Origin: an uncultured candidate division WWE3 bacterium
GTDB taxonomy: Bacteria; Patescibacteriota; WWE3; UBA101185; UBA10185
Reading direction: 5' to 3'
Length of the DNA stretch: 64,000 nucleotides
NCBI GenBank assembly: GCA_963765125.1
Contig: CAVXUZ010000004.1
Coordinates: 192,792-256,791 of the forward strand
This document shows, piece by piece, positions 1 to 64,000 of this stretch (position 1 is its first letter; each line of letters opens with the position of its first letter). The notes beneath the pieces were generated by a model. The model saw nothing but the letters and a program-made list of their open reading frames with translations, did no database searches and had not been told where the DNA came from. The position numbers and the translations under genes were made by a program.

Positions 1-749
1 TTGTTATTCTGTCTGTTTCTAAAGCCATCAATCATCTGACCAAGTTTAGACGTTTTATTTTCTTTAGGCATATTAAAATCGATTATTTCGTCTTCTGTAA
101 ATTCTGCATCAACAACAAATTTTAATATTAGACACGATTGACTTGGGCCCAGCTCGTTTGAAGAAATTGCGGTACCTAATAATTTATCAGGCGGAAATTT
201 TGAAGCAAAATCTTCTGTGCTTAAAACAACTACGTCGTCTGCTTTTACCACACCGGATGCAACCGAAAAATTACCTTCAGAGGTAGAACTAACTTCTTTT
301 ATCTCACCCTCCCTCATTAAATAACCTTTTCCTTTGCCGTACTTAACAATGTATAAAACGTTTCCCCAAAGCACGGCCGCGAGAATATTAAATTCAAGCA
401 TTGGTGCTGGTTGCACAGGCTGTTCACCCTCTTTAGTAGTCTGGTTTTCTGTTGAGAGACTCGAGACCTTGCTATTAATCGTAACCACAGCCTTTTCAAG
501 TGACTGTATCGGAGACACATTATCAGAGTGGTAGTAGGAATCGAAAAGCACATCATTAATTACATTGGTAAAAAGAGTTAGGTTTAGAGGGTAAGCACAC
601 CTAATGTCAAAAACGGTGTAGACATTTCCTTTTTTTAGAATTAAATCTTTTTCAGGAGGCTCAATTGCGATGCTCGAAGAGAAAATAATTTCGTTTTCTC
701 CTAATGATGGAATAAGTTTTTGAATTTTAGCGTTAAGTTTTTTATTCAT
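1..749 (-). CDS. hypothetical protein, partial (C-terminus runs off the left edge)
   Basis: Manual translation of the minus strand from ATG (plus-strand cat at 747-749) gives an uninterrupted ~249-codon frame (MNKKLNAKIQKLIPSLGENEI...) reaching position 1. It is absent from the ORF track, presumably because no stop codon falls inside the window. A purine-rich stretch AGGAG lies about 8 nt upstream. No recognisable domain. Confidence 0.4.
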   Translation of the reverse strand, partial: MNKKLNAKIQKLIPSLGENEIIFSSSIAIEPPEKDLILKKGNVYTVFDIRCAYPLNLTLFTNVINDVLFDSYYHSDNVSPIQSLEKAVVTINSKVSSLSTENQTTKEGEQPVQPAPMLEFNILAAVLWGNVLYIVKYGKGKGYLMREGEIKEVSSTSEGNFSVASGVVKADDVVVLSTEDFASKFPPDKLLGTAISSNELGPSQSCLILKFVVDAEFTEDEIIDFNMPKENKTSKLGQMIDGFRNRQNN

Positions 750-755
750 TTCTAT

Positions 756-983
756 TTAAAAAAGCAGTGTAAACACTACAAACGTTAATAATAACGCAGA
801 CGCGAGAAAATGTCCCCACGCAAAGGCCTTGAGCATACCAGACACCATCGTTCCAAAACCTCTGTTGAGAAGCGCTGTTTGTCTAACGATCAGAAAAGAA
901 AAAACGGTATAGATGATAATTAGAATTCCCAAAAGCGCTTGCACATAAAAACTTAAGTTTTGAATATTATTTATTAACTCCAT
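756..983 (-). CDS. small membrane protein (2 TM), hypothetical
   Basis: 75-aa ORF with two hydrophobic helices. Its start overlaps the stop of the upstream gene (ATGA at 983), which suggests translational coupling. Confidence 0.35.
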   Translation of the reverse strand: MELINNIQNLSFYVQALLGILIIIYTVFSFLIVRQTALLNRGFGTMVSGMLKAFAWGHFLASALLLTFVVFTLLF

Positions 984-1552
984 TAACTATTTAAATCCGA
1001 TTTAACTTTAGAAACCAAATCAGAAAGAAGATCTTGAATTCTTGCAGGCCTCGCTATATCCGTAAATTCTAACTCTCTTTTTTCAGCTGCGGTTTGTACT
1101 GTTACACAGCCATAATTAAAAAGTGTTTGTGCTGTTCCCGTCATTGTAAAAGTAATATCTTCAATATTTCTAAGTGGGGCTTCAGATATATTTCTTGACA
1201 ATAGGTGATCAAAATCCATATCTACAACACGTTTATCGGTAATGATGTGAATATTAAAAAACCAATTTAAAAATCTTTCAAACACGTACCCAAAAGTAAA
1301 AATGTACCAAAACATGTTAACAATAAATACTATCCTTTCGTTAATAATGTTTGGGTAGGACTCTGAGACACCGTTTAGGTATGGGCTAAAAAATACTGGC
1401 ATAACAAAAAGTATTCCGCCAAAAAATAACCAACCCACATTTGTAATTACGGCTTTTCTAAAAATATACAGAATTTTCTCATCGCGGTCCTCGCCTTCAA
1501 AACACACGCCTTTAGGATTGGCAACAAAAGATTTTAGTAGAACGTCAACCAT
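983..1552 (-). CDS. bacterial PH-domain (bPH_2/YdbT-like) membrane protein
   Basis: 189 aa with an N-terminal TM hairpin (GWLFFGGILFVMPVFFSPY...) followed by ITDKRVV...EFTDIARP, typical of YdbS/YdbT bPH_2 domains. Family call is from memory of the fold, with no search run. Confidence 0.45.
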   Translation of the reverse strand: MVDVLLKSFVANPKGVCFEGEDRDEKILYIFRKAVITNVGWLFFGGILFVMPVFFSPYLNGVSESYPNIINERIVFIVNMFWYIFTFGYVFERFLNWFFNIHIITDKRVVDMDFDHLLSRNISEAPLRNIEDITFTMTGTAQTLFNYGCVTVQTAAEKRELEFTDIARPARIQDLLSDLVSKVKSDLNS

Positions 1553-1595
1553 AGTCTTATTATAGCATTCGAAAAACTTGATACTTCTTTAGGCT

Positions 1596-3419
1596 TTAAT
1601 CTTTTTCAAAATCAAAAAGCCTGCTTTTTATAGAAACATACGAAGGCGATCTTAGATTGAAGACCGTTTTAAAAGTTTGTCCGTCGATTTCAACAGTCCC
1701 ATTATTTGTCGATAATTTAACTTTTGTTGTTTGACCGTTGTTGCCTACATCTACGTCAATGCCTGTTACCCTTTCGTAAGCCTTTCCATATTGATCTGCT
1801 TTCTCTCGCATTCCATCTAGCGAGTATGGGTTACCTCCCCAACAGCTGGTTGTAACTGGAGTTATTCTATCAACCTCGCTGTTAGAACCGTTAGACCAAA
1901 CCACCCACGCATTTATAATGTCGGCCATCTCTTCATCGTTAAGCCAGGGGTGTGCTCGTCCGCAGTTGCTGCTATCGTTATAACTTTTTGTGTACCATGC
2001 TTTTCTAAACCAAGGAGAGCCAGCTTTTTTTTCATAAGCATCGTTTGGCCAGCTACCCTTTGTATCCCAACCAACATTTTCAATGTAGCCACCTGTGGTA
2101 GAAGAGTAATAAGCAACCACATCATTTTTCAAAATCTTACCCTCGGTATCATCAACAGCATCTTTCCATCTTTGTGGTGGGTTATCACTTTTACTTTTTG
2201 AAAACACCTGACAACTTTGAGAAGTACAAATACATTTATCATCTTTTGCGAAACGGTACGCATAAGAACGGCCGGCGATTGCCTGGGCTTTTAATGCTTC
2301 GACGTGCCACGTGCTAGGCATTTCTGCTAAACCATATAAATATTCACTGAAGTCCATATCTCCATAACCTTCAACACAAATCTCATCTGTGTCTACTTCT
2401 TTTGTACCCACTTTATAATAGAACTGCAAAATGTCGTCAGCGTCTTGTCCGCTATCTGCGCGAGCTTTTGCGCCGTATTGGCTCATACCTTTATAGTGTG
2501 TGTACGCGCCGTAACTGAACGATGCGAAGCCCGTATCAAAAGGATTATTGGGTGTAGATGAGGAAGGCGCTTCATAATCACCAACACTACCATTCTCATC
2601 GCCCGCTTTTGCAGCCAAAATAGATTGTTGTTTAGAACTCAGCTCAGAAATTTCTTGTGAAAGATTGCCCAACTCTTTTTCGTAAGTATTTTCAGTACCG
2701 TCTAATTGATTAAGCTCACCCTGCGCGTTAGCTTTTTTATAATCTATGTCGGCTTTGAGTGATAACAACTTGCCCTGTGCGCCCTGAAGTTCATTTTTTA
2801 AACTCTCACCTTCAGCTTTATCTTTTTCAAAATCATCAATCTCAGAAGAAAGTAAATGAATAAGCTCAAGTGCGTTATCAGATAAAGATTTATTTAACAT
2901 GTACGAAAAGGATTCATATTGAAAACCGTTAAGACCAGTACTAAATGGATTGAAAGCAAAAAATATTTCTAAGTCATGAACAATAGAACGTTTTGCGTAA
3001 TTGCGAAGAATTTGATTTCTAAACATAACTTTTTCTGAAAGCTTTCCTTTTCTGTCAGAAAGATTTTCATTAATTTCATCGAGCTCAGATTTAATTTCAT
3101 TGATGTCTTTTTGTAAGTCATCAATTTGTTCTTGAGTAACACTGAGCTCAGAAAGATAACCAGCAATTGTATTTGAAACAGCATCTTTTTTACCTCGTAT
3201 ATCGCTTAACTTTTTGCTAATAGATTCATACTCTTCTTGTTTATCCTCAATCTTATTTCCATAGCAAGCGGCGCGGTCGTCGAGGTCATCAATTTCAGCA
3301 CAGCCGGCAAAAGCTTTCATATGTGAAACAGCGGCTACGGTTAGTATTGTAAGAAGCAACGTGGCTACTAACATAGCAGCACCCTTGGGATTTTTAATAG
3401 GAATTAAAAAGGCGGGCAT
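1596..3419 (-). CDS. SpoIID/LytB-domain protein with long coiled-coil, probable lipoprotein
   Basis: 607 aa. Signal peptide with possible lipobox (MLVATLLLTILTVAAVSHMKAFAGC; the internal Met at 3374 may be the true start). An ~250-aa coiled-coil region is followed by the SpoIID/LytB signature MPSTWHVEALKAQAIAGRSYAY. Confidence 0.6.
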   Translation of the reverse strand: MPAFLIPIKNPKGAAMLVATLLLTILTVAAVSHMKAFAGCAEIDDLDDRAACYGNKIEDKQEEYESISKKLSDIRGKKDAVSNTIAGYLSELSVTQEQIDDLQKDINEIKSELDEINENLSDRKGKLSEKVMFRNQILRNYAKRSIVHDLEIFFAFNPFSTGLNGFQYESFSYMLNKSLSDNALELIHLLSSEIDDFEKDKAEGESLKNELQGAQGKLLSLKADIDYKKANAQGELNQLDGTENTYEKELGNLSQEISELSSKQQSILAAKAGDENGSVGDYEAPSSSTPNNPFDTGFASFSYGAYTHYKGMSQYGAKARADSGQDADDILQFYYKVGTKEVDTDEICVEGYGDMDFSEYLYGLAEMPSTWHVEALKAQAIAGRSYAYRFAKDDKCICTSQSCQVFSKSKSDNPPQRWKDAVDDTEGKILKNDVVAYYSSTTGGYIENVGWDTKGSWPNDAYEKKAGSPWFRKAWYTKSYNDSSNCGRAHPWLNDEEMADIINAWVVWSNGSNSEVDRITPVTTSCWGGNPYSLDGMREKADQYGKAYERVTGIDVDVGNNGQTTKVKLSTNNGTVEIDGQTFKTVFNLRSPSYVSIKSRLFDFEKD

Positions 3420-3528
3420 GATATTGAAATTATATGGGTATTCTTCGTTTTGCTCAAGTTGAGAAGTGTGGGGTGGGTGGTTGTTGTTGTGAGTTGGGCA
3501 ATTATTATTGTGAGTTTGGCGTATTTAC

Positions 3529-3557
3529 TTGACTATTAATTGAGGTCAAATGATAAT
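3529..3557 (+). promoter_or_regulatory. sigma70-like promoter for the pilin-like gene cluster
   Basis: TTGACT (3529-3534), 17-nt spacer, GATAAT (3552-3557), then AGGGGG RBS 5 nt before the ATG at 3566. A direct repeat TTGTGAGTTGGGC/TTGTGAGTTTGGC lies just upstream. Confidence 0.45.
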
Positions 3558-3565
3558 TAGGGGGT

Positions 3566-4081
3566 ATGAAAAAAATTTTACTTTCTGCTGTTTTTTTTGT
3601 GTGTGGCTTTTCATTGTTACACACGGCTTACGCGCAAACAATATGGACTGGTTACGATACCTCGCAACCTTCTCCAGAAACAATAGAACAGCAATACGGT
3701 TCGGATGAGGCGACGGTTAACGTTGGTAGGAGTACAGCAGGTGTGGGTGCAGTAAGAAAAATTAAGGGTGGACCTACATTTATGGAGATTGCATTTAGAA
3801 TATTGGGGTTGCCAGCTGACACCGACCAACTAGTAGAATCAATGCTAGCGGGAACCTACTCAGGTTACGTCGTTGGCAAGTGGTATTCTTGGTTGTTCCC
3901 AATAGCAATTTTGATTGGGGTTTTTGGTGTGGTGTCTGCGGGTTATACGTATATGACGAGCCAAGGTAATCCAGAGAAAGTACAGGACGCAAGCTCAAAA
4001 CTCACCTCCTCAATTCTTGGGATAATTTTTATTGTGTTGTCACTAGTAATTCTTCAGGTTATAATGAAAACGCTATTATGA
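3566..4081 (+). CDS. pilin-like protein 1 (TrbC/VirB2-like T4SS pilin superfamily candidate; signal peptide + ectodomain + TM hairpin)
   Basis: 171 aa. N-terminal signal peptide, then a C-terminal TM1-YMTSQGNPEK-TM2 hairpin shared with the next three genes. Strong RBS. Confidence 0.5.
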   Translation: MKKILLSAVFFVCGFSLLHTAYAQTIWTGYDTSQPSPETIEQQYGSDEATVNVGRSTAGVGAVRKIKGGPTFMEIAFRILGLPADTDQLVESMLAGTYSGYVVGKWYSWLFPIAILIGVFGVVSAGYTYMTSQGNPEKVQDASSKLTSSILGIIFIVLSLVILQVIMKTLL

Positions 4082-4136
4082 CAACAGAACTTATTTATTT
4101 ACAGTTGTCTTTATAAGGAGGTGTAGGTTATTTAAG

Positions 4137-4466
4137 ATGTTTATTCAAAAAGTATTTGCAGGCGCACCAGTTGAAGTAACACTAATTGATCCTCTAGGGG
4201 GTCGTTTCACGACAGTGTCGAATATCTTTGACTTTATTACTAACATAATCATTGGTATTGGCTGGGGATTGGTTGTAGTGATGCTTGCATTGGGTTTTGT
4301 GCAGTATATAACGTCTAGAGGCGAAAAAACTGCTGTGGACTCAGCACAAAAATGGCTTACATACGCAGTTATCGGTGGTGTTGGCTTGTTTTTCATCAAA
4401 TTTATTAAGGACACTTTACCCACTCTCATCAACCCAGGATCACAGGGTCCGGTGGGCGACTTCTAA
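4137..4466 (+). CDS. pilin-like protein 2 (paralog)
   Basis: 109 aa. TM1 (IIIGIGWGLVVVMLALGFVQY) - ITSRGEKT - TM2. RBS AAGGAGGTG upstream. Confidence 0.5.
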   Translation: MFIQKVFAGAPVEVTLIDPLGGRFTTVSNIFDFITNIIIGIGWGLVVVMLALGFVQYITSRGEKTAVDSAQKWLTYAVIGGVGLFFIKFIKDTLPTLINPGSQGPVGDF

Positions 4467-4486
4467 CTTTACGTGCACAGCATGTA

Positions 4487-4525
4487 ACGAATCAAAAAGC
4501 CCTAACATGTTTAGGGCTTTTTTGA
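4487..4525 (+). terminator. rho-independent terminator
   Basis: Hairpin AAGCCCTAA...TTAGGGCTT followed by a T-run, after pilin-like gene 2. Confidence 0.5.
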
Positions 4526-4541
4526 TAAAATACTAACTATC

Positions 4542-4883
4542 ATGAACGTAATTAATGAAGTAATAGACACGGCAAAGGTTGGAGGAATTTCTGGATTAAG
4601 AGCCAACTTCGAACTTGGTGACATGTCTGCCAGAATTCTTAATATAGTAATAGGTCTTGGATTTGGGTTAAGTATTATTTCGATCGCATACGCAATGATA
4701 CTTTATATAACAAGCGCAGGCGACCCAAATAAAACACAGACTGCTTGGAATGCGTTTCTATGGGGAGTGGTAGCAGGGATGATATCGATTAGCGTATTGG
4801 GCTTAAGGAGAATCATTCTTACAGCTCTTGGTGTTAGCGAAGATGCTGCCAGTGGCATTATCACAGGCAAACCAAATTTTTAG
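4542..4883 (+). CDS. pilin-like protein 3 (paralog)
   Basis: 113 aa. TM1 - YITSAGDPNK - TM2; same architecture as genes 1 and 2. Confidence 0.5.
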   Translation: MNVINEVIDTAKVGGISGLRANFELGDMSARILNIVIGLGFGLSIISIAYAMILYITSAGDPNKTQTAWNAFLWGVVAGMISISVLGLRRIILTALGVSEDAASGIITGKPNF

Positions 4884-5082
4884 TGATAACGCTGTTGCAA
4901 TAATTGATAAATATGAAATTTAGAAATCTTACAATAACTAGCACCGTATTTATATTACAGACGTTTTTATTAACGCCGTTTGTTTTTGCGCAGTTGATTG
5001 CACAGGCGACCTGACTACTGGTGGTGCGCCGATATTGAAAAAATTCTTTGCCCACTTTTTAAAGTTGTAAATATCGGAATAA

Positions 5083-5348
5083 TTATGGGGGGCATCATTT
5101 TTGCCATCATGATCGGGATTGGCGCAATTAAACTGGCTGTTTCTTTAGGTGACCCAAAAGGTTTAGAGGGTGCATCAAGAACATGGACGTACGCTTTAGT
5201 AGGGGTTGCTATAGTGTTAGGGGCGGTCACACTTGTGAGTCTTATCGGGCGTGTTTTGGGGCTAAATCTTGGTGATTTATCGAGCCTGTTTGATACGGCG
5301 GCGAGTTCCCTTACAAATTTTGTTGATACTATAACTATATTCAACTAA
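5083..5348 (+). CDS. pilin-like protein 4 (paralog); track ORF begins at 4998 but the ATG at 5083 (MGGIIFAIMIG...) is the more plausible start
   Basis: TM1 - SLGDPKG - TM2. The upstream 28 codons of the track ORF are non-hydrophobic and lack an RBS. Confidence 0.4.
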
Positions 5349-5502
5349 ATAAATATTTTTGTTTTAACCATCCCAACCTATCTGTATGTGAATGCTGTGT
5401 GCTTGGCCAAGATTTTGTTAAAAAGCCATAACGGGTTTTTTGCTAGGGTACAGGCAGATATTTTAGACCTTCTTGATAAAATAACGATTATCGAATAATC
5501 AG

Positions 5503-8500
5503 CTAGTTGAAAATATTATTCTCTAACCACTCTAGCCTGTTTGTGTACGAGCATCCTGTGCTTGTCCATCGATCTGTCCAAAAAGTGTCGCAGCCAGGTA
5601 TGTTTGCATCACAATCTCTATGAATTGCAACGTAGTTAGCAATAGTTTCTGCCCAATCTTCGTAAGCAGGTGATTGCGTGCTGCACTGTGTGCCACTGCC
5701 ACCTCTATATGTTTTTAAGGTTGTTTGGCCACAATCATTTTCTTGGGCCTCTGCGAACGATACTTCTATATCAACATTTTTATTTCCTCCCCAGTCATAC
5801 AATTTGCCGTCGAGTTGAAGGTCGTACGCGTGTGCAAGCTCGTGCGTTACCAACCATATAAATTGATTTACACTATTTTCGTTGTTCACGTCGTATAAGT
5901 AGCAATGATTACCACCGAAAGCTATTTCGTTGGCGCTTCTTACTCTACCGCAGTCAGCATACCCAGGGTCCCAATCTACTGATATATCCCCAGCCGCGCA
6001 AAGCTTATTAGTAAAAGACCCAAAATTGTTAACAAGGTAGTTAAGTGCGTATTGTATTACATCTCGCTGTTGAGTAGGCCAACTGCCAGTCATATTAAAA
6101 CAATCCTTACCTTTGCCTCCACCCCTACCTACGTTACAAAGTGAGGCGGGGCCACCAGGCAAGCCGCCGGGAGTTGACGCAACATCACTAATAAATGAGC
6201 TTCTTGTGGAGTCGACTGGTGTTATAGAGGCCATAATAACGCCCATAGTGGCAGTTGTTGGAACCAGCATTAATGTTATAAGCAAGGTAGCAATGGAGGC
6301 TGTTTTAATAACCCAGCTGAAGGTTGTGTCCACAAAATCAGATACGATTGTGAGGTCAGCTTCTTTTATTGCCTTTACTATTTTTTCTCCAGCGGTTAGT
6401 ACTTTGTTTACAACCCACTGAACAGCAAACTCTACTGCACCCCAGACAACAAGAGCTAAACCGCCGGTGAGATCTGTGGCTATGAAGCCTAGTACCTTTA
6501 AAATTGCTTTCGTTAAACCAGCTACAACTTTTTTTGTTAGTCCTCTAAGTACCTTCTTTTTAATTTCGTTTTTCAAATAAGACCCTGGTGCATACGCAAA
6601 CTTTAAAAGTTTACCAAGACGACTCCCGAAAACCCGCTGTTGCAGTAAGTTTAGTTTTGACGACACTTTTTGTAGTAAGCCCGTTTTGCTGGAAAAGATA
6701 GAATTATAATTTTGATCGCCATCGCGTTTTCTGAGCTCTGTAAGTAGATTACCAAGAAGTTGTCGATTTTCTGGTGTATTTTCAATAAGGTTGTTTTCGG
6801 AAAATTTTATTCCAAGTGTTTTTTCTCCATACATTTTTACCCAATTACGAAAACCTTCCGAACGCAGTACTAGATCTTCCCAACCTCGATCAAATCCGTG
6901 TACGTAAGAGTAGTCTTCAAAACCAACAATTACTTCCGCTGCGTTTTTACCGAAGGCGGACTTATTCAAGTTGATAACGTCTATAAGGTTTTCCATCGAC
7001 ATTGGGCGTGTTTTAAGTAGCGTTTTGGAAAAAAGGTCAAGTCCAATCTTGAGGTTTAAATCGCCTACAAAATCAAAAGCAACCTCACCCTTTAGTCCCA
7101 CTACCTTGAGGCGCTGCTTGTTAACAAACAGACTTTTTAATGGGCTTTTATCCATTATGTAGTTAACGGTACGCGACCCTCTGTCATATAATTCTCCTTT
7201 TAGTGCAGACTCTTCTGCGTACTGTGGGTTATAAACAAGACCAAAATAGTGATGTTCTTCTAGATATTGTTTTACATACTGGGCCGGTGTGTAAGACTCT
7301 ATTCTTGCTCTCGCGCGATTCCAAAGGTAGTCAACAACTATCGATGAAGCTCCCCCATCTTTCTCTAGCTTATTGATTAAATCGGTGATGTCCTCGGTGC
7401 GGTAGGTAGACAGCCCCATTGCGGCTAGATTTAATGTGTTCCTTGTACCAATAATTTCTGCATTATTATTAACAGCCTGTACTAACTCTTCATTGTTGAG
7501 TGTCTCGTGAATAAAATTTGTTGAGAGCTTGTCGAGGCCACTTTTAATTGCTCCCTCCGCTTTGAATGTTATTATGTTGTGGCTGATAGCACCCTTCAAG
7601 TTTTTTGCTGTTTCAATCAATTCCTTCTCAGAAAAATTCTTTGGTAATTCAAACATTCTTGTTACGGTACCGTCATCGTTTTTAGTTTCTTTGTATTTAA
7701 TTCCTGCCAACGCGTTATCGAGATCTTTAAAAATTCCGCTAGACCCGTCTCCTTCTTCACCGAGCATCTTATCAAGGTACTGGTTTAGGTCTTTCGTTAT
7801 GCGGTCAAATCTAGCTTCGCTGTTAGCGCCATTTCGCTCTACATAGTTATTTCTTAACTCTTTTAGATTCCATTTGACACCAACAAGGCCAGTCGCGCTA
7901 ACAACATTTTTATTCTCGTCAAGCGTAAGTCCGCCCCTAATTCTTTCTCCAACATTTTTTAAATTTTCAAAGCGTTGATTGATTACGGTGTTACCGTCTT
8001 TATCAGTTTTATCTCGACTAGTGCCTAGAATAAGTTTAGAAAGTTCACCAGAAAGCATTTCAGGACCCATACCAATACCGCCCCACTCAGTGCCGTCTGC
8101 ATACACGTACTTTGCAAAGTCCGTTCTGCCTGTAACACCGTTTGCGAGACGCAGAATTTTAGCTTCATCAATAAAGTTATCAACCGCCTTTATGCTGGCA
8201 GGGTCAAGCTTGTTAGCTATCTTAAGACTTTGAAGTTCGGAGGCAGAGGCAATGGCAGCCTGATTAACAAATTCACGAAATTTTGAATCTCTAGCACCAG
8301 AAGATCTTGCTGATCTGGAAAAATCTTTATACTTTAAAGCCGTGCTCTCGAAGAGATCAACGCTTGTTGTTACAGGAACCTCGTCGCCCTCGGGTGTTTT
8401 ATCAACGTACGCTTTTTTACCACCGATTACCTCAGTACCGTCTTTTTCTTCTTTTGGTCCCACAATTACAGGATCTTTCTTTTCGGTGTATACACCGAGG

Positions 8501-9060
8501 CCCATTAATTTAAATGGGGTTGTTGCTTCGCCCCTTATCGAGGTGTCTTCTAACGTTGGTTCAATAAGATGTTTTACTGTCCGCGAGGGTTCTTCGCCCT
8601 TTAAAAGTTTGTTCCATATTTCTACCTGCTCGTCATGAATGATCATGTCGGTTGGGTTAATAAAGCTTGTAACAGTATCTTTTGCTAGTTTTTCTAGAGT
8701 GCCTTTAGGGTCAGATAGCCAATCAAAGGGGTTTAAATTGAGTTCGAGTTGTACACCAGCCAATTCCTCGCTGTCTCCAAGTTCGAGAGCTCTATCAACA
8801 TTGTAAGTTTTCTGCTGTGGTCCAGCCTTGGCTTGTAATTGTCTAACGACGTCGTCAATAAAAAGATTTTTTATCTTTTTTGGTACATTGGCATTACTAA
8901 GATCTTTTTCTATTGATTTTATGTATTCGTTTAATATTACATCCCCAGAACCAAACTCAGCTGGCTGTACAGGTTTTCCTGGTGACTTCTTTCTTCGTGG
9001 CATGGGTTTACCTGGGTAGTATCCTCCCACCAATTCATAAAAAGGGTTGGCGCTTTGCAT
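5503..9060 (-). CDS. giant (1185 aa) membrane-anchored protein with C-terminal extracytoplasmic HExxH zincin-like domain (putative cell-wall peptidase)
   Basis: Long soluble N-terminal region, a TM cluster around residues 880-960, then a Cys-rich C-terminal domain with VTHELAHAYD (HExxH) and a downstream EDWAE. No Walker A motif was seen. Confidence 0.55.
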   Translation of the reverse strand: MQSANPFYELVGGYYPGKPMPRRKKSPGKPVQPAEFGSGDVILNEYIKSIEKDLSNANVPKKIKNLFIDDVVRQLQAKAGPQQKTYNVDRALELGDSEELAGVQLELNLNPFDWLSDPKGTLEKLAKDTVTSFINPTDMIIHDEQVEIWNKLLKGEEPSRTVKHLIEPTLEDTSIRGEATTPFKLMGLGVYTEKKDPVIVGPKEEKDGTEVIGGKKAYVDKTPEGDEVPVTTSVDLFESTALKYKDFSRSARSSGARDSKFREFVNQAAIASASELQSLKIANKLDPASIKAVDNFIDEAKILRLANGVTGRTDFAKYVYADGTEWGGIGMGPEMLSGELSKLILGTSRDKTDKDGNTVINQRFENLKNVGERIRGGLTLDENKNVVSATGLVGVKWNLKELRNNYVERNGANSEARFDRITKDLNQYLDKMLGEEGDGSSGIFKDLDNALAGIKYKETKNDDGTVTRMFELPKNFSEKELIETAKNLKGAISHNIITFKAEGAIKSGLDKLSTNFIHETLNNEELVQAVNNNAEIIGTRNTLNLAAMGLSTYRTEDITDLINKLEKDGGASSIVVDYLWNRARARIESYTPAQYVKQYLEEHHYFGLVYNPQYAEESALKGELYDRGSRTVNYIMDKSPLKSLFVNKQRLKVVGLKGEVAFDFVGDLNLKIGLDLFSKTLLKTRPMSMENLIDVINLNKSAFGKNAAEVIVGFEDYSYVHGFDRGWEDLVLRSEGFRNWVKMYGEKTLGIKFSENNLIENTPENRQLLGNLLTELRKRDGDQNYNSIFSSKTGLLQKVSSKLNLLQQRVFGSRLGKLLKFAYAPGSYLKNEIKKKVLRGLTKKVVAGLTKAILKVLGFIATDLTGGLALVVWGAVEFAVQWVVNKVLTAGEKIVKAIKEADLTIVSDFVDTTFSWVIKTASIATLLITLMLVPTTATMGVIMASITPVDSTRSSFISDVASTPGGLPGGPASLCNVGRGGGKGKDCFNMTGSWPTQQRDVIQYALNYLVNNFGSFTNKLCAAGDISVDWDPGYADCGRVRSANEIAFGGNHCYLYDVNNENSVNQFIWLVTHELAHAYDLQLDGKLYDWGGNKNVDIEVSFAEAQENDCGQTTLKTYRGGSGTQCSTQSPAYEDWAETIANYVAIHRDCDANIPGCDTFWTDRWTSTGCSYTNRLEWLENNIFN

Positions 9061-9236
9061 ATTATCATTCTATAATAGAACTGCTATATGAGAAAGGAAT
9101 CAAAGTTTTCGTTAATATTATTCTTTCGTTAATACTTTCTATTGTTGTAGTTGTTGTAGCTATAGTATTTTCTGGTAGGTCGCTTGCATCACCAAGAAAG
9201 CAGCTAGGTAATACTGAAGTAACGCAGCTTGCTGCA

Positions 9237-10625
9237 GTGTCAGCGCAGACCACTACTCAGACTACTTCAGGAAGTGCAGGAGGTACGGACAGCGATATAC
9301 CACTATACAATTTTGAAATGCAAAACCAAAATGCTATAAAGGAAAGCTACCCCCTTGTTTCTTACTTAAGAACAACAGTGGGTGTGGGTTCTGCAAATAT
9401 TGTAGGTGTGCCAAGCATGGCAATTACGGGACTGAGCGGTGATGAGCTAGGTGTATGCGCGGCTAACGTTATGTACGAAGAGCTGTCAAAGCTGCCTGGT
9501 GGGTTTAGTATTCTAACAAACTCTGTTTTTACTGAAGAAGTTCTGGCAAATGCAAGAGAGGCTGCTGAAAACATTGGGTGTGCAAATATAGGCGCGGACG
9601 GATTATTTGGTAGAAAGGGTGCTGGTAGTCTGATGGGTGTTTCCAGGCTTGTACTAAACTCTGCTATGTCCGATCCTATGCCAGTGAGACTTGCATACTA
9701 CACACACGATTTAGCCCAGAGAATACCAATTATTAAAAACACTACATACGCGCAAGAATCTAGGGCGTACGACACTTTTTATGGATCCTCTATAGCATTA
9801 AGCATCTGGAAAGTTTCTAGAAATATTGCTTATGCCATGATGGCAATATTTATGTTGATTATTGGAATTATGATAATTATGAGAAAAGAAATAGGTCGTT
9901 CTTACGTTACTGTACAGACTGCTATTCCTAGAGTAGTAATTAGTTTAATTTTAATTACGTTTAGCTATCCGATTGGTGCTGTGCTTGCTTCTATGATACC
10001 CTATCTCATTTTGACTGTGTTATTGCTTTTTTTCTCGGAGATGCTTTCACAGACAGGTAGCGGTTTAATGGACATCGCGGGAGGGTTTCAAGACGTAGCA
10101 GATTTTAGAATCTTATTAATATATGTTCTTACTCTTGTGATTACTTTTGGTGTTGGTGGTATATTTGCCATAGCCGCCGGCTTACTGTTACTGTTACTAA
10201 CCGTCATTGCACTATTGTCCGCTGGGATTAAGATGCTCCTAATTTACCTTAAACTAATTTTGGATATAGTTTTTGCACCAATACAATTTGCCGTCGCAGC
10301 GATACCTGGAAAAGATGACATTATAGCAAACTGGTTTAAGCGAATTGCGGCGAAAGTTGTAACAATTCCAGCTATAGCATTTTTTATTGTTTTAGCCTGG
10401 TTTATAATCAGAATGCCGCTTTCGGACCCAAATTTGTTTGGTGCCCTAGTTTCGGCGCCCGCTGCACCAGGGGTCGCAGGATTTGTAGGGTCTTTTGTAA
10501 GGATTGGTAATGCACTATTTTCTCTACTTATGTTGCCTTTTATGGCAATAATGACACTCTTCTTCTCCTTGCGAGTAGATAAAAAAATAGAAGAATTTAT
10601 TGTCGGCGCACCGAAGAAGAGGTAA
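9237..10625 (+). CDS. polytopic membrane protein (6+ TM), possibly VirB6/TrbL-like; start uncertain
   Basis: The track ORF 8913..10625 would overlap the divergent giant gene by 148 nt, so alternative in-frame starts are GTG 9237 or ATG 9318. However, a signal-anchor-like segment (IILSLILSIVVVVVAIVFSGRSLASP, about 9114-9190) has no canonical start codon in front of it. An N-terminal soluble domain is followed by more than 6 TM helices. Confidence 0.4.
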   Translation: MSAQTTTQTTSGSAGGTDSDIPLYNFEMQNQNAIKESYPLVSYLRTTVGVGSANIVGVPSMAITGLSGDELGVCAANVMYEELSKLPGGFSILTNSVFTEEVLANAREAAENIGCANIGADGLFGRKGAGSLMGVSRLVLNSAMSDPMPVRLAYYTHDLAQRIPIIKNTTYAQESRAYDTFYGSSIALSIWKVSRNIAYAMMAIFMLIIGIMIIMRKEIGRSYVTVQTAIPRVVISLILITFSYPIGAVLASMIPYLILTVLLLFFSEMLSQTGSGLMDIAGGFQDVADFRILLIYVLTLVITFGVGGIFAIAAGLLLLLLTVIALLSAGIKMLLIYLKLILDIVFAPIQFAVAAIPGKDDIIANWFKRIAAKVVTIPAIAFFIVLAWFIIRMPLSDPNLFGALVSAPAAPGVAGFVGSFVRIGNALFSLLMLPFMAIMTLFFSLRVDKKIEEFIVGAPKKR

Positions 10626-10639
10626 GAAAAATCGGGCGT

Positions 10640-13600
10640 ATGAAAAAAAGATTTAGTCCCTCAACAATTAAAATATTTTTTGTTGCGTTTATCGCAGCAG
10701 GCCTATTCGTAGCAGGTTCTATTGGAGGTGGAGGAAAACCTCTTCAATCACCAACCCAAAACACCAGTGGTGGGGGTTCTCAATCTACACAAGAAGAATC
10801 GCAAGAAGTAGCGGCCGAAGAAGAAGATGAATACATACGTGTGGGAAATGAAGTTTGTGAAATGAGGGGAGATGAGCTTGTAATAAAAGACACTTATTGC
10901 CCGTGTCCGACAGACCCAGCTCTAGCTTCAGTGTGTGGTTATGTAAGTAGCGCAAACATTTTAGGTGAGCAGATGGAAAATAGCGACAAGACTATTTACT
11001 CCACAAGAAAACCTATTTCTGACGCTACGGTTGCAATTTACGAAAACGATCCCTACGCACCGACAGGAAAGCCTTTTGGTAATTTAGAAAAGAAACTTGT
11101 TGAGTGTCAAACTTCAGAAAAAGAAGGTAAATACCATTGTTATATGAGAAGAATTACCCCAGGGACTGCAGCATATGTTATTTTTGCGTGTTCTGGGATG
11201 GTTGCAGACATCAAAATTATTAGCTCGGGTAGAAGTATTACAACGCTGGATTCAGATGTTGATTGTGGAGAAGATCAAAATCACACGCACCTTCCCGATA
11301 TTTTAGACTACGTAAACAGAGATCAGTTTTTAGGTTGTTTATCGTCTGAAGATAATGTGCCCAACAAAGCAGTTGGCTATGAAGACCAGCAGGAAATCTT
11401 TTTCTCCGCAAATATTGGTGAATTAGGCGATCAGGGTAACCACACAGGTGACATTAGATTTACACCATTTGAGGGTATTAGTGGGGGTGGGGGTGTGCAT
11501 CCTGGAGGTTTTGTAGAAAACGATTGTTTGATTGAAAGTTTTAAGGATCTTGAAAGAATATACATTAAAAATATTCCTAGTATTTTCGTGCCAACTGAAA
11601 TTACAACCAAATACTCCTCTATTTACCAAAAATGTAATTACAACCCCACGAGAGATAATTTGGTTGAGAATTCGGCGATGGTCGATACAGACGAAAGAAC
11701 AACACCCTTTAGATACGATATTCCAACATTTCTTTCTGAGAGCGTAACACAGCAAATAAGAGTTTGGGAGTCTAGAACCAGTTTACAAAGAGTAAATGAG
11801 TGGCCTTTCGGTCCTCAACAGTTTTTGCACGCTATGTTTGGTGAGTGTTCAATGATTACGCAGTCACGTTACTATGGAGATGACACCAACGCCCCGCCAG
11901 TTTCGTGCGAAGTGTTTAAACTATGCAATTCCGTCGGGTCAGATCCTTTTATAAACATTTCAACGGGAAATAGTTTAGGTGCGATGCTAGAAAATCCATC
12001 AACCTATTACGAAATGGCAAAGGTGCAAGAAAGAGATAAGAAAGACATCGTGTGCCTCGATAAAAAGGGAAATGAAATAGCACTAAAAGATATTCAACCC
12101 CCTTGGGATAACACGTGTGATCAAAATGGCGGTGGTTGCAGTTACAAATTAGGAAAAGAGTATTTTGCACCACAACTGCTTTTAGCCGCGCAGGGGGCTA
12201 GGGTTGATTACAAAACTGACACATTTAACGATGCTTATGGAATAGAGGTTGAGACTGGAAGAGAAAACATTTGGGAATTGGCAAAGACAGAGGCAAAATT
12301 TCCACATTCTACTGGAGACTATGTTAACTACGAAGTACCAGAAAAATCAAAAGAACAAAACTCAGCTGTATCTGCAATCAGAGTTGCCACCGATGGTTCT
12401 GCCTCGGGGCTAACTACTGTTCGCGGCGTACTCGCAAATAAACTTGTTTCACCTGTAGACGCACAAAGAGGAACATATCAATACACCTATGACCACACCG
12501 TATACGATGTAAACGGAAACGTGGAAAGTCTATGTACGATGTCTGCAATTAACGGCGGTCCGTACGCCGCCCCCATAGTTAGAAACAAGGATCAAGAGGC
12601 CGCACTTCTAATAAGCAATTTTTTTGTTGGTGATGCAGCAGACCATCGAGCAAGCGAGACCGCCGGTGTAGCCACATACGCAACAGAGTTTGGTAGAGCG
12701 CGTGACGTAGATATGCAACAAAGCTTTTTTTGGCGCGACACGTTTGATTCAGTTCAACGTTATAGAATTGGTAGTGGTGGGGGTGAAGGCACAATGCCTT
12801 TTGACGAAGCTTGGGACAAAATTTACGGATTTATTGGTCTTTTTTCTGCAAGCAGGGGCGTACCCTATAAATCATATGCGAATAGATCTGGTGAATGGAA
12901 TCCTGATACCCCGTCATACATGTTTGTTGACTACTGTATTGCTGAGGAGAATTTTAATGATTACTTTCCAGCATACGGACAGGCAGGCTATCCTGGTAGT
13001 TACGATGGGTGCTATGACTGGAACGAAGTGGCTCACGCCAAATACTGCAATAGTTGGCCCGGTGTTGAGGGGGATTGGCCTAACGGTTGTGGAGGTACGT
13101 CACTTCCAGCAGGCTACGAATGTCCTTTTGGCAACACTTGGCCGGGAATCGAAGGCGAGCTGAGAACTTGCAAACAGGAACCAGAAGATGAGTGTATGGT
13201 TATGTCGATGGAGATAAGGTGCAAGGAAAAGATTCCAGTAAACGGAATGCCGGGTGTTTACTACTGTGTAAACGACAAAACCGAGACCGTAAAAGATTAC
13301 AGATCTTGCACACCAGATGATAGAAAAGCTTGTTTAGAGTTACAGCAAGACGGGTATGATCATTGGAGGCTCCAAAATGAACTTGGGTACGGGTGGGATT
13401 ACTTATCAAAAGAGTTAGCAAAAAAAGGATTACCAAAAGCTCCAAAATACAAACCCGTAAAAGCAACGCTTTACGCCTGCAGTCTTAAAAAAGCAGGCCC
13501 AATGGTAGCCCCAGGAAAAATATTTAAAGATCACGCAGCACGAACAAGACAAGACGCTCTTCACGAAGAGCAAGTTAATGCCGATGCAATGCTTGACGTA

Positions 13601-14584
13601 ATGAATTACACGACACTGTCCATGTCTAGCCCGGTGGACGAAAGAAAGTATGGCGAGTTAGCAAACTTTTTAGACTACGCAGTAACTAATGATCTTGGCG
13701 ACGGCGCAGATGCAAGTACTGCAATTCAGGGCGGCGGTGCTGGCGCAGTACATAAATATACAGCAGGCGCGCAGGGTAGAGGCCTTGGTGTTGGCAACGT
13801 TGTAGAGCTTATAAAAACAGTATCGTTTCCAGAGAGACCCCAAGTTCCAACTGAGGACTATCCTGAGATAACCAGTGACAACGTTTTTTGTACTCTTAAT
13901 AAAGAGGAAACTAATTGGTGTCGCCTTATTCCTCCTCCAGAAGAAGAAATTGATCTAAAAACAATTACTGGTGGAGCTTGCAACCCTAATTTAAAAAGTG
14001 GTAATTGCAAAGTCAAGGGGGTTGGCGAGTTAGCTGGTAGAATACTTGGCGCAGCTGGTAAAAACGCAGGTGTTCCAGGCTCGCTACTGCTAGCTGCAAT
14101 CGTTGGTGAGGGAGGGTGGTTAGATCCCGCAACTGGTGGGGGTAGACTTCAGTGGGATGACGAAAGTGTTGCAAGATTTAGTGAACCTTGGTATGCAAGA
14201 ATGCCAAAATGCCAAGAAATGGTTTGGTCAGCACAAGGTCCATTTGGGCTACTCGACCACTGGTTTAGACTTGATGTTTGGGGAGATTCAACTTACTTTG
14301 GCAGGCCGACCATGTCGGGTGACCCACTAATCGATTCATCAGTGGGAGGAGGCTACCATCCTTTGAGAGTAAATAAAGAGGGTGGCATTGTTGCTAGTAA
14401 ATGTAATTTCATCGACGCAGCCTACGCAGCAGCTTGGGAAATGAAAAAAAATCCGAAGAAAGCTTGTGGCGCGTGGTCCAGAGCCGATATGGCAGATGGT
14501 TTAGCAATGTTTAGGGGCGGAGTTAATGGTAACGCCGCAGACGTGCCCGGATTTTTGTTAGACATTGCGATGGGGTGTAAATAA
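10640..14584 (+). CDS. giant (1314 aa) secreted Cys-rich protein; C-terminal region weakly resembles lytic transglycosylase (VirB1/SLT-like)
   Basis: Signal/TM N-terminus, a Gly/Ser/Glu-rich linker and many Cys. The C-terminus contains IVGEGGW...SAQGPFGLLDHWF, reminiscent of the SLT E...GLMQ motifs. This is weak, from memory only. Confidence 0.5.
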   Translation: MKKRFSPSTIKIFFVAFIAAGLFVAGSIGGGGKPLQSPTQNTSGGGSQSTQEESQEVAAEEEDEYIRVGNEVCEMRGDELVIKDTYCPCPTDPALASVCGYVSSANILGEQMENSDKTIYSTRKPISDATVAIYENDPYAPTGKPFGNLEKKLVECQTSEKEGKYHCYMRRITPGTAAYVIFACSGMVADIKIISSGRSITTLDSDVDCGEDQNHTHLPDILDYVNRDQFLGCLSSEDNVPNKAVGYEDQQEIFFSANIGELGDQGNHTGDIRFTPFEGISGGGGVHPGGFVENDCLIESFKDLERIYIKNIPSIFVPTEITTKYSSIYQKCNYNPTRDNLVENSAMVDTDERTTPFRYDIPTFLSESVTQQIRVWESRTSLQRVNEWPFGPQQFLHAMFGECSMITQSRYYGDDTNAPPVSCEVFKLCNSVGSDPFINISTGNSLGAMLENPSTYYEMAKVQERDKKDIVCLDKKGNEIALKDIQPPWDNTCDQNGGGCSYKLGKEYFAPQLLLAAQGARVDYKTDTFNDAYGIEVETGRENIWELAKTEAKFPHSTGDYVNYEVPEKSKEQNSAVSAIRVATDGSASGLTTVRGVLANKLVSPVDAQRGTYQYTYDHTVYDVNGNVESLCTMSAINGGPYAAPIVRNKDQEAALLISNFFVGDAADHRASETAGVATYATEFGRARDVDMQQSFFWRDTFDSVQRYRIGSGGGEGTMPFDEAWDKIYGFIGLFSASRGVPYKSYANRSGEWNPDTPSYMFVDYCIAEENFNDYFPAYGQAGYPGSYDGCYDWNEVAHAKYCNSWPGVEGDWPNGCGGTSLPAGYECPFGNTWPGIEGELRTCKQEPEDECMVMSMEIRCKEKIPVNGMPGVYYCVNDKTETVKDYRSCTPDDRKACLELQQDGYDHWRLQNELGYGWDYLSKELAKKGLPKAPKYKPVKATLYACSLKKAGPMVAPGKIFKDHAARTRQDALHEEQVNADAMLDVMNYTTLSMSSPVDERKYGELANFLDYAVTNDLGDGADASTAIQGGGAGAVHKYTAGAQGRGLGVGNVVELIKTVSFPERPQVPTEDYPEITSDNVFCTLNKEETNWCRLIPPPEEEIDLKTITGGACNPNLKSGNCKVKGVGELAGRILGAAGKNAGVPGSLLLAAIVGEGGWLDPATGGGRLQWDDESVARFSEPWYARMPKCQEMVWSAQGPFGLLDHWFRLDVWGDSTYFGRPTMSGDPLIDSSVGGGYHPLRVNKEGGIVASKCNFIDAAYAAAWEMKKNPKKACGAWSRADMADGLAMFRGGVNGNAADVPGFLLDIAMGCK

Positions 14585-14593
14585 AACTACAAT

Positions 14594-15058
14594 GTGTCCA
14601 TGCTTTTAGCAAAAAATAAAAAAGCTCTCTTCAACAACGAGATCATAGAAAAATATATCGCCGGAATTGTACTTACTGGCTATGAAGTTAAAGCTATTCG
14701 TGAGGGCAACGTAAATTTTGAAGGTGCTTACGTGACTATTCTTGATAGTGAGCCATACGTTGTAGGTTTGACGGTTGGTAAGTATTCAAAGCAAAGCCAA
14801 GATACTAGCGCTCAGGAGGCAAAGAAAAGTCGTAAGTTACTCTTAAAGTCCGCAGAGATCACAAAAATACAAAAAGAGCTGGCTGAAAAAGGTAAATCGG
14901 CAATCCCGCTGGCGTTAATACTGCAAAATAACTTAATCAAACTCGAACTCGCCACCGTAAAGGGTAGAAAAAAGCATGAGAAAAAACAGCTGTTAAAAGA
15001 TAGACAAGTCGTGATAGACCTTGCAAAATCAAGAAAAACTGAGGGTGTCTACTACTAA
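14594..15058 (+). CDS. smpB: SsrA-binding protein SmpB
   Basis: 154 aa with the SmpB pattern GIVLTGYEVKAIREGNVNFEGAYV...KSRKLLLKSAEITKIQ...IPLALILQNNLIKLELATVKGRKKHEKK. tmRNA follows immediately. Confidence 0.85.
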   Translation: MSMLLAKNKKALFNNEIIEKYIAGIVLTGYEVKAIREGNVNFEGAYVTILDSEPYVVGLTVGKYSKQSQDTSAQEAKKSRKLLLKSAEITKIQKELAEKGKSAIPLALILQNNLIKLELATVKGRKKHEKKQLLKDRQVVIDLAKSRKTEGVYY

Positions 15059-15115
15059 GCCTAATATACTATAGGGCAATAAATCACCAAATATGATAAA
15101 ATACACCTGCATCAT

Positions 15116-15519
15116 GGGGATGACCAGGATTTGATTGAGGGTAAAAACTATGAGAGCAAGCCGAAGTGATAGGATCTTCGAAAAAAATCTATCAAAAAAT
15201 AAGTGCTGATGAATTCGCATTCCAGCCAGCATACGCTTACGCTTAAGTAAGCATATGTGTCGGGGGACTTTAGGTAAATCCTAAATACTCTGAGGTTCTG
15301 CATTTACTCACCTGAAGGATTTGCAAGAGCATAATAAAATCAGGTTACAGAGCGTTTGTACGTTGACTACTACAGCGCTGTCACCGAAAGGAAATGTCTT
15401 AGGAAAAGATTAACGGTTTGTGAAACACCCTACTTTTCTGAATTAAGATTTCACTAAGCTTGTAAACTTTTGTAATTCGAGCTTTCAAGACGGGGGTTCG
15501 ATTCCCCCCATCTCCACCA
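15116..15519 (+). ncRNA. ssrA: tmRNA (ssrA)
   Basis: 5' GGGGAUGACCAGGAUUUGAUUGAGGG (compare E. coli GGGGCUGAUUCUGGAUUCGACGGG). 3' GACGGGGGTTCGATTCCCCCCATCTCCACCA gives a T-arm plus acceptor with a G3:U70 pair and encoded CCA. Internal tag ORF 15205..15243 (GCT GAT GAA TTC GCA TTC CAG CCA GCA TAC GCT TAC GCT TAA, ADEFAFQPAYAYA*). Sits directly downstream of smpB. Confidence 0.75.
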
Positions 15520-15528
15520 GAAAGCAGA

Positions 15529-15556
15529 AAAACACCTACAGAGGTGTTTTTTGTTT
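15529..15556 (+). terminator. rho-independent terminator after tmRNA
   Basis: ACACCTACAGAGGTGT hairpin followed by TTTTTTGTTTTC. Confidence 0.5.
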
Positions 15557-15661
15557 TCTTATGGAAAGGAATCGAAAGCCGCAGGCACGACGGTGCCGAG
15601 GCGGGGTCGACGGGCGAGCCAGCAGGCGAGAACCGGTGACCGATTCCCCCCATCTCCACCA
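15557..15661 (+). repeat. tmRNA-associated 3'-end-duplicating element
   Basis: Contains antisense T-loop segment GGAATCG (15568-15574), GC-rich core GGGGTCGACGGGCGAGCCAGCAGGCGAGAACCGGTGACC, then an exact 21-nt copy (15641-15661) of the tmRNA 3' end CGATTCCCCCCATCTCCACCA (original at 15499-15519). Confidence 0.45.
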
Positions 15662-15812
15662 AGGAAAAAAGGCGAGTGCTAGCAAAGTACGCGCCTTTTT
15701 TTCTTTATGACTGGGAGAGTTAAATCTCATACGCCGTCACAGTCCGTTAGCACTCTTGTTTTAATAGCCCCCTACTTATTTAATAACTAACAGCGCGCAA
15801 ATAAAATAATTT

Positions 15813-15908
15813 TGGTGGTGGAGGATATCGCCTGTCGGTACAGAATCTTGTTTGATAAGCAGAGAGTCGGAAACGATTGAGGTTCAACTCCTTTATCCTC
15901 CGCCACCA
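15813..15908 (+). other. 96-nt long hairpin with tRNA-like T-loop and CCA end (pseudo-tRNA or related 3'-end element)
   Basis: 15-bp terminal stem TGGTGGTGGAGGATA/TATCCTCCGCCACCA with one G-U pair. Interior has a TCG-GAAA-CGA tetraloop hairpin and a T-arm-like GAGG-TTCAACT-CCTT. The 3' end resembles the tRNA-Ser 3' ends in this window. No acceptable anticodon arm could be folded. Confidence 0.3.
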
Positions 15909-16227
15909 TTAAGAAATAAGCGATTAAAATTTACTTGCAAAAATATTTTTGTTAGAATTGCGGTAGCTTATCAAACAGAGTGAGCGAAAGCTCCAGTATT
16001 TGTAGAAAACCCTTCGAGAGAGGGGTTTTCTCGTTTACGTTGATGTATTTCACAATAACCTACAGCAGCTTACTAAAGTAATAACTGGCGCGCATTGTTA
16101 ACCAATAACCTTCCAATTTCCACTAAAGTATTATTTATTTTGGAGTTTTTGTATTTCTTGTTTAAGGCGTGCCATCTCTAACTCTCTATCTACCATAAAC
16201 ATTTCTAAGTTTGTTGATAATTTAGCC

Positions 16228-16671
16228 GTGCCCTTGCAATTAGTAGCAAACAGAAATAAATCAAAAGTTGTTATTGAGTCTGTAGATCAAAATATAGAAA
16301 TTACAACAGACCAAGAAAAAATATCAGAAGTAATTTATAACCTCGTAGACAACGCAGTAAAGTATGGAAAAGAGGAACAGACCATTACTGTAAGTGTTAC
16401 ATCTGATGCAAATCAAAACGTAACATTTTCAGTTAGAGACCAGGGTAAAGGCATAACAGATGATAAAATCTCTAAGTTATTTGGAAAATTTTCACAACTA
16501 GAACCCTCGCTAAGAAGATCGCAGGATGGGACAGGTCTCGGCCTTTACATATGTAAATTAATAGTTGAAAAGTTAGGAGGAAAAATAGATGTTGAAAGTG
16601 AAATAGGCAGAGGATCGAGATTTTTCTTCACACTTCCCCGCGAATTTTCAGGCGACGAAGCAACGTTATAG
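16228..16671 (+). pseudogene. histidine kinase C-terminal HATPase_c fragment (no HisKA/sensor; GTG start)
   Basis: 147 aa with the N-box NLVDNAVKYG and G-boxes DQGKGI and GTGLGLYICKLIVEKLGG. The upstream in-frame region is open for only 42 codons from a TAA, with no Met and no HisKA domain. Confidence 0.55.
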
Positions 16672-16714
16672 GTCATTACATCTGTAGGTTAATGTTGCTG
16701 TGGTGACGCGCGGC

Positions 16715-16743
16715 TTGACCTAGTAGCAACTATAGGGTATAAT
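16715..16743 (+). promoter_or_regulatory. strong sigma70-like promoter
   Basis: TTGACC (16715-16720), 17-nt spacer, TATAAT (16738-16743). An AGGAGG-like RBS precedes the ATG at 16786. Confidence 0.5.
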
Positions 16744-16785
16744 TCCAATTAGCTTTTTACTATTCAAAAAAAACCACATATACAA

Positions 16786-17067
16786 ATGGAGGAAGAGATG
16801 AAAACAATCTGGACTAAAGTAGAGCCAGGAGCACAAGCGGCGATTGGTTTTTTAGCGGCGTACGTGCTTATGGTAGTCTATTCGGTGCTGACTAAAAACG
16901 TCGTCACCGGTGGGAATTTAGTGATTATGGTTCTAGGCGGTCTTGTCGCCGGATTGATCTATAATAATAGGTCAACACGAACAATCTTCTGGTGCCTCTT
17001 TGGCTCCTTAATGTTTGGCATAATAAGTGCACTCGCAGAGGCAGGTGGTATAGGATCTTTGTTTTAG
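16786..17067 (+). CDS. small membrane protein (3 TM), hypothetical
   Basis: 93 aa, hydrophobic, with good promoter and RBS. Confidence 0.4.
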   Translation: MEEEMKTIWTKVEPGAQAAIGFLAAYVLMVVYSVLTKNVVTGGNLVIMVLGGLVAGLIYNNRSTRTIFWCLFGSLMFGIISALAEAGGIGSLF

Positions 17068-17075
17068 TACCACAA

Positions 17076-17125
17076 AAAAGCCGTGAGCTTGGAATACAAT
17101 TCCCATCTCACGGCTTTATCTTTTT
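17076..17125. terminator. bidirectional terminator between convergent genes
   Basis: AAAAAGCCGTGAG...CTCACGGCTTT hairpin flanked by an A-run and a T-run. Confidence 0.5.
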
Positions 17126-17132
17126 CACATAA

Positions 17133-17957
17133 CTAATTTTTATTTACAGCTACTAAAGAAGCCTCGTCCTCGTAAATATAAAATACTTCAAACCCATTTT
17201 TTTCTAAAAACTTTCTCATCGTTTTATCGTTGTCTTTTTCAATTTCATGGCATTCGATCACAATGTATTTAATCCCTTTTAAAATAGTTTTATTAAGATT
17301 AAAAAGCACATTGTACTCTGCACCCTCAACGTCAATTTTCAATAAATCGATACTTTTCAATCCTGATACCCTCATGATTGTTTGAAGAGACAGACACTCA
17401 ACGTCGTAGCTCTCGTTATTTTGCTTACTGGCGCGCTTTTCGTAAAGTGTGTGCCCTGCTGTGAAGCCGTTTGTCTTATAGAATGTTTTAGTACAATCTT
17501 TTTCCCAAACTGCATTTTTTAAAACTTTAATATTTTTTGAAAGAGAGTTTAGTTGAATGTTCTTTTTAAAGTGTTTGTAATTATCTGCCTCTGGTTCAAG
17601 AGCAACTACTTTTATATTAGAAACCAATTTTGTATAGAGTAAAGAGACGTAACCTTTATGTCCTCCGAGGTCGACCATTGTTTTAATTCTTCTCAGCTGT
17701 ATGTATTTATTGTTGTAGTACTTATCGCAAAACACCTCTCTAATTATTTGTTTATCTCCCCAACCGTTAGTTACAGAAATCTTTAGCCCGTGTACTTTTA
17801 AAACTTGCCCCTCTTTACCTAGTTTAAATATTGTTGGTAAAAGTAATTTTATGTAGCACTGAATATTGAGAAAGCATTTAAGCTCTCTAATCACCAAACC
17901 AATGTTTCTTGAAATGTTATTTTTTCTCATAGACGCGAAGCTACCATTATAGCTCAT
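17133..17957 (-). CDS. FkbM-family SAM-dependent methyltransferase
   Basis: 274 aa with VDLGGHKG (SAM-binding glycine loop) and KIDVEGAEYNVL (FkbM motif). Confidence 0.7.
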   Translation of the reverse strand: MSYNGSFASMRKNNISRNIGLVIRELKCFLNIQCYIKLLLPTIFKLGKEGQVLKVHGLKISVTNGWGDKQIIREVFCDKYYNNKYIQLRRIKTMVDLGGHKGYVSLLYTKLVSNIKVVALEPEADNYKHFKKNIQLNSLSKNIKVLKNAVWEKDCTKTFYKTNGFTAGHTLYEKRASKQNNESYDVECLSLQTIMRVSGLKSIDLLKIDVEGAEYNVLFNLNKTILKGIKYIVIECHEIEKDNDKTMRKFLEKNGFEVFYIYEDEASLVAVNKN

Positions 17958-18009
17958 CTATTTAAAAATTGTGATAGTTTGAAGTTTCTAGCTAGATTAT
18001 ACTTATCCT

Positions 18010-18780
18010 ATGGTTAAAGACGTGATTTTTAAAATCTACAATTACTTGATAAATACAGCGTTTTCAGAGCCTAGGAATTATAAAGTGATGTCAGGGCCGA
18101 TTAAAGACACATTTATCTGTCTTGCGCCGCGTCACGGTATAAAAAAGATTCTCGGTAGCTATGAGCCTGAGATTGTTAATTTAATGACGCAAAAGATTGG
18201 GGTTGGTGATGCTTGCATCGATGTTGGCGCGCACGTGGGGTATATAACGATGGTAATGCGTAAACTGGTCGGTGTGGAAGGCGAAGTTTACGCATTTGAG
18301 CCGATTAAAGAAAACTGTGAGTGCATTGAAAGGTCGGTTGTAAAAAACAATTATAAGAACGTTACAGTATTAAACTACGGTCTTGGAGAGAAAAACCAAG
18401 AGATGAGCGCCCACGTTTTTAATGATAGTAATATGGTGAATTTCTCTGATTCTGGGTTTAAAAATTATAGTGATGACAAAAACAGCGATACGTTCATTGT
18501 TAAAACTCTAGATAGCGTAGACGAGATCGTCGGACTACAGCGTCTTAATTTTATAAAAATCGATGCTGAGGGGTATGAAAGCAAGATTATTGAGGGCGCA
18601 CGGGGCGTTTTGCAAAGGTTTGGCCCTAAACTACTAATAGAGGTACATAATGCAGATAATTTTAATAAACTAAAAACCCTGCTTCCAGAAATTGGCTACT
18701 CGCTTTTTGACCTTCACGGCGTTCAGATTAAGAGCGACGCGTCCTTTGAAGGCATAATTCACATCCTCGCAACAAAATAA
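18010..18780 (+). CDS. FkbM-family SAM-dependent methyltransferase (divergent paralog)
   Basis: 256 aa with CIDVGAHVGY and KIDAEGYESKII. Confidence 0.7.
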   Translation: MVKDVIFKIYNYLINTAFSEPRNYKVMSGPIKDTFICLAPRHGIKKILGSYEPEIVNLMTQKIGVGDACIDVGAHVGYITMVMRKLVGVEGEVYAFEPIKENCECIERSVVKNNYKNVTVLNYGLGEKNQEMSAHVFNDSNMVNFSDSGFKNYSDDKNSDTFIVKTLDSVDEIVGLQRLNFIKIDAEGYESKIIEGARGVLQRFGPKLLIEVHNADNFNKLKTLLPEIGYSLFDLHGVQIKSDASFEGIIHILATK

Positions 18781-18918
18781 TCCCTAGTAATAATAGAATG
18801 CTGGGCCTAGTTTTTGCCAGCGCACTACTTATAATATAGGTTAGTTTGTAGGCGCCACTACAGGCTACGAGCCTAGTTATAGCTGTAGCAACAGTAAATA
18901 GAAAATTGTGGATAAACC

Positions 18919-19632
18919 ATGGAAAACCTATTGATAACTCTTTTTCCAACAAAATGCCAGTTTTGTAATAAAAATATGGGTGCGATTTGTTACGAATGCA
19001 TTTTAAAGGCAAGGCCGGTGTATCAGTACTTTTGTATAATCTGCGAAAAACCCTCGATAGAAGGTAAAACACACTCTCTTTGCCACAAACAAGGCTGTCC
19101 CTCGTCAATTTTCAGCCCATTTAAATATTCGGGTGTGATAAGACAGTGTATTAAAAAGGCTAAATACTCGTCTAGGCTGTTTTTTCCTCTAAAACGCTTT
19201 ACGCGAGAGGGTATGAAGCTGTTTTCAAAATCAGGCATTTCTTATGAGGAGCACCTTGTTGTACCGATACCGTTGAGTTACCGAAAATACAAAGAAAGAG
19301 GGTTTAATCAGGCAGAAATCATTGCTGAGGCTGTAGCTAAGGAGTTGAAGCTAAACTACACAACTAGGGCACTGTATCGCTCTAGGGATACCACTGCGCA
19401 GCACGCAAACTCCAGAGCTGAACGTTATAAAAACCTTGAAAACGCCTTTATCGTGAAAAATCCTATTATAGTAGCGGGTAAAAAGATTCTTTTGGTGGAC
19501 GATATATGCACGTCTGGGGCTACATTTTTAACAGCCGCGGAGTGTTTGTACAAAGCTGGTGCTGTAGATGTTGCTTGTTTCTCACTGGCCAAGAAATTTC
19601 TTAAAAACAGACATTTGCTTGGTGATTTATAG
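18919..19632 (+). CDS. comF: ComF-family protein (competence, phosphoribosyltransferase domain)
   Basis: 237 aa. N-terminal Cys pairs (CQFC...CYEC...C...C) and a C-terminal PRTase motif ILLVDDICTSGATF. Confidence 0.7.
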   Translation: MENLLITLFPTKCQFCNKNMGAICYECILKARPVYQYFCIICEKPSIEGKTHSLCHKQGCPSSIFSPFKYSGVIRQCIKKAKYSSRLFFPLKRFTREGMKLFSKSGISYEEHLVVPIPLSYRKYKERGFNQAEIIAEAVAKELKLNYTTRALYRSRDTTAQHANSRAERYKNLENAFIVKNPIIVAGKKILLVDDICTSGATFLTAAECLYKAGAVDVACFSLAKKFLKNRHLLGDL

Positions 19633-19634
19633 CT

Positions 19635-19663
19635 TTGTTATAAAGCTTCAGACGGGTTATAAT
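19635..19663 (+). promoter_or_regulatory. sigma70-like promoter for tRNA-Ser(GCT)
   Basis: TTGTTA, 17-nt spacer, TATAAT (19658-19663), about 30 nt upstream of the tRNA. Confidence 0.45.
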
Positions 19664-19694
19664 GTACCGGCGCCACGCGCTAACTGTGCAGTAT

Positions 19695-19781
19695 GGAGGG
19701 TTGGCAGAGTGGTAATGCAACGGCTTGCTAAGCCGCGACCGTGAAAACGGTCCGTGGGTTCAAATCCCGCACCCTCCGCCA
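19695..19781 (+). tRNA. tRNA-Ser (anticodon GCT), type II with long variable arm, CCA encoded
   Basis: Acceptor GGAGGGT/ACCCTCC, anticodon loop TTGCTAA, variable hairpin CCGTGAAAACGG, T-arm GTGGG-TTCAAAT-CCCGC. No downstream 3'-end duplicate. Confidence 0.8.
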
Positions 19782-19788
19782 CCAACAA

Positions 19789-19820
19789 AGTCGTCCAGCA
19801 ATTTATGTTGGACTTTTTTT
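19789..19820 (+). terminator. terminator after tRNA-Ser(GCT)
   Basis: GTCCAGCAATTTATGTTGGAC hairpin followed by T8. Confidence 0.5.
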
Positions 19821-19908
19821 GTTGCTGATGTAACGCTGTGTTGGGATTTGAGCGGTACGCCTCACACTCACCCGCCCTTTAATCAGCACCGTATGCTAGT
19901 ATCTTAAT

Positions 19909-20130
19909 ATGGATTTCAAACCGGGAATTTATCAACACTTTAAAGGCAACAAGTACTTAGCAATCGGTGTAGCAAAGCACAGTGAAACTTTAGAGGAGTT
20001 TGTTTGCTATATATCTCTTTACGATAATAATGAAAGTAAAATTTGGGTAAGGCCGCTTTCGATGTTTATGGAAGAGGTTGACATCGGGGGTGTTAAAAAA
20101 CCTAGATTTACGTTTATAAGTAATTATTAA
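19909..20130 (+). CDS. DUF1653-family protein
   Basis: 73 aa with GIYQHFKGNKY, matching the DUF1653 G-Y-HYKG-Y signature (from memory). Confidence 0.55.
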   Translation: MDFKPGIYQHFKGNKYLAIGVAKHSETLEEFVCYISLYDNNESKIWVRPLSMFMEEVDIGGVKKPRFTFISNY

Positions 20131-20213
20131 ATTATTTTCAGAATATAAAAAAACCACCTTGGGGATGTGTTATAACACTTCCTTACGGTAACTGTTGGGC
20201 GAGTTAACTCCGA

Positions 20214-20456
20214 TTAGCATACATTCACAGGGATCGACATGTAAGCGTCTATATTTTGTAAGGACACAGCATATTCCGAAGGGAATTTTTCGATCTTATT
20301 TGGAATCACTCCCCAGCCTTCAGGTAATTCAAACTTCGAATCGGACGGAAGGGAAAAATTTGCCACGTACCTCTCTTTGTAGTTAATTAGGTAGAACTCG
20401 CGTACCTCAGCGCTACCCTTTGTTATCACCGTAACATCTACAGGTTTAATATACAT
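20214..20456 (-). CDS. hypothetical small protein (track ORF extends to 20579, but that overlaps the divergent Nudix 5' end; the internal ATG at 20456 is preferred)
   Basis: MYIKPVDVTVITKGSAEVREFYLINYKERYVANFSLPSDSKFELPEGWGVIPNK. No domain recognised. Confidence 0.3.
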   Translation of the reverse strand: MYIKPVDVTVITKGSAEVREFYLINYKERYVANFSLPSDSKFELPEGWGVIPNKIEKFPSEYAVSLQNIDAYMSIPVNVC

Positions 20457-20495
20457 TGTAATGACCTCTCCTTTTTTAGTTTTTGTTGTGATAAG

Positions 20496-20846
20496 GTGCT
20501 TATCGGTAAGAAAGTGGTTGATAAAAATCATTTTCTTAGTGGCGGTTGGCATATACCGGGCGGGCACCTGAACGAACACGAGGGCGAAGAGCAGGCTTTG
20601 CTAAGAGAGTTTAAAGAGGAAACAAACCTTAATATTATAATTGTTAAAAAGCTCTGTAGTCATTGTGTTAAGGACATCAATACGTTTGTTAGTTACTTCG
20701 TTTGCTCTGCTAATTCTTTAAATGCAGTTCCGGGAGATGATCTAGAAGAGATTAGTTTTGTTGAAAAGAACAAAGTTGTTGAGCTTTGTGATGAGCGGGT
20801 TACAAGCTTGTGGCCTAAAAAACTAATTGATTTTCTATCGTCGTAA
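20496..20846 (+). CDS. Nudix hydrolase, apparently N-terminally truncated (GTG start)
   Basis: Nudix box GGHLNEHEGEEQALLREFKEETNL. Only 16 residues precede the GGW..PGG, and the upstream in-frame region has no Met, so the gene is possibly disrupted. Confidence 0.5.
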   Translation: MLIGKKVVDKNHFLSGGWHIPGGHLNEHEGEEQALLREFKEETNLNIIIVKKLCSHCVKDINTFVSYFVCSANSLNAVPGDDLEEISFVEKNKVVELCDERVTSLWPKKLIDFLSS

Positions 20847-20927
20847 CCATACCTGATACTGAGGTATTCACAGACTTTACATATTAAAAAAGACTCCCTT
20901 AGTTTTTATACTTTGGGAGTCGGTAGG

Positions 20928-21197
20928 CTACTTAAGTTCGATGATTTCTACTATACAATTGCGTTTCGGATTTTTTATATTAACAATCGCTAAACGATAA
21001 CTTGAATTGCAGCGTGTTTTCTCCAAAGTGTGCCAAAGAACGCTTATTGCCAGGTGTATTACTTTTTCTGGACTCTTTTGTAACCACGTTCCGATGTTTT
21101 CTATCTTTTGCCAAATATCACTGCCAAAGGTTACGTTAAGTTTCTTTGTCATCGTACTCTCCTTGTTTTGTGGTTTGTATAGCAGGTTTTTTGACAT
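20928..21197 (-). CDS. hypothetical small protein (possible ribbon-helix-helix)
   Basis: 89 aa. KKLNVTFGSDIWQKIENIG resembles an RHH N-terminus; weak. Confidence 0.3.
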   Translation of the reverse strand: MSKNLLYKPQNKESTMTKKLNVTFGSDIWQKIENIGTWLQKSPEKVIHLAISVLWHTLEKTRCNSSYRLAIVNIKNPKRNCIVEIIELK

Positions 21198-21299
21198 TAT
21201 AGCACAAGATTTTTCAGCGCAATCACCAAACCATCTATTATTGACTTGTTAAAACACATCAATTTCCAACGAAAACAAAATGAGCTATACTAACTTAGT

Positions 21300-21890
21300 A
21301 TGAAAGTAACTGATGTAACTGATTTTGTAGGCATTACACACACACGAAAAGACATGCCCGTTGAGGCAGAAAAAAGTTCTTTTGACAGAGAAAATCTCGG
21401 CCCTAAAAAAACTTTAATGTCGTGGGTGGCTGTACCTAACATTGGAGCAAACAATTTAGACCCAAGATATAAAAGAGCAGTCTACGCGGCAGGTTTTATT
21501 ACAATTCTGATTCTTGTGATGATGCAAGAATTTTGGTTGATCTTTGTTATCGCAAGTCTTGTTTTTATTGTGCAGGTGATGGGCAAGATGAAGAACAAGG
21601 AGGAGAAGTATGAGATTACAACGCATGGGTTACACATCGAGACAGACTTTTATTACTGGGATGAGCTTATAGACTTCTTTTTTACAAAAAAGTTTGGAAA
21701 TGATCTTTTAGCTGTAGATATGAAAAAAGGACTTACGACTAGATTGTTTTTGGGTTATCAAGCAGAGGACAGGAATAAACTTATTGAAATACTGAACAAG
21801 CACATTAGGTATTTAGAAAAGGAACCAGACAATTTTGTTGACGCTACTTACTCTAAAGTTTTAGACAAGTTTGATTTTAAACAAAAATAG
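21300..21890 (+). CDS. hypothetical membrane protein (2 TM)
   Basis: 196 aa with a TM hairpin GFITILILVMMQEFWLIFVIASLVFIV, then a soluble C-terminus. Confidence 0.4.
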   Translation: MKVTDVTDFVGITHTRKDMPVEAEKSSFDRENLGPKKTLMSWVAVPNIGANNLDPRYKRAVYAAGFITILILVMMQEFWLIFVIASLVFIVQVMGKMKNKEEKYEITTHGLHIETDFYYWDELIDFFFTKKFGNDLLAVDMKKGLTTRLFLGYQAEDRNKLIEILNKHIRYLEKEPDNFVDATYSKVLDKFDFKQK

Positions 21891-21933
21891 TAGTATTTTC
21901 CCTTCACAACAAGTATTTGTCTGTTTCAACTAT

Positions 21934-22010
21934 GCACCCGTAGTTCAGTTGGATAGAACGCAGCGTTGCGGACGCTGAGGTCGGGGGTTCAAGTCCCTCC
22001 GGGTGCGCCA
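21934..22010 (+). tRNA. tRNA-Arg (anticodon GCG as parsed), CCA encoded
   Basis: Acceptor GCACCCG/CGGGTGC, D GTTC/GAAC, anticodon stem CAGCG/CGCTG, loop TTGCGGA, T-arm GGGGG-TTCAAGT-CCCTC. Confidence 0.75.
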
Positions 22011-22156
22011 GGAAATTGTGTATGTGCCAAAGGCACATAAGCAGTTTCCTTGTGAGTCGTAAGGACTTGAATGGCGCAGGCGCGGCGGCGCCGAGTCGGG
22101 GTCGACAGGCGCATCAGCAGATGCGAACTGGTGACCAAGTCCCTCCGGGTGCGCCA
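22011..22156 (+). repeat. tRNA-Arg-associated 3'-end-duplicating element
   Basis: Hairpin TGTGCCAAAGGCACA, antisense T-loop GGACTTG (22063-22069), core GGGGTCGACAGGCGCATCAGCAGATGCGAACTGGTGACC, then an exact 21-nt copy (22136-22156) of the tRNA 3' end CAAGTCCCTCCGGGTGCGCCA (original at 21990-22010). Confidence 0.45.
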
Positions 22157-22220
22157 AAAAAATGCCGCAGGATTTAGGATATAATTCCCATTTCCCACGG
22201 CGATAAAACATTTACAGATC

Positions 22221-22590
22221 TTACAAATCTAACGCTTCTTTGATCACGCTGCACATTACCTCATCCGCAGATTCTTTTACGATGAAGAATTTGGCGCCGA
22301 CGTCTTTGAATTCTTTTTCCAAGCTGGGGCTCATCGCGTGGCCAATAAAAACTGTTTCTGGACTACGATAAATCCCATAATCGACGCACTCCAGCCCACC
22401 AAGTTCGTTAGAAACCGTGTCGTCTACGAGCGCCCCATCAAAGTTTCTTCCATTCTTCCATCTCGGCGATGAGATCTCTGCCATTGGTAAAAACGATTAC
22501 CTCGAGATTTGGAAACGATTCTTCAAAAAGCCTTTTTAAACTGTTTCCTGTTAACTCCCAATTATCCACGACCGCTAGAGTCTTTTTCAT
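22221..22590 (-). pseudogene. CheY-like response-regulator receiver domain, frameshifted
   Basis: One frame gives MSMKKTLAVVDNWELTGNSLKRLFEESFPNLEVIVFTNGRDLIAEMEEWKKL*. The other gives ...NGRNFDGALVDDTVSNELGG...VFIGHAMS...GAKFFIVKESADEV. Together they make a single receiver domain (DD, phospho-acceptor D, K). The frames switch in AAGAAACTTT around 22433-22445. Confidence 0.5.
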
Positions 22591-22718
22591 ACTCATTCTC
22601 CTTATTATCTATAGGTTAGATAGGATTTTACACCTTGCTTGCAAATGTTTCAAATCACCAACCCAATGCTATTTTATTCTGCCCTGTTATTGTTAGAATA
22701 TATTAAGTAACCTGCCCT

Positions 22719-24422
22719 ATGGATATTTTTACTCAACTTAGTTTAATAATTGTTGTAGTTGCAATCATTGCTGGAGTCACAAGGCTATTAAAACAACCGC
22801 TCGTAATCGGCTATATTTTAACTGGCCTAATTCTCGGGCCTCTTGGGTTCGGGTATGTAAATGTTGAGCAGTCAGACACGCTTTCAGTATTTTCAGAGAT
22901 GGGCATCGCAATTTTACTTTTTATTGTTGGTTTGCATCTTAGTCCAAAGGAAGCAAAGGCAGTAGGTAAGTCAGCATTGCTCATAGGAATTTTTCAAGTT
23001 TTTCTAACATTAATTTTTGGTTGGTTTATTTCTAAGTATCTTGGTTTTCATAACATTGCAAGTTTATACATTGGTGTTGGTTTAGCATTCAGCAGCACAA
23101 TTGTTGTTCTTAAATTTCTCTCAGATAAACGCGAACTTGAAACGCTTCACGGTAGAATTTCGGTAGGAATCCTTCTTTTGCAAGATATTATCGCCGCGAT
23201 TGTGTTAATAGGTGCAAACGCTTTTACACAAAATTCTTTTGGGGTGGATGTGTTTCTACTGCTGATGATAAAGGGGTTAGGAATTACACTTGTCTTAGCT
23301 TTATTTGGATATTACATTCTTCCCAAACTAAGTTCCTTTTTTGCAAAATCTCAAGAAATACTTTTTCTATTTGCTATTGCGTGGGGATTTGGTTTGGCAA
23401 CGCTTTTTGATTTCATCGGTTTTTCTATAGAAATCGGCGCCCTTGTTGCAGGAATCGTTTTGTCCATCACCACATATAGCGAAGAAATTAGTTCTCGTTT
23501 AAGACCATTGCGTGATTTTTTTGTGGTGATGTTTTTTGTTATTCTCGGGTCCAGAGTAAGTATTTCAAGTGTCTCGAGTGTTATCGTCCCAACAATTATT
23601 TTATCTGCGTTTGTACTAATCGGAAAACCATTAATAATTATGTCTTTGATGGGAGCTTTTAAGTATAAACGCAAGCCATCATTTTTTACCGCCGCAAGTC
23701 TCTCACAAATCAGTGAGTTTTCTCTAATACTCGCTTTGCTCGGCTATCATCTTGGTCATATAGACTCACACGTTTTTGCTCTTTTAACATTAGTGGGCAT
23801 AGTATCAATCGCGTTTTCAACTTACCTCATGAACTTTATGGAAAAAATATATCCCTATCTATCAAAGTATATGAAGGTGTTCGAAAGACCGGGAGGTTTC
23901 GATGAAATAGATACGCTATCTAGCTACGATGTTATTTTGTTTGGTTGTAATAGGGTTGGGTTTGATTTTATTGAAGCATTCAAAGAACTAGGTACGAAAT
24001 TTTTGGCTGTAGATTACGATCCTGAAATTGTTGCTGAATTATTAACAAAACAGATAAACACTAAATATGGCGATGCAGATGACAGCGAGTTTCTTGAGGA
24101 CATCAGGGCGTCGTCTGCAAAAGCTGTTGTAAGTACAATTCCTGATGCAGAAATAAATATATTTTTAGTAACAAAGTTAAAAGCAGAAAATCCTAACATC
24201 ATTGCAATACTTACTTCTCATAGTGTTGATCACGCAATTGAGCTGTATGAGAGGGGAGCAGATTACGTTATCGTTCCACATTTCATAGGCGGCCAGGTTG
24301 TTTCGTCATTAGCAAAAGACGCAGTAATGGCGCAGCAAGATCTCAGATCAACAAAACAACATCACATTGAATATTTAAAACACAGAAAAGAACTCGGTCA
24401 CGGAAAAAGATTTATCGAGTAA
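22719..24422 (+). CDS. CPA2-family monovalent cation:proton antiporter with C-terminal TrkA-N (RCK) domain
   Basis: 567 aa with about 12 TM helices, then ILFGCNRVGFDFIEAFKELG (a Rossmann GxGxxG-like motif of RCK). Confidence 0.75.
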   Translation: MDIFTQLSLIIVVVAIIAGVTRLLKQPLVIGYILTGLILGPLGFGYVNVEQSDTLSVFSEMGIAILLFIVGLHLSPKEAKAVGKSALLIGIFQVFLTLIFGWFISKYLGFHNIASLYIGVGLAFSSTIVVLKFLSDKRELETLHGRISVGILLLQDIIAAIVLIGANAFTQNSFGVDVFLLLMIKGLGITLVLALFGYYILPKLSSFFAKSQEILFLFAIAWGFGLATLFDFIGFSIEIGALVAGIVLSITTYSEEISSRLRPLRDFFVVMFFVILGSRVSISSVSSVIVPTIILSAFVLIGKPLIIMSLMGAFKYKRKPSFFTAASLSQISEFSLILALLGYHLGHIDSHVFALLTLVGIVSIAFSTYLMNFMEKIYPYLSKYMKVFERPGGFDEIDTLSSYDVILFGCNRVGFDFIEAFKELGTKFLAVDYDPEIVAELLTKQINTKYGDADDSEFLEDIRASSAKAVVSTIPDAEINIFLVTKLKAENPNIIAILTSHSVDHAIELYERGADYVIVPHFIGGQVVSSLAKDAVMAQQDLRSTKQHHIEYLKHRKELGHGKRFIE

Positions 24423-24611
24423 GATCTACAATATCGGGTTTCGGAAAAGTAAACGCAAAAATCATAAGCACCACCAGAACGAGAATAATAAAAATAATAA
24501 AGTGAGAACTCTTCATACCTAATTATACATGCTAAAATTTTGTTATTGCAAAATATGCTATATTATTGCGGTTAGTTTGAGTTTTTGATTTGGTGATTTA
24601 TTGTCTTGTGG

Positions 24612-24688
24612 GGGCCGTTAGCTCAGTTGGCTAGAGCGCTACATTCGCATTGTAGAGGTCGGGGGTTCGATTCCCCCACGGTCCACCA
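24612..24688 (+). tRNA. tRNA-Ala (anticodon CGC), G3:U70 present, CCA encoded
   Basis: Acceptor GGGCCGT/ACGGTCC with G3-U70, anticodon arm CTACA-TTCGCAT-TGTAG, T-arm GGGGG-TTCGATT-CCCCC. Confidence 0.85.
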
Positions 24689-24707
24689 GAATGCCTCAAA
24701 ATTGTAC

Positions 24708-24800
24708 GGAGGAGTACCGAAGCGGTCATACCGGGCTGGTCTCGAAAACCAAGCGTGTACGTAAGTGCGCACGTGGGTTCGAATCCCACCTCCTCCGCCA
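24708..24800 (+). tRNA. tRNA-Ser (anticodon CGA), type II, CCA encoded
   Basis: Acceptor GGAGGAG/CTCCTCC, anticodon loop CTCGAAA, long variable arm, T-arm GTGGG-TTCGAAT-CCCAC. Confidence 0.85.
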
Positions 24801-24964
24801 GTGGAAAAGCGAAAAGTGTAGTTTAATACTTTTCGCTTTTTCATTTGTGAAAAGGATGAGAACTCTGCGTTAGCAGGGGACGACAATTGATACTATAGTG
24901 AGCTTGTGAACTATAGAGCAATTGGTAGCGAACAAAGTGAGCGTTCATCCCACCTCCTCCGCCA
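24801..24964 (+). repeat. tRNA-Ser(CGA)-associated 3'-end-duplicating element (variant without the GGGGTCGAC core)
   Basis: A 49-nt terminator block (24801-24849) nearly identical to the one after tRNA-Ser(GGA) at 31012-31060. Then a bulged antisense segment AGGATGAGAAC, an ACTATAG direct repeat, TAGCGAACAAAGTG and an exact 18-nt copy (24947-24964) of the tRNA 3' end ATCCCACCTCCTCCGCCA. Confidence 0.4.
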
Positions 24965-25041
24965 GAAAAGAAGACGTTTGAGACAACGTACTTTATTCTT
25001 TTTAATTGTGAATTATCCACTGACTAAGTTAGTTAATGTCG

Positions 25042-26106
25042 TTAAGCTTTAATGCCGGAGATTTTACGTTGCTTGTCCTGTACACCCGCGCTAGCGTCCT
25101 CAAATGTTTTTTTGCTTCGTGTAATAATATTTTCAACGCCTTCAGCAACAACCGTAATAGCGCGTTTCTGCTGAGTATAGAGATCATGAGCAGCATCTTC
25201 CCTGCCAACATCTATGTAACCGTTGCGCCCTCGCGTCACAAAATATTTTAGGTTAGTTTCTGTTGTTTGCAACTCTTCATGGATTGCCCCAGTATTTTTT
25301 CTTAGTACATCTTCGTGGGTAGCAGAAAACTGTGCTATATCCTTTATGAGCTTAGGTGTATCCGAGTTAGGCTCTTGCGAAATCAGTTTTTGAATAGACA
25401 TTTCAGCAGATGCGCCTGCAGATTTTGCTTCTGTAGCAACAGCACAAAGTTTAGTGGCGGCAATTTCTATTACATCGTCGTCTATGGTGTGTGACAAATC
25501 AATGTGCTCATTTTCATGATTATTTTTAACTTTTTCAGCAACTTTACTTAGAGAAAGCTCGCGAGAGCGGCCCTTTTCAACATATTGGTGGTATATCTCA
25601 ATCTCATTCTGCTGAGATTTTACCCACCCATCTAATGTTTGGACGTGTGTCTTTACATCTTTAAATATATCGTTGGCGTCATTAACCACATCTTCGTGAC
25701 CTCTGGCCATCCTTTTAGTGTCTAATTGTCCACGAAAACCAGCACCCACTCTACTCTGATGGTTATCTGCAACTGTGTTGAAGCTTCTTGCACCCCTTTG
25801 AGTTTCTTCAAATATTCCACGTGTTTTTCGGGAACTTTCTCCTAAGTTTTCTAACATCTTTCCGCCGGAAGTAACAAGGTCTTGTCTTATTTTATTACGT
25901 TGCTCGTTAGCTAGGTATTCGAAGGTTGTTGCACGTATTTCTTTTGGGGCATTTTTCTCAGCATCAACAAGGGTATCTTTTAAATACTCTAAAACAGCGT
26001 CATGAGGATTTTCTGTTTCAGTTAATTTTGTAATTTCAGATGCCAGTTGCCACTCTCCTGCATGCTCAGTTTCTATGTGGTTATTAAAGTTTTCCATATT
26101 CACCAA
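25042..26106 (-). CDS. hypothetical soluble protein (354 aa)
   Basis: Long acidic, helix-rich ORF with no recognisable motif. Confidence 0.4.
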   Translation of the reverse strand: MVNMENFNNHIETEHAGEWQLASEITKLTETENPHDAVLEYLKDTLVDAEKNAPKEIRATTFEYLANEQRNKIRQDLVTSGGKMLENLGESSRKTRGIFEETQRGARSFNTVADNHQSRVGAGFRGQLDTKRMARGHEDVVNDANDIFKDVKTHVQTLDGWVKSQQNEIEIYHQYVEKGRSRELSLSKVAEKVKNNHENEHIDLSHTIDDDVIEIAATKLCAVATEAKSAGASAEMSIQKLISQEPNSDTPKLIKDIAQFSATHEDVLRKNTGAIHEELQTTETNLKYFVTRGRNGYIDVGREDAAHDLYTQQKRAITVVAEGVENIITRSKKTFEDASAGVQDKQRKISGIKA

Positions 26107-26238
26107 TTATATAACAACCAATCTACGTTAGATACTTATCGAAATAGAGTATGTGTATTGTCTTAGTCTTATTTAATAATTAATGGATAGTTGAAAATAT
26201 ATTTTTCTACAGTACTCTATGTCAATGTCGGCAATAGG

Positions 26239-27126
26239 TTACTCAGACTTAACAAAAGCGTCTAGTTTACTAAAATCGTTAAATCGAGAGGGGTAGTTTT
26301 TCTCAACACTTTTATCTATCGCAATTAGGTAACCACGATAAATATCCATTTCCTTAAGCTCGTCTCCTCCTAAATAATCATGAAATCCCTGTAAACGATT
26401 GGTAATTACTATGTTTTCATTTCCGGTGCACTCACCTTTTGAAATGACTTCGCTTAGTTCATTAGAAGTTTGGTGCATAAAGTCTCTGATTCTATCGGTG
26501 TTCTCTAATTTAATCATCGCTGGGTCCTGACTTATTAAATGTACCAGCTCGTTTTTGATGGTGCTTTGTGCCTCTTCGGTGTTAACGAATCGCCTATTAA
26601 GAAGTTCATTAATAGTTTGTACTTCAGATTCGTCAGTAGTATAGATTTGACTTTTCTCATTTTTTAACAAGTTTATGGGTGATTTTTTTGTTGTAATTTC
26701 TGTCGCGTATTGTTCAGCAGCCGACATCGTACTTTTTTTAATGTATTGATCGGTAAAGTATTGCAAAGTATTAACAGAACCCAAAAAATCAACCAAGGTT
26801 TCATTTTTAATGTTGCCGTTTTCATCAAGCATTGGTTCAAAACCAGCTCCGGTTAACGATTCGGCGCTGTATTCACCTCTTTTAAATGATCTGAGTTCGT
26901 GGTCTAGCACGGCTGATTTGTAAAAAAGATCGACAAAGCTAGCCGCCCCGTCTTTACCTTCACCAACAAAATGATTTTTTATATTTTCAACCAACTCAGG
27001 AGATTTCTGATCCTCGAGCGTTTTAAGTAACTCATCATCTTTAGGACTATTTTCGGCTAATTTACTCTGATTTACAGCCTCGTGTAAGTCGGCAATGTCC
27101 CCATCAAGAGACTCGAATATATTCAT
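26239..27126 (-). CDS. hypothetical soluble protein (295 aa)
   Basis: Acidic; no recognisable motif. Confidence 0.4.
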   Translation of the reverse strand: MNIFESLDGDIADLHEAVNQSKLAENSPKDDELLKTLEDQKSPELVENIKNHFVGEGKDGAASFVDLFYKSAVLDHELRSFKRGEYSAESLTGAGFEPMLDENGNIKNETLVDFLGSVNTLQYFTDQYIKKSTMSAAEQYATEITTKKSPINLLKNEKSQIYTTDESEVQTINELLNRRFVNTEEAQSTIKNELVHLISQDPAMIKLENTDRIRDFMHQTSNELSEVISKGECTGNENIVITNRLQGFHDYLGGDELKEMDIYRGYLIAIDKSVEKNYPSRFNDFSKLDAFVKSE

Positions 27127-27194
27127 ATACGCGTATTATATATTAAAAAAACTCGCGTTAGTCTGTGTTTTCAGATTTTGCGCGAGTTTAATTC

Positions 27195-27503
27195 TTAAAT
27201 ACAATTTTTTGTTAGTCTATGTTTTATACGAAGAAGCCATGTCATCACAACGTACACCAGTGATAAAACAATAAACGCAACTATGGGATTTACGTATTTG
27301 AATTTTCCATAGTAGACCAGAATTGGCAACGTGGGTGAGACCAGCACAAGATAAATTAAGAAGTTTAAACACTTAAAGTATCTTATGAAGTCTTGAGGTT
27401 GCCCTTTGGTAAATGCTCTTTTCTTCGACTCGTATGCAATCAGCGCGGCTATAAATGCAATCAGCGCCGTGTTGCCACCTATAAGTAAGAGCCAGCCGAT
27501 CAT
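27195..27503 (-). CDS. small membrane protein (3 TM)
   Basis: 102 aa, hydrophobic; overlaps the upstream gene by 4 nt (ATGA). Confidence 0.35.
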   Translation of the reverse strand: MIGWLLLIGGNTALIAFIAALIAYESKKRAFTKGQPQDFIRYFKCLNFLIYLVLVSPTLPILVYYGKFKYVNPIVAFIVLSLVYVVMTWLLRIKHRLTKNCI

Positions 27504-27874
27504 TGCGATTTTCCTGCAGATATTTTAGACAGCAATGACTCTAAAAATAATCTTTGCTTTGTCTCAGTGTCGTTTGGGTAGACGTGAAGTATTTCACCTT
27601 GGTATTTCACCTCAGACTTTGCACCGGTTACGATCGAGACGTTGCCTATGATCATTTCAGGGTTTATGTTTGAGAGAGTTTCGACAACATATTTTGCCGC
27701 GCCGGTGTAATCAAAATCCGATCCGACTACAAGCAAGCCATCTGCATCAAGGCACGTCTTAGCTATATCGGTGCCACTTTTGGTGATATGAACGAGCTCT
27801 ACGTCTTGTCTTAGTTTTGAAAGTGCCTCAATAGTTTTATTGAGGTGCAAAATAACAATTCGTTTCTTTTTCAT
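27500..27874 (-). CDS. hypothetical protein (124 aa)
   Basis: MKKKRIVILHLNKTIEALSKLRQDVELVHI...VVGSDFDYTGAAKYV. A small alpha/beta-like protein; no family assigned. Confidence 0.35.
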   Translation of the reverse strand: MKKKRIVILHLNKTIEALSKLRQDVELVHITKSGTDIAKTCLDADGLLVVGSDFDYTGAAKYVVETLSNINPEMIIGNVSIVTGAKSEVKYQGEILHVYPNDTETKQRLFLESLLSKISAGKSQ

Positions 27875-27934
27875 TTTCTGCCTCCTGTTTTTAAGTTGCA
27901 GTGATTATACACCGAGAAATAGCCTGTAGCAAAT

Positions 27935-29491
27935 GTGTTCTGCAACAAAACGCACGTAAAAATTGTTATTATAAATACTATGAAAAGTAGGTATTTAAGG
28001 CTATTTATCGGGTTTTTGCTAATTTTGCTCTTTTCTTTGTTTTTTCTGCAAAAAATCAACCTCACAACTGCTGATTTAGGTCGTCATATTACTAATGGGG
28101 AGGTATTTGTTAGGTTTGGTAAGGTAGTTTCGACTAATTATTACTCATACACAGAACCAGACTTTCCCGTTGTGACCCACCATTGGTTAAGTGGCGTTAT
28201 TTTTTATCTCGTAAAGTCTGCCGTTGGATTTAACGGTTTGTCATTATTTTATGGTTTTATATCTGGGCTGACTGTTTTTATCTTTTTTCTCATTTCAAAA
28301 AGAAGATCCAACTTTGTAATTGCATTATTTTTTACACTGTTGTTAATTCCTCTGATGGCAAATAGAAAAGAAATAAGACCAGAAGGATTTAGTTATTTGT
28401 TTTTAGGATTCTACGTATTACTTTACGATTTATATTATTCTAAAAACATTTCATTTAAAGTGTTGCTAATTGCGCTTGTTGTTTCTCAAATACTTTGGGT
28501 AAACCTTCACATATTTTTCATTATGGGAATATTTATTTCAGGTGTGTTTCTTTTTGTGGAAATTCTAAAAGGTAAAAAGAATTCAATAAAAAATCATTTA
28601 ATAATATTACTATCGCTAATTATCGCCAGTTTAGTAAACCCCTATGGATTTGCAGGTTTGATTGAGCCACTAAATATATTTAAAGAATACGAGTACATGA
28701 TTATTGAAAATCAATCCATTTTCTTTATGCAAAAAAGAATTCCACAGTTTATGTATTTTGCTGTAGAGCTTGTATCAGTAATCTTTGTTGGTGTTGCTGC
28801 ACATCTGGCAACTGATAAACGAAGGTTCTCATACCTTGGTTTAATCATCATAAGTTTTGTATTTATGGTTTTATCGTTCAGAGCAATTAGAGGAATACCC
28901 ATGTTTGCCATGTTTTTAGCACCCGTATTGTCATTGTACGTATTTGAAAAATTACCAACCCTAAAAAATAAACTTACGATTCCATTGATGATAGTTTCAG
29001 CTCTCATGCTTATACCAAATTCAACATTTTCTTTTATGAGAACAGGATTTGGAACGGGGATTATTGACGGTGTAAATAGGTCAGCCGACTTTGTCAAAGA
29101 TAACAATATTGTAGGACCTGTGTTTAACAATTACGATATCGGAGGATTCATGATTTATAATTTTTTTGAGAAACTGCCAGTGTTTGTAGATAATAGGCCT
29201 GAAGCATATAGCGCCGAGTTTTTTAAAAATGTTTATGGACCTGCGCAAGCTGATAATAACTATTGGAATGAACTCGACGCAAAATATAATTTTAATTTAA
29301 TTTATTTTTACAGGCACGATGCAACGCAGTATGCTCAACCATTTTTAATAGAAAGAATAAAAGACGATAACTGGATTCCTGTATACGTAGATAATTACGT
29401 GCTGATTTTAATAAAGAATAACGAGGCAAACAGAGAGCTTATTGAAAAATATAAACTTCCAAAAGAAATGTTTGTTATAACTAAAGTATGA
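27935..29491 (+). CDS. polytopic membrane protein, GT-C-fold glycosyltransferase-like (PMT/ArnT-like) candidate
   Basis: 518 aa with about 11 N-terminal TM helices and a C-terminal soluble domain. Lies upstream of the ManC-like gene (4-nt overlap). Confidence 0.4.
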   Translation: MFCNKTHVKIVIINTMKSRYLRLFIGFLLILLFSLFFLQKINLTTADLGRHITNGEVFVRFGKVVSTNYYSYTEPDFPVVTHHWLSGVIFYLVKSAVGFNGLSLFYGFISGLTVFIFFLISKRRSNFVIALFFTLLLIPLMANRKEIRPEGFSYLFLGFYVLLYDLYYSKNISFKVLLIALVVSQILWVNLHIFFIMGIFISGVFLFVEILKGKKNSIKNHLIILLSLIIASLVNPYGFAGLIEPLNIFKEYEYMIIENQSIFFMQKRIPQFMYFAVELVSVIFVGVAAHLATDKRRFSYLGLIIISFVFMVLSFRAIRGIPMFAMFLAPVLSLYVFEKLPTLKNKLTIPLMIVSALMLIPNSTFSFMRTGFGTGIIDGVNRSADFVKDNNIVGPVFNNYDIGGFMIYNFFEKLPVFVDNRPEAYSAEFFKNVYGPAQADNNYWNELDAKYNFNLIYFYRHDATQYAQPFLIERIKDDNWIPVYVDNYVLILIKNNEANRELIEKYKLPKEMFVITKV

Positions 29492-30552
29492 ACATACTGG
29501 TATCAGCGGGAGGTCAGGGCACAAAAATCTGGCCTTTTAGCAGAAAATCAAGCCCAAAACAATTTCAAAAAATAATTGGAGAAGATTCTTCTTTTTCTCA
29601 CAATATAAAAATGCTTCTCACAAAATATAAACCCGAGAATATATTTATATCGACAAAGAAAATGTATAAAGAAATTGTGAGTGAGCAGGCTCGAAGCATT
29701 CCTACAAAAAATATTATATTAGAGCCCGACAGTGCCCAAGGACGCGGGCCGGGAGAAGGTTTTGCATTCTTATACCTGTCTATTCACGCGCCTAACGAAC
29801 CGTTTTCTATATTACAGTCAGATTGTATATACATAACTCCAGAGAACTACCTGAATATGTTAGAAGATCTAGATAATTTGGTTAAAAAAGAAAATAAATT
29901 TATTTCGGGTGGGCAAGTGCCGGCGTTTCCTGTTCTAGGAGTAGATTACCTTGAATTAGGCGAGAGTGTTAATAACCATAGCAATATATTTAAAGTAAAA
30001 AACTTTTTGGGTCGAAAAGAAGATTACAAAGAGACAGAAAAACTAATTAGCGAAAATAAAGTTGTAATACATATGAACATCAACACCTGGTACCCGGAGT
30101 TAATGTTAGAGGCTTACAAAAAATATAAACTCGCATGGTACGACTCACTGATGAAAATTAAAGAAGTTATTGATGATGCACAAGCAGTTGAGGAGATATT
30201 TAATAAAATGGAAAAAGGTTCTACCGAAGAAGTAACACAAAATATATTTAAAGATGGATATATTGTCATACCGTCGTTTAAATGGATAGATTTGGGAACA
30301 TGGGACTCAATATATAGACATTTTTCTCAAGAAGGAGATTTATATACAGAAGGAAACGTAGTCGCCTTAGACTCGTCGGGCTCATTAATAAAAAGTTTAA
30401 ATCCAAAAAAACTAATTGCAGTGCTGGGGTTGAAGAATATGGTAGTGGTAGATACTGACGATATCTTATTCATATCGCCAAGAGACAAAGTGAATAATAT
30501 TAAAAAAGTTCAAGAAAAATTGAAAAATAGTGGACTAGAAGAGTATTTATAA
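29488..30552 (+). CDS. mannose-1-phosphate guanylyltransferase-like nucleotidyltransferase (ManC/CpsB family)
   Basis: N-terminal SAGGQGTKIWPFSRKSSPKQF matches GGxGxRLWPLSRxxxPKQF; NIILEP as in ManC. Confidence 0.6.
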   Translation: MNILVSAGGQGTKIWPFSRKSSPKQFQKIIGEDSSFSHNIKMLLTKYKPENIFISTKKMYKEIVSEQARSIPTKNIILEPDSAQGRGPGEGFAFLYLSIHAPNEPFSILQSDCIYITPENYLNMLEDLDNLVKKENKFISGGQVPAFPVLGVDYLELGESVNNHSNIFKVKNFLGRKEDYKETEKLISENKVVIHMNINTWYPELMLEAYKKYKLAWYDSLMKIKEVIDDAQAVEEIFNKMEKGSTEEVTQNIFKDGYIVIPSFKWIDLGTWDSIYRHFSQEGDLYTEGNVVALDSSGSLIKSLNPKKLIAVLGLKNMVVVDTDDILFISPRDKVNNIKKVQEKLKNSGLEEYL

Positions 30553-30573
30553 TAATATAGAAAGGAAAAATTT

Positions 30574-30870
30574 ATGAAAGATTTTATAAAATTTATTAGG
30601 GAGCAGGGAGTAGCAGGACTCGCAATCGGCTTTATTTTAGGGGGAGCAATATCTTCTCTCGTCTCTTCGCTAGTAAACGACTTGATAAATCCGTTGTTAG
30701 GACTGGCACTAGGTGCAATCGACGGCCTCTCGTCTGCAGTTTTAAAAATAGGAACAGCAGAAATAAGATACGGTCACTTTATTGGTGCATTAATAGACTT
30801 TATAGTTATAGCGTTGGTAGTTTACTTCATATTTAGTAAACTTGCAGAGAAGTTAGACAAGAAAAAATAA
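30574..30870 (+). CDS. mscL: large-conductance mechanosensitive channel MscL
   Basis: 98 aa. FIREQGVAGLAIGFILGGAISSLVSSLVNDLINPLLG...IDFIVIALVVYFIFSKL...KKK follows the E. coli MscL pattern. Confidence 0.85.
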   Translation: MKDFIKFIREQGVAGLAIGFILGGAISSLVSSLVNDLINPLLGLALGAIDGLSSAVLKIGTAEIRYGHFIGALIDFIVIALVVYFIFSKLAEKLDKKK

Positions 30871-30921
30871 TTGGTTTGGTGAAGAGCGCGGTGTGATAGA
30901 ATTCTCAATTGAATAGTGCGT

Positions 30922-31011
30922 GGAGGGATGCGGGAGCGGTTTATCCGGCTCGCTTGGAAAGCGACGCGTCTCGAAAGGGACACGGGGGTTCGAATCCCCC
31001 TCCCTCCGCCA
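30922..31011 (+). tRNA. tRNA-Ser (anticodon GGA), type II, CCA encoded
   Basis: Acceptor GGAGGGA/TCCCTCC, anticodon loop TTGGAAA, variable arm GCGTCTCGAAAGGGACAC, T-arm GGGGG-TTCGAAT-CCCCC. Confidence 0.85.
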
Positions 31012-31086
31012 GTGGAAAAGCGAAAAGTGTAGTTTATACTTTTCGCTTTTTCATTTGTGTGAAGGGGATTCGAATAGCGGACTGAG
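31012..31086 (+). repeat. tRNA-Ser(GGA)-associated 3'-end-duplicating element (composite)
   Basis: Shared 49-nt terminator block, antisense T-loop GGATTCG (31066-31072), core GGGGTCGACGGGCGCATCAGCAGATGCGAACCGGTGACC and CGAATCC (31140-31146). Then a 25-nt insert containing TAGCGAACGAAGTG, followed by an exact 15-nt copy (31072-31086) of the tRNA 3' end CCCCTCCCTCCGCCA. Confidence 0.45.
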
Positions 31087-31208
31087 CGAAGCGAAGGAGC
31101 TGGGGTCGACGGGCGCATCAGCAGATGCGAACCGGTGACCGAATCCTGCACAAAACTTAGCGAACGAAGTGCCCCTCCCTCCGCCATAACCAAGCGTATA
31201 ATTAAAAA

Positions 31209-31715
31209 ATGTCGTATTCCCTTTGGTTAGTTCCTAACGAAGAAGAGGTAAAAAAGTACTTAGCTCAGATAGTCAAAGAACTCGCAGATAATTATGGTGG
31301 CCCAGTTTTTGAACCTCACGCAACTTTGTTAGGAGATTTGCCGTTGAGTTTAGATGAAGTAATTAAAGGATGTGAGTACTTTGTGTCGAAAACCAATTCC
31401 TTTAAAGCTGAGATCAGCTCAGTTGAATATTCTACGACTTATTACCAATGTATTTTTGTGCGTTTGAAGCCTACTCCAGAGTTGATGAATCTATACGATC
31501 TGGCTAAACAAAGTTTTGGCTTGACTAAGCCATCTATATTTATGCCGCATGTCAGTCTTTTTTATGGTGACATCCCTTACCACCAGCGACAAAAGATTGT
31601 CGACTCTATTCAACTTTTACCACAGCAGTTTACCGTAGCGTCCGTTATTGTTGTTCCAGGAGGAGAAAATCCACCTTCTGAGTGGAAACATTTAACTGAA
31701 TTTAAGTTTTTGTAG
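31209..31715 (+). CDS. 2H phosphoesterase superfamily protein (LigT/cyclic phosphodiesterase-like)
   Basis: 168 aa with two H-x-T/S-x motifs, PHATLLG and PHVSLFY. Confidence 0.55.
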   Translation: MSYSLWLVPNEEEVKKYLAQIVKELADNYGGPVFEPHATLLGDLPLSLDEVIKGCEYFVSKTNSFKAEISSVEYSTTYYQCIFVRLKPTPELMNLYDLAKQSFGLTKPSIFMPHVSLFYGDIPYHQRQKIVDSIQLLPQQFTVASVIVVPGGENPPSEWKHLTEFKFL

Positions 31716-31849
31716 AAAAAGTTCCAAGTATTTTCTTCCCTCCGCCACGAACAGCTCTGCTAACTGCCTCAACCGTCAATCACCACCACTCTATAATTAC
31801 TAGAGCGTTGTTGCTGTAAATTAATCACTTTTCTGATATAAATTAGTAT

Positions 31850-32053
31850 ATGCAGTTATTTACCCCTTCTCAGATAAAGAGATTTTCAAATATTTTTGAT
31901 AATGCGGGGCAAGTATCTCTAGGCTCGTTAGCAATAAATCCAATAATAAATCCATCAGACTTGCGTATGTTAACCCCTGTTATACTGTCAGGTATAAGTT
32001 TGACGTTTTTTCTTTGGTGGGTATCATTGAGATTAGAGAGGATTTCTTCATGA
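31850..32053 (+). CDS. hypothetical small membrane protein
   Basis: 67 aa; weak coding signal. Confidence 0.25.
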   Translation: MQLFTPSQIKRFSNIFDNAGQVSLGSLAINPIINPSDLRMLTPVILSGISLTFFLWWVSLRLERISS

Positions 32054-32266
32054 ATACATTAGCGGTTGTTTATCTTACATTTGCAGTAATTGCTGTCGGT
32101 GTTGCCATAATAATATTTTTGGATAATAGACCGCCTAAAAAAGACTAGCCGCGTTGGCAATAAAGTTCCAAGTGCACTGTACGCACCCCGTTAGACAGAA
32201 TTATAATATAAACAGAAAAAAATAAAGGTAGAGGTGAGTTTTATGCTCAGGTCTGCCTTCGCTGTA

Positions 32267-32512
32267 CTACACTTGTAATTGGATAAAACACCAGCAGCGG
32301 ATCTCAACTCCATTTTCGGTTTTTCCGTCAAGCTGCCGAATTTGGTAACCAGGTTTTCCCACCTGATCATCAAGAAGGACTTCCAACTCTTCCTTACTGA
32401 CGCGATACATGTAAGGTTGAAGTCTTTCTCCTTTGTGCAATTGAAATTCACCATCCCCTGTTTCTGGCTCCCAGGTTGTTCCATCTTGGTCCATTGGCAT
32501 CGAAAACGTCAT
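32267..32512 (-). CDS. hypothetical small protein in a locally GC-richer segment
   Basis: 81-aa ORF. An alternative overlapping 97-aa frame also exists, and neither is convincing. Confidence 0.25.
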   Translation of the reverse strand: MTFSMPMDQDGTTWEPETGDGEFQLHKGERLQPYMYRVSKEELEVLLDDQVGKPGYQIRQLDGKTENGVEIRCWCFIQLQV

Positions 32513-32619
32513 TTTAACCTCCTCCTGATTGTTGAGTATCAGCGTAGATCTTTTTAGTCAAACGCACACAAATAACCAAACATTTCCCAAACACCCAAAA
32601 TTATGCTATACAATCATTA

Positions 32620-34382
32620 ATGGATACAGTTTCCCAGATTAAACAAAAACTTGATATTACAGACGTTGTTGGGGCTTATATCTCGCTGAAAAAGGCAGGT
32701 AAGAACTATAAAGCACCGTGTCCATTTCACTCAGAAGATACCCCTTCTTTTATGGTTTCTACTGAACTACAGATTTATAAATGTTTTGGCTGTGGCGAAG
32801 GTGGGGATATGTTCAACTTTGTCGAAAAGATCGAGGGTGTTGAGTTTGGTCGCGCTCTTGAGATTCTTGCTGACAAGGCTGGTGTTGAGATTGAACAGCA
32901 AAATTATGATCCCAATTCAAAAAAGAAAAGTAAGATTTTTGAGATTAATCAGCTGACGATGGAGTTTTACCACCATCTGCTGGTTAAGCACCCGATAGGT
33001 AAGCAGGGTCTTGAGTATTTGACAAAAAAAAGAAAATTAAATCTAGATGTAATTAATGCTTTTAAACTTGGTTACGCACCAGATAAGTGGGATGCGCTTT
33101 ATCACTTTCTAACTAAAAAAGGATTTGCAGAAGAAGACTTAGATCTTGCAGGTGTTGTTATACCCAAAAGAGCTGAAAAAGGTTTTATTGATAAGTTTCG
33201 CGGAAGAATTTTATTTCCACTTATAGATATTTCTGGCAAAGTAGTTGGTTTTACAGGGCGTGATTTAGTTGGTCGCGATCCTAAAGTATTTAAATACTCA
33301 AGAAACGCTAGTTTATAACAAGGGCGTGTTTTTGTATGGTTTGGATAAGGCTAAGGTCGATATAAAAAAGAAAGGCGCTGTATTTGTAGAAGGTCAGGTT
33401 GATGTTTTAACTGCGTACCAGAGTGGAATAACAAATGTGGTTGCTTCTTCGGGTACTGCACTTACCGCAGCTCAGCTTAGGATTATTTCGAGATATACGA
33501 AGGAAATTATTTTCTGTTTCGACTCAGACGAAGCGGGTATGGCTGCGACTTCTCGCGCCCTTGACCTCACCAACCAATTTGATCTAGAAGTGAAGGTTTT
33601 AGTATTGCCAGATAAATATAAAGATTTAGACGAATATCTAATTGCTGCACCAAGTGATGCAAAAGGTGCTTTAAGTAACCCAATTCCTGTTTATGATTTC
33701 TTTATGGTGCGTGCGCTACGAAAGTTTAGTAAAGACACAGCTTATGGAAAAAAGAGAATTGTTGAGATGTTGGCGCCCATTTTTTCAAAAATCAGCAATA
33801 ACGTTGTAAAAGATCACTATACTAAAGAGTTGGCAGAAAAGATTGGTGTGAGCGAAGACGCAATCAGAGACGCGTTTGTACCAGGTGCGGTTCGCGAGTC
33901 ACGCAGTAAACCAGAGGAGACATGAGGCAACTTACGAAAAAGAGGTTAAAAAGAGCACAGAGGAGTATCTTTTATCGCTACTTTTAAAATCAGACCTTGA
34001 CACTATAGGGTTGTATGTGTATAAATTGGGGGCACATAATTTCGTTTCTGACCGAAACAGGCAGATTTTCGCAACACTAAAGAAATATATCGATAGTAAG
34101 CCCGACAAATTTGATATAAAATATTTTACGGGCACTTTAGATGGTGATTACGGCGAAAGTGCCACAGAAATGTATCTTTGGGATTTTGGTGAAACCTCAT
34201 CAAGCCCGGCGTTACTTGCCAAAGAAATAGAAGCAACTATCTCTCGTCTCAAGATGGAGACAACTAAAAGAGAGTTGAAAAACCTTACAGAGCAACTAAA
34301 GCTGGCCGAAATGGAGAAAGACACTAAGAAAGTCAAAGAACTGACCGAGGAATTCAAGCACCTGTCGGAAAAGCTTGTGTAA
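32620..34382 (+). CDS. dnaG: DNA primase DnaG, interrupted by two frameshifts (three ORF pieces: 32620-33318, 33269-33925, 33876-34382)
   Basis: Piece 1 is the zinc-ribbon ([11 protein letters not shown]...CFGCGEGGD) and N-terminal core. Piece 2 is the TOPRIM domain ([10 protein letters not shown]...CFDSDEAG). Piece 3 is the C-terminal helicase-binding domain ([12 protein letters not shown]). Junction 1 fits a single extra A in cctaaagtattta (expected [16 protein letters not shown]). Junction 2 lies between 33851 and 33925. Confidence 0.8.
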
Positions 34383-34392
34383 TTATTCAATT

Positions 34393-35526
34393 ATGCCAAA
34401 AAAAATAAAACCCATAAAAAAAGAAGAGGCAAAAGAAGAAATAGCAAACTCTAACATTGACCTCAAAGAAAAGAATCTTAAGAAACTTGTAACTTTAGGT
34501 AAGAAGCAGGGTTATTTAACGTTAACCCAAATTTTAGATTTATTTCCAAACGCAGAAGATGATATTGAGACTTTAGACTTTTTGTACGAGAGATTGCTCG
34601 AAGCAAAAGTTGATGTATTTGATGTCGAATCAGAAAAAGAAGCTGAAAAAATTGCAGAGGTTGAAGAACTCGATCTTTCAAAAACAAAACTAGATAGATC
34701 AGTTTCATCCGACCCTGTAAGAATGTATTTAAGAGAAATTGGAAAAGTAGACCTTTTAAATGCAGAAGAAGAGGTTACCTTAGCAAAACGTGCAGAGAAA
34801 AATGATCGAGAAGCAGCAGACATGCTCGCAAAAGCTAATTTAAGGTTAGTTGTTTCAATTGCCAAAAAATACATGGGACGTGGTTTACACTTTCTCGACC
34901 TTATACAAGAGGGAAATATTGGTTTGATGCGCGCAGTCGAAAAGTTTGACTGGAGAAGAGGATTTAAGTTTTCAACGTACGCAACTTGGTGGATACGACA
35001 GGCTATAACGCGTGCAATCGCTGATCAGGCAAAAACAATCAGAATTCCGGTACATATGGTTGAAACTATAAATAAGTATAAAAAGATTGAGCGTGAGTTA
35101 GAGCAAAAATTGCAAAGACCTCCTAGCCCAGAAGAAGTTGCAAAAGTGATGGGAATCGATTACGTAAAAGCCCACGAAATAGAAAGAATCTCTCAAGATA
35201 CAACATCTCTCGAAACTCCAGTTGGAAAAGAAGAGGACACACGTTTAAAGGAATTTATTAAAGACGAAGTAACAGTGTCTCCTTTTGATTCAGCAAGCCA
35301 AGAGTTATTGAAAGGCCACATCGAAGACGTTTTAGAAACACTAAACCCAAGAGAAAAAAGAGTGTTAGCGTTGCGCTTTGGTTTAAAAGACGGAAGAACA
35401 AGAACACTAGAAGAGGTTGGAAAAGAGTTTGGTGTTACAAGAGAACGTATTAGACAGATCGAAGCAAAGGCGTTGAGAAAACTAAGACACCCATCTAGAA
35501 GTAAGAGACTCAGAGATTACTTATAG
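34393..35526 (+). CDS. rpoD: RNA polymerase sigma factor RpoD (sigma-70)
   Basis: Region 1.2 ([11 protein letters not shown]), region 2 ([37 protein letters not shown]), region 3 and region 4 ([28 protein letters not shown]). The ATG at 34393 is preferred over the TTG at 34375. Classic dnaG-rpoD linkage. Confidence 0.9.
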
Positions 35527-37067
35527 GAACGAAGGTTTTTGTAAATAAAAACGTCTGACAAGGGAATCAAATTTGGTTTTGGTAGTGTAAATTCACGTAC
35601 CAATTGAAATTTATTCTGGTCCTGAACTTCGCTTTCGAATTTATTCCACTTTTCATAATAAAAAGGGTATTTAGCCATAACTGCGGGGTTTTTATGGTTT
35701 TGCATTGGGCGTGAGGAAAGCACCACGTAGTCATATTTATCAGGATTATCAGGAAAGTAGAAAGCAGCACCCTCGTCGGTATATACCGAGATTTTTTTTG
35801 CTGTTACTCCAGGTAACTTGCTCATTGGGTCTAAGCCCTCTTCTGTGTAAACTAACACACTAACATTTTCAGTTACGAACTCTTTCATCCACAAATAAGC
35901 TTCAGCTTTAGGTGTATATCTTTTAAATTGGCTAAGCAGGAGTGCTGTATTTTGAAAATATAAAACTACAGTCACAATCACCGCTAAATAGTAAAATGCT
36001 TTTTTAGAAAACATATTTTGTATTTGCGATAATCCGTATGAAAAATAAATTAATAATATAGGTATGATTGGTAACATCCACCTATCTACTCTGCGCGATT
36101 GTATTGAGAAAAACAGTAAATATATTAGGACAGTACCTATTAGGAAAATATGAAACTCCTTGTTTGCAAGTGGTTTTTTTAATATTGTCGTGAATTTTCC
36201 AATAAGTGCAAAAAGAATACCAAGAGGTGTAATGATCGCTGAAATTGCAACTATGTATTTAAATGGTGAATAGTCTACTGAATCAAAAACCATTCCTCCT
36301 TCTTTGGTAAACATTTCTAAAATTCGGTATGCAAATAGTTCTTTTAAAATCACCGAAAAAGGATTTGATAGTATAAAAATGCCTATTGTTGTAAAGAAAA
36401 ACGCAAGTATACCCTTTAGATCTTTTTTCACCAAAAACAGATAGACAAAAAATGGAACCGCAATAAGCGTAGTTATCTTTGTTCCTACAGCAAGACCAAA
36501 TAGCAAACCAGATAAAACAGTAAACATTGTATCACTTTCTTTTTGATAATATTTCCACATTGTTATATAGCAACCTATTAGTAAGATTGTTTGCAAAATA
36601 TCAGCGTTTATATAATGGGCGTGAACAATGAGCTTCCAATTTATTGCTAAGAGAAATGCTGATAATAAAGTTGCATGATCATTTTTAAATAGTTTGTGTG
36701 TGAGAAACGCAACCCCGCCAATCATCAACAAAGATAACAAAGCATTAAATGATCTCAAAAATATATAAATCGAGGTCTTATCAAAATCAATATTAAGTAA
36801 ATTCATTGTTTTGCTAAATGCCATCGTTGCAAAAGTATTAAGGTATGCAGGAAAAGTGCCATAAACAAAAGACACAGGTATTAATTTTTCGTATTCACCG
36901 CGTTGAAAAATGCTTTTAAACTCATAAGTATATTTAATCGCAAGTTCTGCAATTTCAGGTTCATCTGCGTAAAAGCTGTGGGGTAGGCCAAATTCAATGT
37001 GATAGAGCCTAAAAAATGAGCCGATTAGCATAGTGAGAATTATTGGTATGATGATTTTTTTGTTCAT
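35517..37067 (-). CDS. polytopic membrane glycosyltransferase-like protein (GT-C fold, PMT_2/ArnT-like)
   Basis: 516 aa with about 12 TM helices and a C-terminal soluble domain. Overlaps pgi by 4 nt. Confidence 0.45.
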
Positions 37068-38341
37068 TTCTTTTGCAGAAGTTTTCTTGTTTCTTCTTTG
37101 TAGCTTTCAACATTTGGTTGATCAAATGCATTAACTCCCATAAGTTGGCCGAGAAACATTATTTCTATCATTTTTAATTGCATGAACTGGCCTAATGATT
37201 TTAGTGAAATATCATCTAACACCATTTCCATAAATGGAAGGCCGTTTTTTGTATACGCGATTTTTACGCCCTCAAGTATCGCGCGCATAATTTCTACTGC
37301 CGAATTGTTTTCAGCCTCAACAAGAATTTCAAGCAGCGCATCTTTTGGAATGCTAATATCACTTTTTGATATATCACTAGATATAAATGTGAAAAACTTA
37401 TCTTTTATCCCACCAAGATATAGTTGTCCCATTGAATGCAGATCCGTAGATCCAATCGAAACGGTTGGTGTAATTCCCTTACCGTTTTTACCAATGCTTT
37501 CTCCCATCAATTGTCTATACCACTTTCCTAAAGATTCCAGTTCAGGATTAAAAAAGAAGCTATCGTTAATTAATTTACCTTTTGTATAGTTTGAAAAGAG
37601 CAAGATCGCTGAAAGAGCGGCTGGATTCTTGAAGATGTTCTTATTAAGACACACACTTCTTGCTTCCATGGCGCCTTGCAGCAGCTGTGGTATATCAATG
37701 CCTAAACACGCCAAAGGAAAAATACCCACACTTGAAAATACTGAAAACCTACCACCAACCTTATTTGGAATTGGCAATAAATCGAGATTCATATTTTTTG
37801 CAGTCTTCCAAAGATCTGAATTGTATTCTGTTGTAATTACAGTTCTATTTTTTGTATAAGGTACACTCCCCATCACGATTTCTAAATTTTCTACTGTTTC
37901 AGTAGTTTTGCCTGATTTGCTGATGGCATTAACCAAAACCTCTTCGTGATCGTTAACATTGTTTTTTAGAAATTTAGCAAGTTTAGTGAGGAAGGCCGGG
38001 TCGTTAGTGTCTACAAAAATCATTTTAGGGTATCTAGTTGGCTCGATTAAATCATAGTGACCGTAAAGAGCGTCGTAAATTGCTTTAGTTCCAAGATTTG
38101 ACCCGCCGATACCAATATCGATAATGTATTTGAGATTACCTTTAGTGTATTTTGCTTTGAGCTTATATATTTTCTCTAAAATCTTTTCATCGAAAGGGAG
38201 GTTAATAGAGCTTTCTTCATACATGTAGTTGTCTGCCTCGGCAATTTTTGTAAGTCTGTCAATGTATTGTTGTAAAAATGCCGCGTGGTTGCTAATTTCA
38301 TCCTTATTCACCTGGGCAGTTTGCTCGTATTTAAAAAGCAT
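37064..38341 (-). CDS. pgi: glucose-6-phosphate isomerase
   Basis: DIGIGGSNLG and GGRFSVFSSVG signatures; 425 aa. Confidence 0.85.
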   Translation of the reverse strand: MLFKYEQTAQVNKDEISNHAAFLQQYIDRLTKIAEADNYMYEESSINLPFDEKILEKIYKLKAKYTKGNLKYIIDIGIGGSNLGTKAIYDALYGHYDLIEPTRYPKMIFVDTNDPAFLTKLAKFLKNNVNDHEEVLVNAISKSGKTTETVENLEIVMGSVPYTKNRTVITTEYNSDLWKTAKNMNLDLLPIPNKVGGRFSVFSSVGIFPLACLGIDIPQLLQGAMEARSVCLNKNIFKNPAALSAILLFSNYTKGKLINDSFFFNPELESLGKWYRQLMGESIGKNGKGITPTVSIGSTDLHSMGQLYLGGIKDKFFTFISSDISKSDISIPKDALLEILVEAENNSAVEIMRAILEGVKIAYTKNGLPFMEMVLDDISLKSLGQFMQLKMIEIMFLGQLMGVNAFDQPNVESYKEETRKLLQKK

Positions 38342-38391
38342 ATGTAAATTTTATCACTAATAATGTTATGATTTCAGAGGAAAACGCGGTT

Positions 38392-39183
38392 TTATGCTAT
38401 AAGATAGCCAAATTCGTTGTCTATGTCTATGCGTTTAACAACTGCCTTACCGGTGTTTTTAATAAAATCGGTAATAATCTTGTTTTCTCTACTTTCAATA
38501 TTTTGCTTTTTTACCATCGCCTCTTTACTTCCAGACACAAAAATGAATTTAGCAGGAATAGTTGCGATAAAAGTTAAAAGCTCTTTTTCTTGTCGGGCAA
38601 TAACCGGAACTAGTTTGAGCATAAATACAAAATCAAAAGATGGAGAACCGTCTAGGTAGAAAGCCCAGTCTTTTTCACCAATTTTGTGATTATAGAGCTC
38701 GAGAGTAGATAAGCTATTGTCATCCTTAAATTGGCTCAATTTTTCAAATGATGTCTTATCCTTATCAATCCAAATATATCTATAAATCTTTTGTAACATT
38801 TCTATCGGTAACGAAGCAGGGAACATACCGCCTCCAAGATCGAGAACAACATTTGAGTTAAGTAGGGTATCTTCAACTTGAGAAATAAGAGAGTTGATAT
38901 AAGGAGAGCGTTCTAAAGTAGAAATATGAGAGTCTACTAAGCTGTCACTTTTTTTCTGGTATGTTCTTAAACCAAAATAGATTTCTTTCTTAACTTTTTT
39001 AATAAAATCTTTAAACACTCGAGTTCTGTAGATTTTATCTAACGTTGTTTCTGTTGTGAGGGCTGTTTGAAGTTGGTGATTGCTGTGAATGCCGTCTTTT
39101 AAGGCTTTTATCGCGTCATCTTTAGAGATTTTATAATCCTCGCAGATCTTTGTTGCCTGTTCCTCAATAAGTATATCGTGCAT
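38392..39183 (-). CDS. 16S rRNA (guanine1405-N7)-methyltransferase-like protein (FmrO/Arm/Rmt/Kgm family candidate)
   Basis: HISTLER vs ArmA HSSTNER; VLDLGGGMFPASL vs ILDFGCGFNPLAL; FVFMLKLVPVI vs VVFLLKMLPVL; C-terminal NEFGYLIA vs NELVYITS. Comparison is with the ArmA sequence recalled from memory; no search run. Confidence 0.5.
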   Translation of the reverse strand: MHDILIEEQATKICEDYKISKDDAIKALKDGIHSNHQLQTALTTETTLDKIYRTRVFKDFIKKVKKEIYFGLRTYQKKSDSLVDSHISTLERSPYINSLISQVEDTLLNSNVVLDLGGGMFPASLPIEMLQKIYRYIWIDKDKTSFEKLSQFKDDNSLSTLELYNHKIGEKDWAFYLDGSPSFDFVFMLKLVPVIARQEKELLTFIATIPAKFIFVSGSKEAMVKKQNIESRENKIITDFIKNTGKAVVKRIDIDNEFGYLIA

Positions 39184-39225
39184 GTTTATATGATAGCATT
39201 CGAAGCTGCAAACAAATCTATAGGA

Positions 39226-40500
39226 CTACTCAAAATCAATAAACTTTTCACACTCTTTTTTCTGTTCAGAAAAATCATCGTTATATTCTTTTTCAAGTTC
39301 ATCCCAGGCAGAGAGACAGTTTTTATAAGAATTTATACTTCCTTCGAGGTTTAATTCTTGGCTCAGAATATTTATCTTATTACTATTCATTAGGTACTCT
39401 TGTTTTAATTGAATTACTTGCCCGTAAGTAAGTTTAGAATTTGTGTAGCCATCCCAAAGTGTTGTTGATATTTCTAAACTTCTATCAAGTACATCAAGCA
39501 AATTATCTAAATCGTCAGTGTTCAAAACATCAATCTTTTTTGCTTTTTCCCAATTATCTAAAACCGCCGTGTCTTGAATTTTTCTTTGCTCCCAAAATAC
39601 TACTTGTGTGTAATCATAGCCAACAGGCGACTCAGAAGTTATTTCTTCTGGTTTGGTGATATTTTGTGTTTCACTAGGCGTAACCTCTTTTTTAACAGGT
39701 ATCGCTGGCGAACCGTTATCATTTTTAATAATATTTTTTATAACCCCGAGTGCATAATTTGATGTTACCGCGTAGCCAATACCCTCAGTCGGAGGAAGTA
39801 TTTTAGCCGTGTTTATACCTACAACGCCGCATTTACTCACAAGAGGGCCGCCAGAGTTTCCAGGGTTTATTGGTGTGTCTGTTTGAATTGCTGATGTACC
39901 ATTTTCTAAAACCAGATTTCTCGAGTAAACACCTTTTGTAATTGTTGATTCTCCAAATGGAGAGTTAGGCCAACCCACAGCATAAACATTTTCTGCGAGA
40001 TCAAGGTTATTACTATTTGTCCAAGTGCAGCTGGTGAGATCTGCTTCGACGTCTAAAACTGCAATATCGGATTCGATTGAATAACCAATAATTCTTGATT
40101 TATGATTTTCTCCACGATAAAAAACATCAGCGAGTCCGTCGGTTGAATAATTAATAACGTGATAATTTGTAATCAGCCAATCTTTTCCATCAATATTTGT
40201 TACAAAACTACTGCCGTGCTGTTCAGAGTTGCCAATTAAAAATGTGCAATCTTTAGCTGATCTTATGCTTTCTTTTTCTGAACACACATTGTTATCTTCT
40301 GCAACAAAGGCAGATATTTCTTCACGAGCATTATTCTCAGAGAATAATGAAAATAATTTTTGTTTGGTGATTAGGATGGGGTTAAATTTAGTAACAACAA
40401 ATACAATTATGACCAGTAAAGCTACACCAACTCCACTGGCAATTAACAGGGCAGGCTTTAATTTAGTATTAAAGCTTTTCATCTGGCAATATTTTACCAC
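39226..40500 (-). CDS. membrane-anchored trypsin-like (S1) serine protease
   Basis: N-terminal TM. Catalytic triad context TNYHVI (His), DIAVLDV (Asp), GNSGGPL (Ser). No obvious PDZ domain. Confidence 0.75.
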   Translation of the reverse strand: MVKYCQMKSFNTKLKPALLIASGVGVALLVIIVFVVTKFNPILITKQKLFSLFSENNAREEISAFVAEDNNVCSEKESIRSAKDCTFLIGNSEQHGSSFVTNIDGKDWLITNYHVINYSTDGLADVFYRGENHKSRIIGYSIESDIAVLDVEADLTSCTWTNSNNLDLAENVYAVGWPNSPFGESTITKGVYSRNLVLENGTSAIQTDTPINPGNSGGPLVSKCGVVGINTAKILPPTEGIGYAVTSNYALGVIKNIIKNDNGSPAIPVKKEVTPSETQNITKPEEITSESPVGYDYTQVVFWEQRKIQDTAVLDNWEKAKKIDVLNTDDLDNLLDVLDRSLEISTTLWDGYTNSKLTYGQVIQLKQEYLMNSNKINILSQELNLEGSINSYKNCLSAWDELEKEYNDDFSEQKKECEKFIDFE

Positions 40501-40989
40501 TTAAACGATTTGAACTACCTGAGGATGTACAAGAAGGGCATAATCGCTTGATTTTAAAGCAATTGAAACTCTTTTGTCGCCAGCGTTAAATATGATTTTA
40601 TCGTTTTCAAAGATTTTTTTATCTGCGTAGACATTCAGATCAAAAAGATTTCCAAATGGAGGAATGCCTCCGATTTCAATCCCATCGGTTAGCACATTTA
40701 TTTCATCTTGCGTAGCAAATCTAATATCCTTAGCGTTGAGCAAAGATAGTACAGATTTTTCATTAAATTTACTATCACCAGGGACAACAAACATCGTAAA
40801 ATATTTTTTATTACCACTCTCTTTGACACGAACAATGAGTGCTTTTGCTCCTTGGGCTAGAGAATACTCTGGCCTAATTTTTGCAGCCTCTTCGCTAGTT
40901 CTTACCGGTTCGTGCTCAAAGTACTCATGCCATACCCCAGCGCGTTCGATAATATCTTTTATTGTCTTTACAGTTTTATGAAAAGTCAT
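40501..40989 (-). CDS. YbaK/ProX-family aminoacyl-tRNA deacylase
   Basis: 162 aa. GAKALIVRV...FVVPGDSKFNEKSV...GGIPPFGN...IIFNAGDKRVSI matches the YbaK pattern. Confidence 0.65.
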   Translation of the reverse strand: MTFHKTVKTIKDIIERAGVWHEYFEHEPVRTSEEAAKIRPEYSLAQGAKALIVRVKESGNKKYFTMFVVPGDSKFNEKSVLSLLNAKDIRFATQDEINVLTDGIEIGGIPPFGNLFDLNVYADKKIFENDKIIFNAGDKRVSIALKSSDYALLVHPQVVQIV

Positions 40990-41015
40990 TGCTGAATTCT
41001 ATAATAAATTGGAGA

Positions 41016-42137
41016 TCATTTTAACTCATCACTAAATAGAGCTTTTGCTGTATCCCAGTAGAATGGATTATTGTTATAAAACTTTTCCCAATACCACCAT
41101 TCACCACCCCATAAATAATACTCTTTAAATCCCGCTTTTTGAGAATACGCAATAGTGTCTAAAAAGTGATGGCGCGACATAGTTTTATCTTTTTCGTATT
41201 GAGAAAGCTTATTATTAATTGAAGGGCCCCAAGGTTCACCCTGTAACTCTGTCACAATAATTTTTTCGTCAGGTACGAGTGTAAGATCTGCCTTTATCTT
41301 GTATGTCCAGTGAGCGAGCGGGTACTGAAAATATATAAAATTACCTAAAAAGATGTGCCAGAAATCATACCAAATTCTTCTGTACATTGAGATACCAAGG
41401 TAATCGCCCTGTTGGTAGGTTGGGAACCAAAAACCTCCCTCACCGCTATCCTGAACCATAATTGGCCTACTATCCATAGATTTAACAAGTTCAACCTCTT
41501 TTGCGAGAATATCTTTGTTTACTTTGGGATCGCATACACCAAAAGGAAAGAACGGTTCATTTTCAACCTGCCACATTTTGATGTTGTCGTAGCCCTTTAG
41601 GTTATCCACTGCGGTTTTTACATACTCGAGAAGCTCAATATATTTAAATTCTTCATCTTTAATTTCTTTCCACCAAGTAGGTTCAAAACATTCTGGGTAT
41701 CTAGGTACCTTTCTGCCGATAGATAGTATTACAGGAATATTTCTTTTCTTTGCCTCGTCTAGCTGCCATTTAATATCAGTAAAGTTGTATGTGTCTTTTG
41801 TTGCCTCAACATCATCCCAATAAGCAACGAGTCTGAGATTTTTAACGCCAAGGTCATCAAGAATTGCAATATACATATCTTGCCAATTAACCCCGAGTTC
41901 CATTGCGTAACGATTACTAAAAGTAATTCCATATTCTATATTTTCTTGAACTTTTGGACGATAAATAAAAAATAAGATGAGGGGTGCTATTAAAACAAAA
42001 ACTACAAATAATATTAAAACCTTAACAACATGAAGTTTTACAAGTTTACCTACAAGGCCTTGGGCTTTCTTAAACTCCTTAACCTCTTTTGTAATTCCTC
42101 TTTTTCTTTTGAATGGAAATATATTAGGCAGTTTCAT
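41016..42137 (-). CDS. membrane-anchored glycoside hydrolase, GH5-like (clan GH-A)
   Basis: N-terminal TM; WQVENEP (NEP acid/base-type motif); TIM-barrel-like spacing. Confidence 0.5.
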   Translation of the reverse strand: MKLPNIFPFKRKRGITKEVKEFKKAQGLVGKLVKLHVVKVLILFVVFVLIAPLILFFIYRPKVQENIEYGITFSNRYAMELGVNWQDMYIAILDDLGVKNLRLVAYWDDVEATKDTYNFTDIKWQLDEAKKRNIPVILSIGRKVPRYPECFEPTWWKEIKDEEFKYIELLEYVKTAVDNLKGYDNIKMWQVENEPFFPFGVCDPKVNKDILAKEVELVKSMDSRPIMVQDSGEGGFWFPTYQQGDYLGISMYRRIWYDFWHIFLGNFIYFQYPLAHWTYKIKADLTLVPDEKIIVTELQGEPWGPSINNKLSQYEKDKTMSRHHFLDTIAYSQKAGFKEYYLWGGEWWYWEKFYNNNPFYWDTAKALFSDELK

Positions 42138-42138
42138 A

Positions 42139-43359
42139 CTACTTTTCTATCGTACCATTTTTACAAATTTTTGCGTATTCGAAATATGAAGGCCGCGGCG
42201 TTCGTTTAAACCCGTTGTTGTAGTCTACAGCTACAAGACCGAATCGTTTTGAAAAACCCGCGTGGAGTTCAAAATTGTCCAGTAGTGACCAATGAAAATA
42301 GCCTTTTAACAGCGCGCCTGCCTGAATTGCTTCAGAGCAACTCCATAGAATTTCTTTTAAGTACCAAGCTCGATTCGTATCCTTTTCGTCAGCGAGGCCG
42401 TTTTCAGTAATATAGATAGGCAGGTTATATTTTTTTAAGCGTAATAAAATATGTTTAATCCCGGTTGTTTCTAACCACCAGCCATAGTCAGACACTTTAT
42501 CATTCACATTTTGAACTTTAAGATTTCTTATATTGTTGGTGAAGTAGAAGTTAACACCCATAACATCCAAGTGGGATCTAACGCGGTCCAGAAAAAATTC
42601 GCAGTTTAGAAAATTTAAAATACCAGCAGCAATTTTATCTAGCGGATTTTTACTCTGGGGATCAGCACGGTTATGCATAATATTTTTTACAATTCCAACT
42701 TTATAATCACCCACACCCTTGATTGCCTCGTACGCTTTATTATGCGCAGTACGCATCGTCATTTGACACGCCACTACTAAAAAAGGATTAGTTTTTTGTG
42801 GAGGCCACTTTCCGTGAAGATACGTGAGCATAGAATAAACTTGCGGTTCGTTGATTGTTATATATACGTCTATAAGATCACCAAATTCTTCAGCACATTT
42901 TTTTGCATATCTTGCAAATAAGTTTGGTGTTCGAGAGTTTGTCCAACCTCCCATGTCGGCGAGCCACTGAGGACTAGAAAAATGGTGAAGTGTAACAAAG
43001 GTTTTTAATCCTCGAGCCTTAGCTGCCTCAAGAACACTTTTATAGTGTGCAAATTCTTTAGTGTTAAATTTGCCTTTTATAGGCTCCAGCCTTGCCCATT
43101 CAATGCCAATTCTAATCGCGTTGTTATTGAGCCTCTGTGCAAGGTCAAAATCCTGCTCGTACATTTTATATGAGTTTGTAGCCATTCCTGACGCGTCTAC
43201 AGGCCATTCAGATCTGTTTATAAAGGGGGATTTCTTATCCTTTGACCTGTCGCGGGTTTCCCATCTCCACCAATCAGAATTAGTGTTTCCACCTTCGATT
43301 TGGTGCCCAGAGGTTGCTGTTCCCCATAGAAAATCATCTGAAAATTTATAGCTAGCCAT
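42139..43359 (-). CDS. glycoside hydrolase family 1 (beta-glucosidase/beta-galactosidase)
   Basis: FLWGTATSGHQIEG, TLHHFSSPQWL, ITINEP (acid/base) and YITENG (nucleophile). Confidence 0.85.
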   Translation of the reverse strand: MASYKFSDDFLWGTATSGHQIEGGNTNSDWWRWETRDRSKDKKSPFINRSEWPVDASGMATNSYKMYEQDFDLAQRLNNNAIRIGIEWARLEPIKGKFNTKEFAHYKSVLEAAKARGLKTFVTLHHFSSPQWLADMGGWTNSRTPNLFARYAKKCAEEFGDLIDVYITINEPQVYSMLTYLHGKWPPQKTNPFLVVACQMTMRTAHNKAYEAIKGVGDYKVGIVKNIMHNRADPQSKNPLDKIAAGILNFLNCEFFLDRVRSHLDVMGVNFYFTNNIRNLKVQNVNDKVSDYGWWLETTGIKHILLRLKKYNLPIYITENGLADEKDTNRAWYLKEILWSCSEAIQAGALLKGYFHWSLLDNFELHAGFSKRFGLVAVDYNNGFKRTPRPSYFEYAKICKNGTIEK

Positions 43360-43382
43360 AGTTTAAGTATACATACTGAAAG

Positions 43383-43952
43383 CTATTCTGCAGAGGAGGG
43401 AGTATTAATTACTCGAGAATAGTCAATTACACCACATCGAATTTCAAAGCGGGTAGTAAAGGTTTTTACAGTTGCATCTGGATCTTCAATTTCTTGCTTT
43501 CTTAGGACGCACACAGTTTCGTCATTAGAAAATCCCGTATGCTCTTTATTATCTAGAATATAAGTGTTTAAAGAGTTTTCAGAAAATTGTTGTGTCTGAA
43601 GAGCATTTTTTACTGCACCCATTACTTCTTGTGTTGCACCCTCAATAGAAACATTTTTTCCCAAGACCTCGTATGTATTAGTATCTGTTTTCCATAAATA
43701 TGAAGAATCATTTATTTCGATAATAGAAAGTCCTGCAGATTTTCCTAAAGACACTAATAAAGAATCAATATTTGTTTTTTGTTGTGGAATACGTTCGGCA
43801 CGATTTTCTGCGATTCCAGTTTCTTGAAAAGAATTAGTTGCAATAGATGCACCCTTAACATCAGATCTAAAAATTCCTGTTTGACGAGAATACATAAATG
43901 CAACTGTAGTTAGAGTTAGAGCAATCAATAGGGTGATGATTTTTTTATTCAT
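43383..43952 (-). CDS. secreted hypothetical protein
   Basis: 189 aa with N-terminal signal/TM; no motif. Confidence 0.35.
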   Translation of the reverse strand: MNKKIITLLIALTLTTVAFMYSRQTGIFRSDVKGASIATNSFQETGIAENRAERIPQQKTNIDSLLVSLGKSAGLSIIEINDSSYLWKTDTNTYEVLGKNVSIEGATQEVMGAVKNALQTQQFSENSLNTYILDNKEHTGFSNDETVCVLRKQEIEDPDATVKTFTTRFEIRCGVIDYSRVINTPSSAE

Positions 43953-43982
43953 GAAAGTATTACCTAGACAAATTATAACAAT

Positions 43983-45440
43983 TTATAAACCAAGCAGTTT
44001 TGAAACCTCGTTAGTTAGCTCTTGGTAGTTAAAGTACTTATTAAGTTCGGTTTTCCAATTCGGGTCAGTAGTGCTAATTGCCGGTTCTACACCTTTGCCT
44101 TCAATCGTCAACCCATCTTCTCTCAATGTTAGACTATGAACTAAAAGTACTGAGTAAACCTCGCTTTCCGGATCTATTTGATTGTTAATTTTAAATACAC
44201 TCTCGACTGTACCCCAGCCCTTTGTGTTTGTACCGACTAAAATACCCACATTATATTTTTTGAGCACCGCTGCAAAGACCTCGCCAGATGACTGCACTTG
44301 ATTATCTGTTAAAACTACAACCTTTTTATATCTAACTAGGCTAGGAAGCCACCCTGTGACGGTTTTAAAGTCTTGTTTATTGCCGCGGCTATAAAACTGA
44401 TACGCGTACTGATCGTTGCCAATAAAAGGCCCCAAGAAGAAAGGTAGGCCGTCGATTGCCCCACCGATATTACCTCTAAGATCAATAATTAGCGTATCAA
44501 GCTGGTCACCACTATCAACTTTAGCCATAACTCTGGTAAGCTCTTCAACTGTGGTTGGTGAAAACTTAGTTATATGAATGTAAAAAATTCTTGGAGAAAG
44601 AAGCCTGTTATCAATAGTCGGGTCAACACCTAATTCGTCGTAGACTTTTTTGTTTCCTTGGTCGACTAGTACTTCTTTTGCTTTTTCAACTTCCACTTTT
44701 TCTTGAACGACCTCGGGGGTTTGAGATTTTGAATTTAACTCCGCAACTTTCTCTTCATAAGCCTGCTCAACTTTTTCAGGCGCCGCATCTTTTTCTACTT
44801 TTAGTGTTTCGTAGTGGTTAACATTTACATTAATATTTTTTACTGTGTTAGAGAGTTCTTTTTGGGCCTTTGAGGTGTAAAGTCTACTTCTGCCGAAAGG
44901 TTCAAGGTTTGCAAGCATAACATCAGTGGTTTTCACAATAAAATCTTTTTTCTGTGCATCATCCATCGTACTCATAATATTTTGTAGCATTGCTCTGGTT
45001 TGGTTTTGTGTTGTAGGTACAGTTTCAATTGGTTTTGCAATAATTTTCTCCGCACTCAGTTTAATAACGTTACCCAATTGCTCGTCGCTCAAAGTATTCC
45101 AGTATTTTTCTTTGACCAAATTATAAACTTCAAAAAAGAATGCGGTATATTTATCATCTGTTGTTTGCTGTTCAGCCTTTTGTTCATCAAAAAATCCTGA
45201 ATCAGGGAGAACCTGCTGCCAATCTTTTCCAAATGGCGATTTTCTACCGGCAACTGAAACTAGAAGAACTATTGCGATAACACCAATAGTTATCAACGAT
45301 TTTTTCTTAAACTTAAGATTTGAAAGCCATTCACCGAGTTGTTTAAACTTAGCTAGATCTGGTTTGGTGATTTTAATAGATTTAATTTTTTGAATAATTG
45401 CTAGTAGTTTGGCTTTCATACAAATAGTAATATACCACAC
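43983..45440 (-). CDS. S41-family C-terminal processing peptidase
   Basis: N-terminal TM; IIDLRGNIGG and TDNQVQSSGEVFAAVLKK...GTNTKGWGTVE match the S41 Ser/Lys dyad context. Confidence 0.7.
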   Translation of the reverse strand: MWYITICMKAKLLAIIQKIKSIKITKPDLAKFKQLGEWLSNLKFKKKSLITIGVIAIVLLVSVAGRKSPFGKDWQQVLPDSGFFDEQKAEQQTTDDKYTAFFFEVYNLVKEKYWNTLSDEQLGNVIKLSAEKIIAKPIETVPTTQNQTRAMLQNIMSTMDDAQKKDFIVKTTDVMLANLEPFGRSRLYTSKAQKELSNTVKNINVNVNHYETLKVEKDAAPEKVEQAYEEKVAELNSKSQTPEVVQEKVEVEKAKEVLVDQGNKKVYDELGVDPTIDNRLLSPRIFYIHITKFSPTTVEELTRVMAKVDSGDQLDTLIIDLRGNIGGAIDGLPFFLGPFIGNDQYAYQFYSRGNKQDFKTVTGWLPSLVRYKKVVVLTDNQVQSSGEVFAAVLKKYNVGILVGTNTKGWGTVESVFKINNQIDPESEVYSVLLVHSLTLREDGLTIEGKGVEPAISTTDPNWKTELNKYFNYQELTNEVSKLLGL

Positions 45441-45467
45441 GCTTTAAGATGAAAAATAGGGTCGAAA

Positions 45468-45821
45468 TTATGAAAACATCAGTATATTTAAGAAAACGCT
45501 TATATATAAAGTTAACCACCCAGCGGTGTACGCGACTAGGCGAATAGCTGATTTAGCATCTTTATTATCCCAAAAAACAATTGTTGCTCTGCCAAAGGCG
45601 AGAAGGCCGCAGATAAGCACAGAGACAACCAGCAAAGTTAAAACAAGCGCCGGCCCGATCATAGTTGTTGCTTTTCCAAATATACTTTCACCGTTCCACA
45701 GAAGTAAGCTAATTACCAAACAATAAACTGCAATCGCAGTGGCTTGAACAAAGCCCTGCATTGATAGAGATAACTTTGCAAATAGACAGCTTTTATTTTT
45801 TATTGAGTGAAGAAATTTCAT
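45468..45821 (-). CDS. membrane protein (4 TM), hypothetical
   Basis: 117 aa, hydrophobic. Confidence 0.3.
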   Translation of the reverse strand: MKFLHSIKNKSCLFAKLSLSMQGFVQATAIAVYCLVISLLLWNGESIFGKATTMIGPALVLTLLVVSVLICGLLAFGRATIVFWDNKDAKSAIRLVAYTAGWLTLYISVFLNILMFS

Positions 45822-45841
45822 AAGTTAATTATACAGCTTGT

Positions 45842-46285
45842 CTAAGGGTTTAAATTGACGATATCACCAACGTTAAGGTTGTATTTCCTTGCCCAACCTC
45901 CATTTAGCTCAATAACATATTTTGCAGTATTGACATCTGGTAAATACGATGGACACGGGCTTTGAAGACATGGCGCCGCCGAGTGCTCTATATAAACCAC
46001 CCTCTTGTCGCTATTGAGCCATATCATATCTAAAGGTATGAAGGTTTGTTTCATCCAAAAACTGTGTCTGCCGGGCGCATCATATAAAAAAAGCATTCCT
46101 TCGTTTTCAGGCATAAATTTTACATTCATCAAGCCGTTTGATTTTTCAAGCGAAGTTTTTGCAATTTTTACAAAGACGCTATTTTCATTGATTTTTATTT
46201 CATGTCTTTCTTTATAATGACCCCAAATTGTAAGTACAAGTATCGTTGCAGGAATTAATAATAGGTAGTAGCTTCTCAATTTCAT
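45842..46285 (-). CDS. DUF192-family protein
   Basis: SVFVKIAKTSLEKSNGLM...EGMLFLYD...SFWMKQTFIPLDMIWL...RVVYIEHSAAPC...YVIELNGGW matches the DUF192/COG1430 pattern. Confidence 0.6.
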   Translation of the reverse strand: MKLRSYYLLLIPATILVLTIWGHYKERHEIKINENSVFVKIAKTSLEKSNGLMNVKFMPENEGMLFLYDAPGRHSFWMKQTFIPLDMIWLNSDKRVVYIEHSAAPCLQSPCPSYLPDVNTAKYVIELNGGWARKYNLNVGDIVNLNP

Positions 46286-46361
46286 CCCTCTAATTTTAAC
46301 AAACTATTTATGTATAATTATTAAGTACAAAATTTTTATAAAAGGAGGTGCTCAAAGAAAA

Positions 46362-46655
46362 ATGAAGAAATACGTAATATTCATAGGAAGTATGGTGCTG
46401 GTAGTCGCCGCGCTTTATTTCACTGTTAACAGTGTGGTTGCAGGAAAGCTTACAACAAAAGCTAGTCCAAAGTTTGTAACTTATGAAACGCTTGAGAAAA
46501 AGCTAGCAGATAAAGTAGCTGCGCTAGTTGCTGTGTCTTTAGAGGAGTTTAAAAGCGATATAGAAGAGACAAACAACAGAATGACGAGTATGCAGCAGAC
46601 CATGGACGATATCAATAGAAGATTAGATCTTATTGAAGCCCAGATTGAAAACTAA
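46362..46655 (+). CDS. membrane-anchored coiled-coil protein, hypothetical
   Basis: 97 aa; AGGAGG RBS. Confidence 0.35.
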   Translation: MKKYVIFIGSMVLVVAALYFTVNSVVAGKLTTKASPKFVTYETLEKKLADKVAALVAVSLEEFKSDIEETNNRMTSMQQTMDDINRRLDLIEAQIEN

Positions 46656-46706
46656 ACAACTGCCGTAATAAATTTAATTGAACACTGGGGAGAAAGGTGT
46701 AATAAT

Positions 46707-47411
46707 TTGAGTATGAAAAATCCAAAAAATATTATTATAGTTATCGTTGCATTGTTGTTAGTTTCGTTTGTCGCATGGCGGTTTGTACTGCCTAAGGTTG
46801 CACCGGATGCGATGCAGAAAGGCGCCGATACCGCAACAGACGGCACCATGGTTGATAAAGCAGACGCAGGCGACACAGTAAAAGGTACACTTTTTGACAT
46901 TCTAAACCTAGGAAAATCAACAAAGTGTGTTGGTTCAGTTGATATGGGTGACGGCAAAGTTTCAACCACAGTCTACGCCTCAGGCAAAAAATCATATTCA
47001 GAAAACATAGTTGAGACAGAAGACGGTGAGTTTAAGACCTACGCAGTATTTGATGGGGAATGGATGTACTCGTGGGGTGATATGGGTATAGCCTCAAAAA
47101 TGAAAATTGATGAGCTCGCCGATCTAAACAAACCCGCAGAAGAAATTGAAGAAGACGCCGATATGGCCGAAGATCTAGCTATGCCAGAAGATTATGAATA
47201 CAAATGTACTCCATGGCTTGCCGACCCAAGCAAATTCAATCCTCCAGCAGATATAGAGTTTGTGGATTGGACAGAAACCTTAAAAGGATTTTCAGAGGCA
47301 GCAGAGAAGGGCGATATGGACAGCCTTAAAGAGTCAGGTTGCGCAGCATGTAATATGCTTCAAGACGACGCCGCAAAAGCAGATTGTATGGCTAACTTTA
47401 ACTGCGAGTAA
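46707..47411 (+). CDS. secreted acidic Cys-containing protein, hypothetical
   Basis: 234 aa; signal anchor. Confidence 0.4.
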   Translation: MSMKNPKNIIIVIVALLLVSFVAWRFVLPKVAPDAMQKGADTATDGTMVDKADAGDTVKGTLFDILNLGKSTKCVGSVDMGDGKVSTTVYASGKKSYSENIVETEDGEFKTYAVFDGEWMYSWGDMGIASKMKIDELADLNKPAEEIEEDADMAEDLAMPEDYEYKCTPWLADPSKFNPPADIEFVDWTETLKGFSEAAEKGDMDSLKESGCAACNMLQDDAAKADCMANFNCE

Positions 47412-47457
47412 GTCCTAGATTAGCCTAGTCGATTTAGTTAAACGACTGTAAAATCAG

Positions 47458-48738
47458 ATGGAGATGTTGTTAAAGAAACTTTCAGCAGTTGTTTATAAGC
47501 TAAAGACAGACGATTCCTTTGCAAATACAGTGATGGTTACAGTTGCGCTTGTTGTAGCTGGTTTTTTTGGGTATGTATTGCAAATATACCTCGGCCGCAA
47601 GCTTTCTTTAGCCGAGTATGGTATTTTTAATGCGCTGCTGTCACTTTTAACCCTCCTTACCTTTTTTAATACGGGCATCGCTCTTTCAGCTACAAAAGTT
47701 GTATCAGAGCTATTTGGCGAGAAAAAACTAGGTGTTTTGGGAGATTTGTTTTGGAGATTGGCAACATTTTTTGGTATAACGGGGGGCATTCTTTTAATAG
47801 TACTTAATATTTTTAAAACGCAGTTTATGCATTTTTTAAATATTGCAGAACCATCGTACATTTTTTTCTTTAGTACATACTTAGTAGTAAGGTATTTATC
47901 TGTTCCTACAGGGATTTATTTGCAAGGCCTACTCAAGTTTAAAGAACTTTCTTACTACACAACATTCTCATCATTAATAAGAACAATAGTATTGGGGACG
48001 CTTGCCTATTTTGGTTATAAGGTTGGAGCACTATATCTGGGAATGAGCGTCGCAGAAATTATCTCTCTACTCATAACTTCAATATTTATAAAAGAAATCT
48101 TTACCAAGAAATCTGTTGAGGAGACAAAGCCGCAGTTAAAAAGAATTATGGAATTAAGCTGGCCGGTAACCTCGATTTATTTTAGTCTTTTGTTTTTTTA
48201 CAACATAGACATTTTAATGGTGCAGAGATTTTTTGACGCTGATAGCTCAGGTTTATATGTAGGAGCAGCAACGATGGGAAAAATAATATTATTTGGCACA
48301 GGGGCAATCGCAACCGTTATGTTTCCACAGATTTCTGCCATGAAGGCAAAACGAAAGGCAATCGCTGAAAAGCTTAAAATATTCACCTTATTACAGGTAG
48401 GTACAATAGTTGTAGCTTTAGCCTTTTTCTGCTTTTTTCCTAAATTTATCACTTTTCAGCTTTTTGGCGCGAGATACTCTGGATCGATTCAAATGCTGCC
48501 ACTTTACGCAGTTTTTATCTCTCTCAATGTGTTAATTAATTTTATTGTGAGATTTTTAATGGCGGTTGATAAGCTAAGTTACTCATACCTCTTGTTAGGC
48601 GCATCTCTAGTTCAAGTAGTACTATTGTTTTTCTTTCACACGAGCTTGCAGCAAATTCTTTTAATTAATACTGCAATTATGTTTGTTCTACTAATATACT
48701 TGGGATTTTTAATAAGACCTTATTTTAGACCAACCTGA
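47458..48738 (+). CDS. MOP-superfamily polysaccharide/oligosaccharide flippase (Wzx-like)
   Basis: 426 aa with about 12-14 TM helices; lies next to GT4. Confidence 0.5.
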   Translation: MEMLLKKLSAVVYKLKTDDSFANTVMVTVALVVAGFFGYVLQIYLGRKLSLAEYGIFNALLSLLTLLTFFNTGIALSATKVVSELFGEKKLGVLGDLFWRLATFFGITGGILLIVLNIFKTQFMHFLNIAEPSYIFFFSTYLVVRYLSVPTGIYLQGLLKFKELSYYTTFSSLIRTIVLGTLAYFGYKVGALYLGMSVAEIISLLITSIFIKEIFTKKSVEETKPQLKRIMELSWPVTSIYFSLLFFYNIDILMVQRFFDADSSGLYVGAATMGKIILFGTGAIATVMFPQISAMKAKRKAIAEKLKIFTLLQVGTIVVALAFFCFFPKFITFQLFGARYSGSIQMLPLYAVFISLNVLINFIVRFLMAVDKLSYSYLLLGASLVQVVLLFFFHTSLQQILLINTAIMFVLLIYLGFLIRPYFRPT

Positions 48739-50000
48739 TCTTCGCCAGTCCATAAAGAAGTATTTTTTTTCAATTTCGAGTAGAGTGAAGCTTTTAGACT
48801 TTTAGTTACAATAGAAAACGCATCAATTATTATGTAACCGAGAACTGTAAGTTTACACAAAACGTTATTACATTTTTCTGAGCTAACGTCTGTATAAAAT
48901 TCTTCATATTCTTGGATCTGTTTTTCCCATGGAATGCTCTTTGCTTTTTGAAAACCACGTTGTTTAAGTTCAGCCAAAAGCCTTTCATTATAAACGGCCT
49001 TAACGATTGCACGTGCCAATGTTTCTGGGTTTTTAGGTTCGACTAAAATGCCATTACTGCCCACAATTTCAGGGTTTGAACCAACTTTGGTTGTAAGTAC
49101 CGGCGTACCGCAAGCCATTGCCTCTAAATATACCCAACCAAAGCCTTCATAAAGGGTTGGTAAGACAAAAAGGTCTGCGAGTACGTAGTGTTTAGTGAGT
49201 TCAACGTCTTTTGTAGGTAACGCTCCAACAAATGTAATAAACCTGTTTAATCCGTAGCGCGTGGTGCTATTTTCTAAAAATTGTTTTTCAACGCCGTCGC
49301 CAACAATAAACAAACGAATTTCATCAATCTTTTCTCGATTTACAATAATATCCATTGCCTCGATAAGAGTAATGAGATTTTTTCGAGGATCAAGTCTGCA
49401 AACACTTACTAAAATCTTTTCATTTGGTTTAATCTGATATTTTAATTTTAAATCGTCGACGTTAGTATTTGGATTAAATCTGGTTAAATCAAAACCTTTT
49501 GGGATTACAACTCCTGAATAGCCCATCTTTCTACTTTGGTCGTTCATAAAGTTTGAAATGTGAATCGCACCGTTGGCTCTTTTTCCTTCAATAATTTCAA
49601 GCGAAGTATCACCTGCTAAAACCATTACATATGGGTAACCAAAAACTAGTTTTAATAACCTCGCCAAAACAGCCTCTAAAGAAAAATGAATAGAGAGCAC
49701 GTCAAAAACCCTGCCCTTCATACGCAGGCGCAAAACCTTATAAAAGCACTTAATTAAAAACAAGCCGGCGTAAAAAAAGCCTGAAAGACCGTACGAATAA
49801 TAACCTTTTGGTGTGTTTACATAGATTTTCTCAAGACCGTCAATTTTATCTAAAGCAGTACCATTTGTTGTAATAACAGTAACCTCGTGGCCCTTTTTAA
49901 GAAACCACTCCATAAGTTCCTGCATATGGGTTTCATTACCCCCTTGGTTGTAGCCTACCCATCTATTTATCAAAAGAATTTTTAGTTTTTTATCTGTCAT
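48720..50000 (-). CDS. glycosyltransferase family 4 (GT-B, retaining)
   Basis: EGFGWVYLEAMACGTPVLTTKVGSNPEIV (the E-x7-E motif region). Confidence 0.8.
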   Translation of the reverse strand: MTDKKLKILLINRWVGYNQGGNETHMQELMEWFLKKGHEVTVITTNGTALDKIDGLEKIYVNTPKGYYSYGLSGFFYAGLFLIKCFYKVLRLRMKGRVFDVLSIHFSLEAVLARLLKLVFGYPYVMVLAGDTSLEIIEGKRANGAIHISNFMNDQSRKMGYSGVVIPKGFDLTRFNPNTNVDDLKLKYQIKPNEKILVSVCRLDPRKNLITLIEAMDIIVNREKIDEIRLFIVGDGVEKQFLENSTTRYGLNRFITFVGALPTKDVELTKHYVLADLFVLPTLYEGFGWVYLEAMACGTPVLTTKVGSNPEIVGSNGILVEPKNPETLARAIVKAVYNERLLAELKQRGFQKAKSIPWEKQIQEYEEFYTDVSSEKCNNVLCKLTVLGYIIIDAFSIVTKSLKASLYSKLKKNTSLWTGEDQVGLK

Positions 50001-50088
50001 AGAGCCTAGTTTACAAATTATACCGTATTTATTATTAACGCAACGTTAAATAGGGTTGGTTTGGTGATGGGGGAGATTTGGAGGAATA

Positions 50089-50127
50089 AAAAAAGAGAAA
50101 CTTTTTATGGTTTCTCTTTAGTAGTTC
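50089..50127 (-). terminator. terminator for the minus-strand gene ending at 50128
   Basis: AAAGAGAAAC...GTTTCTCTTT hairpin. Read on the minus strand it is followed by a T-run. Confidence 0.4.
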
Positions 50128-50538
50128 TCAGTCATTTGCAAAATATTCTTTTAGAATTATTGCAACTTCGTCTGAGAGTTTAGCTTTCTGATTTTTCAGA
50201 AAAAAGCCTACTTGAATATCGTCTCTTAAGGAGTCACTTTCTTTTGGTTTCAGAACGATCTGAGTTGCGGTTATCACGTTGTTTTCAGTAATCATCTCGA
50301 ACGGGAATTTGTGTTCTCCAAGATCATAACAATTAAAATCTCGAATACTTAGCTCATTTTCCCAAAAGTTTTCCATCAAGATAATGCCGGTGATAACCGA
50401 TTTTGCATCATCGTGGGTTAGCAAAGATTTGTTACCCTTTCCCAGAAAGATGAAAATATTTTTCAGCTCATAGTCAACGATGTAACTTACGTTTGGAACC
50501 CCAGCAAACGTTTCATTTACCCTTAGTTTTGTTAACAT
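50128..50538 (-). CDS. hypothetical protein (136 aa)
   Basis: No motif. Confidence 0.35.
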   Translation of the reverse strand: MLTKLRVNETFAGVPNVSYIVDYELKNIFIFLGKGNKSLLTHDDAKSVITGIILMENFWENELSIRDFNCYDLGEHKFPFEMITENNVITATQIVLKPKESDSLRDDIQVGFFLKNQKAKLSDEVAIILKEYFAND

Positions 50539-50568
50539 AATCCCTCCGCTTCTGTTGATTTGACGAGA

Positions 50569-51258
50569 TTATATCATACAATCTGCGTTGGTGCTTACCT
50601 TCACAGCTGATTTTTTAATTAGACTTTCCCCTTGATTCTTTGGGCTATTCACATCTTTTGATACCACATACGCTTCGAGTTCGTCATCGGGGTAGGGAAC
50701 AAGTAAACTTATGAGTTTTTGAGTATCTTGCGAATCACCAACCCAAATGTCCTCATCTTTGCGATTTAAAATAACAGGCATGCGGTCATGGATTTCTGAA
50801 ATAAGTTTATTGGGCAAGGTGGTAATAATTGAAAAGGTTTTAAATTCTTTTTCTTCTGCGTCTTTCCAAATATCGTAAATGCCCGCAAACGAAAAAATCT
50901 CATTTGATTTCATATGAATGAGGTACGGCTCGTCTTTAGTTTTCCACTCATAAAACCCCGAGGCGGGAATCAAGCATCTGTATTTTTGGAATGATGATTT
51001 AAAGCTTGGTTTATGTGTGACAGTCTCTGCGCGTGTATTAATTAGTTTGTACCCGATTCTAGGGTCTTTTGCCCAGTGAGGAATTAGTCCCCATTTCATA
51101 AGTTCAATATTATTTTGTGTGACAACAGGAACCAAAGAACCTGGTGCGATGTTGTACATAGGGTCTAGCGGGAATTGTTTATCTGGTGTTGGAAGTTTAA
51201 TAGAAAATCTTTGATATATTCTTTTTGACTCTTCTGCGAGGTAGTATCTTCCACACAT
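50569..51258 (-). CDS. SOS-response-associated peptidase (SRAP/YedK/HMCES family, abasic-site processing)
   Basis: N-terminal MCGRY (catalytic Cys2) and ...HDRMPVIL... Confidence 0.8.
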   Translation of the reverse strand: MCGRYYLAEESKRIYQRFSIKLPTPDKQFPLDPMYNIAPGSLVPVVTQNNIELMKWGLIPHWAKDPRIGYKLINTRAETVTHKPSFKSSFQKYRCLIPASGFYEWKTKDEPYLIHMKSNEIFSFAGIYDIWKDAEEKEFKTFSIITTLPNKLISEIHDRMPVILNRKDEDIWVGDSQDTQKLISLLVPYPDDELEAYVVSKDVNSPKNQGESLIKKSAVKVSTNADCMI

Positions 51259-51321
51259 ATCTATATTTTACTCGAAAAATAAGAAAGCTCCCTGCAAAAA
51301 TATTTATCAGGGAGCTTAAAA

Positions 51322-51741
51322 CTAATTAGCTGGCTTTGTCATGATTATTACGATATGCTGATCAAGCTTATATCCAGGGTACATCTCATAATCAAAATTA
51401 GTAACTTCTAATTCTGGGTGTTCAGCTTGCCACTCTTGAAACTTATTCATGGCTTCGACAACGCCACCGTAACTTTTGTCGAGGCGCAGATTTATAAACC
51501 AAACAGTTCCTGCACGGTACACCTCAAAGGTTTCGTTTGGGTTTGCCGGGTCAAAGTAGGTTGGATTACCGCCTAAAGTTTCGCTTTTCTCGTAGGCTTT
51601 TTCCAAAGTCCCGTCGTAAACCTGCATTGATCTCGTGCCAACAACTAGAAATACAAATATTATCAAAAGAACTAGAAGCACGCAGATTACCAGCCAGAAA
51701 GCAGTGCCTTTCGAGACTGGGTTTTTAGTCTCATTACTCAT
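51322..51741 (-). CDS. membrane-anchored hypothetical protein
   Basis: 139 aa; N-terminal TM. Confidence 0.35.
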   Translation of the reverse strand: MSNETKNPVSKGTAFWLVICVLLVLLIIFVFLVVGTRSMQVYDGTLEKAYEKSETLGGNPTYFDPANPNETFEVYRAGTVWFINLRLDKSYGGVVEAMNKFQEWQAEHPELEVTNFDYEMYPGYKLDQHIVIIMTKPAN

Positions 51742-51833
51742 TTTTATCTCCTCCTCAGAATGTGTTGTTTGGATTATAGGTTATGCGTGGTTTTTTATCA
51801 AATCAGAGGTTTTTCATCTAAGAAAGAAAATTA

Positions 51834-52055
51834 CTACTCCAAAGAAATGATTTGGAGGCCATATTTTTCAATGTCTTCTTTAGGCCAGAAAGTGTCGTCT
51901 AGCTTAAAATGCGCCACATATTTAATATTTTTCTTTAACTCGCGCCCAGTATATTTTCTCGTGATGGGATCCCACTCCTTAAGAAGTAGGGTATCACCCT
52001 CGCCGCAACTCCAGTCTGCGAGGCGAAGTTCATAATTTTTACGACCGTCGAGCAA
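51834..52055 (-). CDS. small hypothetical protein
   Basis: 73 aa; no motif. Confidence 0.3.
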   Translation of the reverse strand: MLDGRKNYELRLADWSCGEGDTLLLKEWDPITRKYTGRELKKNIKYVAHFKLDDTFWPKEDIEKYGLQIISLE

Positions 52056-52167
52056 TCGCTTGAAATTACACAGGCCAAGCTTTTTTCTCTATTATCATAG
52101 ACTAAGTATAGTCCTAAAGATGTGATTACGGTTTGATAATTGATAAGCCACGCTATAGACTTAAACC

Positions 52168-52527
52168 ATGGAAATAATTGTTAAACTTTTAAAAATAATT
52201 CTTCTTCTCATCGGAATCACAATTGGTCTTGCAATTCTAGTTGGTATGTACTTTCTTTACAAAGGAGTACAGTCAGGGGATTTAACGGGATACTTCAAAA
52301 AGACTGCGGTCGAAACGGTGATTGATAAGACCAATCTAAGTCCTACACAGCAGGAAATGTTGGAGTCTGGCGATGTTGATGGGCTAGTTCAAGATCTTCA
52401 AGAAAATGTAACACCAGAACAAATAGATTGTGCGGTTGGCGCAGTTGGGGAAGCTCGTGCTAAAGAACTAATGGTAACGCAAGACCCGTCTCCTCAAGAA
52501 TTACTTCTTCTGTCTAAGTGCCTTTAA
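52168..52527 (+). CDS. membrane-anchored hypothetical protein
   Basis: 119 aa; N-terminal TM. Confidence 0.35.
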   Translation: MEIIVKLLKIILLLIGITIGLAILVGMYFLYKGVQSGDLTGYFKKTAVETVIDKTNLSPTQQEMLESGDVDGLVQDLQENVTPEQIDCAVGAVGEARAKELMVTQDPSPQELLLLSKCL

Positions 52528-52605
52528 TAAATAAAGAAAAAGAAAAGACCCCTTAGTTTTGTACAAGGGGTCTTGTTAAGATTTTTTACATCCTGTCCTC
52601 CTAAT

Positions 52606-53010
52606 TCACATATAGAGAGCTCTCTTTTTATAGTCATCGATTTTTTTGATGAACTCGGTTTTTGCTGACTTCATCTCGATCATGGTCTTGTTGTAATCTT
52701 TGAGCAAAGATTTCACAAGTGCAATCGATAAAAAGAGAAATTCTCTTAGCTGGGTATCCCCAACATTTTTTGCAGACGCGGACATTTTAAATCTCCAATC
52801 CGGTATTCCATTTTCTGGCTCATTTTTTATGTATATATCAAGCCACAATTTACCAGAAATAGGAAAACAACGGGTGAAGTAGTCCAGAGCTTCTTTTATT
52901 AAAGAAGCGTACGTCCTTTCTGCTACGTTTTGGTTTAGAGATACAATATGCTCTAAACTCAGCTGTAGCGGCGTTCTTTCTCCAACCCCCACCATAATGA
53001 GTGGTTTCAT
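52606..53010 (-). CDS. hypothetical protein (134 aa)
   Basis: No motif. Confidence 0.35.
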   Translation of the reverse strand: MKPLIMVGVGERTPLQLSLEHIVSLNQNVAERTYASLIKEALDYFTRCFPISGKLWLDIYIKNEPENGIPDWRFKMSASAKNVGDTQLREFLFLSIALVKSLLKDYNKTMIEMKSAKTEFIKKIDDYKKRALYM

Positions 53011-53095
53011 GTTTATTCTCCGACCAACAATGTCAAAATCCTATAGTATTATAACCTATAGGTGGCATTGGTGCAACTTGTTGGTGGCGTTGTGG

Positions 53096-53551
53096 TTATA
53101 AGAAGGCATCCCAGAGGATGAGTTTGTACACTAGGTCGCAATCCTTCTCAATGTTTAGGTAAATTTGCCCTGCTATCTCACCATTTCTAATGTCTCCCAG
53201 GCTATACCAAACCACATCTATGATATCTTTGTCATTTGGATTAACCCAGAACAGCGATTCGTAGTCTTCTTTCCACTTGGTAAAGAATGTGTGGTCCTTA
53301 TTTTGCTCTTTTTCATGTTTCCAGCCAACAATGATTGGGGTGGTGTCTTTAAGAGCTTCTTCTAAGCTATCCAGCACCGACTGTTCAGCAAGAGTTTCTT
53401 CACTCAACTCTCTCATTAAGGTGTGCAGAATAGAGCGGTCGGTTTCTTCTCTTGCTCCTCCAGGAAGAATAAAAACCTGGTCAATATGCTTTTGTAGCAA
53501 AACCTCACCTCTCTCGTTAACAATTGCAAGACGCGCGTATTCAGTTCCCAT
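53096..53551 (-). CDS. Nudix hydrolase
   Basis: ILPGGAREETDRSILHTLMRELSEETL is a Nudix-box-like motif. Confidence 0.55.
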   Translation of the reverse strand: MGTEYARLAIVNERGEVLLQKHIDQVFILPGGAREETDRSILHTLMRELSEETLAEQSVLDSLEEALKDTTPIIVGWKHEKEQNKDHTFFTKWKEDYESLFWVNPNDKDIIDVVWYSLGDIRNGEIAGQIYLNIEKDCDLVYKLILWDAFL

Positions 53552-53651
53552 AATTATCTCCTTTAGCTGATGTTGCTAGGGATTATACTACAATCACGGT
53601 TGATCTTCTTGCTACGAGGCTATTATTATTCGAAGTACTGTTCTTTAGGTC

Positions 53652-54377
53652 TTACTTTAAAATACCTCGGTTTTTATCAACAAGTTGAGAAAGCACTGAT
53701 GTAAAAAAGAAGAAAAAGCTCGTGCACCAAAACACAGAATATTGGGGGGTAAATTTTGGTCTAAACATAATGTACGCGCCGAGCATCAAAAACGTGTAAG
53801 CGTAAAGCTGAAGTTTCATAACCTTATCAAACTTTTTTTGCTCCTTGGTTTTGTATAGTCGTAGCGCTGTGTAGTATAAGATACTGAAGATTACGCCCAA
53901 AATTATTCCAAAATAAAGATTGGTTTTTGACGATAGCAACAAAAGAGGTGAAAAAATATTTAAACCCCCAAGTATTAACATCACCAACAAACCCCCTGAA
54001 TAGACAACAATATGCGATAACCAAAAATGAAAGTACTCAGCGTGTTCAAAAATATCAAACAAAGGGTCTTTTGCTTTTCTAATTTGAAAAGATTTTGTTA
54101 AGGAATGAATTACCAAAAAAGCATAAATCAAAAATAAAATAGTAGTGAGTACAGTATCAATAACAAACTTGTCTTCTTGCCCATAAACTCCGATATCGGC
54201 GTCTAGGCTATAAAAAACGATTGTTTTCAACCAAATTAACATCATCGGTGCCAGCACAAAGGCGTAAATGAATTGAATTAGATCCATTCTCAAAAGCTCT
54301 TTTCGGCCGTTAAACCTAAAGATAAAAAACCCCAACGCGAGAATTCCTATTGGCAATAGAGCTAGAAATATTTTCAT
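53652..54377 (-). CDS. polytopic membrane protein, hypothetical
   Basis: 241 aa with about 7 TM helices. Confidence 0.4.
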   Translation of the reverse strand: MKIFLALLPIGILALGFFIFRFNGRKELLRMDLIQFIYAFVLAPMMLIWLKTIVFYSLDADIGVYGQEDKFVIDTVLTTILFLIYAFLVIHSLTKSFQIRKAKDPLFDIFEHAEYFHFWLSHIVVYSGGLLVMLILGGLNIFSPLLLLSSKTNLYFGIILGVIFSILYYTALRLYKTKEQKKFDKVMKLQLYAYTFLMLGAYIMFRPKFTPQYSVFWCTSFFFFFTSVLSQLVDKNRGILK

Positions 54378-54404
54378 ACGGTTTAAATAATAGCAGAATG
54401 TTAC

Positions 54405-54439
54405 TTGGTTTGGTGATGGGCAAGGTTATATACTGTAAT
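54405..54439 (+). promoter_or_regulatory. conserved promoter-like motif, copy C
   Basis: TTGGTTTGGTGATGGGCAAGGTTATATACTGTAAT. Near-identical to 54995-55030 and related to 56143-56172, 50056-50071 and 30871-30886. Confidence 0.35.
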
Positions 54440-54480
54440 TACCAGCATGCAATGGCTTTTGAAGTTAGCAGGGTAGATTT

Positions 54481-54960
54481 TTGCAAAAGTTAATTACACA
54501 GATGGATAAAGAAGCATCAATGGAGACTCTAAAAAAAATCAGAAATCTTTCACTCTTAATTTTTGTTATGTGTATGGCGCTGCTGCTTCATAGGTTATAT
54601 CGTTCTTCCAATGAGATACTATTAGAGTCGAGCATTCAGAACTACACAGCAATTGGTACCATCGCATTAATATCATTCGTCATTTTTGCTAGACAAGTTA
54701 ATAAAAACTCAAAAATTGAGGAGGGAATTCAAGTAGAAAAAAATAACCAACCAGATCCTACAGATATTATTCCTTTTTTTTCGCGCGATAACGTTATAGC
54801 AACACTAGACCACTTTTTTTCAACGTTATGGAAAACTCCAGGTGAACTTGAATACGCTCAATTATATAAAAAGTTAAGAAAAACCTTACTAGAGCTAGTT
54901 ATAGTGCTCTCTGTGGCTTTTATTATAATGATAATTTTTACATTCTGGCCTTCTTCTTAG
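54481..54960 (+). CDS. small membrane protein family member (likely true start ATG 54502)
   Basis: METLKKIRNLSLLIFVMCMALL...FVIFARQVNKN...C-terminal TM. Paralogous to 56173-56695. Confidence 0.4.
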   Translation: MQKLITQMDKEASMETLKKIRNLSLLIFVMCMALLLHRLYRSSNEILLESSIQNYTAIGTIALISFVIFARQVNKNSKIEEGIQVEKNNQPDPTDIIPFFSRDNVIATLDHFFSTLWKTPGELEYAQLYKKLRKTLLELVIVLSVAFIIMIIFTFWPSS

Positions 54961-54994
54961 AGCAAGTAGCACCGCGGAAGTGTGTTTGATATTG

Positions 54995-55030
54995 TTTGGC
55001 TTGGTGATGGGCAGAGGTATATACTATAAG
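54995..55030 (+). promoter_or_regulatory. conserved promoter-like motif, copy D
   Basis: TTTGGCTTGGTGATGGGCAGAGGTATATACTATAAG. The -10-like TATAAG sits only 8 nt before the ATG at 55039, which suggests a leaderless transcript. Confidence 0.35.
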
Positions 55031-55038
55031 TACATACT

Positions 55039-55350
55039 ATGAAAGGCTGTGCAGTACTCGCAATTTTACCGTTTTTTATCCCTATAGCTCTTGCAGCTGT
55101 CTTTATTATAAGGATTGTGCTTAAAGGTAAGGCAGAGGGTTGGAAGGGCAAAATAATAGATAAATCCCATAATTCAAAACGTGGTAGCTTCGAAGACAGC
55201 AAGAAGATTGAACATTTCTATACTTTCAAAGTCGAAATGGACAACGGTCAAACTAGAAACATTGCAGTATCCAGTCAGTTTTATGACGAATGCGAAATAG
55301 GGGATACTATAGAAAAGCCTAAAGGTGAACTCTTCCCGAAAAAAATATAA
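55039..55350 (+). CDS. membrane-anchored small protein, hypothetical
   Basis: 103 aa with N-terminal TM and a soluble C-terminus. Confidence 0.35.
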   Translation: MKGCAVLAILPFFIPIALAAVFIIRIVLKGKAEGWKGKIIDKSHNSKRGSFEDSKKIEHFYTFKVEMDNGQTRNIAVSSQFYDECEIGDTIEKPKGELFPKKI

Positions 55351-55400
55351 AAAAAAGAACCTCTCAATTTTGTTATGAAAGGTTCTTATGGTTGTAAAAC

Positions 55401-55694
55401 TTATTCTTCGACTTCGACAGGTTCGTCGCCGAGAATTTCCTTAAATACATATACCAACGTTTTCCAAGATTCTTTTGACATCTCGTTGTTAACGTAGGTG
55501 ATTATAAAAGGTTCGCCGCGCCTTCCGGTGAGACAAAACCCTCTCTCTGCGAGACCTCTTGATATTTTAGAAATATCGTCAGGCTCTGCGTCGCAGGTAA
55601 TGATCATCTGTGCCTTAGTACAATTCTTAAAAGCTTTTATTAAAATTCCTTTTAACTCAAAATCAGCACAAACCCTTTCTTTTTTTATCTTCAT
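55401..55694 (-). CDS. hypothetical small protein
   Basis: 97 aa. Confidence 0.3.
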   Translation of the reverse strand: MKIKKERVCADFELKGILIKAFKNCTKAQMIITCDAEPDDISKISRGLAERGFCLTGRRGEPFIITYVNNEMSKESWKTLVYVFKEILGDEPVEVEE

Positions 55695-55737
55695 TAGCTA
55701 CCTCCAGTCTAACGGTGTAATAAAACCTTTTAAGCTG

Positions 55738-56187
55738 TTACCCTGCGGCGGATAAGCCGGCTCTTTTCAACAGATCTTTATCGATAGGTTTTGTACTATC
55801 TGCGTAGTTGCTACCCTCGAGGTATTCAAACAACTCATCTTGAGAGTTGAGCTGATCAACAATCTTGGGGTTAACCTTTTCTGCTCCTACGATAACAATG
55901 TTGTTCCCTGGGAGGGGTTGGTAAGAGTACCAGTTTTTCCCGTCAAGTGAAAGAAAAGTACACAGCCCATGAATGCACGATCGCTTGTTGATAAACCTAA
56001 CGCGCCCATCAAGAAATCTGTTGGCTCCCTTTAGAGTTTGGTTCTCCTTTTCCAGCCGGGTTAGTTTGTACATCAGGTAAGCGCTCAGAACGGCTAAAAA
56101 TACTAAAACAACCAACAATACGTTCATATTATCTCCTTTACTGTTTGTGGTTGGGGTCAGTTTATAGTAATTATGGCCTATAGTCAA
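55738..56187 (-). CDS. membrane-anchored hypothetical protein
   Basis: 149 aa with N-terminal TM. Confidence 0.35.
   Translation of the reverse strand: MTIGHNYYKLTPTTNSKGDNMNVLLVVLVFLAVLSAYLMYKLTRLEKENQTLKGANRFLDGRVRFINKRSCIHGLCTFLSLDGKNWYSYQPLPGNNIVIVGAEKVNPKIVDQLNSQDELFEYLEGSNYADSTKPIDKDLLKRAGLSAAG
56143..56172 (+). promoter_or_regulatory. conserved promoter-like motif, copy E (diverged)
   Basis: TGTTTGTGGTTGGGGTCAGTTTATAGTAAT. TATAGT lies 4 nt before the ATG at 56173. Confidence 0.3.
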
Positions 56188-56695
56188 CTTACGTTGTGGT
56201 TGGGGTTGCTAATGTGGAAAAAAAGACCGTGTGCTACCATAAATATTAGAATGTATAGCAATATATCGAAAAAGACGTTTAAACAGATTCGAAACATCTC
56301 ATTAATAGCATGTATTGTTTCTGTCGCTATGCTGGTTAATTACATTTTTAACGATTCTACACATGCGCTTTCGCGTATCCAGGAATATGCTATGTACGTA
56401 ACATTTTCGTTTTTCTTGTATGTCATTTTTTCTAGACTTGTTAACTAAATACTCAAAGACTACAGACTACGAACAAGAAGATAAAGGCAAACAGGAGAAT
56501 TTTATTTCTGCTTCAAACGAAGGCGAATTACCAACTATCGACGATTTAGCAGCTTCATTGCGAATGAACCCCAGCCGATTTGAAGACATTCTTCATTTAC
56601 CTAAATATGTTAGAAAAATATTTCCTATTTTGCTTCTGCTGGTGTTTGTAATCTTTGTTCTTATGGTAGTAGTGTTATATATGTCCACACATTAA
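56173..56695 (+). pseudogene. paralog of the 54481 small membrane protein, split by a frameshift (ORFs 56173-56448 and 56420-56695)
   Basis: KKTFKQIRNISLIACIVSVAML...IFSRLVN* aligns with ...IFARQVNKNSK of the 54481 protein. The second ORF supplies the homologous C-terminal TM (KYVRKIFPILLLLVFVIF). A single extra t in gttaactaaatac explains the shift. Confidence 0.35.
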
Positions 56696-56798
56696 AATGC
56701 CGTTTGTTATATCAAAAATATTATATCTAATAAAATTGAGCAGAGTTGTTATTCTAAAGCAATAAATCCCAAAATCATAAACGTGTTAAACTGCCTTC

Positions 56799-57332
56799 AT
56801 GAAGAAAAATATACTAATCACCCTATTGCTAGTAGTAATTGTCTCTTTGCTTTTTGTTAAACAAAAGAACGCCCCAATCACCACACAAGACACCCCAACA
56901 ACACCGTCTGTACAAGAAGAACCAGAGTTGCAGAAGGCGAGTGAGGTAAGAACAGGTAAAAACTCAGTTTTTTTGAGTAATAAAGGTTTAGAAAAACTAC
57001 CTGCGGAAGTACTAGCTAACACCTCGATAGAGGAACTTGATATTTCATTTAACAATCTTACCGGAGCTTTACCGGCAGAAATTAGACACTTAAAGAACTT
57101 GAGGGTGCTAATTGCAGGAAATAATAAAATGACAGGTGTGCCTGCAGAGATGGGTCAGCTGAGTTCACTAGAATTTCTCGACCTCTCAAACAATGATTTA
57201 ACCGGTCTTCCCAACGAACTTGGTAACCTAAAAAATCTTAAAACGTTAAATCTTTCAGGTAACAACTATTCAGAGCAAGACCTAGAAGTTATTAAGCGAG
57301 GGCTTCCGTCTAGTACCCAGATTATTTTATAA
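56799..57332 (+). CDS. secreted leucine-rich-repeat (LRR) protein
   Basis: Signal peptide and at least 5 LRRs (LxxLxxLxLSxNxLTGLP...). Confidence 0.75.
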   Translation: MKKNILITLLLVVIVSLLFVKQKNAPITTQDTPTTPSVQEEPELQKASEVRTGKNSVFLSNKGLEKLPAEVLANTSIEELDISFNNLTGALPAEIRHLKNLRVLIAGNNKMTGVPAEMGQLSSLEFLDLSNNDLTGLPNELGNLKNLKTLNLSGNNYSEQDLEVIKRGLPSSTQIIL

Positions 57333-57339
57333 GTGATAA

Positions 57340-58458
57340 TTAGTAGCTAATCTCGAGGATAGGTGAGTTGGCGCCCTCTTTAGAGGAGTATAGTGCGCCG
57401 TCACTACTTGTGTTTGTTATTCTAAAGCTATAAATCCCGTCTGTTTTTATAACCGAGGTTAAATCCACAGAATACCAAGTATTTTGTTTTACTGCGACAA
57501 AGGAGTTAACTGCCTTTTCTGCTGTTGGTGCATTTTTCCACGTTACCGTTGATTCACTCCAGTTGTTATTGGTAACCAATTTAAAATCTCCACCCTTTGG
57601 CGATTTATCGACCGAATACATTTTTAATATTGCGCTTTTAACTTTGTTTGCCCCAACACCTTTAACATTAAACTTAACTAAGAAATTCTTTTCAATGTTT
57701 GTGTCTACTGCAAGGCTTGTTGTTTTACCATAATTTTTACCCCTATCCACCCATTGTCCGACTATGGTTGCGTCATCAGTAGGTTTAAAGGTAAGTTTTG
57801 GTGTTACCACCGGCGGTGTAACGATAGGATTTACAGACAGCGCAATGCCCGAGCTTATATTTTGTAATAGCAATGATTTACTACTCACAATTTTTGTTTT
57901 TGGGCTGTCAACTTGTATCGATGAGGTAATGCCTTTTTGAGTTGTATTTGGTGTGAACTCTATCGCACCCAACTGAAAGTTTCCGCTGGGTGGGTTTGTT
58001 GCATTAGTTGGATCTACAGCCGTCGCAATAACAATCCTTCCAGTATTGTTGGCTTCAACCATAGGTGTTTTATACACAATTCTCTTCAACGATGTTTCGG
58101 TGACCGCAACCTCTCTAACCAACTTAATCTGCGATGTATTAAAAGTAATTTCTGTATGAACAAAATTTATCGGGTCTCCTGCGTTTACCCATACCTGAAT
58201 TGTTCTATTTGGCGGCAGTATTGTACTGCTTGATGATAAATAGATTCCTGCCTGACCTGAAGTAACCGATGTAATACCTTCTACATCTTTTGTTTGTGCA
58301 GAGTGTGGGGTGTTTCTTATACTTCTATAACTAGCAAATATCGAAATAACTAGTGTTAGAATAGCAAGCGCAGCCGTGATTAATAATAGAAGAGTTTTAA
58401 ATTTCTTTCCATTGTCCACCAGCCCTGCATAATTATTTTCTTTTTTATTATTTTCCAT
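57340..58458 (-). CDS. membrane-anchored secreted protein with C-terminal DNRLRE-like carbohydrate-binding-type domain
   Basis: N-terminal TM. The C-terminus has NNWSESTVTWKNAP, a motif typical of DNRLRE-type domains (from memory). Confidence 0.4.
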   Translation of the reverse strand: MENNKKENNYAGLVDNGKKFKTLLLLITAALAILTLVISIFASYRSIRNTPHSAQTKDVEGITSVTSGQAGIYLSSSSTILPPNRTIQVWVNAGDPINFVHTEITFNTSQIKLVREVAVTETSLKRIVYKTPMVEANNTGRIVIATAVDPTNATNPPSGNFQLGAIEFTPNTTQKGITSSIQVDSPKTKIVSSKSLLLQNISSGIALSVNPIVTPPVVTPKLTFKPTDDATIVGQWVDRGKNYGKTTSLAVDTNIEKNFLVKFNVKGVGANKVKSAILKMYSVDKSPKGGDFKLVTNNNWSESTVTWKNAPTAEKAVNSFVAVKQNTWYSVDLTSVIKTDGIYSFRITNTSSDGALYSSKEGANSPILEISY

Positions 58459-60043
58459 AGTTATTTAACCAAAGTGAATAATCAACGCCATCGACTATTC
58501 CATTTCCATTAAAATCTCCGTCCGAGGCTTTTCCGGTTACATTTTTATTATAGTTAGAGAACCAAGCATTGTAGTCAGTTTCGTTCACCGCGTTGTCGTT
58601 GTTGCTATCACCTATTTTAGGGGTAACTACTATAGGAGGTACTGTGGGGTCAGTCGACGATGGGCTGCCTTGATATTCAAAGGCGCCCAAGTCAGGTGCT
58701 GCGCCGCCGTAGGGCACACTTTTATTGTCAAAATCACTTGCCCAATTAAGATTTAAACCTTTGTTTATCGCCGGGCTTGTTGATTGAAGATGAAAATCTT
58801 TTGTACCTAGATTTGTAAAAAGAGGATCTTTACTGGTAATTTCTGAGCTGTTGGCGAATGAACTGCTCATAGTTGCACTGCCAATCATATAGTAAAGATT
58901 ATTTGAGTGTGTAAATCCAAGTTGATTTGATGAGCCAAAATTCACCGCAGAGTAAAGAATATTATTTTTAAACGAAATTGCTTGTGGTGTTGCCGGGCAC
59001 CATATCCAAAATATTTGTTTACCAGAGTTTGTTGGCTCAACAATTGTATTGTTTTCAATTCGCATATTATTTACCTTTGCCGCAAAACCAGAGGTGCATG
59101 AAGTTGCATCGTATAAATGAACGCTAACAAATTTTCTATTGTTGTAAGAAACGTTGTAGGCAATAGTATTGTTATCCATCGTTTGTGGTCCGCGGCTTCC
59201 AACCTCAATAAACCCATCGTTACCCTCTCCATAGTTATGGTGAATGTAGTTACCGCTAACGCTGTTTGATGTACTATAAAACTCGATTGTACCACCGTCA
59301 AAGCCGTAATCGTAACTCGCTGCTTTGGCGTTAACAATTCTATTGTACGAAATTTCATTATTGTTGTTTCTAATGATAATACCTGTTGCACCCCAGTCGT
59401 CGTCTCCGCCAACTGTGTTAACAACCATTTTTAAATCATGAAAATGATTGTTGGTAATTAGATTGTCTGTGCCCCTAATCTCTACACCTTGGCCAGATGC
59501 AAACGCCTCTACATCTCTAACAGTATTGTGATGCGAACCGGCGTCAATATAAACTGCAGCCAAAACCGCGTCTTTGAGAGCTAAGTTTTCAACAATGACG
59601 TACGCTGATGATGGAGTAAGAGAGACAGCTTTACAGCTCCATAGACTAGATTGAGCACAGCTAGAGTAACTAATTACAGGTTTAGCGTTTGAGTCTGGTC
59701 CATACGCGCCGTAGGTGATTGGGTTAGTTTGTGTGCCGGACTTTGTTATATTGATTTGGCCGGTCCAAGAGTCGCCTCGTTTAAATAAAATCTTATCTCC
59801 GGGTTGAAAAGCAAACCCGTTAATTTTTGTGAGTGACGCCCAAGAATTAGTTTCAGTAGTGCCAGAGTTGGCGTCATTACCTGAATTAGAGACGAAATAA
59901 CTCGCAGCGAAGGATTTGCCGTGTGTAAGGCACAGAAAAGAAATAAGAGTGGTACAAAAGAGTAAACTCTTCAGTTTGTACATCCTATAAAAAGTATAGT
60001 ACAAAAGAAATGTCAATTCAAATGTACTGCTGGTTGCAGGCAT
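58448..60043 (-). CDS. right-handed beta-helix (pectate-lyase-fold) protein with C-terminal dockerin-like repeats
   Basis: Signal peptide and repetitive N/G-rich beta-helix rungs (NNHFHD, IIRNNNNEISYNRIVN). The C-terminal DSNNDNAVNETDY...DFNGNGIVDGVDY looks like two Ca-binding dockerin-type repeats. Confidence 0.5.
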   Translation of the reverse strand: MPATSSTFELTFLLYYTFYRMYKLKSLLFCTTLISFLCLTHGKSFAASYFVSNSGNDANSGTTETNSWASLTKINGFAFQPGDKILFKRGDSWTGQINITKSGTQTNPITYGAYGPDSNAKPVISYSSCAQSSLWSCKAVSLTPSSAYVIVENLALKDAVLAAVYIDAGSHHNTVRDVEAFASGQGVEIRGTDNLITNNHFHDLKMVVNTVGGDDDWGATGIIIRNNNNEISYNRIVNAKAASYDYGFDGGTIEFYSTSNSVSGNYIHHNYGEGNDGFIEVGSRGPQTMDNNTIAYNVSYNNRKFVSVHLYDATSCTSGFAAKVNNMRIENNTIVEPTNSGKQIFWIWCPATPQAISFKNNILYSAVNFGSSNQLGFTHSNNLYYMIGSATMSSSFANSSEITSKDPLFTNLGTKDFHLQSTSPAINKGLNLNWASDFDNKSVPYGGAAPDLGAFEYQGSPSSTDPTVPPIVVTPKIGDSNNDNAVNETDYNAWFSNYNKNVTGKASDGDFNGNGIVDGVDYSLWLNNYGK

Positions 60044-60068
60044 GAGCTATAATCACCAAACCATCAAT

Positions 60069-60097
60069 TTGACATATACCCCTAGGGGGTATACATT
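60069..60097 (+). promoter_or_regulatory. promoter with embedded CsoR-type operator
   Basis: TTGACA (60069-60074), then the perfect palindrome ATACCCCTAGGGGGTAT (60076-60092) in the spacer, then the -10-like TACATT. It ends 12 nt before the csoR ATG and resembles the B. subtilis CsoR operator ATACCCTACGGGGGTAT. Confidence 0.5.
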
Positions 60098-60104
60098 AAA
60101 CTAC

Positions 60105-60383
60105 ATGAAATCACACTACGAAAGTGTTAAAGTTTCTGCAAAAAAAAGAATAAATATTATTAAAGGTCAGCTAGATGGATTACAAAAAATGATTGATGGT
60201 GATGTTTACTGTGTTGACCTACTAAACCAAAGTTTAGCAATTCAGAACTCACTTAGAAGTTTAGACGCAGTTATTTTTGAACGACATCTTACAACCCACG
60301 TTTCTCACCAATTTAAGAATGAAAAAGAGAAGGCAATTAAGGAGCTCGTATATCTTTTTAAAAGAGCAAACAAAAAACTTTAA
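60105..60383 (+). CDS. csoR: CsoR/RcnR-family metal-sensing repressor
   Basis: GQLDGLQKMIDGDVYCVDLLNQSLAIQNSLRSL...ERHLTTHVSH matches the CsoR pattern with the Cys/His ligands. The ATG at 60105 is preferred over the track start at 60042, because the track ORF would include the operator. Confidence 0.75.
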   Translation: MKSHYESVKVSAKKRINIIKGQLDGLQKMIDGDVYCVDLLNQSLAIQNSLRSLDAVIFERHLTTHVSHQFKNEKEKAIKELVYLFKRANKKL

Positions 60384-60389
60384 AAATGT

Positions 60390-62615
60390 ATGGTAACTAA
60401 AGATTTTCAGATTGAGGGTATGCACTGTGCGAGTTGCAGCGAGATTATTAGCAAGAGGCTTAATAAGCTGCCCGGTGTTTCCTCGATTAATGTAAATTTT
60501 GCAACAGAAAAAGCTGAAGTAAGTTACGATCCCGATATAGTTTCTACGAAGGAGATGAACAGCAACATTAAGAAGTTAGGGTATTCGCTTGTCGAAGAAT
60601 CAGACGGAACAGGTAATCAATCATCTGGCGTAAAAAATCTACAAAACAAACTCTATTTTTCACTACCAATTACCATAATTACCTTTTTCTTAATGATGTG
60701 GGATATAGTATCGAAAACTCTTTCTTTTGTTTCAGAGCCGCCATTTCCAATGATTTATACCAATTACATAATGTTTGTTCTTGCCGCCATTACAATGTTT
60801 TGGGTTGGTAAGGTTTTTCTGAGTGGTATAGCAAGATTTATAATGCACGGCGTTGCTAACATGGACACCTTAGTAGGTATAGGTACTTTAACCGCATTTA
60901 TCTACAGCAGTATTGTTCTTTTGTTCCCGTCTGTAAGAGACGCATTAAAATTACCTGATTTTATGTATTTCGATGTTACGATAGTCGTTATCGGCTTTGT
61001 AACTTTGGGCAAATATTTAGAAGCTAGTTCTAAGGTAAGAACGGGCGAGGCAATAAAAAAACTACTTGGACTCCAAGCTAAGACCGCAATTGTTATTAGA
61101 AACAATCTTGAGTTTGAAATTCCTGTTTCAGAAGTTTTGGTTGGTGATGTTGTATTGGTAAAAGCAGGAACTAAAATTCCTGTGGACGGAACAATCTTTG
61201 AGGGAAGCACATCGGTTGATGAATCTATGATTACCGGTGAACCCATCCCACAAGATAAACATGTGGGTGACGTTGTAATTGGTGGAACGATTAATAAACA
61301 AGGAACAATCACAATCAGAGCAACAAAAGTGGGAGCGGACACAGTGCTGTTTCAAATCGTAGGGATGGTTGAAAAAGCACAAAATTCAAAAACAAAAATT
61401 CAAGCACTCGCCGATAGAATTTCCGCTGTATTTGTTCCCGTTGTATTAATAATTGCATTTACCACCCTAGTATTGTGGTTATCAGTTGGCGCATATTTTC
61501 TCGGATTTTCACAAGCTTTATCGTTTGGCCTACTTTCATTTGTGGGTGTGCTGGTTATTGCTTGTCCCTGCGCGCTTGGGCTAGCTACGCCGACTGCGGT
61601 GATAGTAGGGGTTGGAAAAGGTGCAGAAAATGGAATACTAATAAAAAATGCTGAAAGTCTTGAAAAACTTTATAAGGTTGACACAGTAGTTTTTGATAAA
61701 ACAGGAACAATAACTTATGGAACACCGAGTGTAGTAAATATTACGAGCCTTTCACCCGAGATTGAAAATAATAAAATCCTTCAACTAGCCGCAAGTGTTG
61801 AAAAATATTCACAGCACCCACTTGCATTGGCAATTATTAACAAAGCTAAAGAGCTATCATTAGAAAATCTTAAAGTTGAAGATTTTAAAGAGACAGAGGG
61901 AATTGGTGTAGAGGCAACAATTCAAAATGAAAAAATTGTAATAAGAAAATCTCTAGGGGAAGAACGAAATATTGTACAAGTTCAATCAATGGAGTCAGAA
62001 GGAAAAACAGTGATAATGGTTGAAATAGACAAAAAGGTTGCTGGAGTTTTAGCAATCAGCGACCTTGTAAAAGAAAACGCAGGTATTACTATTTCTAAAT
62101 TGCATAAACTTGGTTTACAGACTGTAATGCTGTCTGGTGATAATGAGAGGGCTGCAAATTACATTGCAAAAGCAGTTGGTATAGATAAAGTAATTGCTGA
62201 AGTTATGCCACAAGACAAAGCAATCACTATTCAAAATCTTCAAAAAGAAGGAAGAATCATTGCGATGGTAGGTGACGGAATTAATGATGCTCCCGCCTTA
62301 ACTCAGGCTGACGTTGGTATTGCTATGGCAACCGGAACTGATATTGCTATTGAGTCGTCTGACATAACTTTATTGCTGGGAGATATTAGTAAAATACCGC
62401 AAGCAATTAAACTGTCGCGTTCCACAATTAGAACTATAAAGCAGAATTTATTTTGGGCATTTATCTATAATGTTATTGGAATTCCACTAGCAGCAGGATT
62501 GTTATACCCATTGTGGGGAATATTTCTTAATCCAATATTTGCAGGGTTATCAATGGCATTATCATCCGTCTCTGTTGTTAGTAATTCGTTGTTATTAAAA
62601 AAGGTGAAATTATAA
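60390..62615 (+). CDS. copA: copper-translocating P1B-type ATPase CopA
   Basis: N-terminal HMA domain (GMHCASC), CPC in TM6 (ACPCALGLATP), DKTGT, GDGINDAP and the MVGDGINDAPAL hinge. Confidence 0.95.
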   Translation: MVTKDFQIEGMHCASCSEIISKRLNKLPGVSSINVNFATEKAEVSYDPDIVSTKEMNSNIKKLGYSLVEESDGTGNQSSGVKNLQNKLYFSLPITIITFFLMMWDIVSKTLSFVSEPPFPMIYTNYIMFVLAAITMFWVGKVFLSGIARFIMHGVANMDTLVGIGTLTAFIYSSIVLLFPSVRDALKLPDFMYFDVTIVVIGFVTLGKYLEASSKVRTGEAIKKLLGLQAKTAIVIRNNLEFEIPVSEVLVGDVVLVKAGTKIPVDGTIFEGSTSVDESMITGEPIPQDKHVGDVVIGGTINKQGTITIRATKVGADTVLFQIVGMVEKAQNSKTKIQALADRISAVFVPVVLIIAFTTLVLWLSVGAYFLGFSQALSFGLLSFVGVLVIACPCALGLATPTAVIVGVGKGAENGILIKNAESLEKLYKVDTVVFDKTGTITYGTPSVVNITSLSPEIENNKILQLAASVEKYSQHPLALAIINKAKELSLENLKVEDFKETEGIGVEATIQNEKIVIRKSLGEERNIVQVQSMESEGKTVIMVEIDKKVAGVLAISDLVKENAGITISKLHKLGLQTVMLSGDNERAANYIAKAVGIDKVIAEVMPQDKAITIQNLQKEGRIIAMVGDGINDAPALTQADVGIAMATGTDIAIESSDITLLLGDISKIPQAIKLSRSTIRTIKQNLFWAFIYNVIGIPLAAGLLYPLWGIFLNPIFAGLSMALSSVSVVSNSLLLKKVKL

Positions 62616-62618
62616 AAT

Positions 62619-63620
62619 ATGAATTTGTTTGCAATATTTTTAACAGGACTTACAGTTGGTGGTTTATCGTGTTTAGCGGTTCAAGGTGGACTTTTAGCTT
62701 CAGTCATATCTGTGAGAAAAAAAGAAGACGAGAAGGTAAGTAATAAATGGTTTAACCTTTTTGCGACTGGCTCATTTTTAATTGCTAAACTTGTCGCCTA
62801 CACTATCCTAGGAATATTACTCGGAGCTTTTGGAAGTAGCATAAGCATAAGTAATAATGTTCAAACTACTATGCAGCTAGTCGCAGGTATATATATGCTA
62901 GCCGTTGCTTTAAATCTATTAAATGCACATCCAATTTTTAGATATGCAATTATTCAGCCACCCAGATTTTTAACAAAGCTAATTAAGAACCAATCACACT
63001 CAAAAGAATTTTTTGCACCCGCTGTTCTCGGCGCGATGACAATATTTATACCCTGTGGAACTACTTTAGCTATGGAGGCACTAGCCATCAGTAGCGCGAG
63101 CGCCGTGTCGGGCGGTTTACTTATGGCTGTTTTCATTTTAGGAACAGTTCCGCTATTTATTGGAATGGGTGTTTTGACGTCTGTTTTAGGAGAAAGTTTT
63201 AAAAATAAATTTTTCAAAGTAGCTGCGCTTCTTCTTATTTACATTGGTTTGGTTTCTATCCACGGTGGCCTTGTTGCTTTAGGCGTTTCGACACCCTTTT
63301 TAGATATTGCTAGCAAACAACCAGTTTCTGAAAATAGGATTGGTGATGTGCCAGTAAGTCAAAATGTTGTAATTGAGATAATGTCGCAAGGGTATTCTCC
63401 GGACTATATTAAAGTCAAAAGCGGCCAACCAGTCACCCTGAAAGTAATTAACAAAGACTCGTACAGTTGTGCGGCAGCTTTTAGAATCCCATCATTAGGA
63501 GTCAGTTTTAATCTACGACCAACACAAGAAGAGATTGTAACATTTACACCTCAGAAAAAAGGGAAAATTCCATTTTCATGTTCAATGGGAATGTACCGAG
63601 GAGTAATAGAAGTCATATGA
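62619..63620 (+). CDS. membrane protein with C-terminal cupredoxin-like domain (putative copper-binding), N-terminal TM domain with two conserved Cys
   Basis: 333 aa. TM region with GGLSCLAVQGG and IFIPCGTT. The C-terminal ~90 aa form a beta-rich domain (VVIEIMSQGYSPDYIKVKSGQPVTLKVINKD...CSMGMYRGVIEV) with a Cys/Met/His-type ligand pattern. Confidence 0.45.
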   Translation: MNLFAIFLTGLTVGGLSCLAVQGGLLASVISVRKKEDEKVSNKWFNLFATGSFLIAKLVAYTILGILLGAFGSSISISNNVQTTMQLVAGIYMLAVALNLLNAHPIFRYAIIQPPRFLTKLIKNQSHSKEFFAPAVLGAMTIFIPCGTTLAMEALAISSASAVSGGLLMAVFILGTVPLFIGMGVLTSVLGESFKNKFFKVAALLLIYIGLVSIHGGLVALGVSTPFLDIASKQPVSENRIGDVPVSQNVVIEIMSQGYSPDYIKVKSGQPVTLKVINKDSYSCAAAFRIPSLGVSFNLRPTQEEIVTFTPQKKGKIPFSCSMGMYRGVIEVI

Positions 63621-63838
63621 GTAAAATTGTAAAAACAAAATTAAATATCACAGGAATGCACTGCAGTTCTTGCGCGATGAATATTGATTTTGAATTAGAA
63701 GAGTTAGCTGGGGTTATATCAACGAAAACTAACTGTGCAAAACAAAAATTGGAATTAGAGTTTGATCACGAAAAAGTAGATATACAAACTATTACTAAAA
63801 AGATAGAAGAACTAGGTTATGGAGCTAAGGAAATATAA
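63617..63838 (+). CDS. copZ: copper chaperone CopZ (HMA domain)
   Basis: MSKIVKTKLNITGMHCSSCAMNI (MxCxxC). Start overlaps the upstream stop (ATGA). The track ORF at 63578 is in the same frame but runs upstream. Confidence 0.8.
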   Translation: MSKIVKTKLNITGMHCSSCAMNIDFELEELAGVISTKTNCAKQKLELEFDHEKVDIQTITKKIEELGYGAKEI

Positions 63839-64000
63839 AAATGGCCTAGGAGATTTATTATCTGCACTAGGCCAAGTATTAAGGTGTGAATTAGATTACA
63901 GCAGTACGTATCCCGGTATGCCCACCCCGCTGATTGCTATCGACACATTAGCTGGAACTTCAATTACTTTAGTGCGGCAGCTAAGGTCATTTCTAACATA

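Follow-up and report, generated by a model that had tools for sequence, protein, structure and literature searches.

RtT RNA has for decades been listed in Rfam and in the annotation of E. coli as a one-operon curiosity whose function is not known. The rtT repeat belongs to the tyrT-tyrV operon of E. coli (Bosl and Kersten 1991, as cited in PMC4986893 and PMC7542023), and RefSeq annotates it as 'rtT sRNA, processed from tyrT transcript'; release from the tRNA transcript has been reported for this RNA (RefSeq note; PMC4986893). RtT members adjoining other tRNAs in Pasteurellaceae have been seen on Northern blots (PMC4986893), and the number of RtT copies differs between strains (PMC7542023). 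In E. coli, as in the RtT consensus, a guide segment (GGGGAAGGGU) is followed by the motif GAGAAC, GA-rich hairpins and the copied tRNA 3' end (AUCCUUCCCCCACCACCA); the units form tandem arrays after tRNA-Tyr, and the fold is closed by a 10-bp helix.

Islands that target tRNA or tmRNA genes (Islander-type) are bounded at both ends by a direct repeat of the tRNA or tmRNA 3' end and form tandem arrays by repeated insertion; the ssrA islands of Dehalococcoides are a cited example of those targeting tmRNA (PMC3146451). The IS200/IS605 elements and their miniature derivatives (PATEs, and REP/REPIN with RAYT) are short, structured, strand-specific and dependent on an enzyme supplied in trans. In IS608, the guide and the cleavage site flank a hairpin and pair across the base of this hairpin. 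The Mauriceville and Varkud retroplasmid variants of Neurospora, which are mitochondrial and require an encoded reverse transcriptase, have captured tRNA sequences; tRNA 3' ends including CCA are joined to the element, and integration duplicates a tRNA segment. The elements described here, present in a 64,000-nucleotide stretch of DNA from a candidate division WWE3 bacterium (the window), have features in common with each of these systems.

Results

The 3' ends of the tmRNA gene and three tRNA genes are repeated downstream

According to the initial annotation, the 3' ends of the tmRNA gene and of three tRNA genes are each repeated a short distance downstream, and the segments in between are related. 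This observation is real, although one coordinate was off by 100. The genes, spacers and elements are given below; R1 is a covariance model built from the CPR elements and used with cmsearch.

15116-15519, + strand: tmRNA gene, host gene 1 (ARAGORN; Rfam RF00023, 126.9 bits)
15520-15558, + strand: spacer with a terminator-like hairpin right behind the tmRNA CCA (terminator-like site at 15527-15552; fold)
15563-15661, + strand: type-1 element after the tmRNA (cmsearch with R1, 88.8 bits; MFE three-way junction; sequence)
21934-22010, + strand: tRNA-Arg(gcg), host gene 2 (ARAGORN, Rfam)
22058-22156, + strand: type-1 element after tRNA-Arg(gcg) (cmsearch with R1, 95.8 bits; sequence)
24708-24800, + strand: tRNA-Ser(cga), host gene 3 (ARAGORN)
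24801-24849, + strand: spacer hairpin block after tRNA-Ser(cga) (48/49 identity to 31012-31059)
24850-24964, + strand: type-2 element after tRNA-Ser(cga) (sequence; fold with closing helix)
30922-31011, + strand: tRNA-Ser(gga), host gene 4 (ARAGORN)
31012-31059, + strand: spacer hairpin block after tRNA-Ser(gga), the same block as 24801-24849
31061-31146, + strand: type-1 element after tRNA-Ser(gga) (cmsearch with R1, 91.1 bits; sequence)
31147-31171, + strand: 25-nt GA-rich module TGCACAAAACTTAGCGAACGAAGTG splitting the Ser(gga) copy (sequence)
31172-31186, + strand: rest of the Ser(gga) copy, tRNA positions 62-76, CCCCTCCCTCCGCCA (sequence)

Reading of the sequence showed that the last 21 nt of the tmRNA (15499-15519, the equivalents of tRNA positions 56-76) are repeated exactly at 15641-15661, those of tRNA-Arg(gcg) at 22136-22156, and the last 18 nt of tRNA-Ser(cga) at 24947-24964, all as annotated. 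The 15-nt copy annotated for tRNA-Ser(gga) also exists, but not at positions 31072-31086, which read gaatagcggactgag; it is located at 31172-31186, and the right end of the finding is therefore 31186. The tRNA-Ala(cgc) gene at 24612-24688, upstream of tRNA-Ser(cga), is not followed by an element.

As had been noticed before, three of the four elements share a core, GGGGTCGACRGGCG-N13-GAACYGGTGACC, at positions 15603-15641, 22098-22136 and 31102-31140; this pattern has three matches in the window and none in shuffles. The further claim that the core abuts the copy holds for the tmRNA and Arg elements, but at Ser(gga) what adjoins the core is just a 7-nt partial copy, CGAATCC (31140-31146), which is separated from the 15-nt copy by the 25-nt module. 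Akin interruptions of the copy are present at loci L017 and L044.

The antisense segments described upstream of the copies were located in all four elements. In the tmRNA element, the guide GGAATCG (15568-15574) is followed by J1/2 (AAAG), P2 (approximately 15579-15604), P3 (15605-15641) and the copy (15641-15661). The guide of the Arg element is GGACTTG (22063-22069), with the core extending up to 22136 and the copy at 22136-22156, and that of the Ser(gga) element is GGGGATTCG (31064-31072), with the core up to 31140. The type-2 element after tRNA-Ser(cga), which gave no match with model R1 in cmsearch, begins with a guide (GGATGAGAAC, 24854-24863) and GAGAAC, like E. coli RtT, and contains three hairpins, one of which is TAGCGAACAAAGTGAGCG (24926-24943), before GTTC and the copy ATCCCACCTCCTCCGCCA (24947-24964). 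The two Ser elements indeed have in common a block lying right behind CCA, identical at 48 of 49 nt and one indel apart (24801-24849 and 31012-31059), and the sequence TAGCGAACRAAGTG (24926-24939 and 31158-31171).

The elements form a covarying three-way junction

The fold of three of the four window elements is a three-way junction of about 100 nt. The CCA end of the host gene is followed by a variable terminator-like spacer, a 5' guide, hairpin P2, a long arm P3 and the copy ending in CCA. The guide is complementary to the host T-loop and the 3' part of the T-stem and, together with a near-invariant GAA(U/C) behind it, to host positions 53-62, sometimes up to 68. It pairs with the start of the downstream copy of host positions 56-76, and the resulting helix, P1, closes the junction. 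P3 has an AGCA loop and invariant internal loops, and the copy abuts it, beginning exactly at the P3 end with zero unpaired bases in between.

The proposed covariation of the stems is backed for all three helices when alignments are compared with slid controls and shuffles. In alignment A2, 86.6% of the cells are paired, against 30-38% in the slid controls, and double changes are present in 17 pairs. In alignment A3, containing 57 distinct sequences, 87.2% of the cells are paired and double changes occur at 22 of 29 pairs; none of 500 shuffles reached the observed values. The unpaired nucleotides are near-invariant while the stems covary. In P1 and P3b, tandem G.A pairs stand in for Watson-Crick pairs, and because these would be C.T mismatches on the complementary strand, the strand of tRNA sense is the folded one. 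Counts of G.U versus A.C gave no strand signal (6 vs 6 in P3; 33 vs 34 in P1). When all 4227 Rfam covariance models were used, including those of self-cleaving ribozymes, only tRNA and tmRNA reached threshold. Classification as a MITE was also considered and rejected, as the only inverted repeat is formed by guide and copy, changing with the tRNA, and the length of the repeat (12-24 nt) is not fixed.

The elements are a large family of CPR bacteria

A search for further copies of the core showed that the family is real and large: the fold was found 92 times, in 57 distinct sequences, among WWE3, Saccharibacteria and other CPR bacteria, both in genomes and in metagenomes. The 37-nt matches among 185,579 species genomes were all CPR, and metagenomes added 53 loci. 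Nearly every core is located 47-134 nt downstream of a co-oriented tRNA or tmRNA gene, and the host genes comprise 20 kinds of tRNA/tmRNA. None of the 92 copies contains an ORF, an integrase or a phage, and the element had no matches in IMG/VR or in phage and plasmid collections. Together with the covarying fold, the size of the family and the lack of an enclosed integrase or ORF support the suggestion that these are related, structured elements and not ordinary attL/attR scars. The initial annotation had offered two options, a structured RNA with a function or a miniature element aimed at tRNA 3' ends.

Tandem arrays are present at L009, L025, L032, L092 and other loci, and decayed and nested copies also occur. 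Comparison of loci revealed a presence/absence difference at tRNA-Leu(gag), which carries an element in L026 and lacks one in L021 and L033; an empty-site allele near enough to define the insertion boundaries was not found among the loci compared. Some P2-P3 cores at different tRNAs are identical or nearly so (0-2 differences) and their spacers are unrelated, although other loci do have a spacer in common (the two Ser loci of the window; L044, L067 and L083).

The copy matches the adjacent tRNA at 21 of 21 positions in 31 of the 42 unique elements; 11 of 42 have a CCA tail that is decayed or interrupted. The local match extends to a lineage-specific variant, GCACCA (L027 and L056). The guide does not always follow the host: the L060 element at Pro(tgg) retains a Pro(ggg)-type guide, and the tmRNA element of MEVX has a GACUCC-type guide that pairs via a G.U wobble.

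The elements resemble RtT RNA

The only recurring, weak Rfam match is RtT RNA (RF00391), full-length at 21-23 bits on L009 and L028. The RF00391 gathering score of 45 bits is not reached, the CPR copies scoring 0-23 bits, and the window copies gave no match to RF00391 even at E<=10. For the CPR-derived model R1, the top eight matches are all eight annotated RtT copies of locus L093 (E 0.003-0.07). Like the CPR elements, RtT occupies a tRNA-gene trailer in the orientation of the gene, and the tRNA 3' end is copied, CCA included, at the close of each unit. In both, the fold is closed by a segment that lies upstream of the copy and is complementary to its T-loop, T-stem and acceptor part, with GAGAA(C/U) behind the guide and tandem G.A replacing UC/GA pairs, and both have GA-rich hairpins of the AGCGAAGCGAG type and form tandem arrays. 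In view of this shared architecture and of the sole recurring, if weak, Rfam match, we read the CPR elements as a divergent, RtT-like family of structured single-stranded trailer modules, which are probably non-autonomous and movable between tRNA genes.

There are also differences. The CPR elements enclose a three-way junction, one arm of which reads GGGGUCGAC...CAGCAG...GAACCGGUGACC, whereas the interior of RtT consists of about five hairpins, and convergence or merely modular homology is therefore possible. The CPR elements are mostly single units and are found at 20 kinds of tRNA/tmRNA, whereas RtT forms long arrays and the E. coli matches examined lie at tRNA-Tyr loci. Finally, the CPR is a deeply branching bacterial group different from that of the RtT hosts.

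Discussion

With roughly even confidence, we propose that the elements are the Patescibacteria counterparts of enterobacterial RtT, that is, protein-less modules of about 100 nt in the same-strand 3' trailers of tRNA and tmRNA genes. Such an element would act as a single strand of tRNA-sense polarity, most likely arising by read-through from the tRNA gene and cut out by tRNA end-processing enzymes as a CCA-to-CCA unit, as reported for E. coli rtT RNA. P1 would sequester the displaced 3' fragment, thereby blocking its mispairing with the 5' half of the tRNA, and would provide the RNA with a stable terminal helix and a tRNA-like CCA tail. Judged from the sequence, the terminator-like hairpin ahead of most elements argues against abundant transcription.

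The RtT-like module would be non-autonomous and would have moved among tRNA genes, with the copy at each site deriving from the resident tRNA rather than being brought in, and with an inherited guide whose mismatches would be tolerated or later repaired. Tandem arrays may have arisen by unequal recombination between the 20-nt repeats. More tentatively, and with the chances against it, the three-way junction could form the active core of an insertion module, protein-less and re-targetable and possibly a catalytic RNA, whose guide would recognise the T-arm of any tRNA or tmRNA through 7-13 bp across the insertion point and which would acquire the tRNA 3' end at each site.

A guide-programmed, non-autonomous DNA element is a doubtful alternative. 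Here, the folded top strand would be the single-stranded DNA substrate of a trans-acting HUH/Y1 transposase (IS200/IS605-RAYT type) or another recombinase, the guide would pick the T-arm of a tRNA gene through base pairing, and the repeat of positions 56-76 would be made from the target during insertion. It would agree with the fit of the guide and GAA(U/C), which is better to the intact T-arm (positions 53-62 and beyond) than to the second copy, which begins at position 56, and with L026 and L027, where the guide fits the tRNA and not the mutated copy. The copy being always local and the guide inherited, the identical cores at different tRNAs, and the upstream terminator-like hairpins, which suggest that transcription is not needed, point in the same direction. 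There is a parallel in IS608, whose reprogrammable DNA guide lies beside a hairpin and pairs with the sequence to be cleaved or targeted. However, IS200/IS605 guides consist of 4 nt with non-canonical contacts, whereas the CPR guides form 7-13 bp, and a duplication is present in the CPR elements; to our knowledge, HUH elements make no target duplication, and we know of none of 21 bp among them. Neither an HUH Y1 transposase or other trans-acting enzyme nor an autonomous copy was found in the window ORFs scanned or in about 575 kb of CPR loci. Moreover, in other element types the copies begin at positions 53, 58 or 65 yet all end at CCA, which indicates an anchor at the 3' end of the gene or RNA instead of a fixed stagger, and the many compensatory changes indicate long-term structural selection, not a recent burst.

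It is unlikely that the elements are vertically inherited cis elements beneficial to the host, such as a processing or stability signal of tRNA operons or a regulatory RNA (compare the stress-response modulator proposed for rtT), which would have no mobility of their own and would spread by duplication and gene conversion. Near-invariant unpaired nucleotides with covarying stems are a hallmark of functional RNA, Arg(gcg), Arg(tcg), Gly(ccc), Pro and tmRNA genes carry the element in several genera in syntenic context, and identical cores are present in different genomes with unalignable spacers. Against this, the number of copies per genome is highly variable (one strict match on the 0.9-Mb MEWB contig, which is titled complete and curated, versus at least seven in MEVX), presence differs at one tRNA, and there are tandem, nested and decayed or interrupted copies. 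Such an origin also leaves unexplained that the 3' strand of P1 is the adjacent tRNA's own sequence.

Capture at the RNA level is very unlikely. The element RNA would dock on a mature tRNA by its guide, a polymerase or ligase would attach the tRNA 3' fragment, extending from the T-loop to CCA-OH, to P3 at its 3' end, and the chimera would be converted to DNA and enter the tRNA gene by homologous recombination, as for the Neurospora Mauriceville retroplasmid. This would account for both junctions coinciding with the mature CCA end in all element types irrespective of copy length (12-24 nt), for the copy starting directly at the P3 end, for the N57->T change that recurs near the junction in three independent copies, and for tmRNA also being targeted. 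Yet no reverse transcriptase was found close to any of the copies, Patescibacteria are reported to lack group II introns (PMC13011429), the right-hand homology is just 21 nt, and the scheme is entirely inferential.

CPR tRNA genes do serve as targets of islands (L029, L036, L038/39 and L044). Larger elements combining the same core with an integrase, as the initial annotation had envisaged, are nevertheless not what these are: both candidates (L029 and L044) turned out to be unrelated islands that had nested at the CCA end. At L029, the island carries an inverted-repeat attP of its own, centred on CCA, and sits upstream of the spacer, and the L044 island ends at a CCGCCA junction, upstream of the spacer that is also present in the plain mini-elements L067 and L083. 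It is thus most improbable that the elements are ordinary attL/attR remnants of integrase islands or prophages that entered at the tRNA T-loop and were later reduced to their ends, because, despite direct repeats from T-loop to 3' end being the classic signature and present at the window loci, no copy encloses an ORF or matches the viral and plasmid collections, the interior is a conserved covarying fold and not variable debris, and an element-borne 3' end could not fit 20 tRNAs with near-identical cores. Different from the tRNA/tmRNA islands, too, are the size of the elements (only 100-175 nt), their lack of integrase and cargo, and the conserved folded interior with a guide complementary to the target.

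As an RtT-like family, the CPR elements are a widespread and previously uncatalogued counterpart of the E. coli repeat, which itself was already described. The presence of the same design (guide, folded core and copy of the host 3' end) in ultra-small CPR genomes, at 20 kinds of tRNA/tmRNA and with strong covariation, suggests an old, general class of tRNA-trailer elements. The 57 distinct sequences and the many tRNA identities make the pairing rules, the origin of the copy and action as RNA or single-stranded DNA testable, and the covariance model built from the CPR elements is a candidate for a new Rfam family. Software for finding islands or annotating tRNAs can go astray on CPR genomes because of the displaced tRNA 3' fragments. 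Should the guide direct insertion, this would make the element a programmable system of very small size; and if the three-way junction is the core of a re-targetable insertion module, the CPR elements and enterobacterial RtT would share a natural mechanism that is programmable and guided by nucleic acid, which would account for what RtT is.

Elements downstream of the tmRNA and tRNA genes of the window

According to ARAGORN and Rfam, the window contains one tmRNA gene (15116-15519) and five tRNA genes. The elements described here are folded modules of about 100 nt that lie 3' of such genes and end in a copy of the 3' end of the host gene. The copies reported in the initial annotation were found upon reading the sequence:

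15641-15661, exact 21-nt copy of the tmRNA 3' end (type-1 element)
22136-22156, exact 21-nt copy of the tRNA-Arg(gcg) 3' end (type-1 element)
24947-24964, exact 18-nt copy of the tRNA-Ser(cga) 3' end (type-2 element)
31172-31186, 15-nt copy of the tRNA-Ser(gga) 3' end (type-1 element)

For the last of these, the initial annotation gave 31072-31086, which is 100 nt too low. No element follows the tRNA-Ser(gct) and tRNA-Ala(cgc) genes of the window. The antisense segments claimed at the elements are present, as is the TAGCGAACRAAGTG motif of the two tRNA-Ser elements, and the shared core GGGGTCGACRGGCG-N13-GAACYGGTGACC occurs three times in the window and not once in 100 shuffles. The block following the CCA at both tRNA-Ser loci likewise exists and agrees at 48 of 49 nt. 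One description needed adjustment: the core, which was said to abut the copy, abuts only CGAATCC in the Ser(gga) element, where a 25-nt GA-rich module separates CGAATCC from the remaining copy.

The neighborhood is ordinary chromosome. Most of the ORFs scanned around the elements, a set that does not take in some 26 ORFs from 46 kb onward, either code for housekeeping proteins (SmpB, which adjoins the tmRNA gene, DnaG, sigma-70, MscL and others) or lack a Pfam match; no mobile-element gene is among them. The gene directly 3' of the Ser(gga) element (31209-31715) encodes a 2H phosphoesterase/LigT-like protein (PF07823, PF13563), a type connected with tRNA-end chemistry; its position may be a coincidence. 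The DnaG primase is encoded by two overlapping ORFs, 32620-33318 (zinc finger and N-terminal core) and 33269-33925 (Toprim and DnaB-binding domain); a sequencing error could underlie this, or the gene could be frameshifted or split. Also present are two very large ORFs without a Pfam match (10640-14584, 1314 aa; 5503-9060, 1185 aa) and three small T4SS-pilin-like genes (3566-4883).

The elements fold into a three-way junction

Alignment of 27 copies (alignment A2), together with folding, yielded a three-way junction. In the closing helix P1, the guide pairs with 7-13 nt at the start of the copy, and the junction strands J1/2 and J2/3 are GAAUG and CGG, respectively. One base pair of P2 alternates between C-G, G-C and U-A; P2 also has a conserved loop, G-N-A/G-A, and an upper stem that falls into two classes. 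P3 runs from GGUC/GACC through a GA/GU loop to a 3-bp helix, and from there through a G/AA loop to a 6-bp helix with an AGCA loop.

For A2, 86.6% of the cells are paired versus 30-38% with slid partners, and double changes occur at 17 pairs; none of 500 shuffles attained the observed values. Across 57 distinct copies, the paired share of the cells is 87.2% and double changes are seen at 22 of 29 pairs, which bears out the stem covariation initially proposed. The fold is kept in highly diverged copies whose stems have been fully replaced (e.g., positions 6120-6218 of comparison locus L015 and 62-160 of L045), and the unpaired positions are almost invariant. Tandem G.A pairs stand in for Watson-Crick pairs in P1 (GGAU-GA / GA-AUCC) and in P3b. 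Because these would be C.T mismatches on the complementary strand, the folded strand is the tRNA-sense strand. Counts of G.U versus A.C, used as a strand test, gave no signal.

The elements form a family in CPR genomes

A search for the exact pattern, with each species represented by one genome, identified 35 loci. All the matches with a 13-nt hairpin spacing are in CPR/Patescibacteria (WWE3, Saccharibacteria and an unclassified Patescibacteria-group MAG); an Adlerbacteria match has a 12-nt spacing, and the other matches are chance occurrences in GC-rich genomes. A metagenome scan added 53 further loci, and the covariance model built from the CPR elements (R1) detected 92 copies (57 distinct ones) across 575 kb of CPR DNA. 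Nearly every core either follows a tRNA or tmRNA gene of the same orientation at a distance of 47-134 nt or lies behind another element of a tandem array, and the host genes of the 42 unique elements are of 20 kinds. A phage or plasmid origin was considered and rejected: the core pattern has no match in IMG/VR, the INPHARED phages or the PLSDB plasmids.

A probable local origin of the copy

The copy spans C56 to A76 and is identical to the adjoining tRNA at 21 of 21 positions in 31 of the 42 unique elements; a lineage-specific GCACCA variant is also matched between the copy and the neighboring tRNA. The other copies have scattered point changes or interruptions in their tail, and the tail is therefore not under strong constraint, unlike the P1 part. 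The guide and the following GAA(U/C) are complementary to positions 53-62+ of the intact T-arm, a longer match than that to the copy. The Pro(tgg) element (L060) has a guide of the Pro(ggg) type that is mismatched to its own tRNA, and the tmRNA element of the CPR genome MEVX has a GACUCC-type guide that pairs via G.U wobble; guides thus look inherited. Moreover, P2-P3 cores at different tRNAs can be identical or one to two bases apart while their spacers (the stretch from the host CCA to the guide) are unrelated, e.g., at Arg(gcg) in L027 and Arg(tct) in L092. Together, the identity of the copies, the seemingly inherited guides and the shared cores speak for an origin of the copy in the resident gene and against its having been carried in, and on the same evidence a classical tRNA 3' end borne by the element is excluded.

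The same genomes contain other element types with different interiors, whose copies begin at position 53, 58 or 65 (e.g., Ser(cga) of the window; L011, L027, L028). Each of these terminates in CCA, and in most of them the copy again pairs with a segment upstream. In three independent second copies (L026 2272, L027 430, L032 ~2785), the base directly following the junction C, tRNA position 57, is T instead of the A or G of the tRNA; their guides still match the tRNA.

Elements and spacers turn over

Presence/absence polymorphism was seen at tRNA-Leu(gag) genes that are 100% identical: one genome has the element and two others lack it. Empty-site alleles were sought at orthologous loci, where the flanks were too diverged. 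By the strict pattern, copy number varies from one, for the 0.9-Mb MEWB contig (titled complete, curated), to at least seven, for MEVX. Tandem arrays occur in L009, L025, L032, L045, L077 and L092.

Spacer hairpins can be present or absent between near-identical loci (L012 versus L074, L006 versus L048). At Arg(tcg), the same AGAAATTTCGACAGGG hairpin precedes the element in L090 and L033 and follows it in L012, so that these loci do not define a left limit of the mobile unit. Evidence on whether the spacer belongs to this unit is contradictory: it is shared by L044, L067 and L083, but unrelated between loci with like cores. Spacer hairpins act as separate modules (L006 5689-5739, L013 20-60, L041, L062; window 24801-24849 and 31012-31059), and one of them, AAAATGGCCGAAAGTCCGCAGGATTTGCGGACATTTTT, recurs 3' of different tRNAs in different genomes.

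Integrase-bearing candidates are nested islands

Integrase scars were one possible explanation of the duplications, and larger elements with the same core plus an integrase had been envisaged. The only candidates were L029 and L044. L029 resembled a 5-kb full-length element comprising tRNA-Lys, a 602-aa large serine recombinase, cargo, guide, junction and copy, but this island has its own inverted-repeat attP, with edges TTCGGGGAACGTAATGTTA / TAACATTTTTATCCCCGAA around CCACCA, upstream of the mini-element spacer. Its recombinase is a member of a big CPR family, the genes of which run towards the CCA end of a tRNA and overlap it; homologues in L036-L039 likewise overlap tRNA CCA ends, with no element junction within 10 kb. 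In L044, a rolling-circle Rep (PF23343) ends ~14 nt 5' of the guide, but its ORF crosses the CCGCCA junction into the spacer common to the plain mini-elements L067 and L083. This junction, the end of the island, lies directly upstream of the mini-element spacer. Having junctions of their own upstream of the mini-element spacers, L029 and L044 are nested, unrelated islands and not autonomous versions. The observation is genuine and wider than initially noticed, and is neither an artefact nor a scar.

Several features of these loci were recorded in passing:

L029 5381-7189, L036 10001-11773 and L038/L039 10001-11779, CPR large serine recombinases of 590-620 aa, whose islands carry restriction-modification and other defence cargo
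L044 482-5331 (- strand), on a 5.7-kb contig, rolling-circle Rep (PF23343), N-terminally truncated serine recombinase and unknown ORFs
L036 11840-12110, an apparently split tRNA, with the 3' half directly 5' of tRNA-Val and the 5' half on the far side of tRNA-Ile(tat), which suggests an insertion or intron in the anticodon region

The elements resemble RtT RNA

Comparison with Rfam families, including known ribozymes, gave no match at threshold. The single recurrent weak match is RtT RNA (RF00391), the repeat downstream of E. coli tyrT, whose model aligned over its full length (positions 1-130) to L009 (23 and 16 bits) and L028 (21 bits); the gathering score is 45. Conversely, unfiltered R1 searches of the E. 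coli tRNA-Tyr locus returned all eight annotated RtT copies as the eight best matches.

The RtT consensus reads GgGaaGGAUGAGAA ... AGCGaAGcgAGA ... CGucGCgucAGCgaCG ... AUCCuuCcCccaCCACCA, with the first and last segments pairing in the closing helix. In E. coli, three to five units annotated as "RtT sRNA, processed from tyrT transcript" lie 3' of each tRNA-Tyr gene. In each unit a spacer hairpin is followed by the guide GGGGAAGGGU and GAGAAC, then by GA-rich hairpins and lastly by the tRNA-Tyr 3' end; the unit folds with a 10-bp closing helix. The two families are linked by three features, namely the guide-GAGAA(C/U) start of the type-2 element of the window, the "v2" type-1 CPR guides (GGAUGAGAAU), and the GAGCGAAGCGA module beside the copy in L017, L027, L044 and the Ser(gga) element of the window. 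However, the CPR elements are below the RF00391 curated threshold, are phylogenetically remote and have far more diverse targets.

In the E. coli RtT locus (L093 1340-1365), the interior CTTCGACTAAGGTTCGA is like the variable arm and 5' T-arm of tRNA-Tyr (TCGACTTCGAAGGTTCGA), which gives the RtT unit the look of a tRNA 3' half whose T-loop contains a large insertion. The CPR P3 strand GGGGTCGA may be a similar vestige. RtT members of Pasteurellaceae adjoin other tRNAs and are visible on Northern blots (PMC4986893). Erwinia strains differ in RtT copy number, and RtT function is stated as unknown (PMC7542023). Coverage of the tyrT-rttR region is raised in mobilome sequencing under stress (bioRxiv 10.1101/2024.07.17.603846).

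Discussion

The most likely working model is that read-through from the tRNA promoter would yield a transcript of the element, from which the tRNA end-processing machinery may free the unit. P1 would hold the displaced 3' fragment sequestered and at the same time serve as a terminal helix. The module itself is probably non-autonomous and mobile between tRNA genes, with its copy derived from the local gene. As to how it might spread, one alternative is an element programmed by its guide at the DNA level; another is capture at the RNA level followed by reverse transcription. A purely host-functional cis element is a further rival.

We regard the CPR elements as belonging to the RtT kind, of which they would be a variant that is divergent and specific to CPR, with an architecture in common and modules that are probably shared by descent. 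Because RtT is an evident relative, the elements are not categorically new. We found no published description of them in the literature, and a paper on tRNA group I introns of Patescibacteria does not treat them. Uncatalogued until now, the CPR set provides comparative data for working out what this class of element does.

Follow-up and report, generated by a model that had tools for sequence, protein, structure and literature searches.

Allo-tRNAs with an 8/4 acceptor/T branch have been reported from Clostridia, Proteobacteria and Acidobacteria (Mukai et al. 2017, Nucleic Acids Res 45:2776, PMC5389517). As published, these RNAs combine the 8/4 branch with a long variable arm, a tetraloop D arm, G73 and anticodons other than those of serine, and their genes have been found near toxin-antitoxin loci (PMC5389517). 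Members with Leu anticodons insert serine and are toxic in E. coli; the commonest group, which has the anticodon UAU (an isoleucine anticodon, as is the GAU considered here), carries stem-destabilising changes and is inactive in translation (PMC5389517).

We examined a comparable locus within a 64,000-nt stretch of DNA (the window) whose source organism, judging from its SmpB relatives, belongs to WWE3/CPR. The 96-nt hairpin at 15813-15908 shares with the allo-tRNAs, by their published description, the 8/4 branch, the long variable arm, a tetraloop in the D arm and G73. Like them, it is tRNA-Ser-like with a non-serine anticodon, which specifies Ile as in the commonest group, and like that inactive group it has irregular, destabilised stems. 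It differs in belonging to a CPR/WWE3 genome, in having a 7-nt leader that pairs with G73-CCA-CCA, in a D stem of 4 standard pairs where allo-tRNAs have about 6 bp, and in looking locally derived from the tRNA-Ser(GCU) of its host. We regard it as probable, though well short of certain, that the hairpin is a stand-alone, strongly diverged class II tRNA-Ser paralogue that can be folded in the 8/4 form, an allo-tRNA-like pseudo-tRNA, whether as a relic or as a tRNA-like RNA without a decoding role. The hairpin is a curiosity of a known sort (allo-tRNA-like or pseudo-tRNA) and not a new RNA class.

Terminal helix and possible cloverleaf of the hairpin

The hairpin is bounded by an inverted repeat whose arms, TGGTGGTGGAGGATA (15813-15827) and TATCCTCCGCCACCA (15894-15908), are 15 nt each and are separated by a 66-nt spacer. 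A sequence-only reading of this DNA had claimed a 15-bp terminal stem that pairs the CCA end, and we found all 15 positions paired, 14 of them as Watson-Crick pairs (repeat I3, 93% complementary); the lone mismatch of the repeat becomes a U.G wobble when read as the + strand. The + strand folds at -41.4 kcal/mol against a shuffle mean of -24.2 (z = -5.2), a value that none of 200 shuffles equalled, and the - strand folds less well (-33.7 kcal/mol, z = -4.1). The GAAA hairpin and the T-loop (GAGG-UUCAACU-CCUU) described in the same reading are likewise present, as the variable and T arms of Table 1.

The 15-bp helix takes in G73, the CCA and a second CCA. Given that an antisense 5' segment facing a sense 3' end is largely a property of any acceptor stem, the 7-nt leader is the sole extra here. 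In the hairpin, pairing between leader and 3' end extends for 7 bp beyond the acceptor stem, whereas the longest such extension was 3 among 136 ARAGORN-called tRNA genes, mostly WWE3/CPR, in the window and the loci that we fetched. The leader pairing is therefore exceptional among the tRNA genes compared, and since it covers G73-CCA-CCA, the aminoacylation end would be locked in the helix of the primary transcript.

Table 1. Features of the hairpin locus, in coordinates of the window
Feature	Position	Strand	Description
Promoter-like site	15780..15807	+	TTAATA, 16 nt, TAAAAT; weak consensus match, putative
Leader UGGUGGU, 7 nt	15813..15819	+	pairs 15902-15908 (G73-CCA-CCA); lengthens acceptor helix to 15 bp
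Acceptor 5' strand GGAGGAUA	15820..15827	+	8 bp with 15894-15901
D arm CUGU/ACAG, tetraloop CGGU	15832..15843	+	RF01852 alignment and ARAGORN drawing; pair probability 0.02
Anticodon arm UC(U)UGU/GCAGA, 7-nt loop UUGAUAA (U33, A37)	15846..15863	+	RF01852 alignment and ARAGORN; weak stem
Anticodon GAU	15854-15856		isoleucine codons AUY
Long variable arm AGUCG-GAAA-CGAUU	15865..15878	+	5 bp, GNRA tetraloop; pair probability 0.79-0.94
T arm GAGG/CCUU, loop UUCAACU	15879..15893	+	4 bp (one G.U); RF01852 alignment and ARAGORN
Acceptor 3' strand UAUCCUCC	15894-15901	+	in 15-bp helix
G73	15902	+	in 15-bp helix
CCA	15903-15905	+	in 15-bp helix
Second CCA	15906-15908	+	in 15-bp helix
Possible partner unit	15930..16035	+	promoter-like site, complement segment, GAAA hairpin, terminator-like hairpin

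ARAGORN made no call at the hairpin at its default and 95% thresholds. At 90% of the default it called tRNA-Ile(GAU) at 15820-15905. The acceptor in this call is 8 bp long and the T stem 4 bp, and the stretch can be drawn as an entire class II cloverleaf, of the 8/4 type and hence non-canonical. In Rfam searches of the whole window at the gathering score, nothing was found at the locus. At E <= 10 in 15700-16050, the only meaningful match was a sub-threshold one to tRNA-Sec (RF01852), which aligned end to end at 15819-15902, D and anticodon arms included, and outscored the single other match of the tRNA clan (CL00001) at the locus. Its score of 28.3 bits is 19 bits short of the gathering cut-off of 47, and its E-value of 0.001, obtained in a 351-nt search, rescales to only about 0.2 for the 64-kb window.

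The hairpin thus falls below what defines a canonical tRNA, a 7/5 cloverleaf at threshold by RF00005 or default ARAGORN. Neither a bona fide tRNA call nor a significant Rfam match, either of which the sequence-only reading had named as fatal to it, was obtained; every call was sub-threshold. Because the hairpin goes uncalled by default ARAGORN and at the Rfam gathering score, the label of pseudo-tRNA or unclassified tRNA-like RNA stands. SRP, Y RNA and riboswitch readings were dropped after the search at E <= 10, which returned no SRP, YrlA or other family; the sequence-only reading had already rejected SRP RNA.

The sequence-only reading also held that the D and anticodon arms could not be folded. 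This was wrong, as both the tRNA-Sec alignment and the ARAGORN drawing at 90% contain the two arms. They nevertheless appear weak and marginal. ViennaRNA merges them into one 12-bp hairpin, in a fold 4.8 kcal/mol better than the cloverleaf (-41.4 versus -36.6), and gives the cloverleaf pairs of both arms a probability of about 0.02. Four of the six positions in the nominal 6-bp D stem form standard pairs, and the stem is only 4 bp because the flanking positions are G.A and C.A mismatches. Aligned to RF01852, the anticodon stem has 5 pairs with a bulged U; the ARAGORN drawing gives it 6 positions, of which one is C.A and three are G.U.

The 12-bp acceptor branch of the allo-tRNAs is present in full, with 8 standard pairs between GGAGGAUA and UAUCCUCC and 4 between GAGG and CCUU; the branch is 8/4 since a fifth T pair would be U-U. 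The long variable arm and the discriminator expected of allo-tRNAs (G73 or U73) are there as well, the latter as G, and predict a SerRS-type identity. Like tRNA-Sec, its best-scoring Rfam model, the hairpin has an extended acceptor stem, a long variable arm and a CGGU D tetraloop, a loop of the tRNA-Sec/allo-tRNA type that E. coli selC also carries. Unlike tRNA-Sec, it has the anticodon GAU instead of UCA, scores 28.3 bits where 47 are required, and is 8/4 where 8/5 is common in bacteria.

Kinship with serine tRNAs and genomic setting

The sequence-only reading described a stand-alone element with a tRNA-Ser-type acceptor and CCA, and its sequence relationships uphold this description. Global identity between the hairpin and the tRNA-Ser(GCU) gene of the window (19695-19784) is 67%, which falls within the 63-73% that the three true tRNA-Ser isoacceptors of the window share among themselves; identity to tRNA-Arg and tRNA-Ala is 53-56%. 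Identity between the 28 nt from 15881 and the 3' end of tRNA-Ser(GCU), at 19757-19784, is 82%. Both genes end in GCCACCA (19778-19784 in tRNA-Ser(GCU)), and their anticodon loops, UUGAUAA and UUGCUAA, are one base apart (C35A). On sequence similarity, the tRNA-Ser(GCU) of its own genome appears to be the closest relative of the hairpin.

The two also share a GAAA-type variable-arm loop, a T loop of the form UUCAAxU, the discriminator and the first five acceptor pairs, which are the same in all three tRNA-Ser genes of the window. They differ in that the hairpin is 8/4 and not 7/5, has a tetraloop D arm in place of the large class II D loop, has AU-rich stems (49% GC versus 59%), carries the anticodon GAU, has its CCA end paired with a leader and escapes default tRNA detection. 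The acceptor, T and variable stems keep their pairing despite two-sided changes relative to tRNA-Ser(GCU), among them G6-C to A-U and G51-C63 to A-U. These apparently compensatory changes could reflect a different, perhaps foreign, tRNA-Ser ancestry and not selection after duplication. Similarity of the 3' half extends to the tRNA-Ser(UGA) of T4-like Klebsiella phages (80-82% identity; e.g. PV239574.1, locus L091 105-189), in which the GAAA loop of the variable arm, the T arm GAGGGUUCAACUCCUUU, the acceptor and the GCCA are alike and an 8-bp reading of the acceptor is possible as well. The phage gene, however, is a normal ARAGORN call for tRNA-Ser; its anticodon is one for Ser, its D arm is normal and it shows no leader pairing.

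We searched for orthologues with a covariance model built from the hairpin sequence alone (R1). The search covered 87 related loci, 80 of them anchored on SmpB in GTDB genomes and 7 on contigs from the nearest relatives by SmpB, and found no orthologue; the model retrieved only ordinary tRNA-Ser genes, at about 15-30 bits. BLAST of the hairpin and its flanks against the window and all fetched loci returned only tRNA-Ser 3' ends and noise, with no second copy. The hairpin is a singleton. A plasmid database gave no match, and neither the hairpin pattern nor that of the type A core (a tRNA-adjacent family treated below) had a match in viral contigs. Three metagenome contigs matched the hairpin pattern. 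Two of these matches (L089 and L090) lack stem complementarity and are due to chance; the third (L088, 737-824) is an independent 8/4 tRNA-like gene that scores 39.9 bits with RF01852 and has a 6-bp D stem, a 4-bp T stem and the same three loops as the hairpin. The identity of the loops is by design, because the search pattern fixed all three, but the gene shows that the 8/4 tRNA-like architecture recurs.

The surroundings of the hairpin are a strain-specific, rearranged islet beside the tmRNA gene, which lies just upstream. In the closest relative (L081), only about 230 nt separate the tmRNA gene from comF and the hairpin is absent, whereas the window has about 3.2 kb extra, with lower GC and a histidine-kinase fragment reduced to its ATPase domain. 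No copies of the hairpin's 3' end bound this extra region. We also rejected an island bounded by repeats of tmRNA or tRNA 3' ends: the sole tmRNA repeat is that of a type A element, 142 nt distant.

Downstream of the hairpin lies a unit that may belong with it as a partner. The unit has a promoter-like site (15930-15958) whose -10 is extended, and a 12-nt segment GCUUAUCAAACA (15966-15977) that is the exact complement of 15849-15860, the anticodon loop and adjoining stem (repeat I5). Beyond this segment come a small GAAA hairpin and a terminator-like hairpin (16004-16031). Exact complements of this length occurred in 0 of about 19,500 random 400-nt windows; a gapped local-alignment test was weaker, with a score of 24 against a shuffle 99th percentile of 21 and maximum of 26. 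Corrected for imperfect matches and for repeated looks at the data, the 12-mer is modestly significant. The complement does not extend, which rules out an inverted second gene copy downstream of the hairpin. The promoter-like site upstream of the hairpin, if used, would place the start of transcription at about 15813-15815, on the hairpin's first bases; promoter-like sites in the region are at chance level (4 found versus 3.3 expected from shuffles).

Relic, active tRNA or DNA repeat

Under the reading that we favour, an allo-tRNA-like pseudo-tRNA, 15820-15905 would adopt an 8/4 cloverleaf of the allo-tRNA/tRNA-Sec-like kind. It keeps features on which seryl-tRNA synthetase is known to rely, namely the long variable arm, G73 and the GGAGG/CCUCC acceptor of the three real tRNA-Ser genes, and its anticodon would have drifted by one base from GCU to GAU. 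Its own weak promoter would yield a capped tRNA-like RNA, presumably not a regular decoder: Ile codons are abundant and would be mistranslated by a Ser-charged GAU tRNA, both the D arm and the anticodon arm are marginal, and the CCA is sequestered. These same three points lead us to the pseudo-tRNA reading. Against it stand the sub-threshold calls of all tRNA detectors, the better alternative fold, the lack of an orthologue, promoter evidence at chance level, and the 15-bp helix and 12-nt complement in the neighbouring unit, which passive decay hardly explains and which hint at some function. If it is correct, 8/4 allo-tRNA-like genes are not confined to the bacterial groups from which they have been reported and can arise locally, by ordinary tRNA-Ser divergence, in a minimal-genome CPR bacterium. 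The hairpin would then add modestly to the known irregular tRNAs and serve as a caution for CPR tRNA annotation.

Alternatively, the hairpin may encode an active allo-tRNA. RNase P would trim the 7-nt leader and SerRS would charge the RNA, which would place serine at AUC and AUU codons or deliver it to a non-ribosomal process. The leader lock would hold this activity in check, as would the neighbouring small RNA, whose 5' end is complementary to the anticodon loop; tRNA and small RNA would then form a pair of harmful tRNA and antisense antidote. The RNA retains features of Ser identity as well as a canonical anticodon loop with U33 and A37, its acceptor, variable and T stems are intact, and it has the GG in the D loop and the UUC in the T loop that a tRNA elbow requires. 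The exceptional leader helix (7 pairs versus at most 3) also fits this alternative, and so does the exact 12-nt complement, placed where a unit running from a promoter-like site to a terminator-like hairpin is predicted to have its 5' end. The published serine insertion and toxicity of 8/4 allo-tRNAs with Leu anticodons, and the position of allo-tRNA genes near toxin-antitoxin loci, agree with it as well (PMC5389517). However, the stems of the D and anticodon arms are weak and folding favours another structure, detector scores are sub-threshold, no relative among the fetched loci keeps the hairpin, no complementary partner was found for the analogous L088 gene, and the 12-mer is of modest significance. 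An expressed Ser-tRNA(GAU) would moreover be very costly, since Ile codons are abundant in this AT-rich genome. We therefore consider an active allo-tRNA unlikely.

More doubtful still is a specific two-RNA module, in which a dangerous, serine-accepting tRNA with an Ile anticodon, held inert by a leader that locks its CCA end, would be matched with an adjacent antidote RNA (about 15965-16035) that binds the anticodon loop through the 12 nt at its 5' end. Such a module would act as a toxin-antitoxin-like or stress-triggered mistranslation device on the islet beside the tmRNA gene. Should the leader that locks the CCA and the neighbour that is complementary to the anticodon turn out to be functional, a missense tRNA regulated in this way would represent a new type of control or toxin system.

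We think it very unlikely that the hairpin is a DNA-level inverted repeat, such as a mobile-element end, a recombination site or a terminator, whose resemblance to tRNA is incidental or due to a captured 3' fragment. A tmRNA gene is a classic integration hot spot, the region is strain-specific and rearranged, and weak inverted (I2) and direct (D2) repeats flank the hairpin. Yet the I2 and D2 repeats are 71-74% matches, as expected by chance, no copy occurs elsewhere in the window or the fetched loci, and no U-tract follows the stem. Features of a tRNA run throughout the interior and are not limited to the 3' end. Since the stem mismatch is a G.U on the + strand and this strand folds better, the hairpin fits an RNA.

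Type A elements and other RNA families

In the window, type A elements follow the tmRNA, tRNA-Arg and tRNA-Ser genes, at 15564-15661, 22059-22156 and 31062-31160. Their core is a conserved GC-rich three-way junction (GGCGCAGGC..GCCGAGCC, GGGGUCGAC..CAGCAG..GGUGACC) closed by anti-T/T pairing, and their tail is a free copy of the 3' end of the upstream tRNA. Across many WWE3 genomes, this tail reproduces exactly how the preceding tRNA or tmRNA gene ends on its 3' side.

It had been proposed that the hairpin is a free or transposed copy of this tRNA-adjacent family, which our results contradict and which we hold to be highly improbable. The layout is superficially similar, with a complementary 5' segment and a sense tRNA 3' end with CCA, and the hairpin shares the neighbourhood of these elements, lying 150 nt downstream of the one at 15564-15661. 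Its 3' end, furthermore, resembles that of tRNA-Ser(GCU), a gene whose own adjacent element looks largely deleted (about 19843-19870). The conserved, covarying three-way-junction core is nevertheless missing from the hairpin, and a covariance model built from 11 members (R2), which found 18 in a search of the window and fetched loci (1.33 Mb), matched nothing in 15813-15908, not even at E <= 1. Three sites in the window carry the core motif, and the hairpin is none of them. Type A elements pair only the T-loop region, leave the acceptor strand and CCA single-stranded and always follow their cognate tRNA or tmRNA gene, whereas the hairpin contains an entire tRNA body and a paired CCA, lacks the GC core and has no cognate gene upstream.

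Least credible of all is another described family, be it a genuine tRNA-Sec, which is the best Rfam match, an SRP RNA, or a bacterial Y RNA (YrlA), which the hairpin recalls in that YrlA has a long terminal stem plus a tRNA-like module: the anticodon and the 19-bit shortfall speak against tRNA-Sec, nothing else matched at E <= 10, and no Sec or Ro machinery occurs among the proteins scanned, which are part of those in the window.

The type A elements themselves were compared with known RNAs. At E <= 10, two of the three copies in the window had no match in Rfam. Readings of the core as group II intron domain V, a hammerhead, an HDV-like ribozyme or an integron attC, and as a TnpB/Cas12-type or TIGR-type guide RNA, are unsupported on this basis and because the sequence, when inspected, lacks fitting features; CPR is mentioned in the TIGR-Tas preprint, tRNA is not. 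Double changes occur in 19 of the 28 pairs, and type A is a strongly covarying structured RNA. We consider this family the more consequential by-product of our analysis of the hairpin, and it merits separate study.

A probable tRNA-like body closed by a leader helix

The 96-nt hairpin (15813-15908, + strand) ends in a 15-position helix, in which 15813-15827 (TGGTGGTGGAGGATA) pairs with 15894-15908 (TATCCTCCGCCACCA) with a single U.G. RNA from the + strand is predicted to fold at -41.4 kcal/mol (z = -5.2), with none of 200 shuffles as stable, and the - strand folds less stably. These results bear out the sequence-only reading of a 15-bp terminal stem that pairs the CCA, and the GAAA hairpin and T-arm-like GAGG-UUCAACU-CCUU that it placed inside the element are both present. 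Seven of the 15 pairs fall beyond a normal acceptor stem; they join the leader UGGUGGU to the discriminator G73 and to two successive CCA triplets. In all 136 tRNA genes called by ARAGORN in the window and 91 fetched comparison loci, the leader forms at most three consecutive pairs with the 3' end, compared to seven in the hairpin, and the 7-bp leader helix is a departure from the ordinary tRNA genes of this lineage.

With the threshold relaxed, RF01852, the selenocysteine-tRNA model of Rfam, aligned over its full length to 15819-15902 with 28.3 bits and E = 0.001 (for a 351-nt search), scoring above the sole other tRNA-clan (CL00001) match at the locus. This Rfam check, proposed with the original reading, returned a tRNA-like alignment, although one below the curated cut-off of 47 bits. 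ARAGORN made no tRNA call here at its default and 95% thresholds, and at 90% it drew a complete cloverleaf over 15820-15905, named tRNA-Ile(GAU). In that cloverleaf, the acceptor/T branch of 12 bp divides 8/4 instead of the canonical 7/5, because the acceptor gains an eighth pair, A-U, and a fifth pair in the T stem would be U-U. The claim that neither a D arm nor an anticodon arm can be folded therefore does not hold, given the two arms in the full-length RF01852 alignment and the complete cloverleaf drawn by ARAGORN at 90%, although both arms are weak. On this one sequence, ViennaRNA prefers to fuse them into a 12-bp hairpin rich in G.U, with a merged fold at -41.4 versus -36.6 kcal/mol for the cloverleaf and a cloverleaf pair probability of ~0.02.

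Twelve nucleotides of the hairpin (15849-15860, UGUUUGAUAAGC), which take in the anticodon loop and the stem bases beside it, are exactly reverse-complemented at 15966-15977 (repeat I5), the predicted 5' end and first 12 nt of a neighboring promoter-to-terminator unit. A 12-mer complement to the hairpin interior occurred in none of ~19,500 random 400-nt window stretches, while gapped local alignment gave a weaker result (score 24 versus a shuffle 99th percentile of 21 and maximum of 26). Since many features were inspected, we consider this complement to the anticodon loop suggestive only. In its arrangement the unit resembles a trans-acting small RNA, a seed at the 5' end being followed by a GAAA hairpin and then a terminator.

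Features of the hairpin, its surroundings, and the tRNA-adjacent elements (window positions unless a comparison locus, L-number, is named)
Feature	Position	Details
Hairpin acceptor stem		8 bp, GGAGGAUA/UAUCCUCC (ARAGORN cloverleaf)
Hairpin linker		two bases (ARAGORN cloverleaf)
Hairpin D arm		stem CUGU/ACAG, tetraloop CGGU
Hairpin anticodon arm		five pairs + one bulge; 7-nt loop UUGAUAA (U33, G34 A35 U36, A37)
Hairpin variable arm		5 bp, GAAA loop
Hairpin T arm		4-bp stem, loop UUCAACU
Hairpin 3' end		G73, then CCA
smpB	14594-15058	
tmRNA	15116-15519	404 nt
Promoter-to-terminator unit	15930-16035	~70 nt; includes GAAA hairpin
Promoter-like site of unit	15930-15958	extended -10
Terminator-like hairpin of unit	16004-16031	
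Extra DNA, tmRNA to comF		~3.2 kb: hairpin; small promoter-to-terminator unit; histidine-kinase remnant; 93-aa membrane protein; two FkbM-type methyltransferases
tRNA-Ser(GCU)	19695-19784	
Type A, window	15564-15661, 22059-22156, 31062-31160	last with tail to 31185
Type A, other loci	L011, L012, L014, L029, L033, L035, L046, L047, L049, L082	L046 is CP006914
Type B	24850-24964, 31140-31185; L046 ~18700-18790, ~19760-19850; L049 ~12990-13080	

Serine lineage and genomic setting

Global alignment gives the hairpin 67% identity with tRNA-Ser(GCU) of the same genome, 60-61% with each of the two remaining tRNA-Ser genes, and 53-56% with tRNA-Arg and tRNA-Ala; among the three real tRNA-Ser genes, pairwise identity is 63-73%. 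The hairpin agrees with tRNA-Ser(GCU) at acceptor pairs one to five, at the discriminator, and in the GCCACCA ending, and the anticodon loops (UUGAUAA versus UUGCUAA) differ by a single change, C35 to A. Despite many differences from this tRNA, the acceptor, T, and variable stems of the hairpin are still paired, with several both-side changes (e.g., G6-C67 to A-U, G51-C63 to A-U, and U50.G64 to G.U). Its GC content is 49%, compared to 59-64% in the real tRNAs. The 3' half of the hairpin also matches tRNA-Ser(UGA) of T4-like Klebsiella phages at 80-82% identity; the phage genes are normal tRNA calls, and an 8-bp reading of their acceptor is possible too. Given these identities and shared features, we conclude on sequence grounds that the hairpin belongs to the serine class II tRNA lineage, with a drifted anticodon, D arm, and base composition.

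The best relatives of the window's SmpB (51-67% identical) lie in WWE3 and Patescibacteria assemblies, and the source is assigned to the WWE3 (Katanobacteria) group of candidate-phyla-radiation bacteria. Genomes with these relatives show a recurrent order of smpB, tmRNA, comF, tRNA-Ser(GCU), tRNA-Arg, tRNA-Ala, tRNA-Ser(CGA), and tRNA-Ser(GGA). In the window, the hairpin follows the tmRNA gene after 294 nt, whereas in the closest available relative (L081, 67% SmpB identity) the tmRNA terminator is followed by comF after ~230 nt, without a hairpin; the extra DNA in the window is lower in GC. Within it, 16098-16671 encodes a histidine kinase cut down to HATPase_c, its frame open upstream to ~16100 without a start codon or H-box, and this truncated gene beside the hairpin fits a rearrangement at this spot. 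We found no counterpart of the hairpin or its flanks in 87 related loci, nothing but generic tRNA-Ser similarity in phage and plasmid collections, and no hairpin counterpart in viral contigs. The hairpin is a strain-specific singleton at a rearranged spot beside the tmRNA gene.

The tmRNA has a predicted tag, ADEFAFQPAYAYA, ending in AYA. ALAA is a common tmRNA tag ending, and the endings in relatives differ (e.g., AMAYVNA, PAYAGALV). Two related loci (L024 11919-12006, L015 12181-12268) have, immediately 3' of tRNA-Ser(GCU), a class II tRNA-Ser of canonical appearance whose anticodon is ACU; an A34 anticodon is unusual for a two-codon Ser box.

Relation to allo-tRNAs

Objects that appear to be of exactly the hairpin's kind are already described as allo-tRNAs. 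These tRNA-Sec-like false positives have a branch split 8/4 or 9/3, a D arm with a tetraloop, a long variable arm, G73 or U73, and anticodons that mostly do not belong to serine; the largest group carries the Ile anticodon UAU together with changes that destabilize its stems, and it was inactive in translation (PMC5389517). Well-formed members receive Ser in E. coli (PMC5389517). The hairpin has the 8/4 branch, variable arm, and discriminator of this class. Its D and anticodon stems, both weak, may correspond to the long stems of allo-tRNAs: standard pairs occupy four of six D-stem positions, with G.A and C.A at the other two, and the anticodon stem reads as five pairs plus a bulge or as six positions that include one C.A and three G.U.

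JGI metagenomes were scanned with a pattern that ignored structure and fixed only GGAGG, CGGT, TTGATAA, and GGTTCAA; this yielded one further gene (L088 737-824, contig Ga0213870_1008013), beside an rpsP-like gene. It is a well-formed 8/4 class II tRNA-like gene whose acceptor has eight positions (one of them a U-U mismatch), with a D stem of 6 bp, a variable arm, a T stem of 4 bp, and the loops CGGU, UUGAUAA, and UUCAACU, which the scan pattern had fixed as CGGT, TTGATAA, and GGTTCAA. It folds spontaneously into a cloverleaf and scores 39.9 bits on RF01852, under the cut-off; ARAGORN does not call it, and CCA is not encoded. GCGGAGG in its leader complements CCUCCGC at its 3' end. Unlike the hairpin, the gene lacks a coaxial leader helix and a complementary neighbor. 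The hairpin locus is therefore not alone in having an 8/4 tRNA-like gene with a GAU-type loop.

If made, the hairpin RNA would start at or near 15813 as a tRNA-like body capped by the 15-bp helix, and in this form its CCA end would not be open to aminoacylation. A chargeable 8/4 tRNA would arise only after RNase P removed the leader; in a branch of this type the cut is predicted between 15819 and 15820, a distance of 12 bp from the T loop. The leaderless tRNA would then accept serine by its identity elements and read AUC/AUU. Given that such a tRNA would be harmful, that its D and anticodon arms are marginal, and that the locus is conserved in none of the related loci, we favor a serine-lineage tRNA copy that is probably a non-decoding pseudo-tRNA or tRNA-like relic. 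An active but restrained allo-tRNA is the main rival reading, though an unlikely one. The pseudo-tRNA interpretation, among those first offered, agrees with its serine-class descent, the missing ARAGORN call at the default and 95% thresholds, and the subthreshold tRNA-Sec score. Of all the observations, the perfect terminal helix is hardest to reconcile with a passive relic.

The tRNA-adjacent family

More surprising than the hairpin itself is the type A family of elements 3' of tRNA and tmRNA genes. Across the window and fetched loci, 23 tRNA/tmRNA genes, nearly all in WWE3-type loci, have a downstream copy of their own 3' end (at most one mismatch over the last 14 nt), 124-481 nt away and within 173 nt in 20 of the 23; a 24th match, in L051, extends across an assembly gap. 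A typical copy has 21 nt, from T-loop C56 through CCA. When eleven type A elements are aligned, they share a unit of 98 nt whose consensus is a three-way junction, with double changes at 16 of 28 pairs. The covariance model R2 identified 18 members in 1.33 Mb; in its alignment, 93.9% of cells are paired (27-36% with partners slid), 19 of 28 pairs show both-side changes, and the observed covariation was reached in none of 500 shuffles. In the closing helix an antisense T-loop copy pairs with the sense copy, leaving as a free tail an exact repeat of the upstream tRNA/tmRNA 3' end through CCA, and a conserved G.U pair lies on the tRNA-sense strand. Hosts are Ser, Arg, and Ala tRNA genes and tmRNA, with orthologous retention at tRNA-Arg(GCG) in at least five genomes. 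Rfam gave no match for type A at the two window copies searched. Type A is a real, conserved structured RNA family, widespread in WWE3 genomes.

The suggested link between the hairpin and this family found no support, and we rule the hairpin out as a tRNA-adjacent element: R2 gave no match to 15813-15908 even at E <= 1, the hairpin contains a whole tRNA body and none of the type A GC-rich core, and its CCA is paired, whereas type A leaves the acceptor strand and CCA free.

At 19843-19870, 3' of tRNA-Ser(GCU), only the antisense T-loop copy (GGGATTTGA) and the first type A core bases are present, the remainder and the sense copy being absent; since complete elements occur at the orthologous tRNA-Ser(GCU) in two related loci (L011, L014), this looks like a decayed copy. 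At L029 14626-16909, a small insertion separates tRNA-Arg from its type A element, now 2.2 kb away; the intervening DNA is bounded by ~100-bp inverted repeats and encodes an XRE-type HTH protein, a 317-aa membrane protein, and a 154-aa protein. "Type B" elements are also tRNA-adjacent and lack the GC-rich core, with GCGAAC(R)AAGUGAG directly preceding the sense-strand repeat of the tRNA 3' end; by eye, this motif resembles AACAGAGUGAGCG at 15966-15990 in the unit beside the hairpin. The element 3' of tRNA-Ser(GGA) in the window joins a type A core to a type B module.
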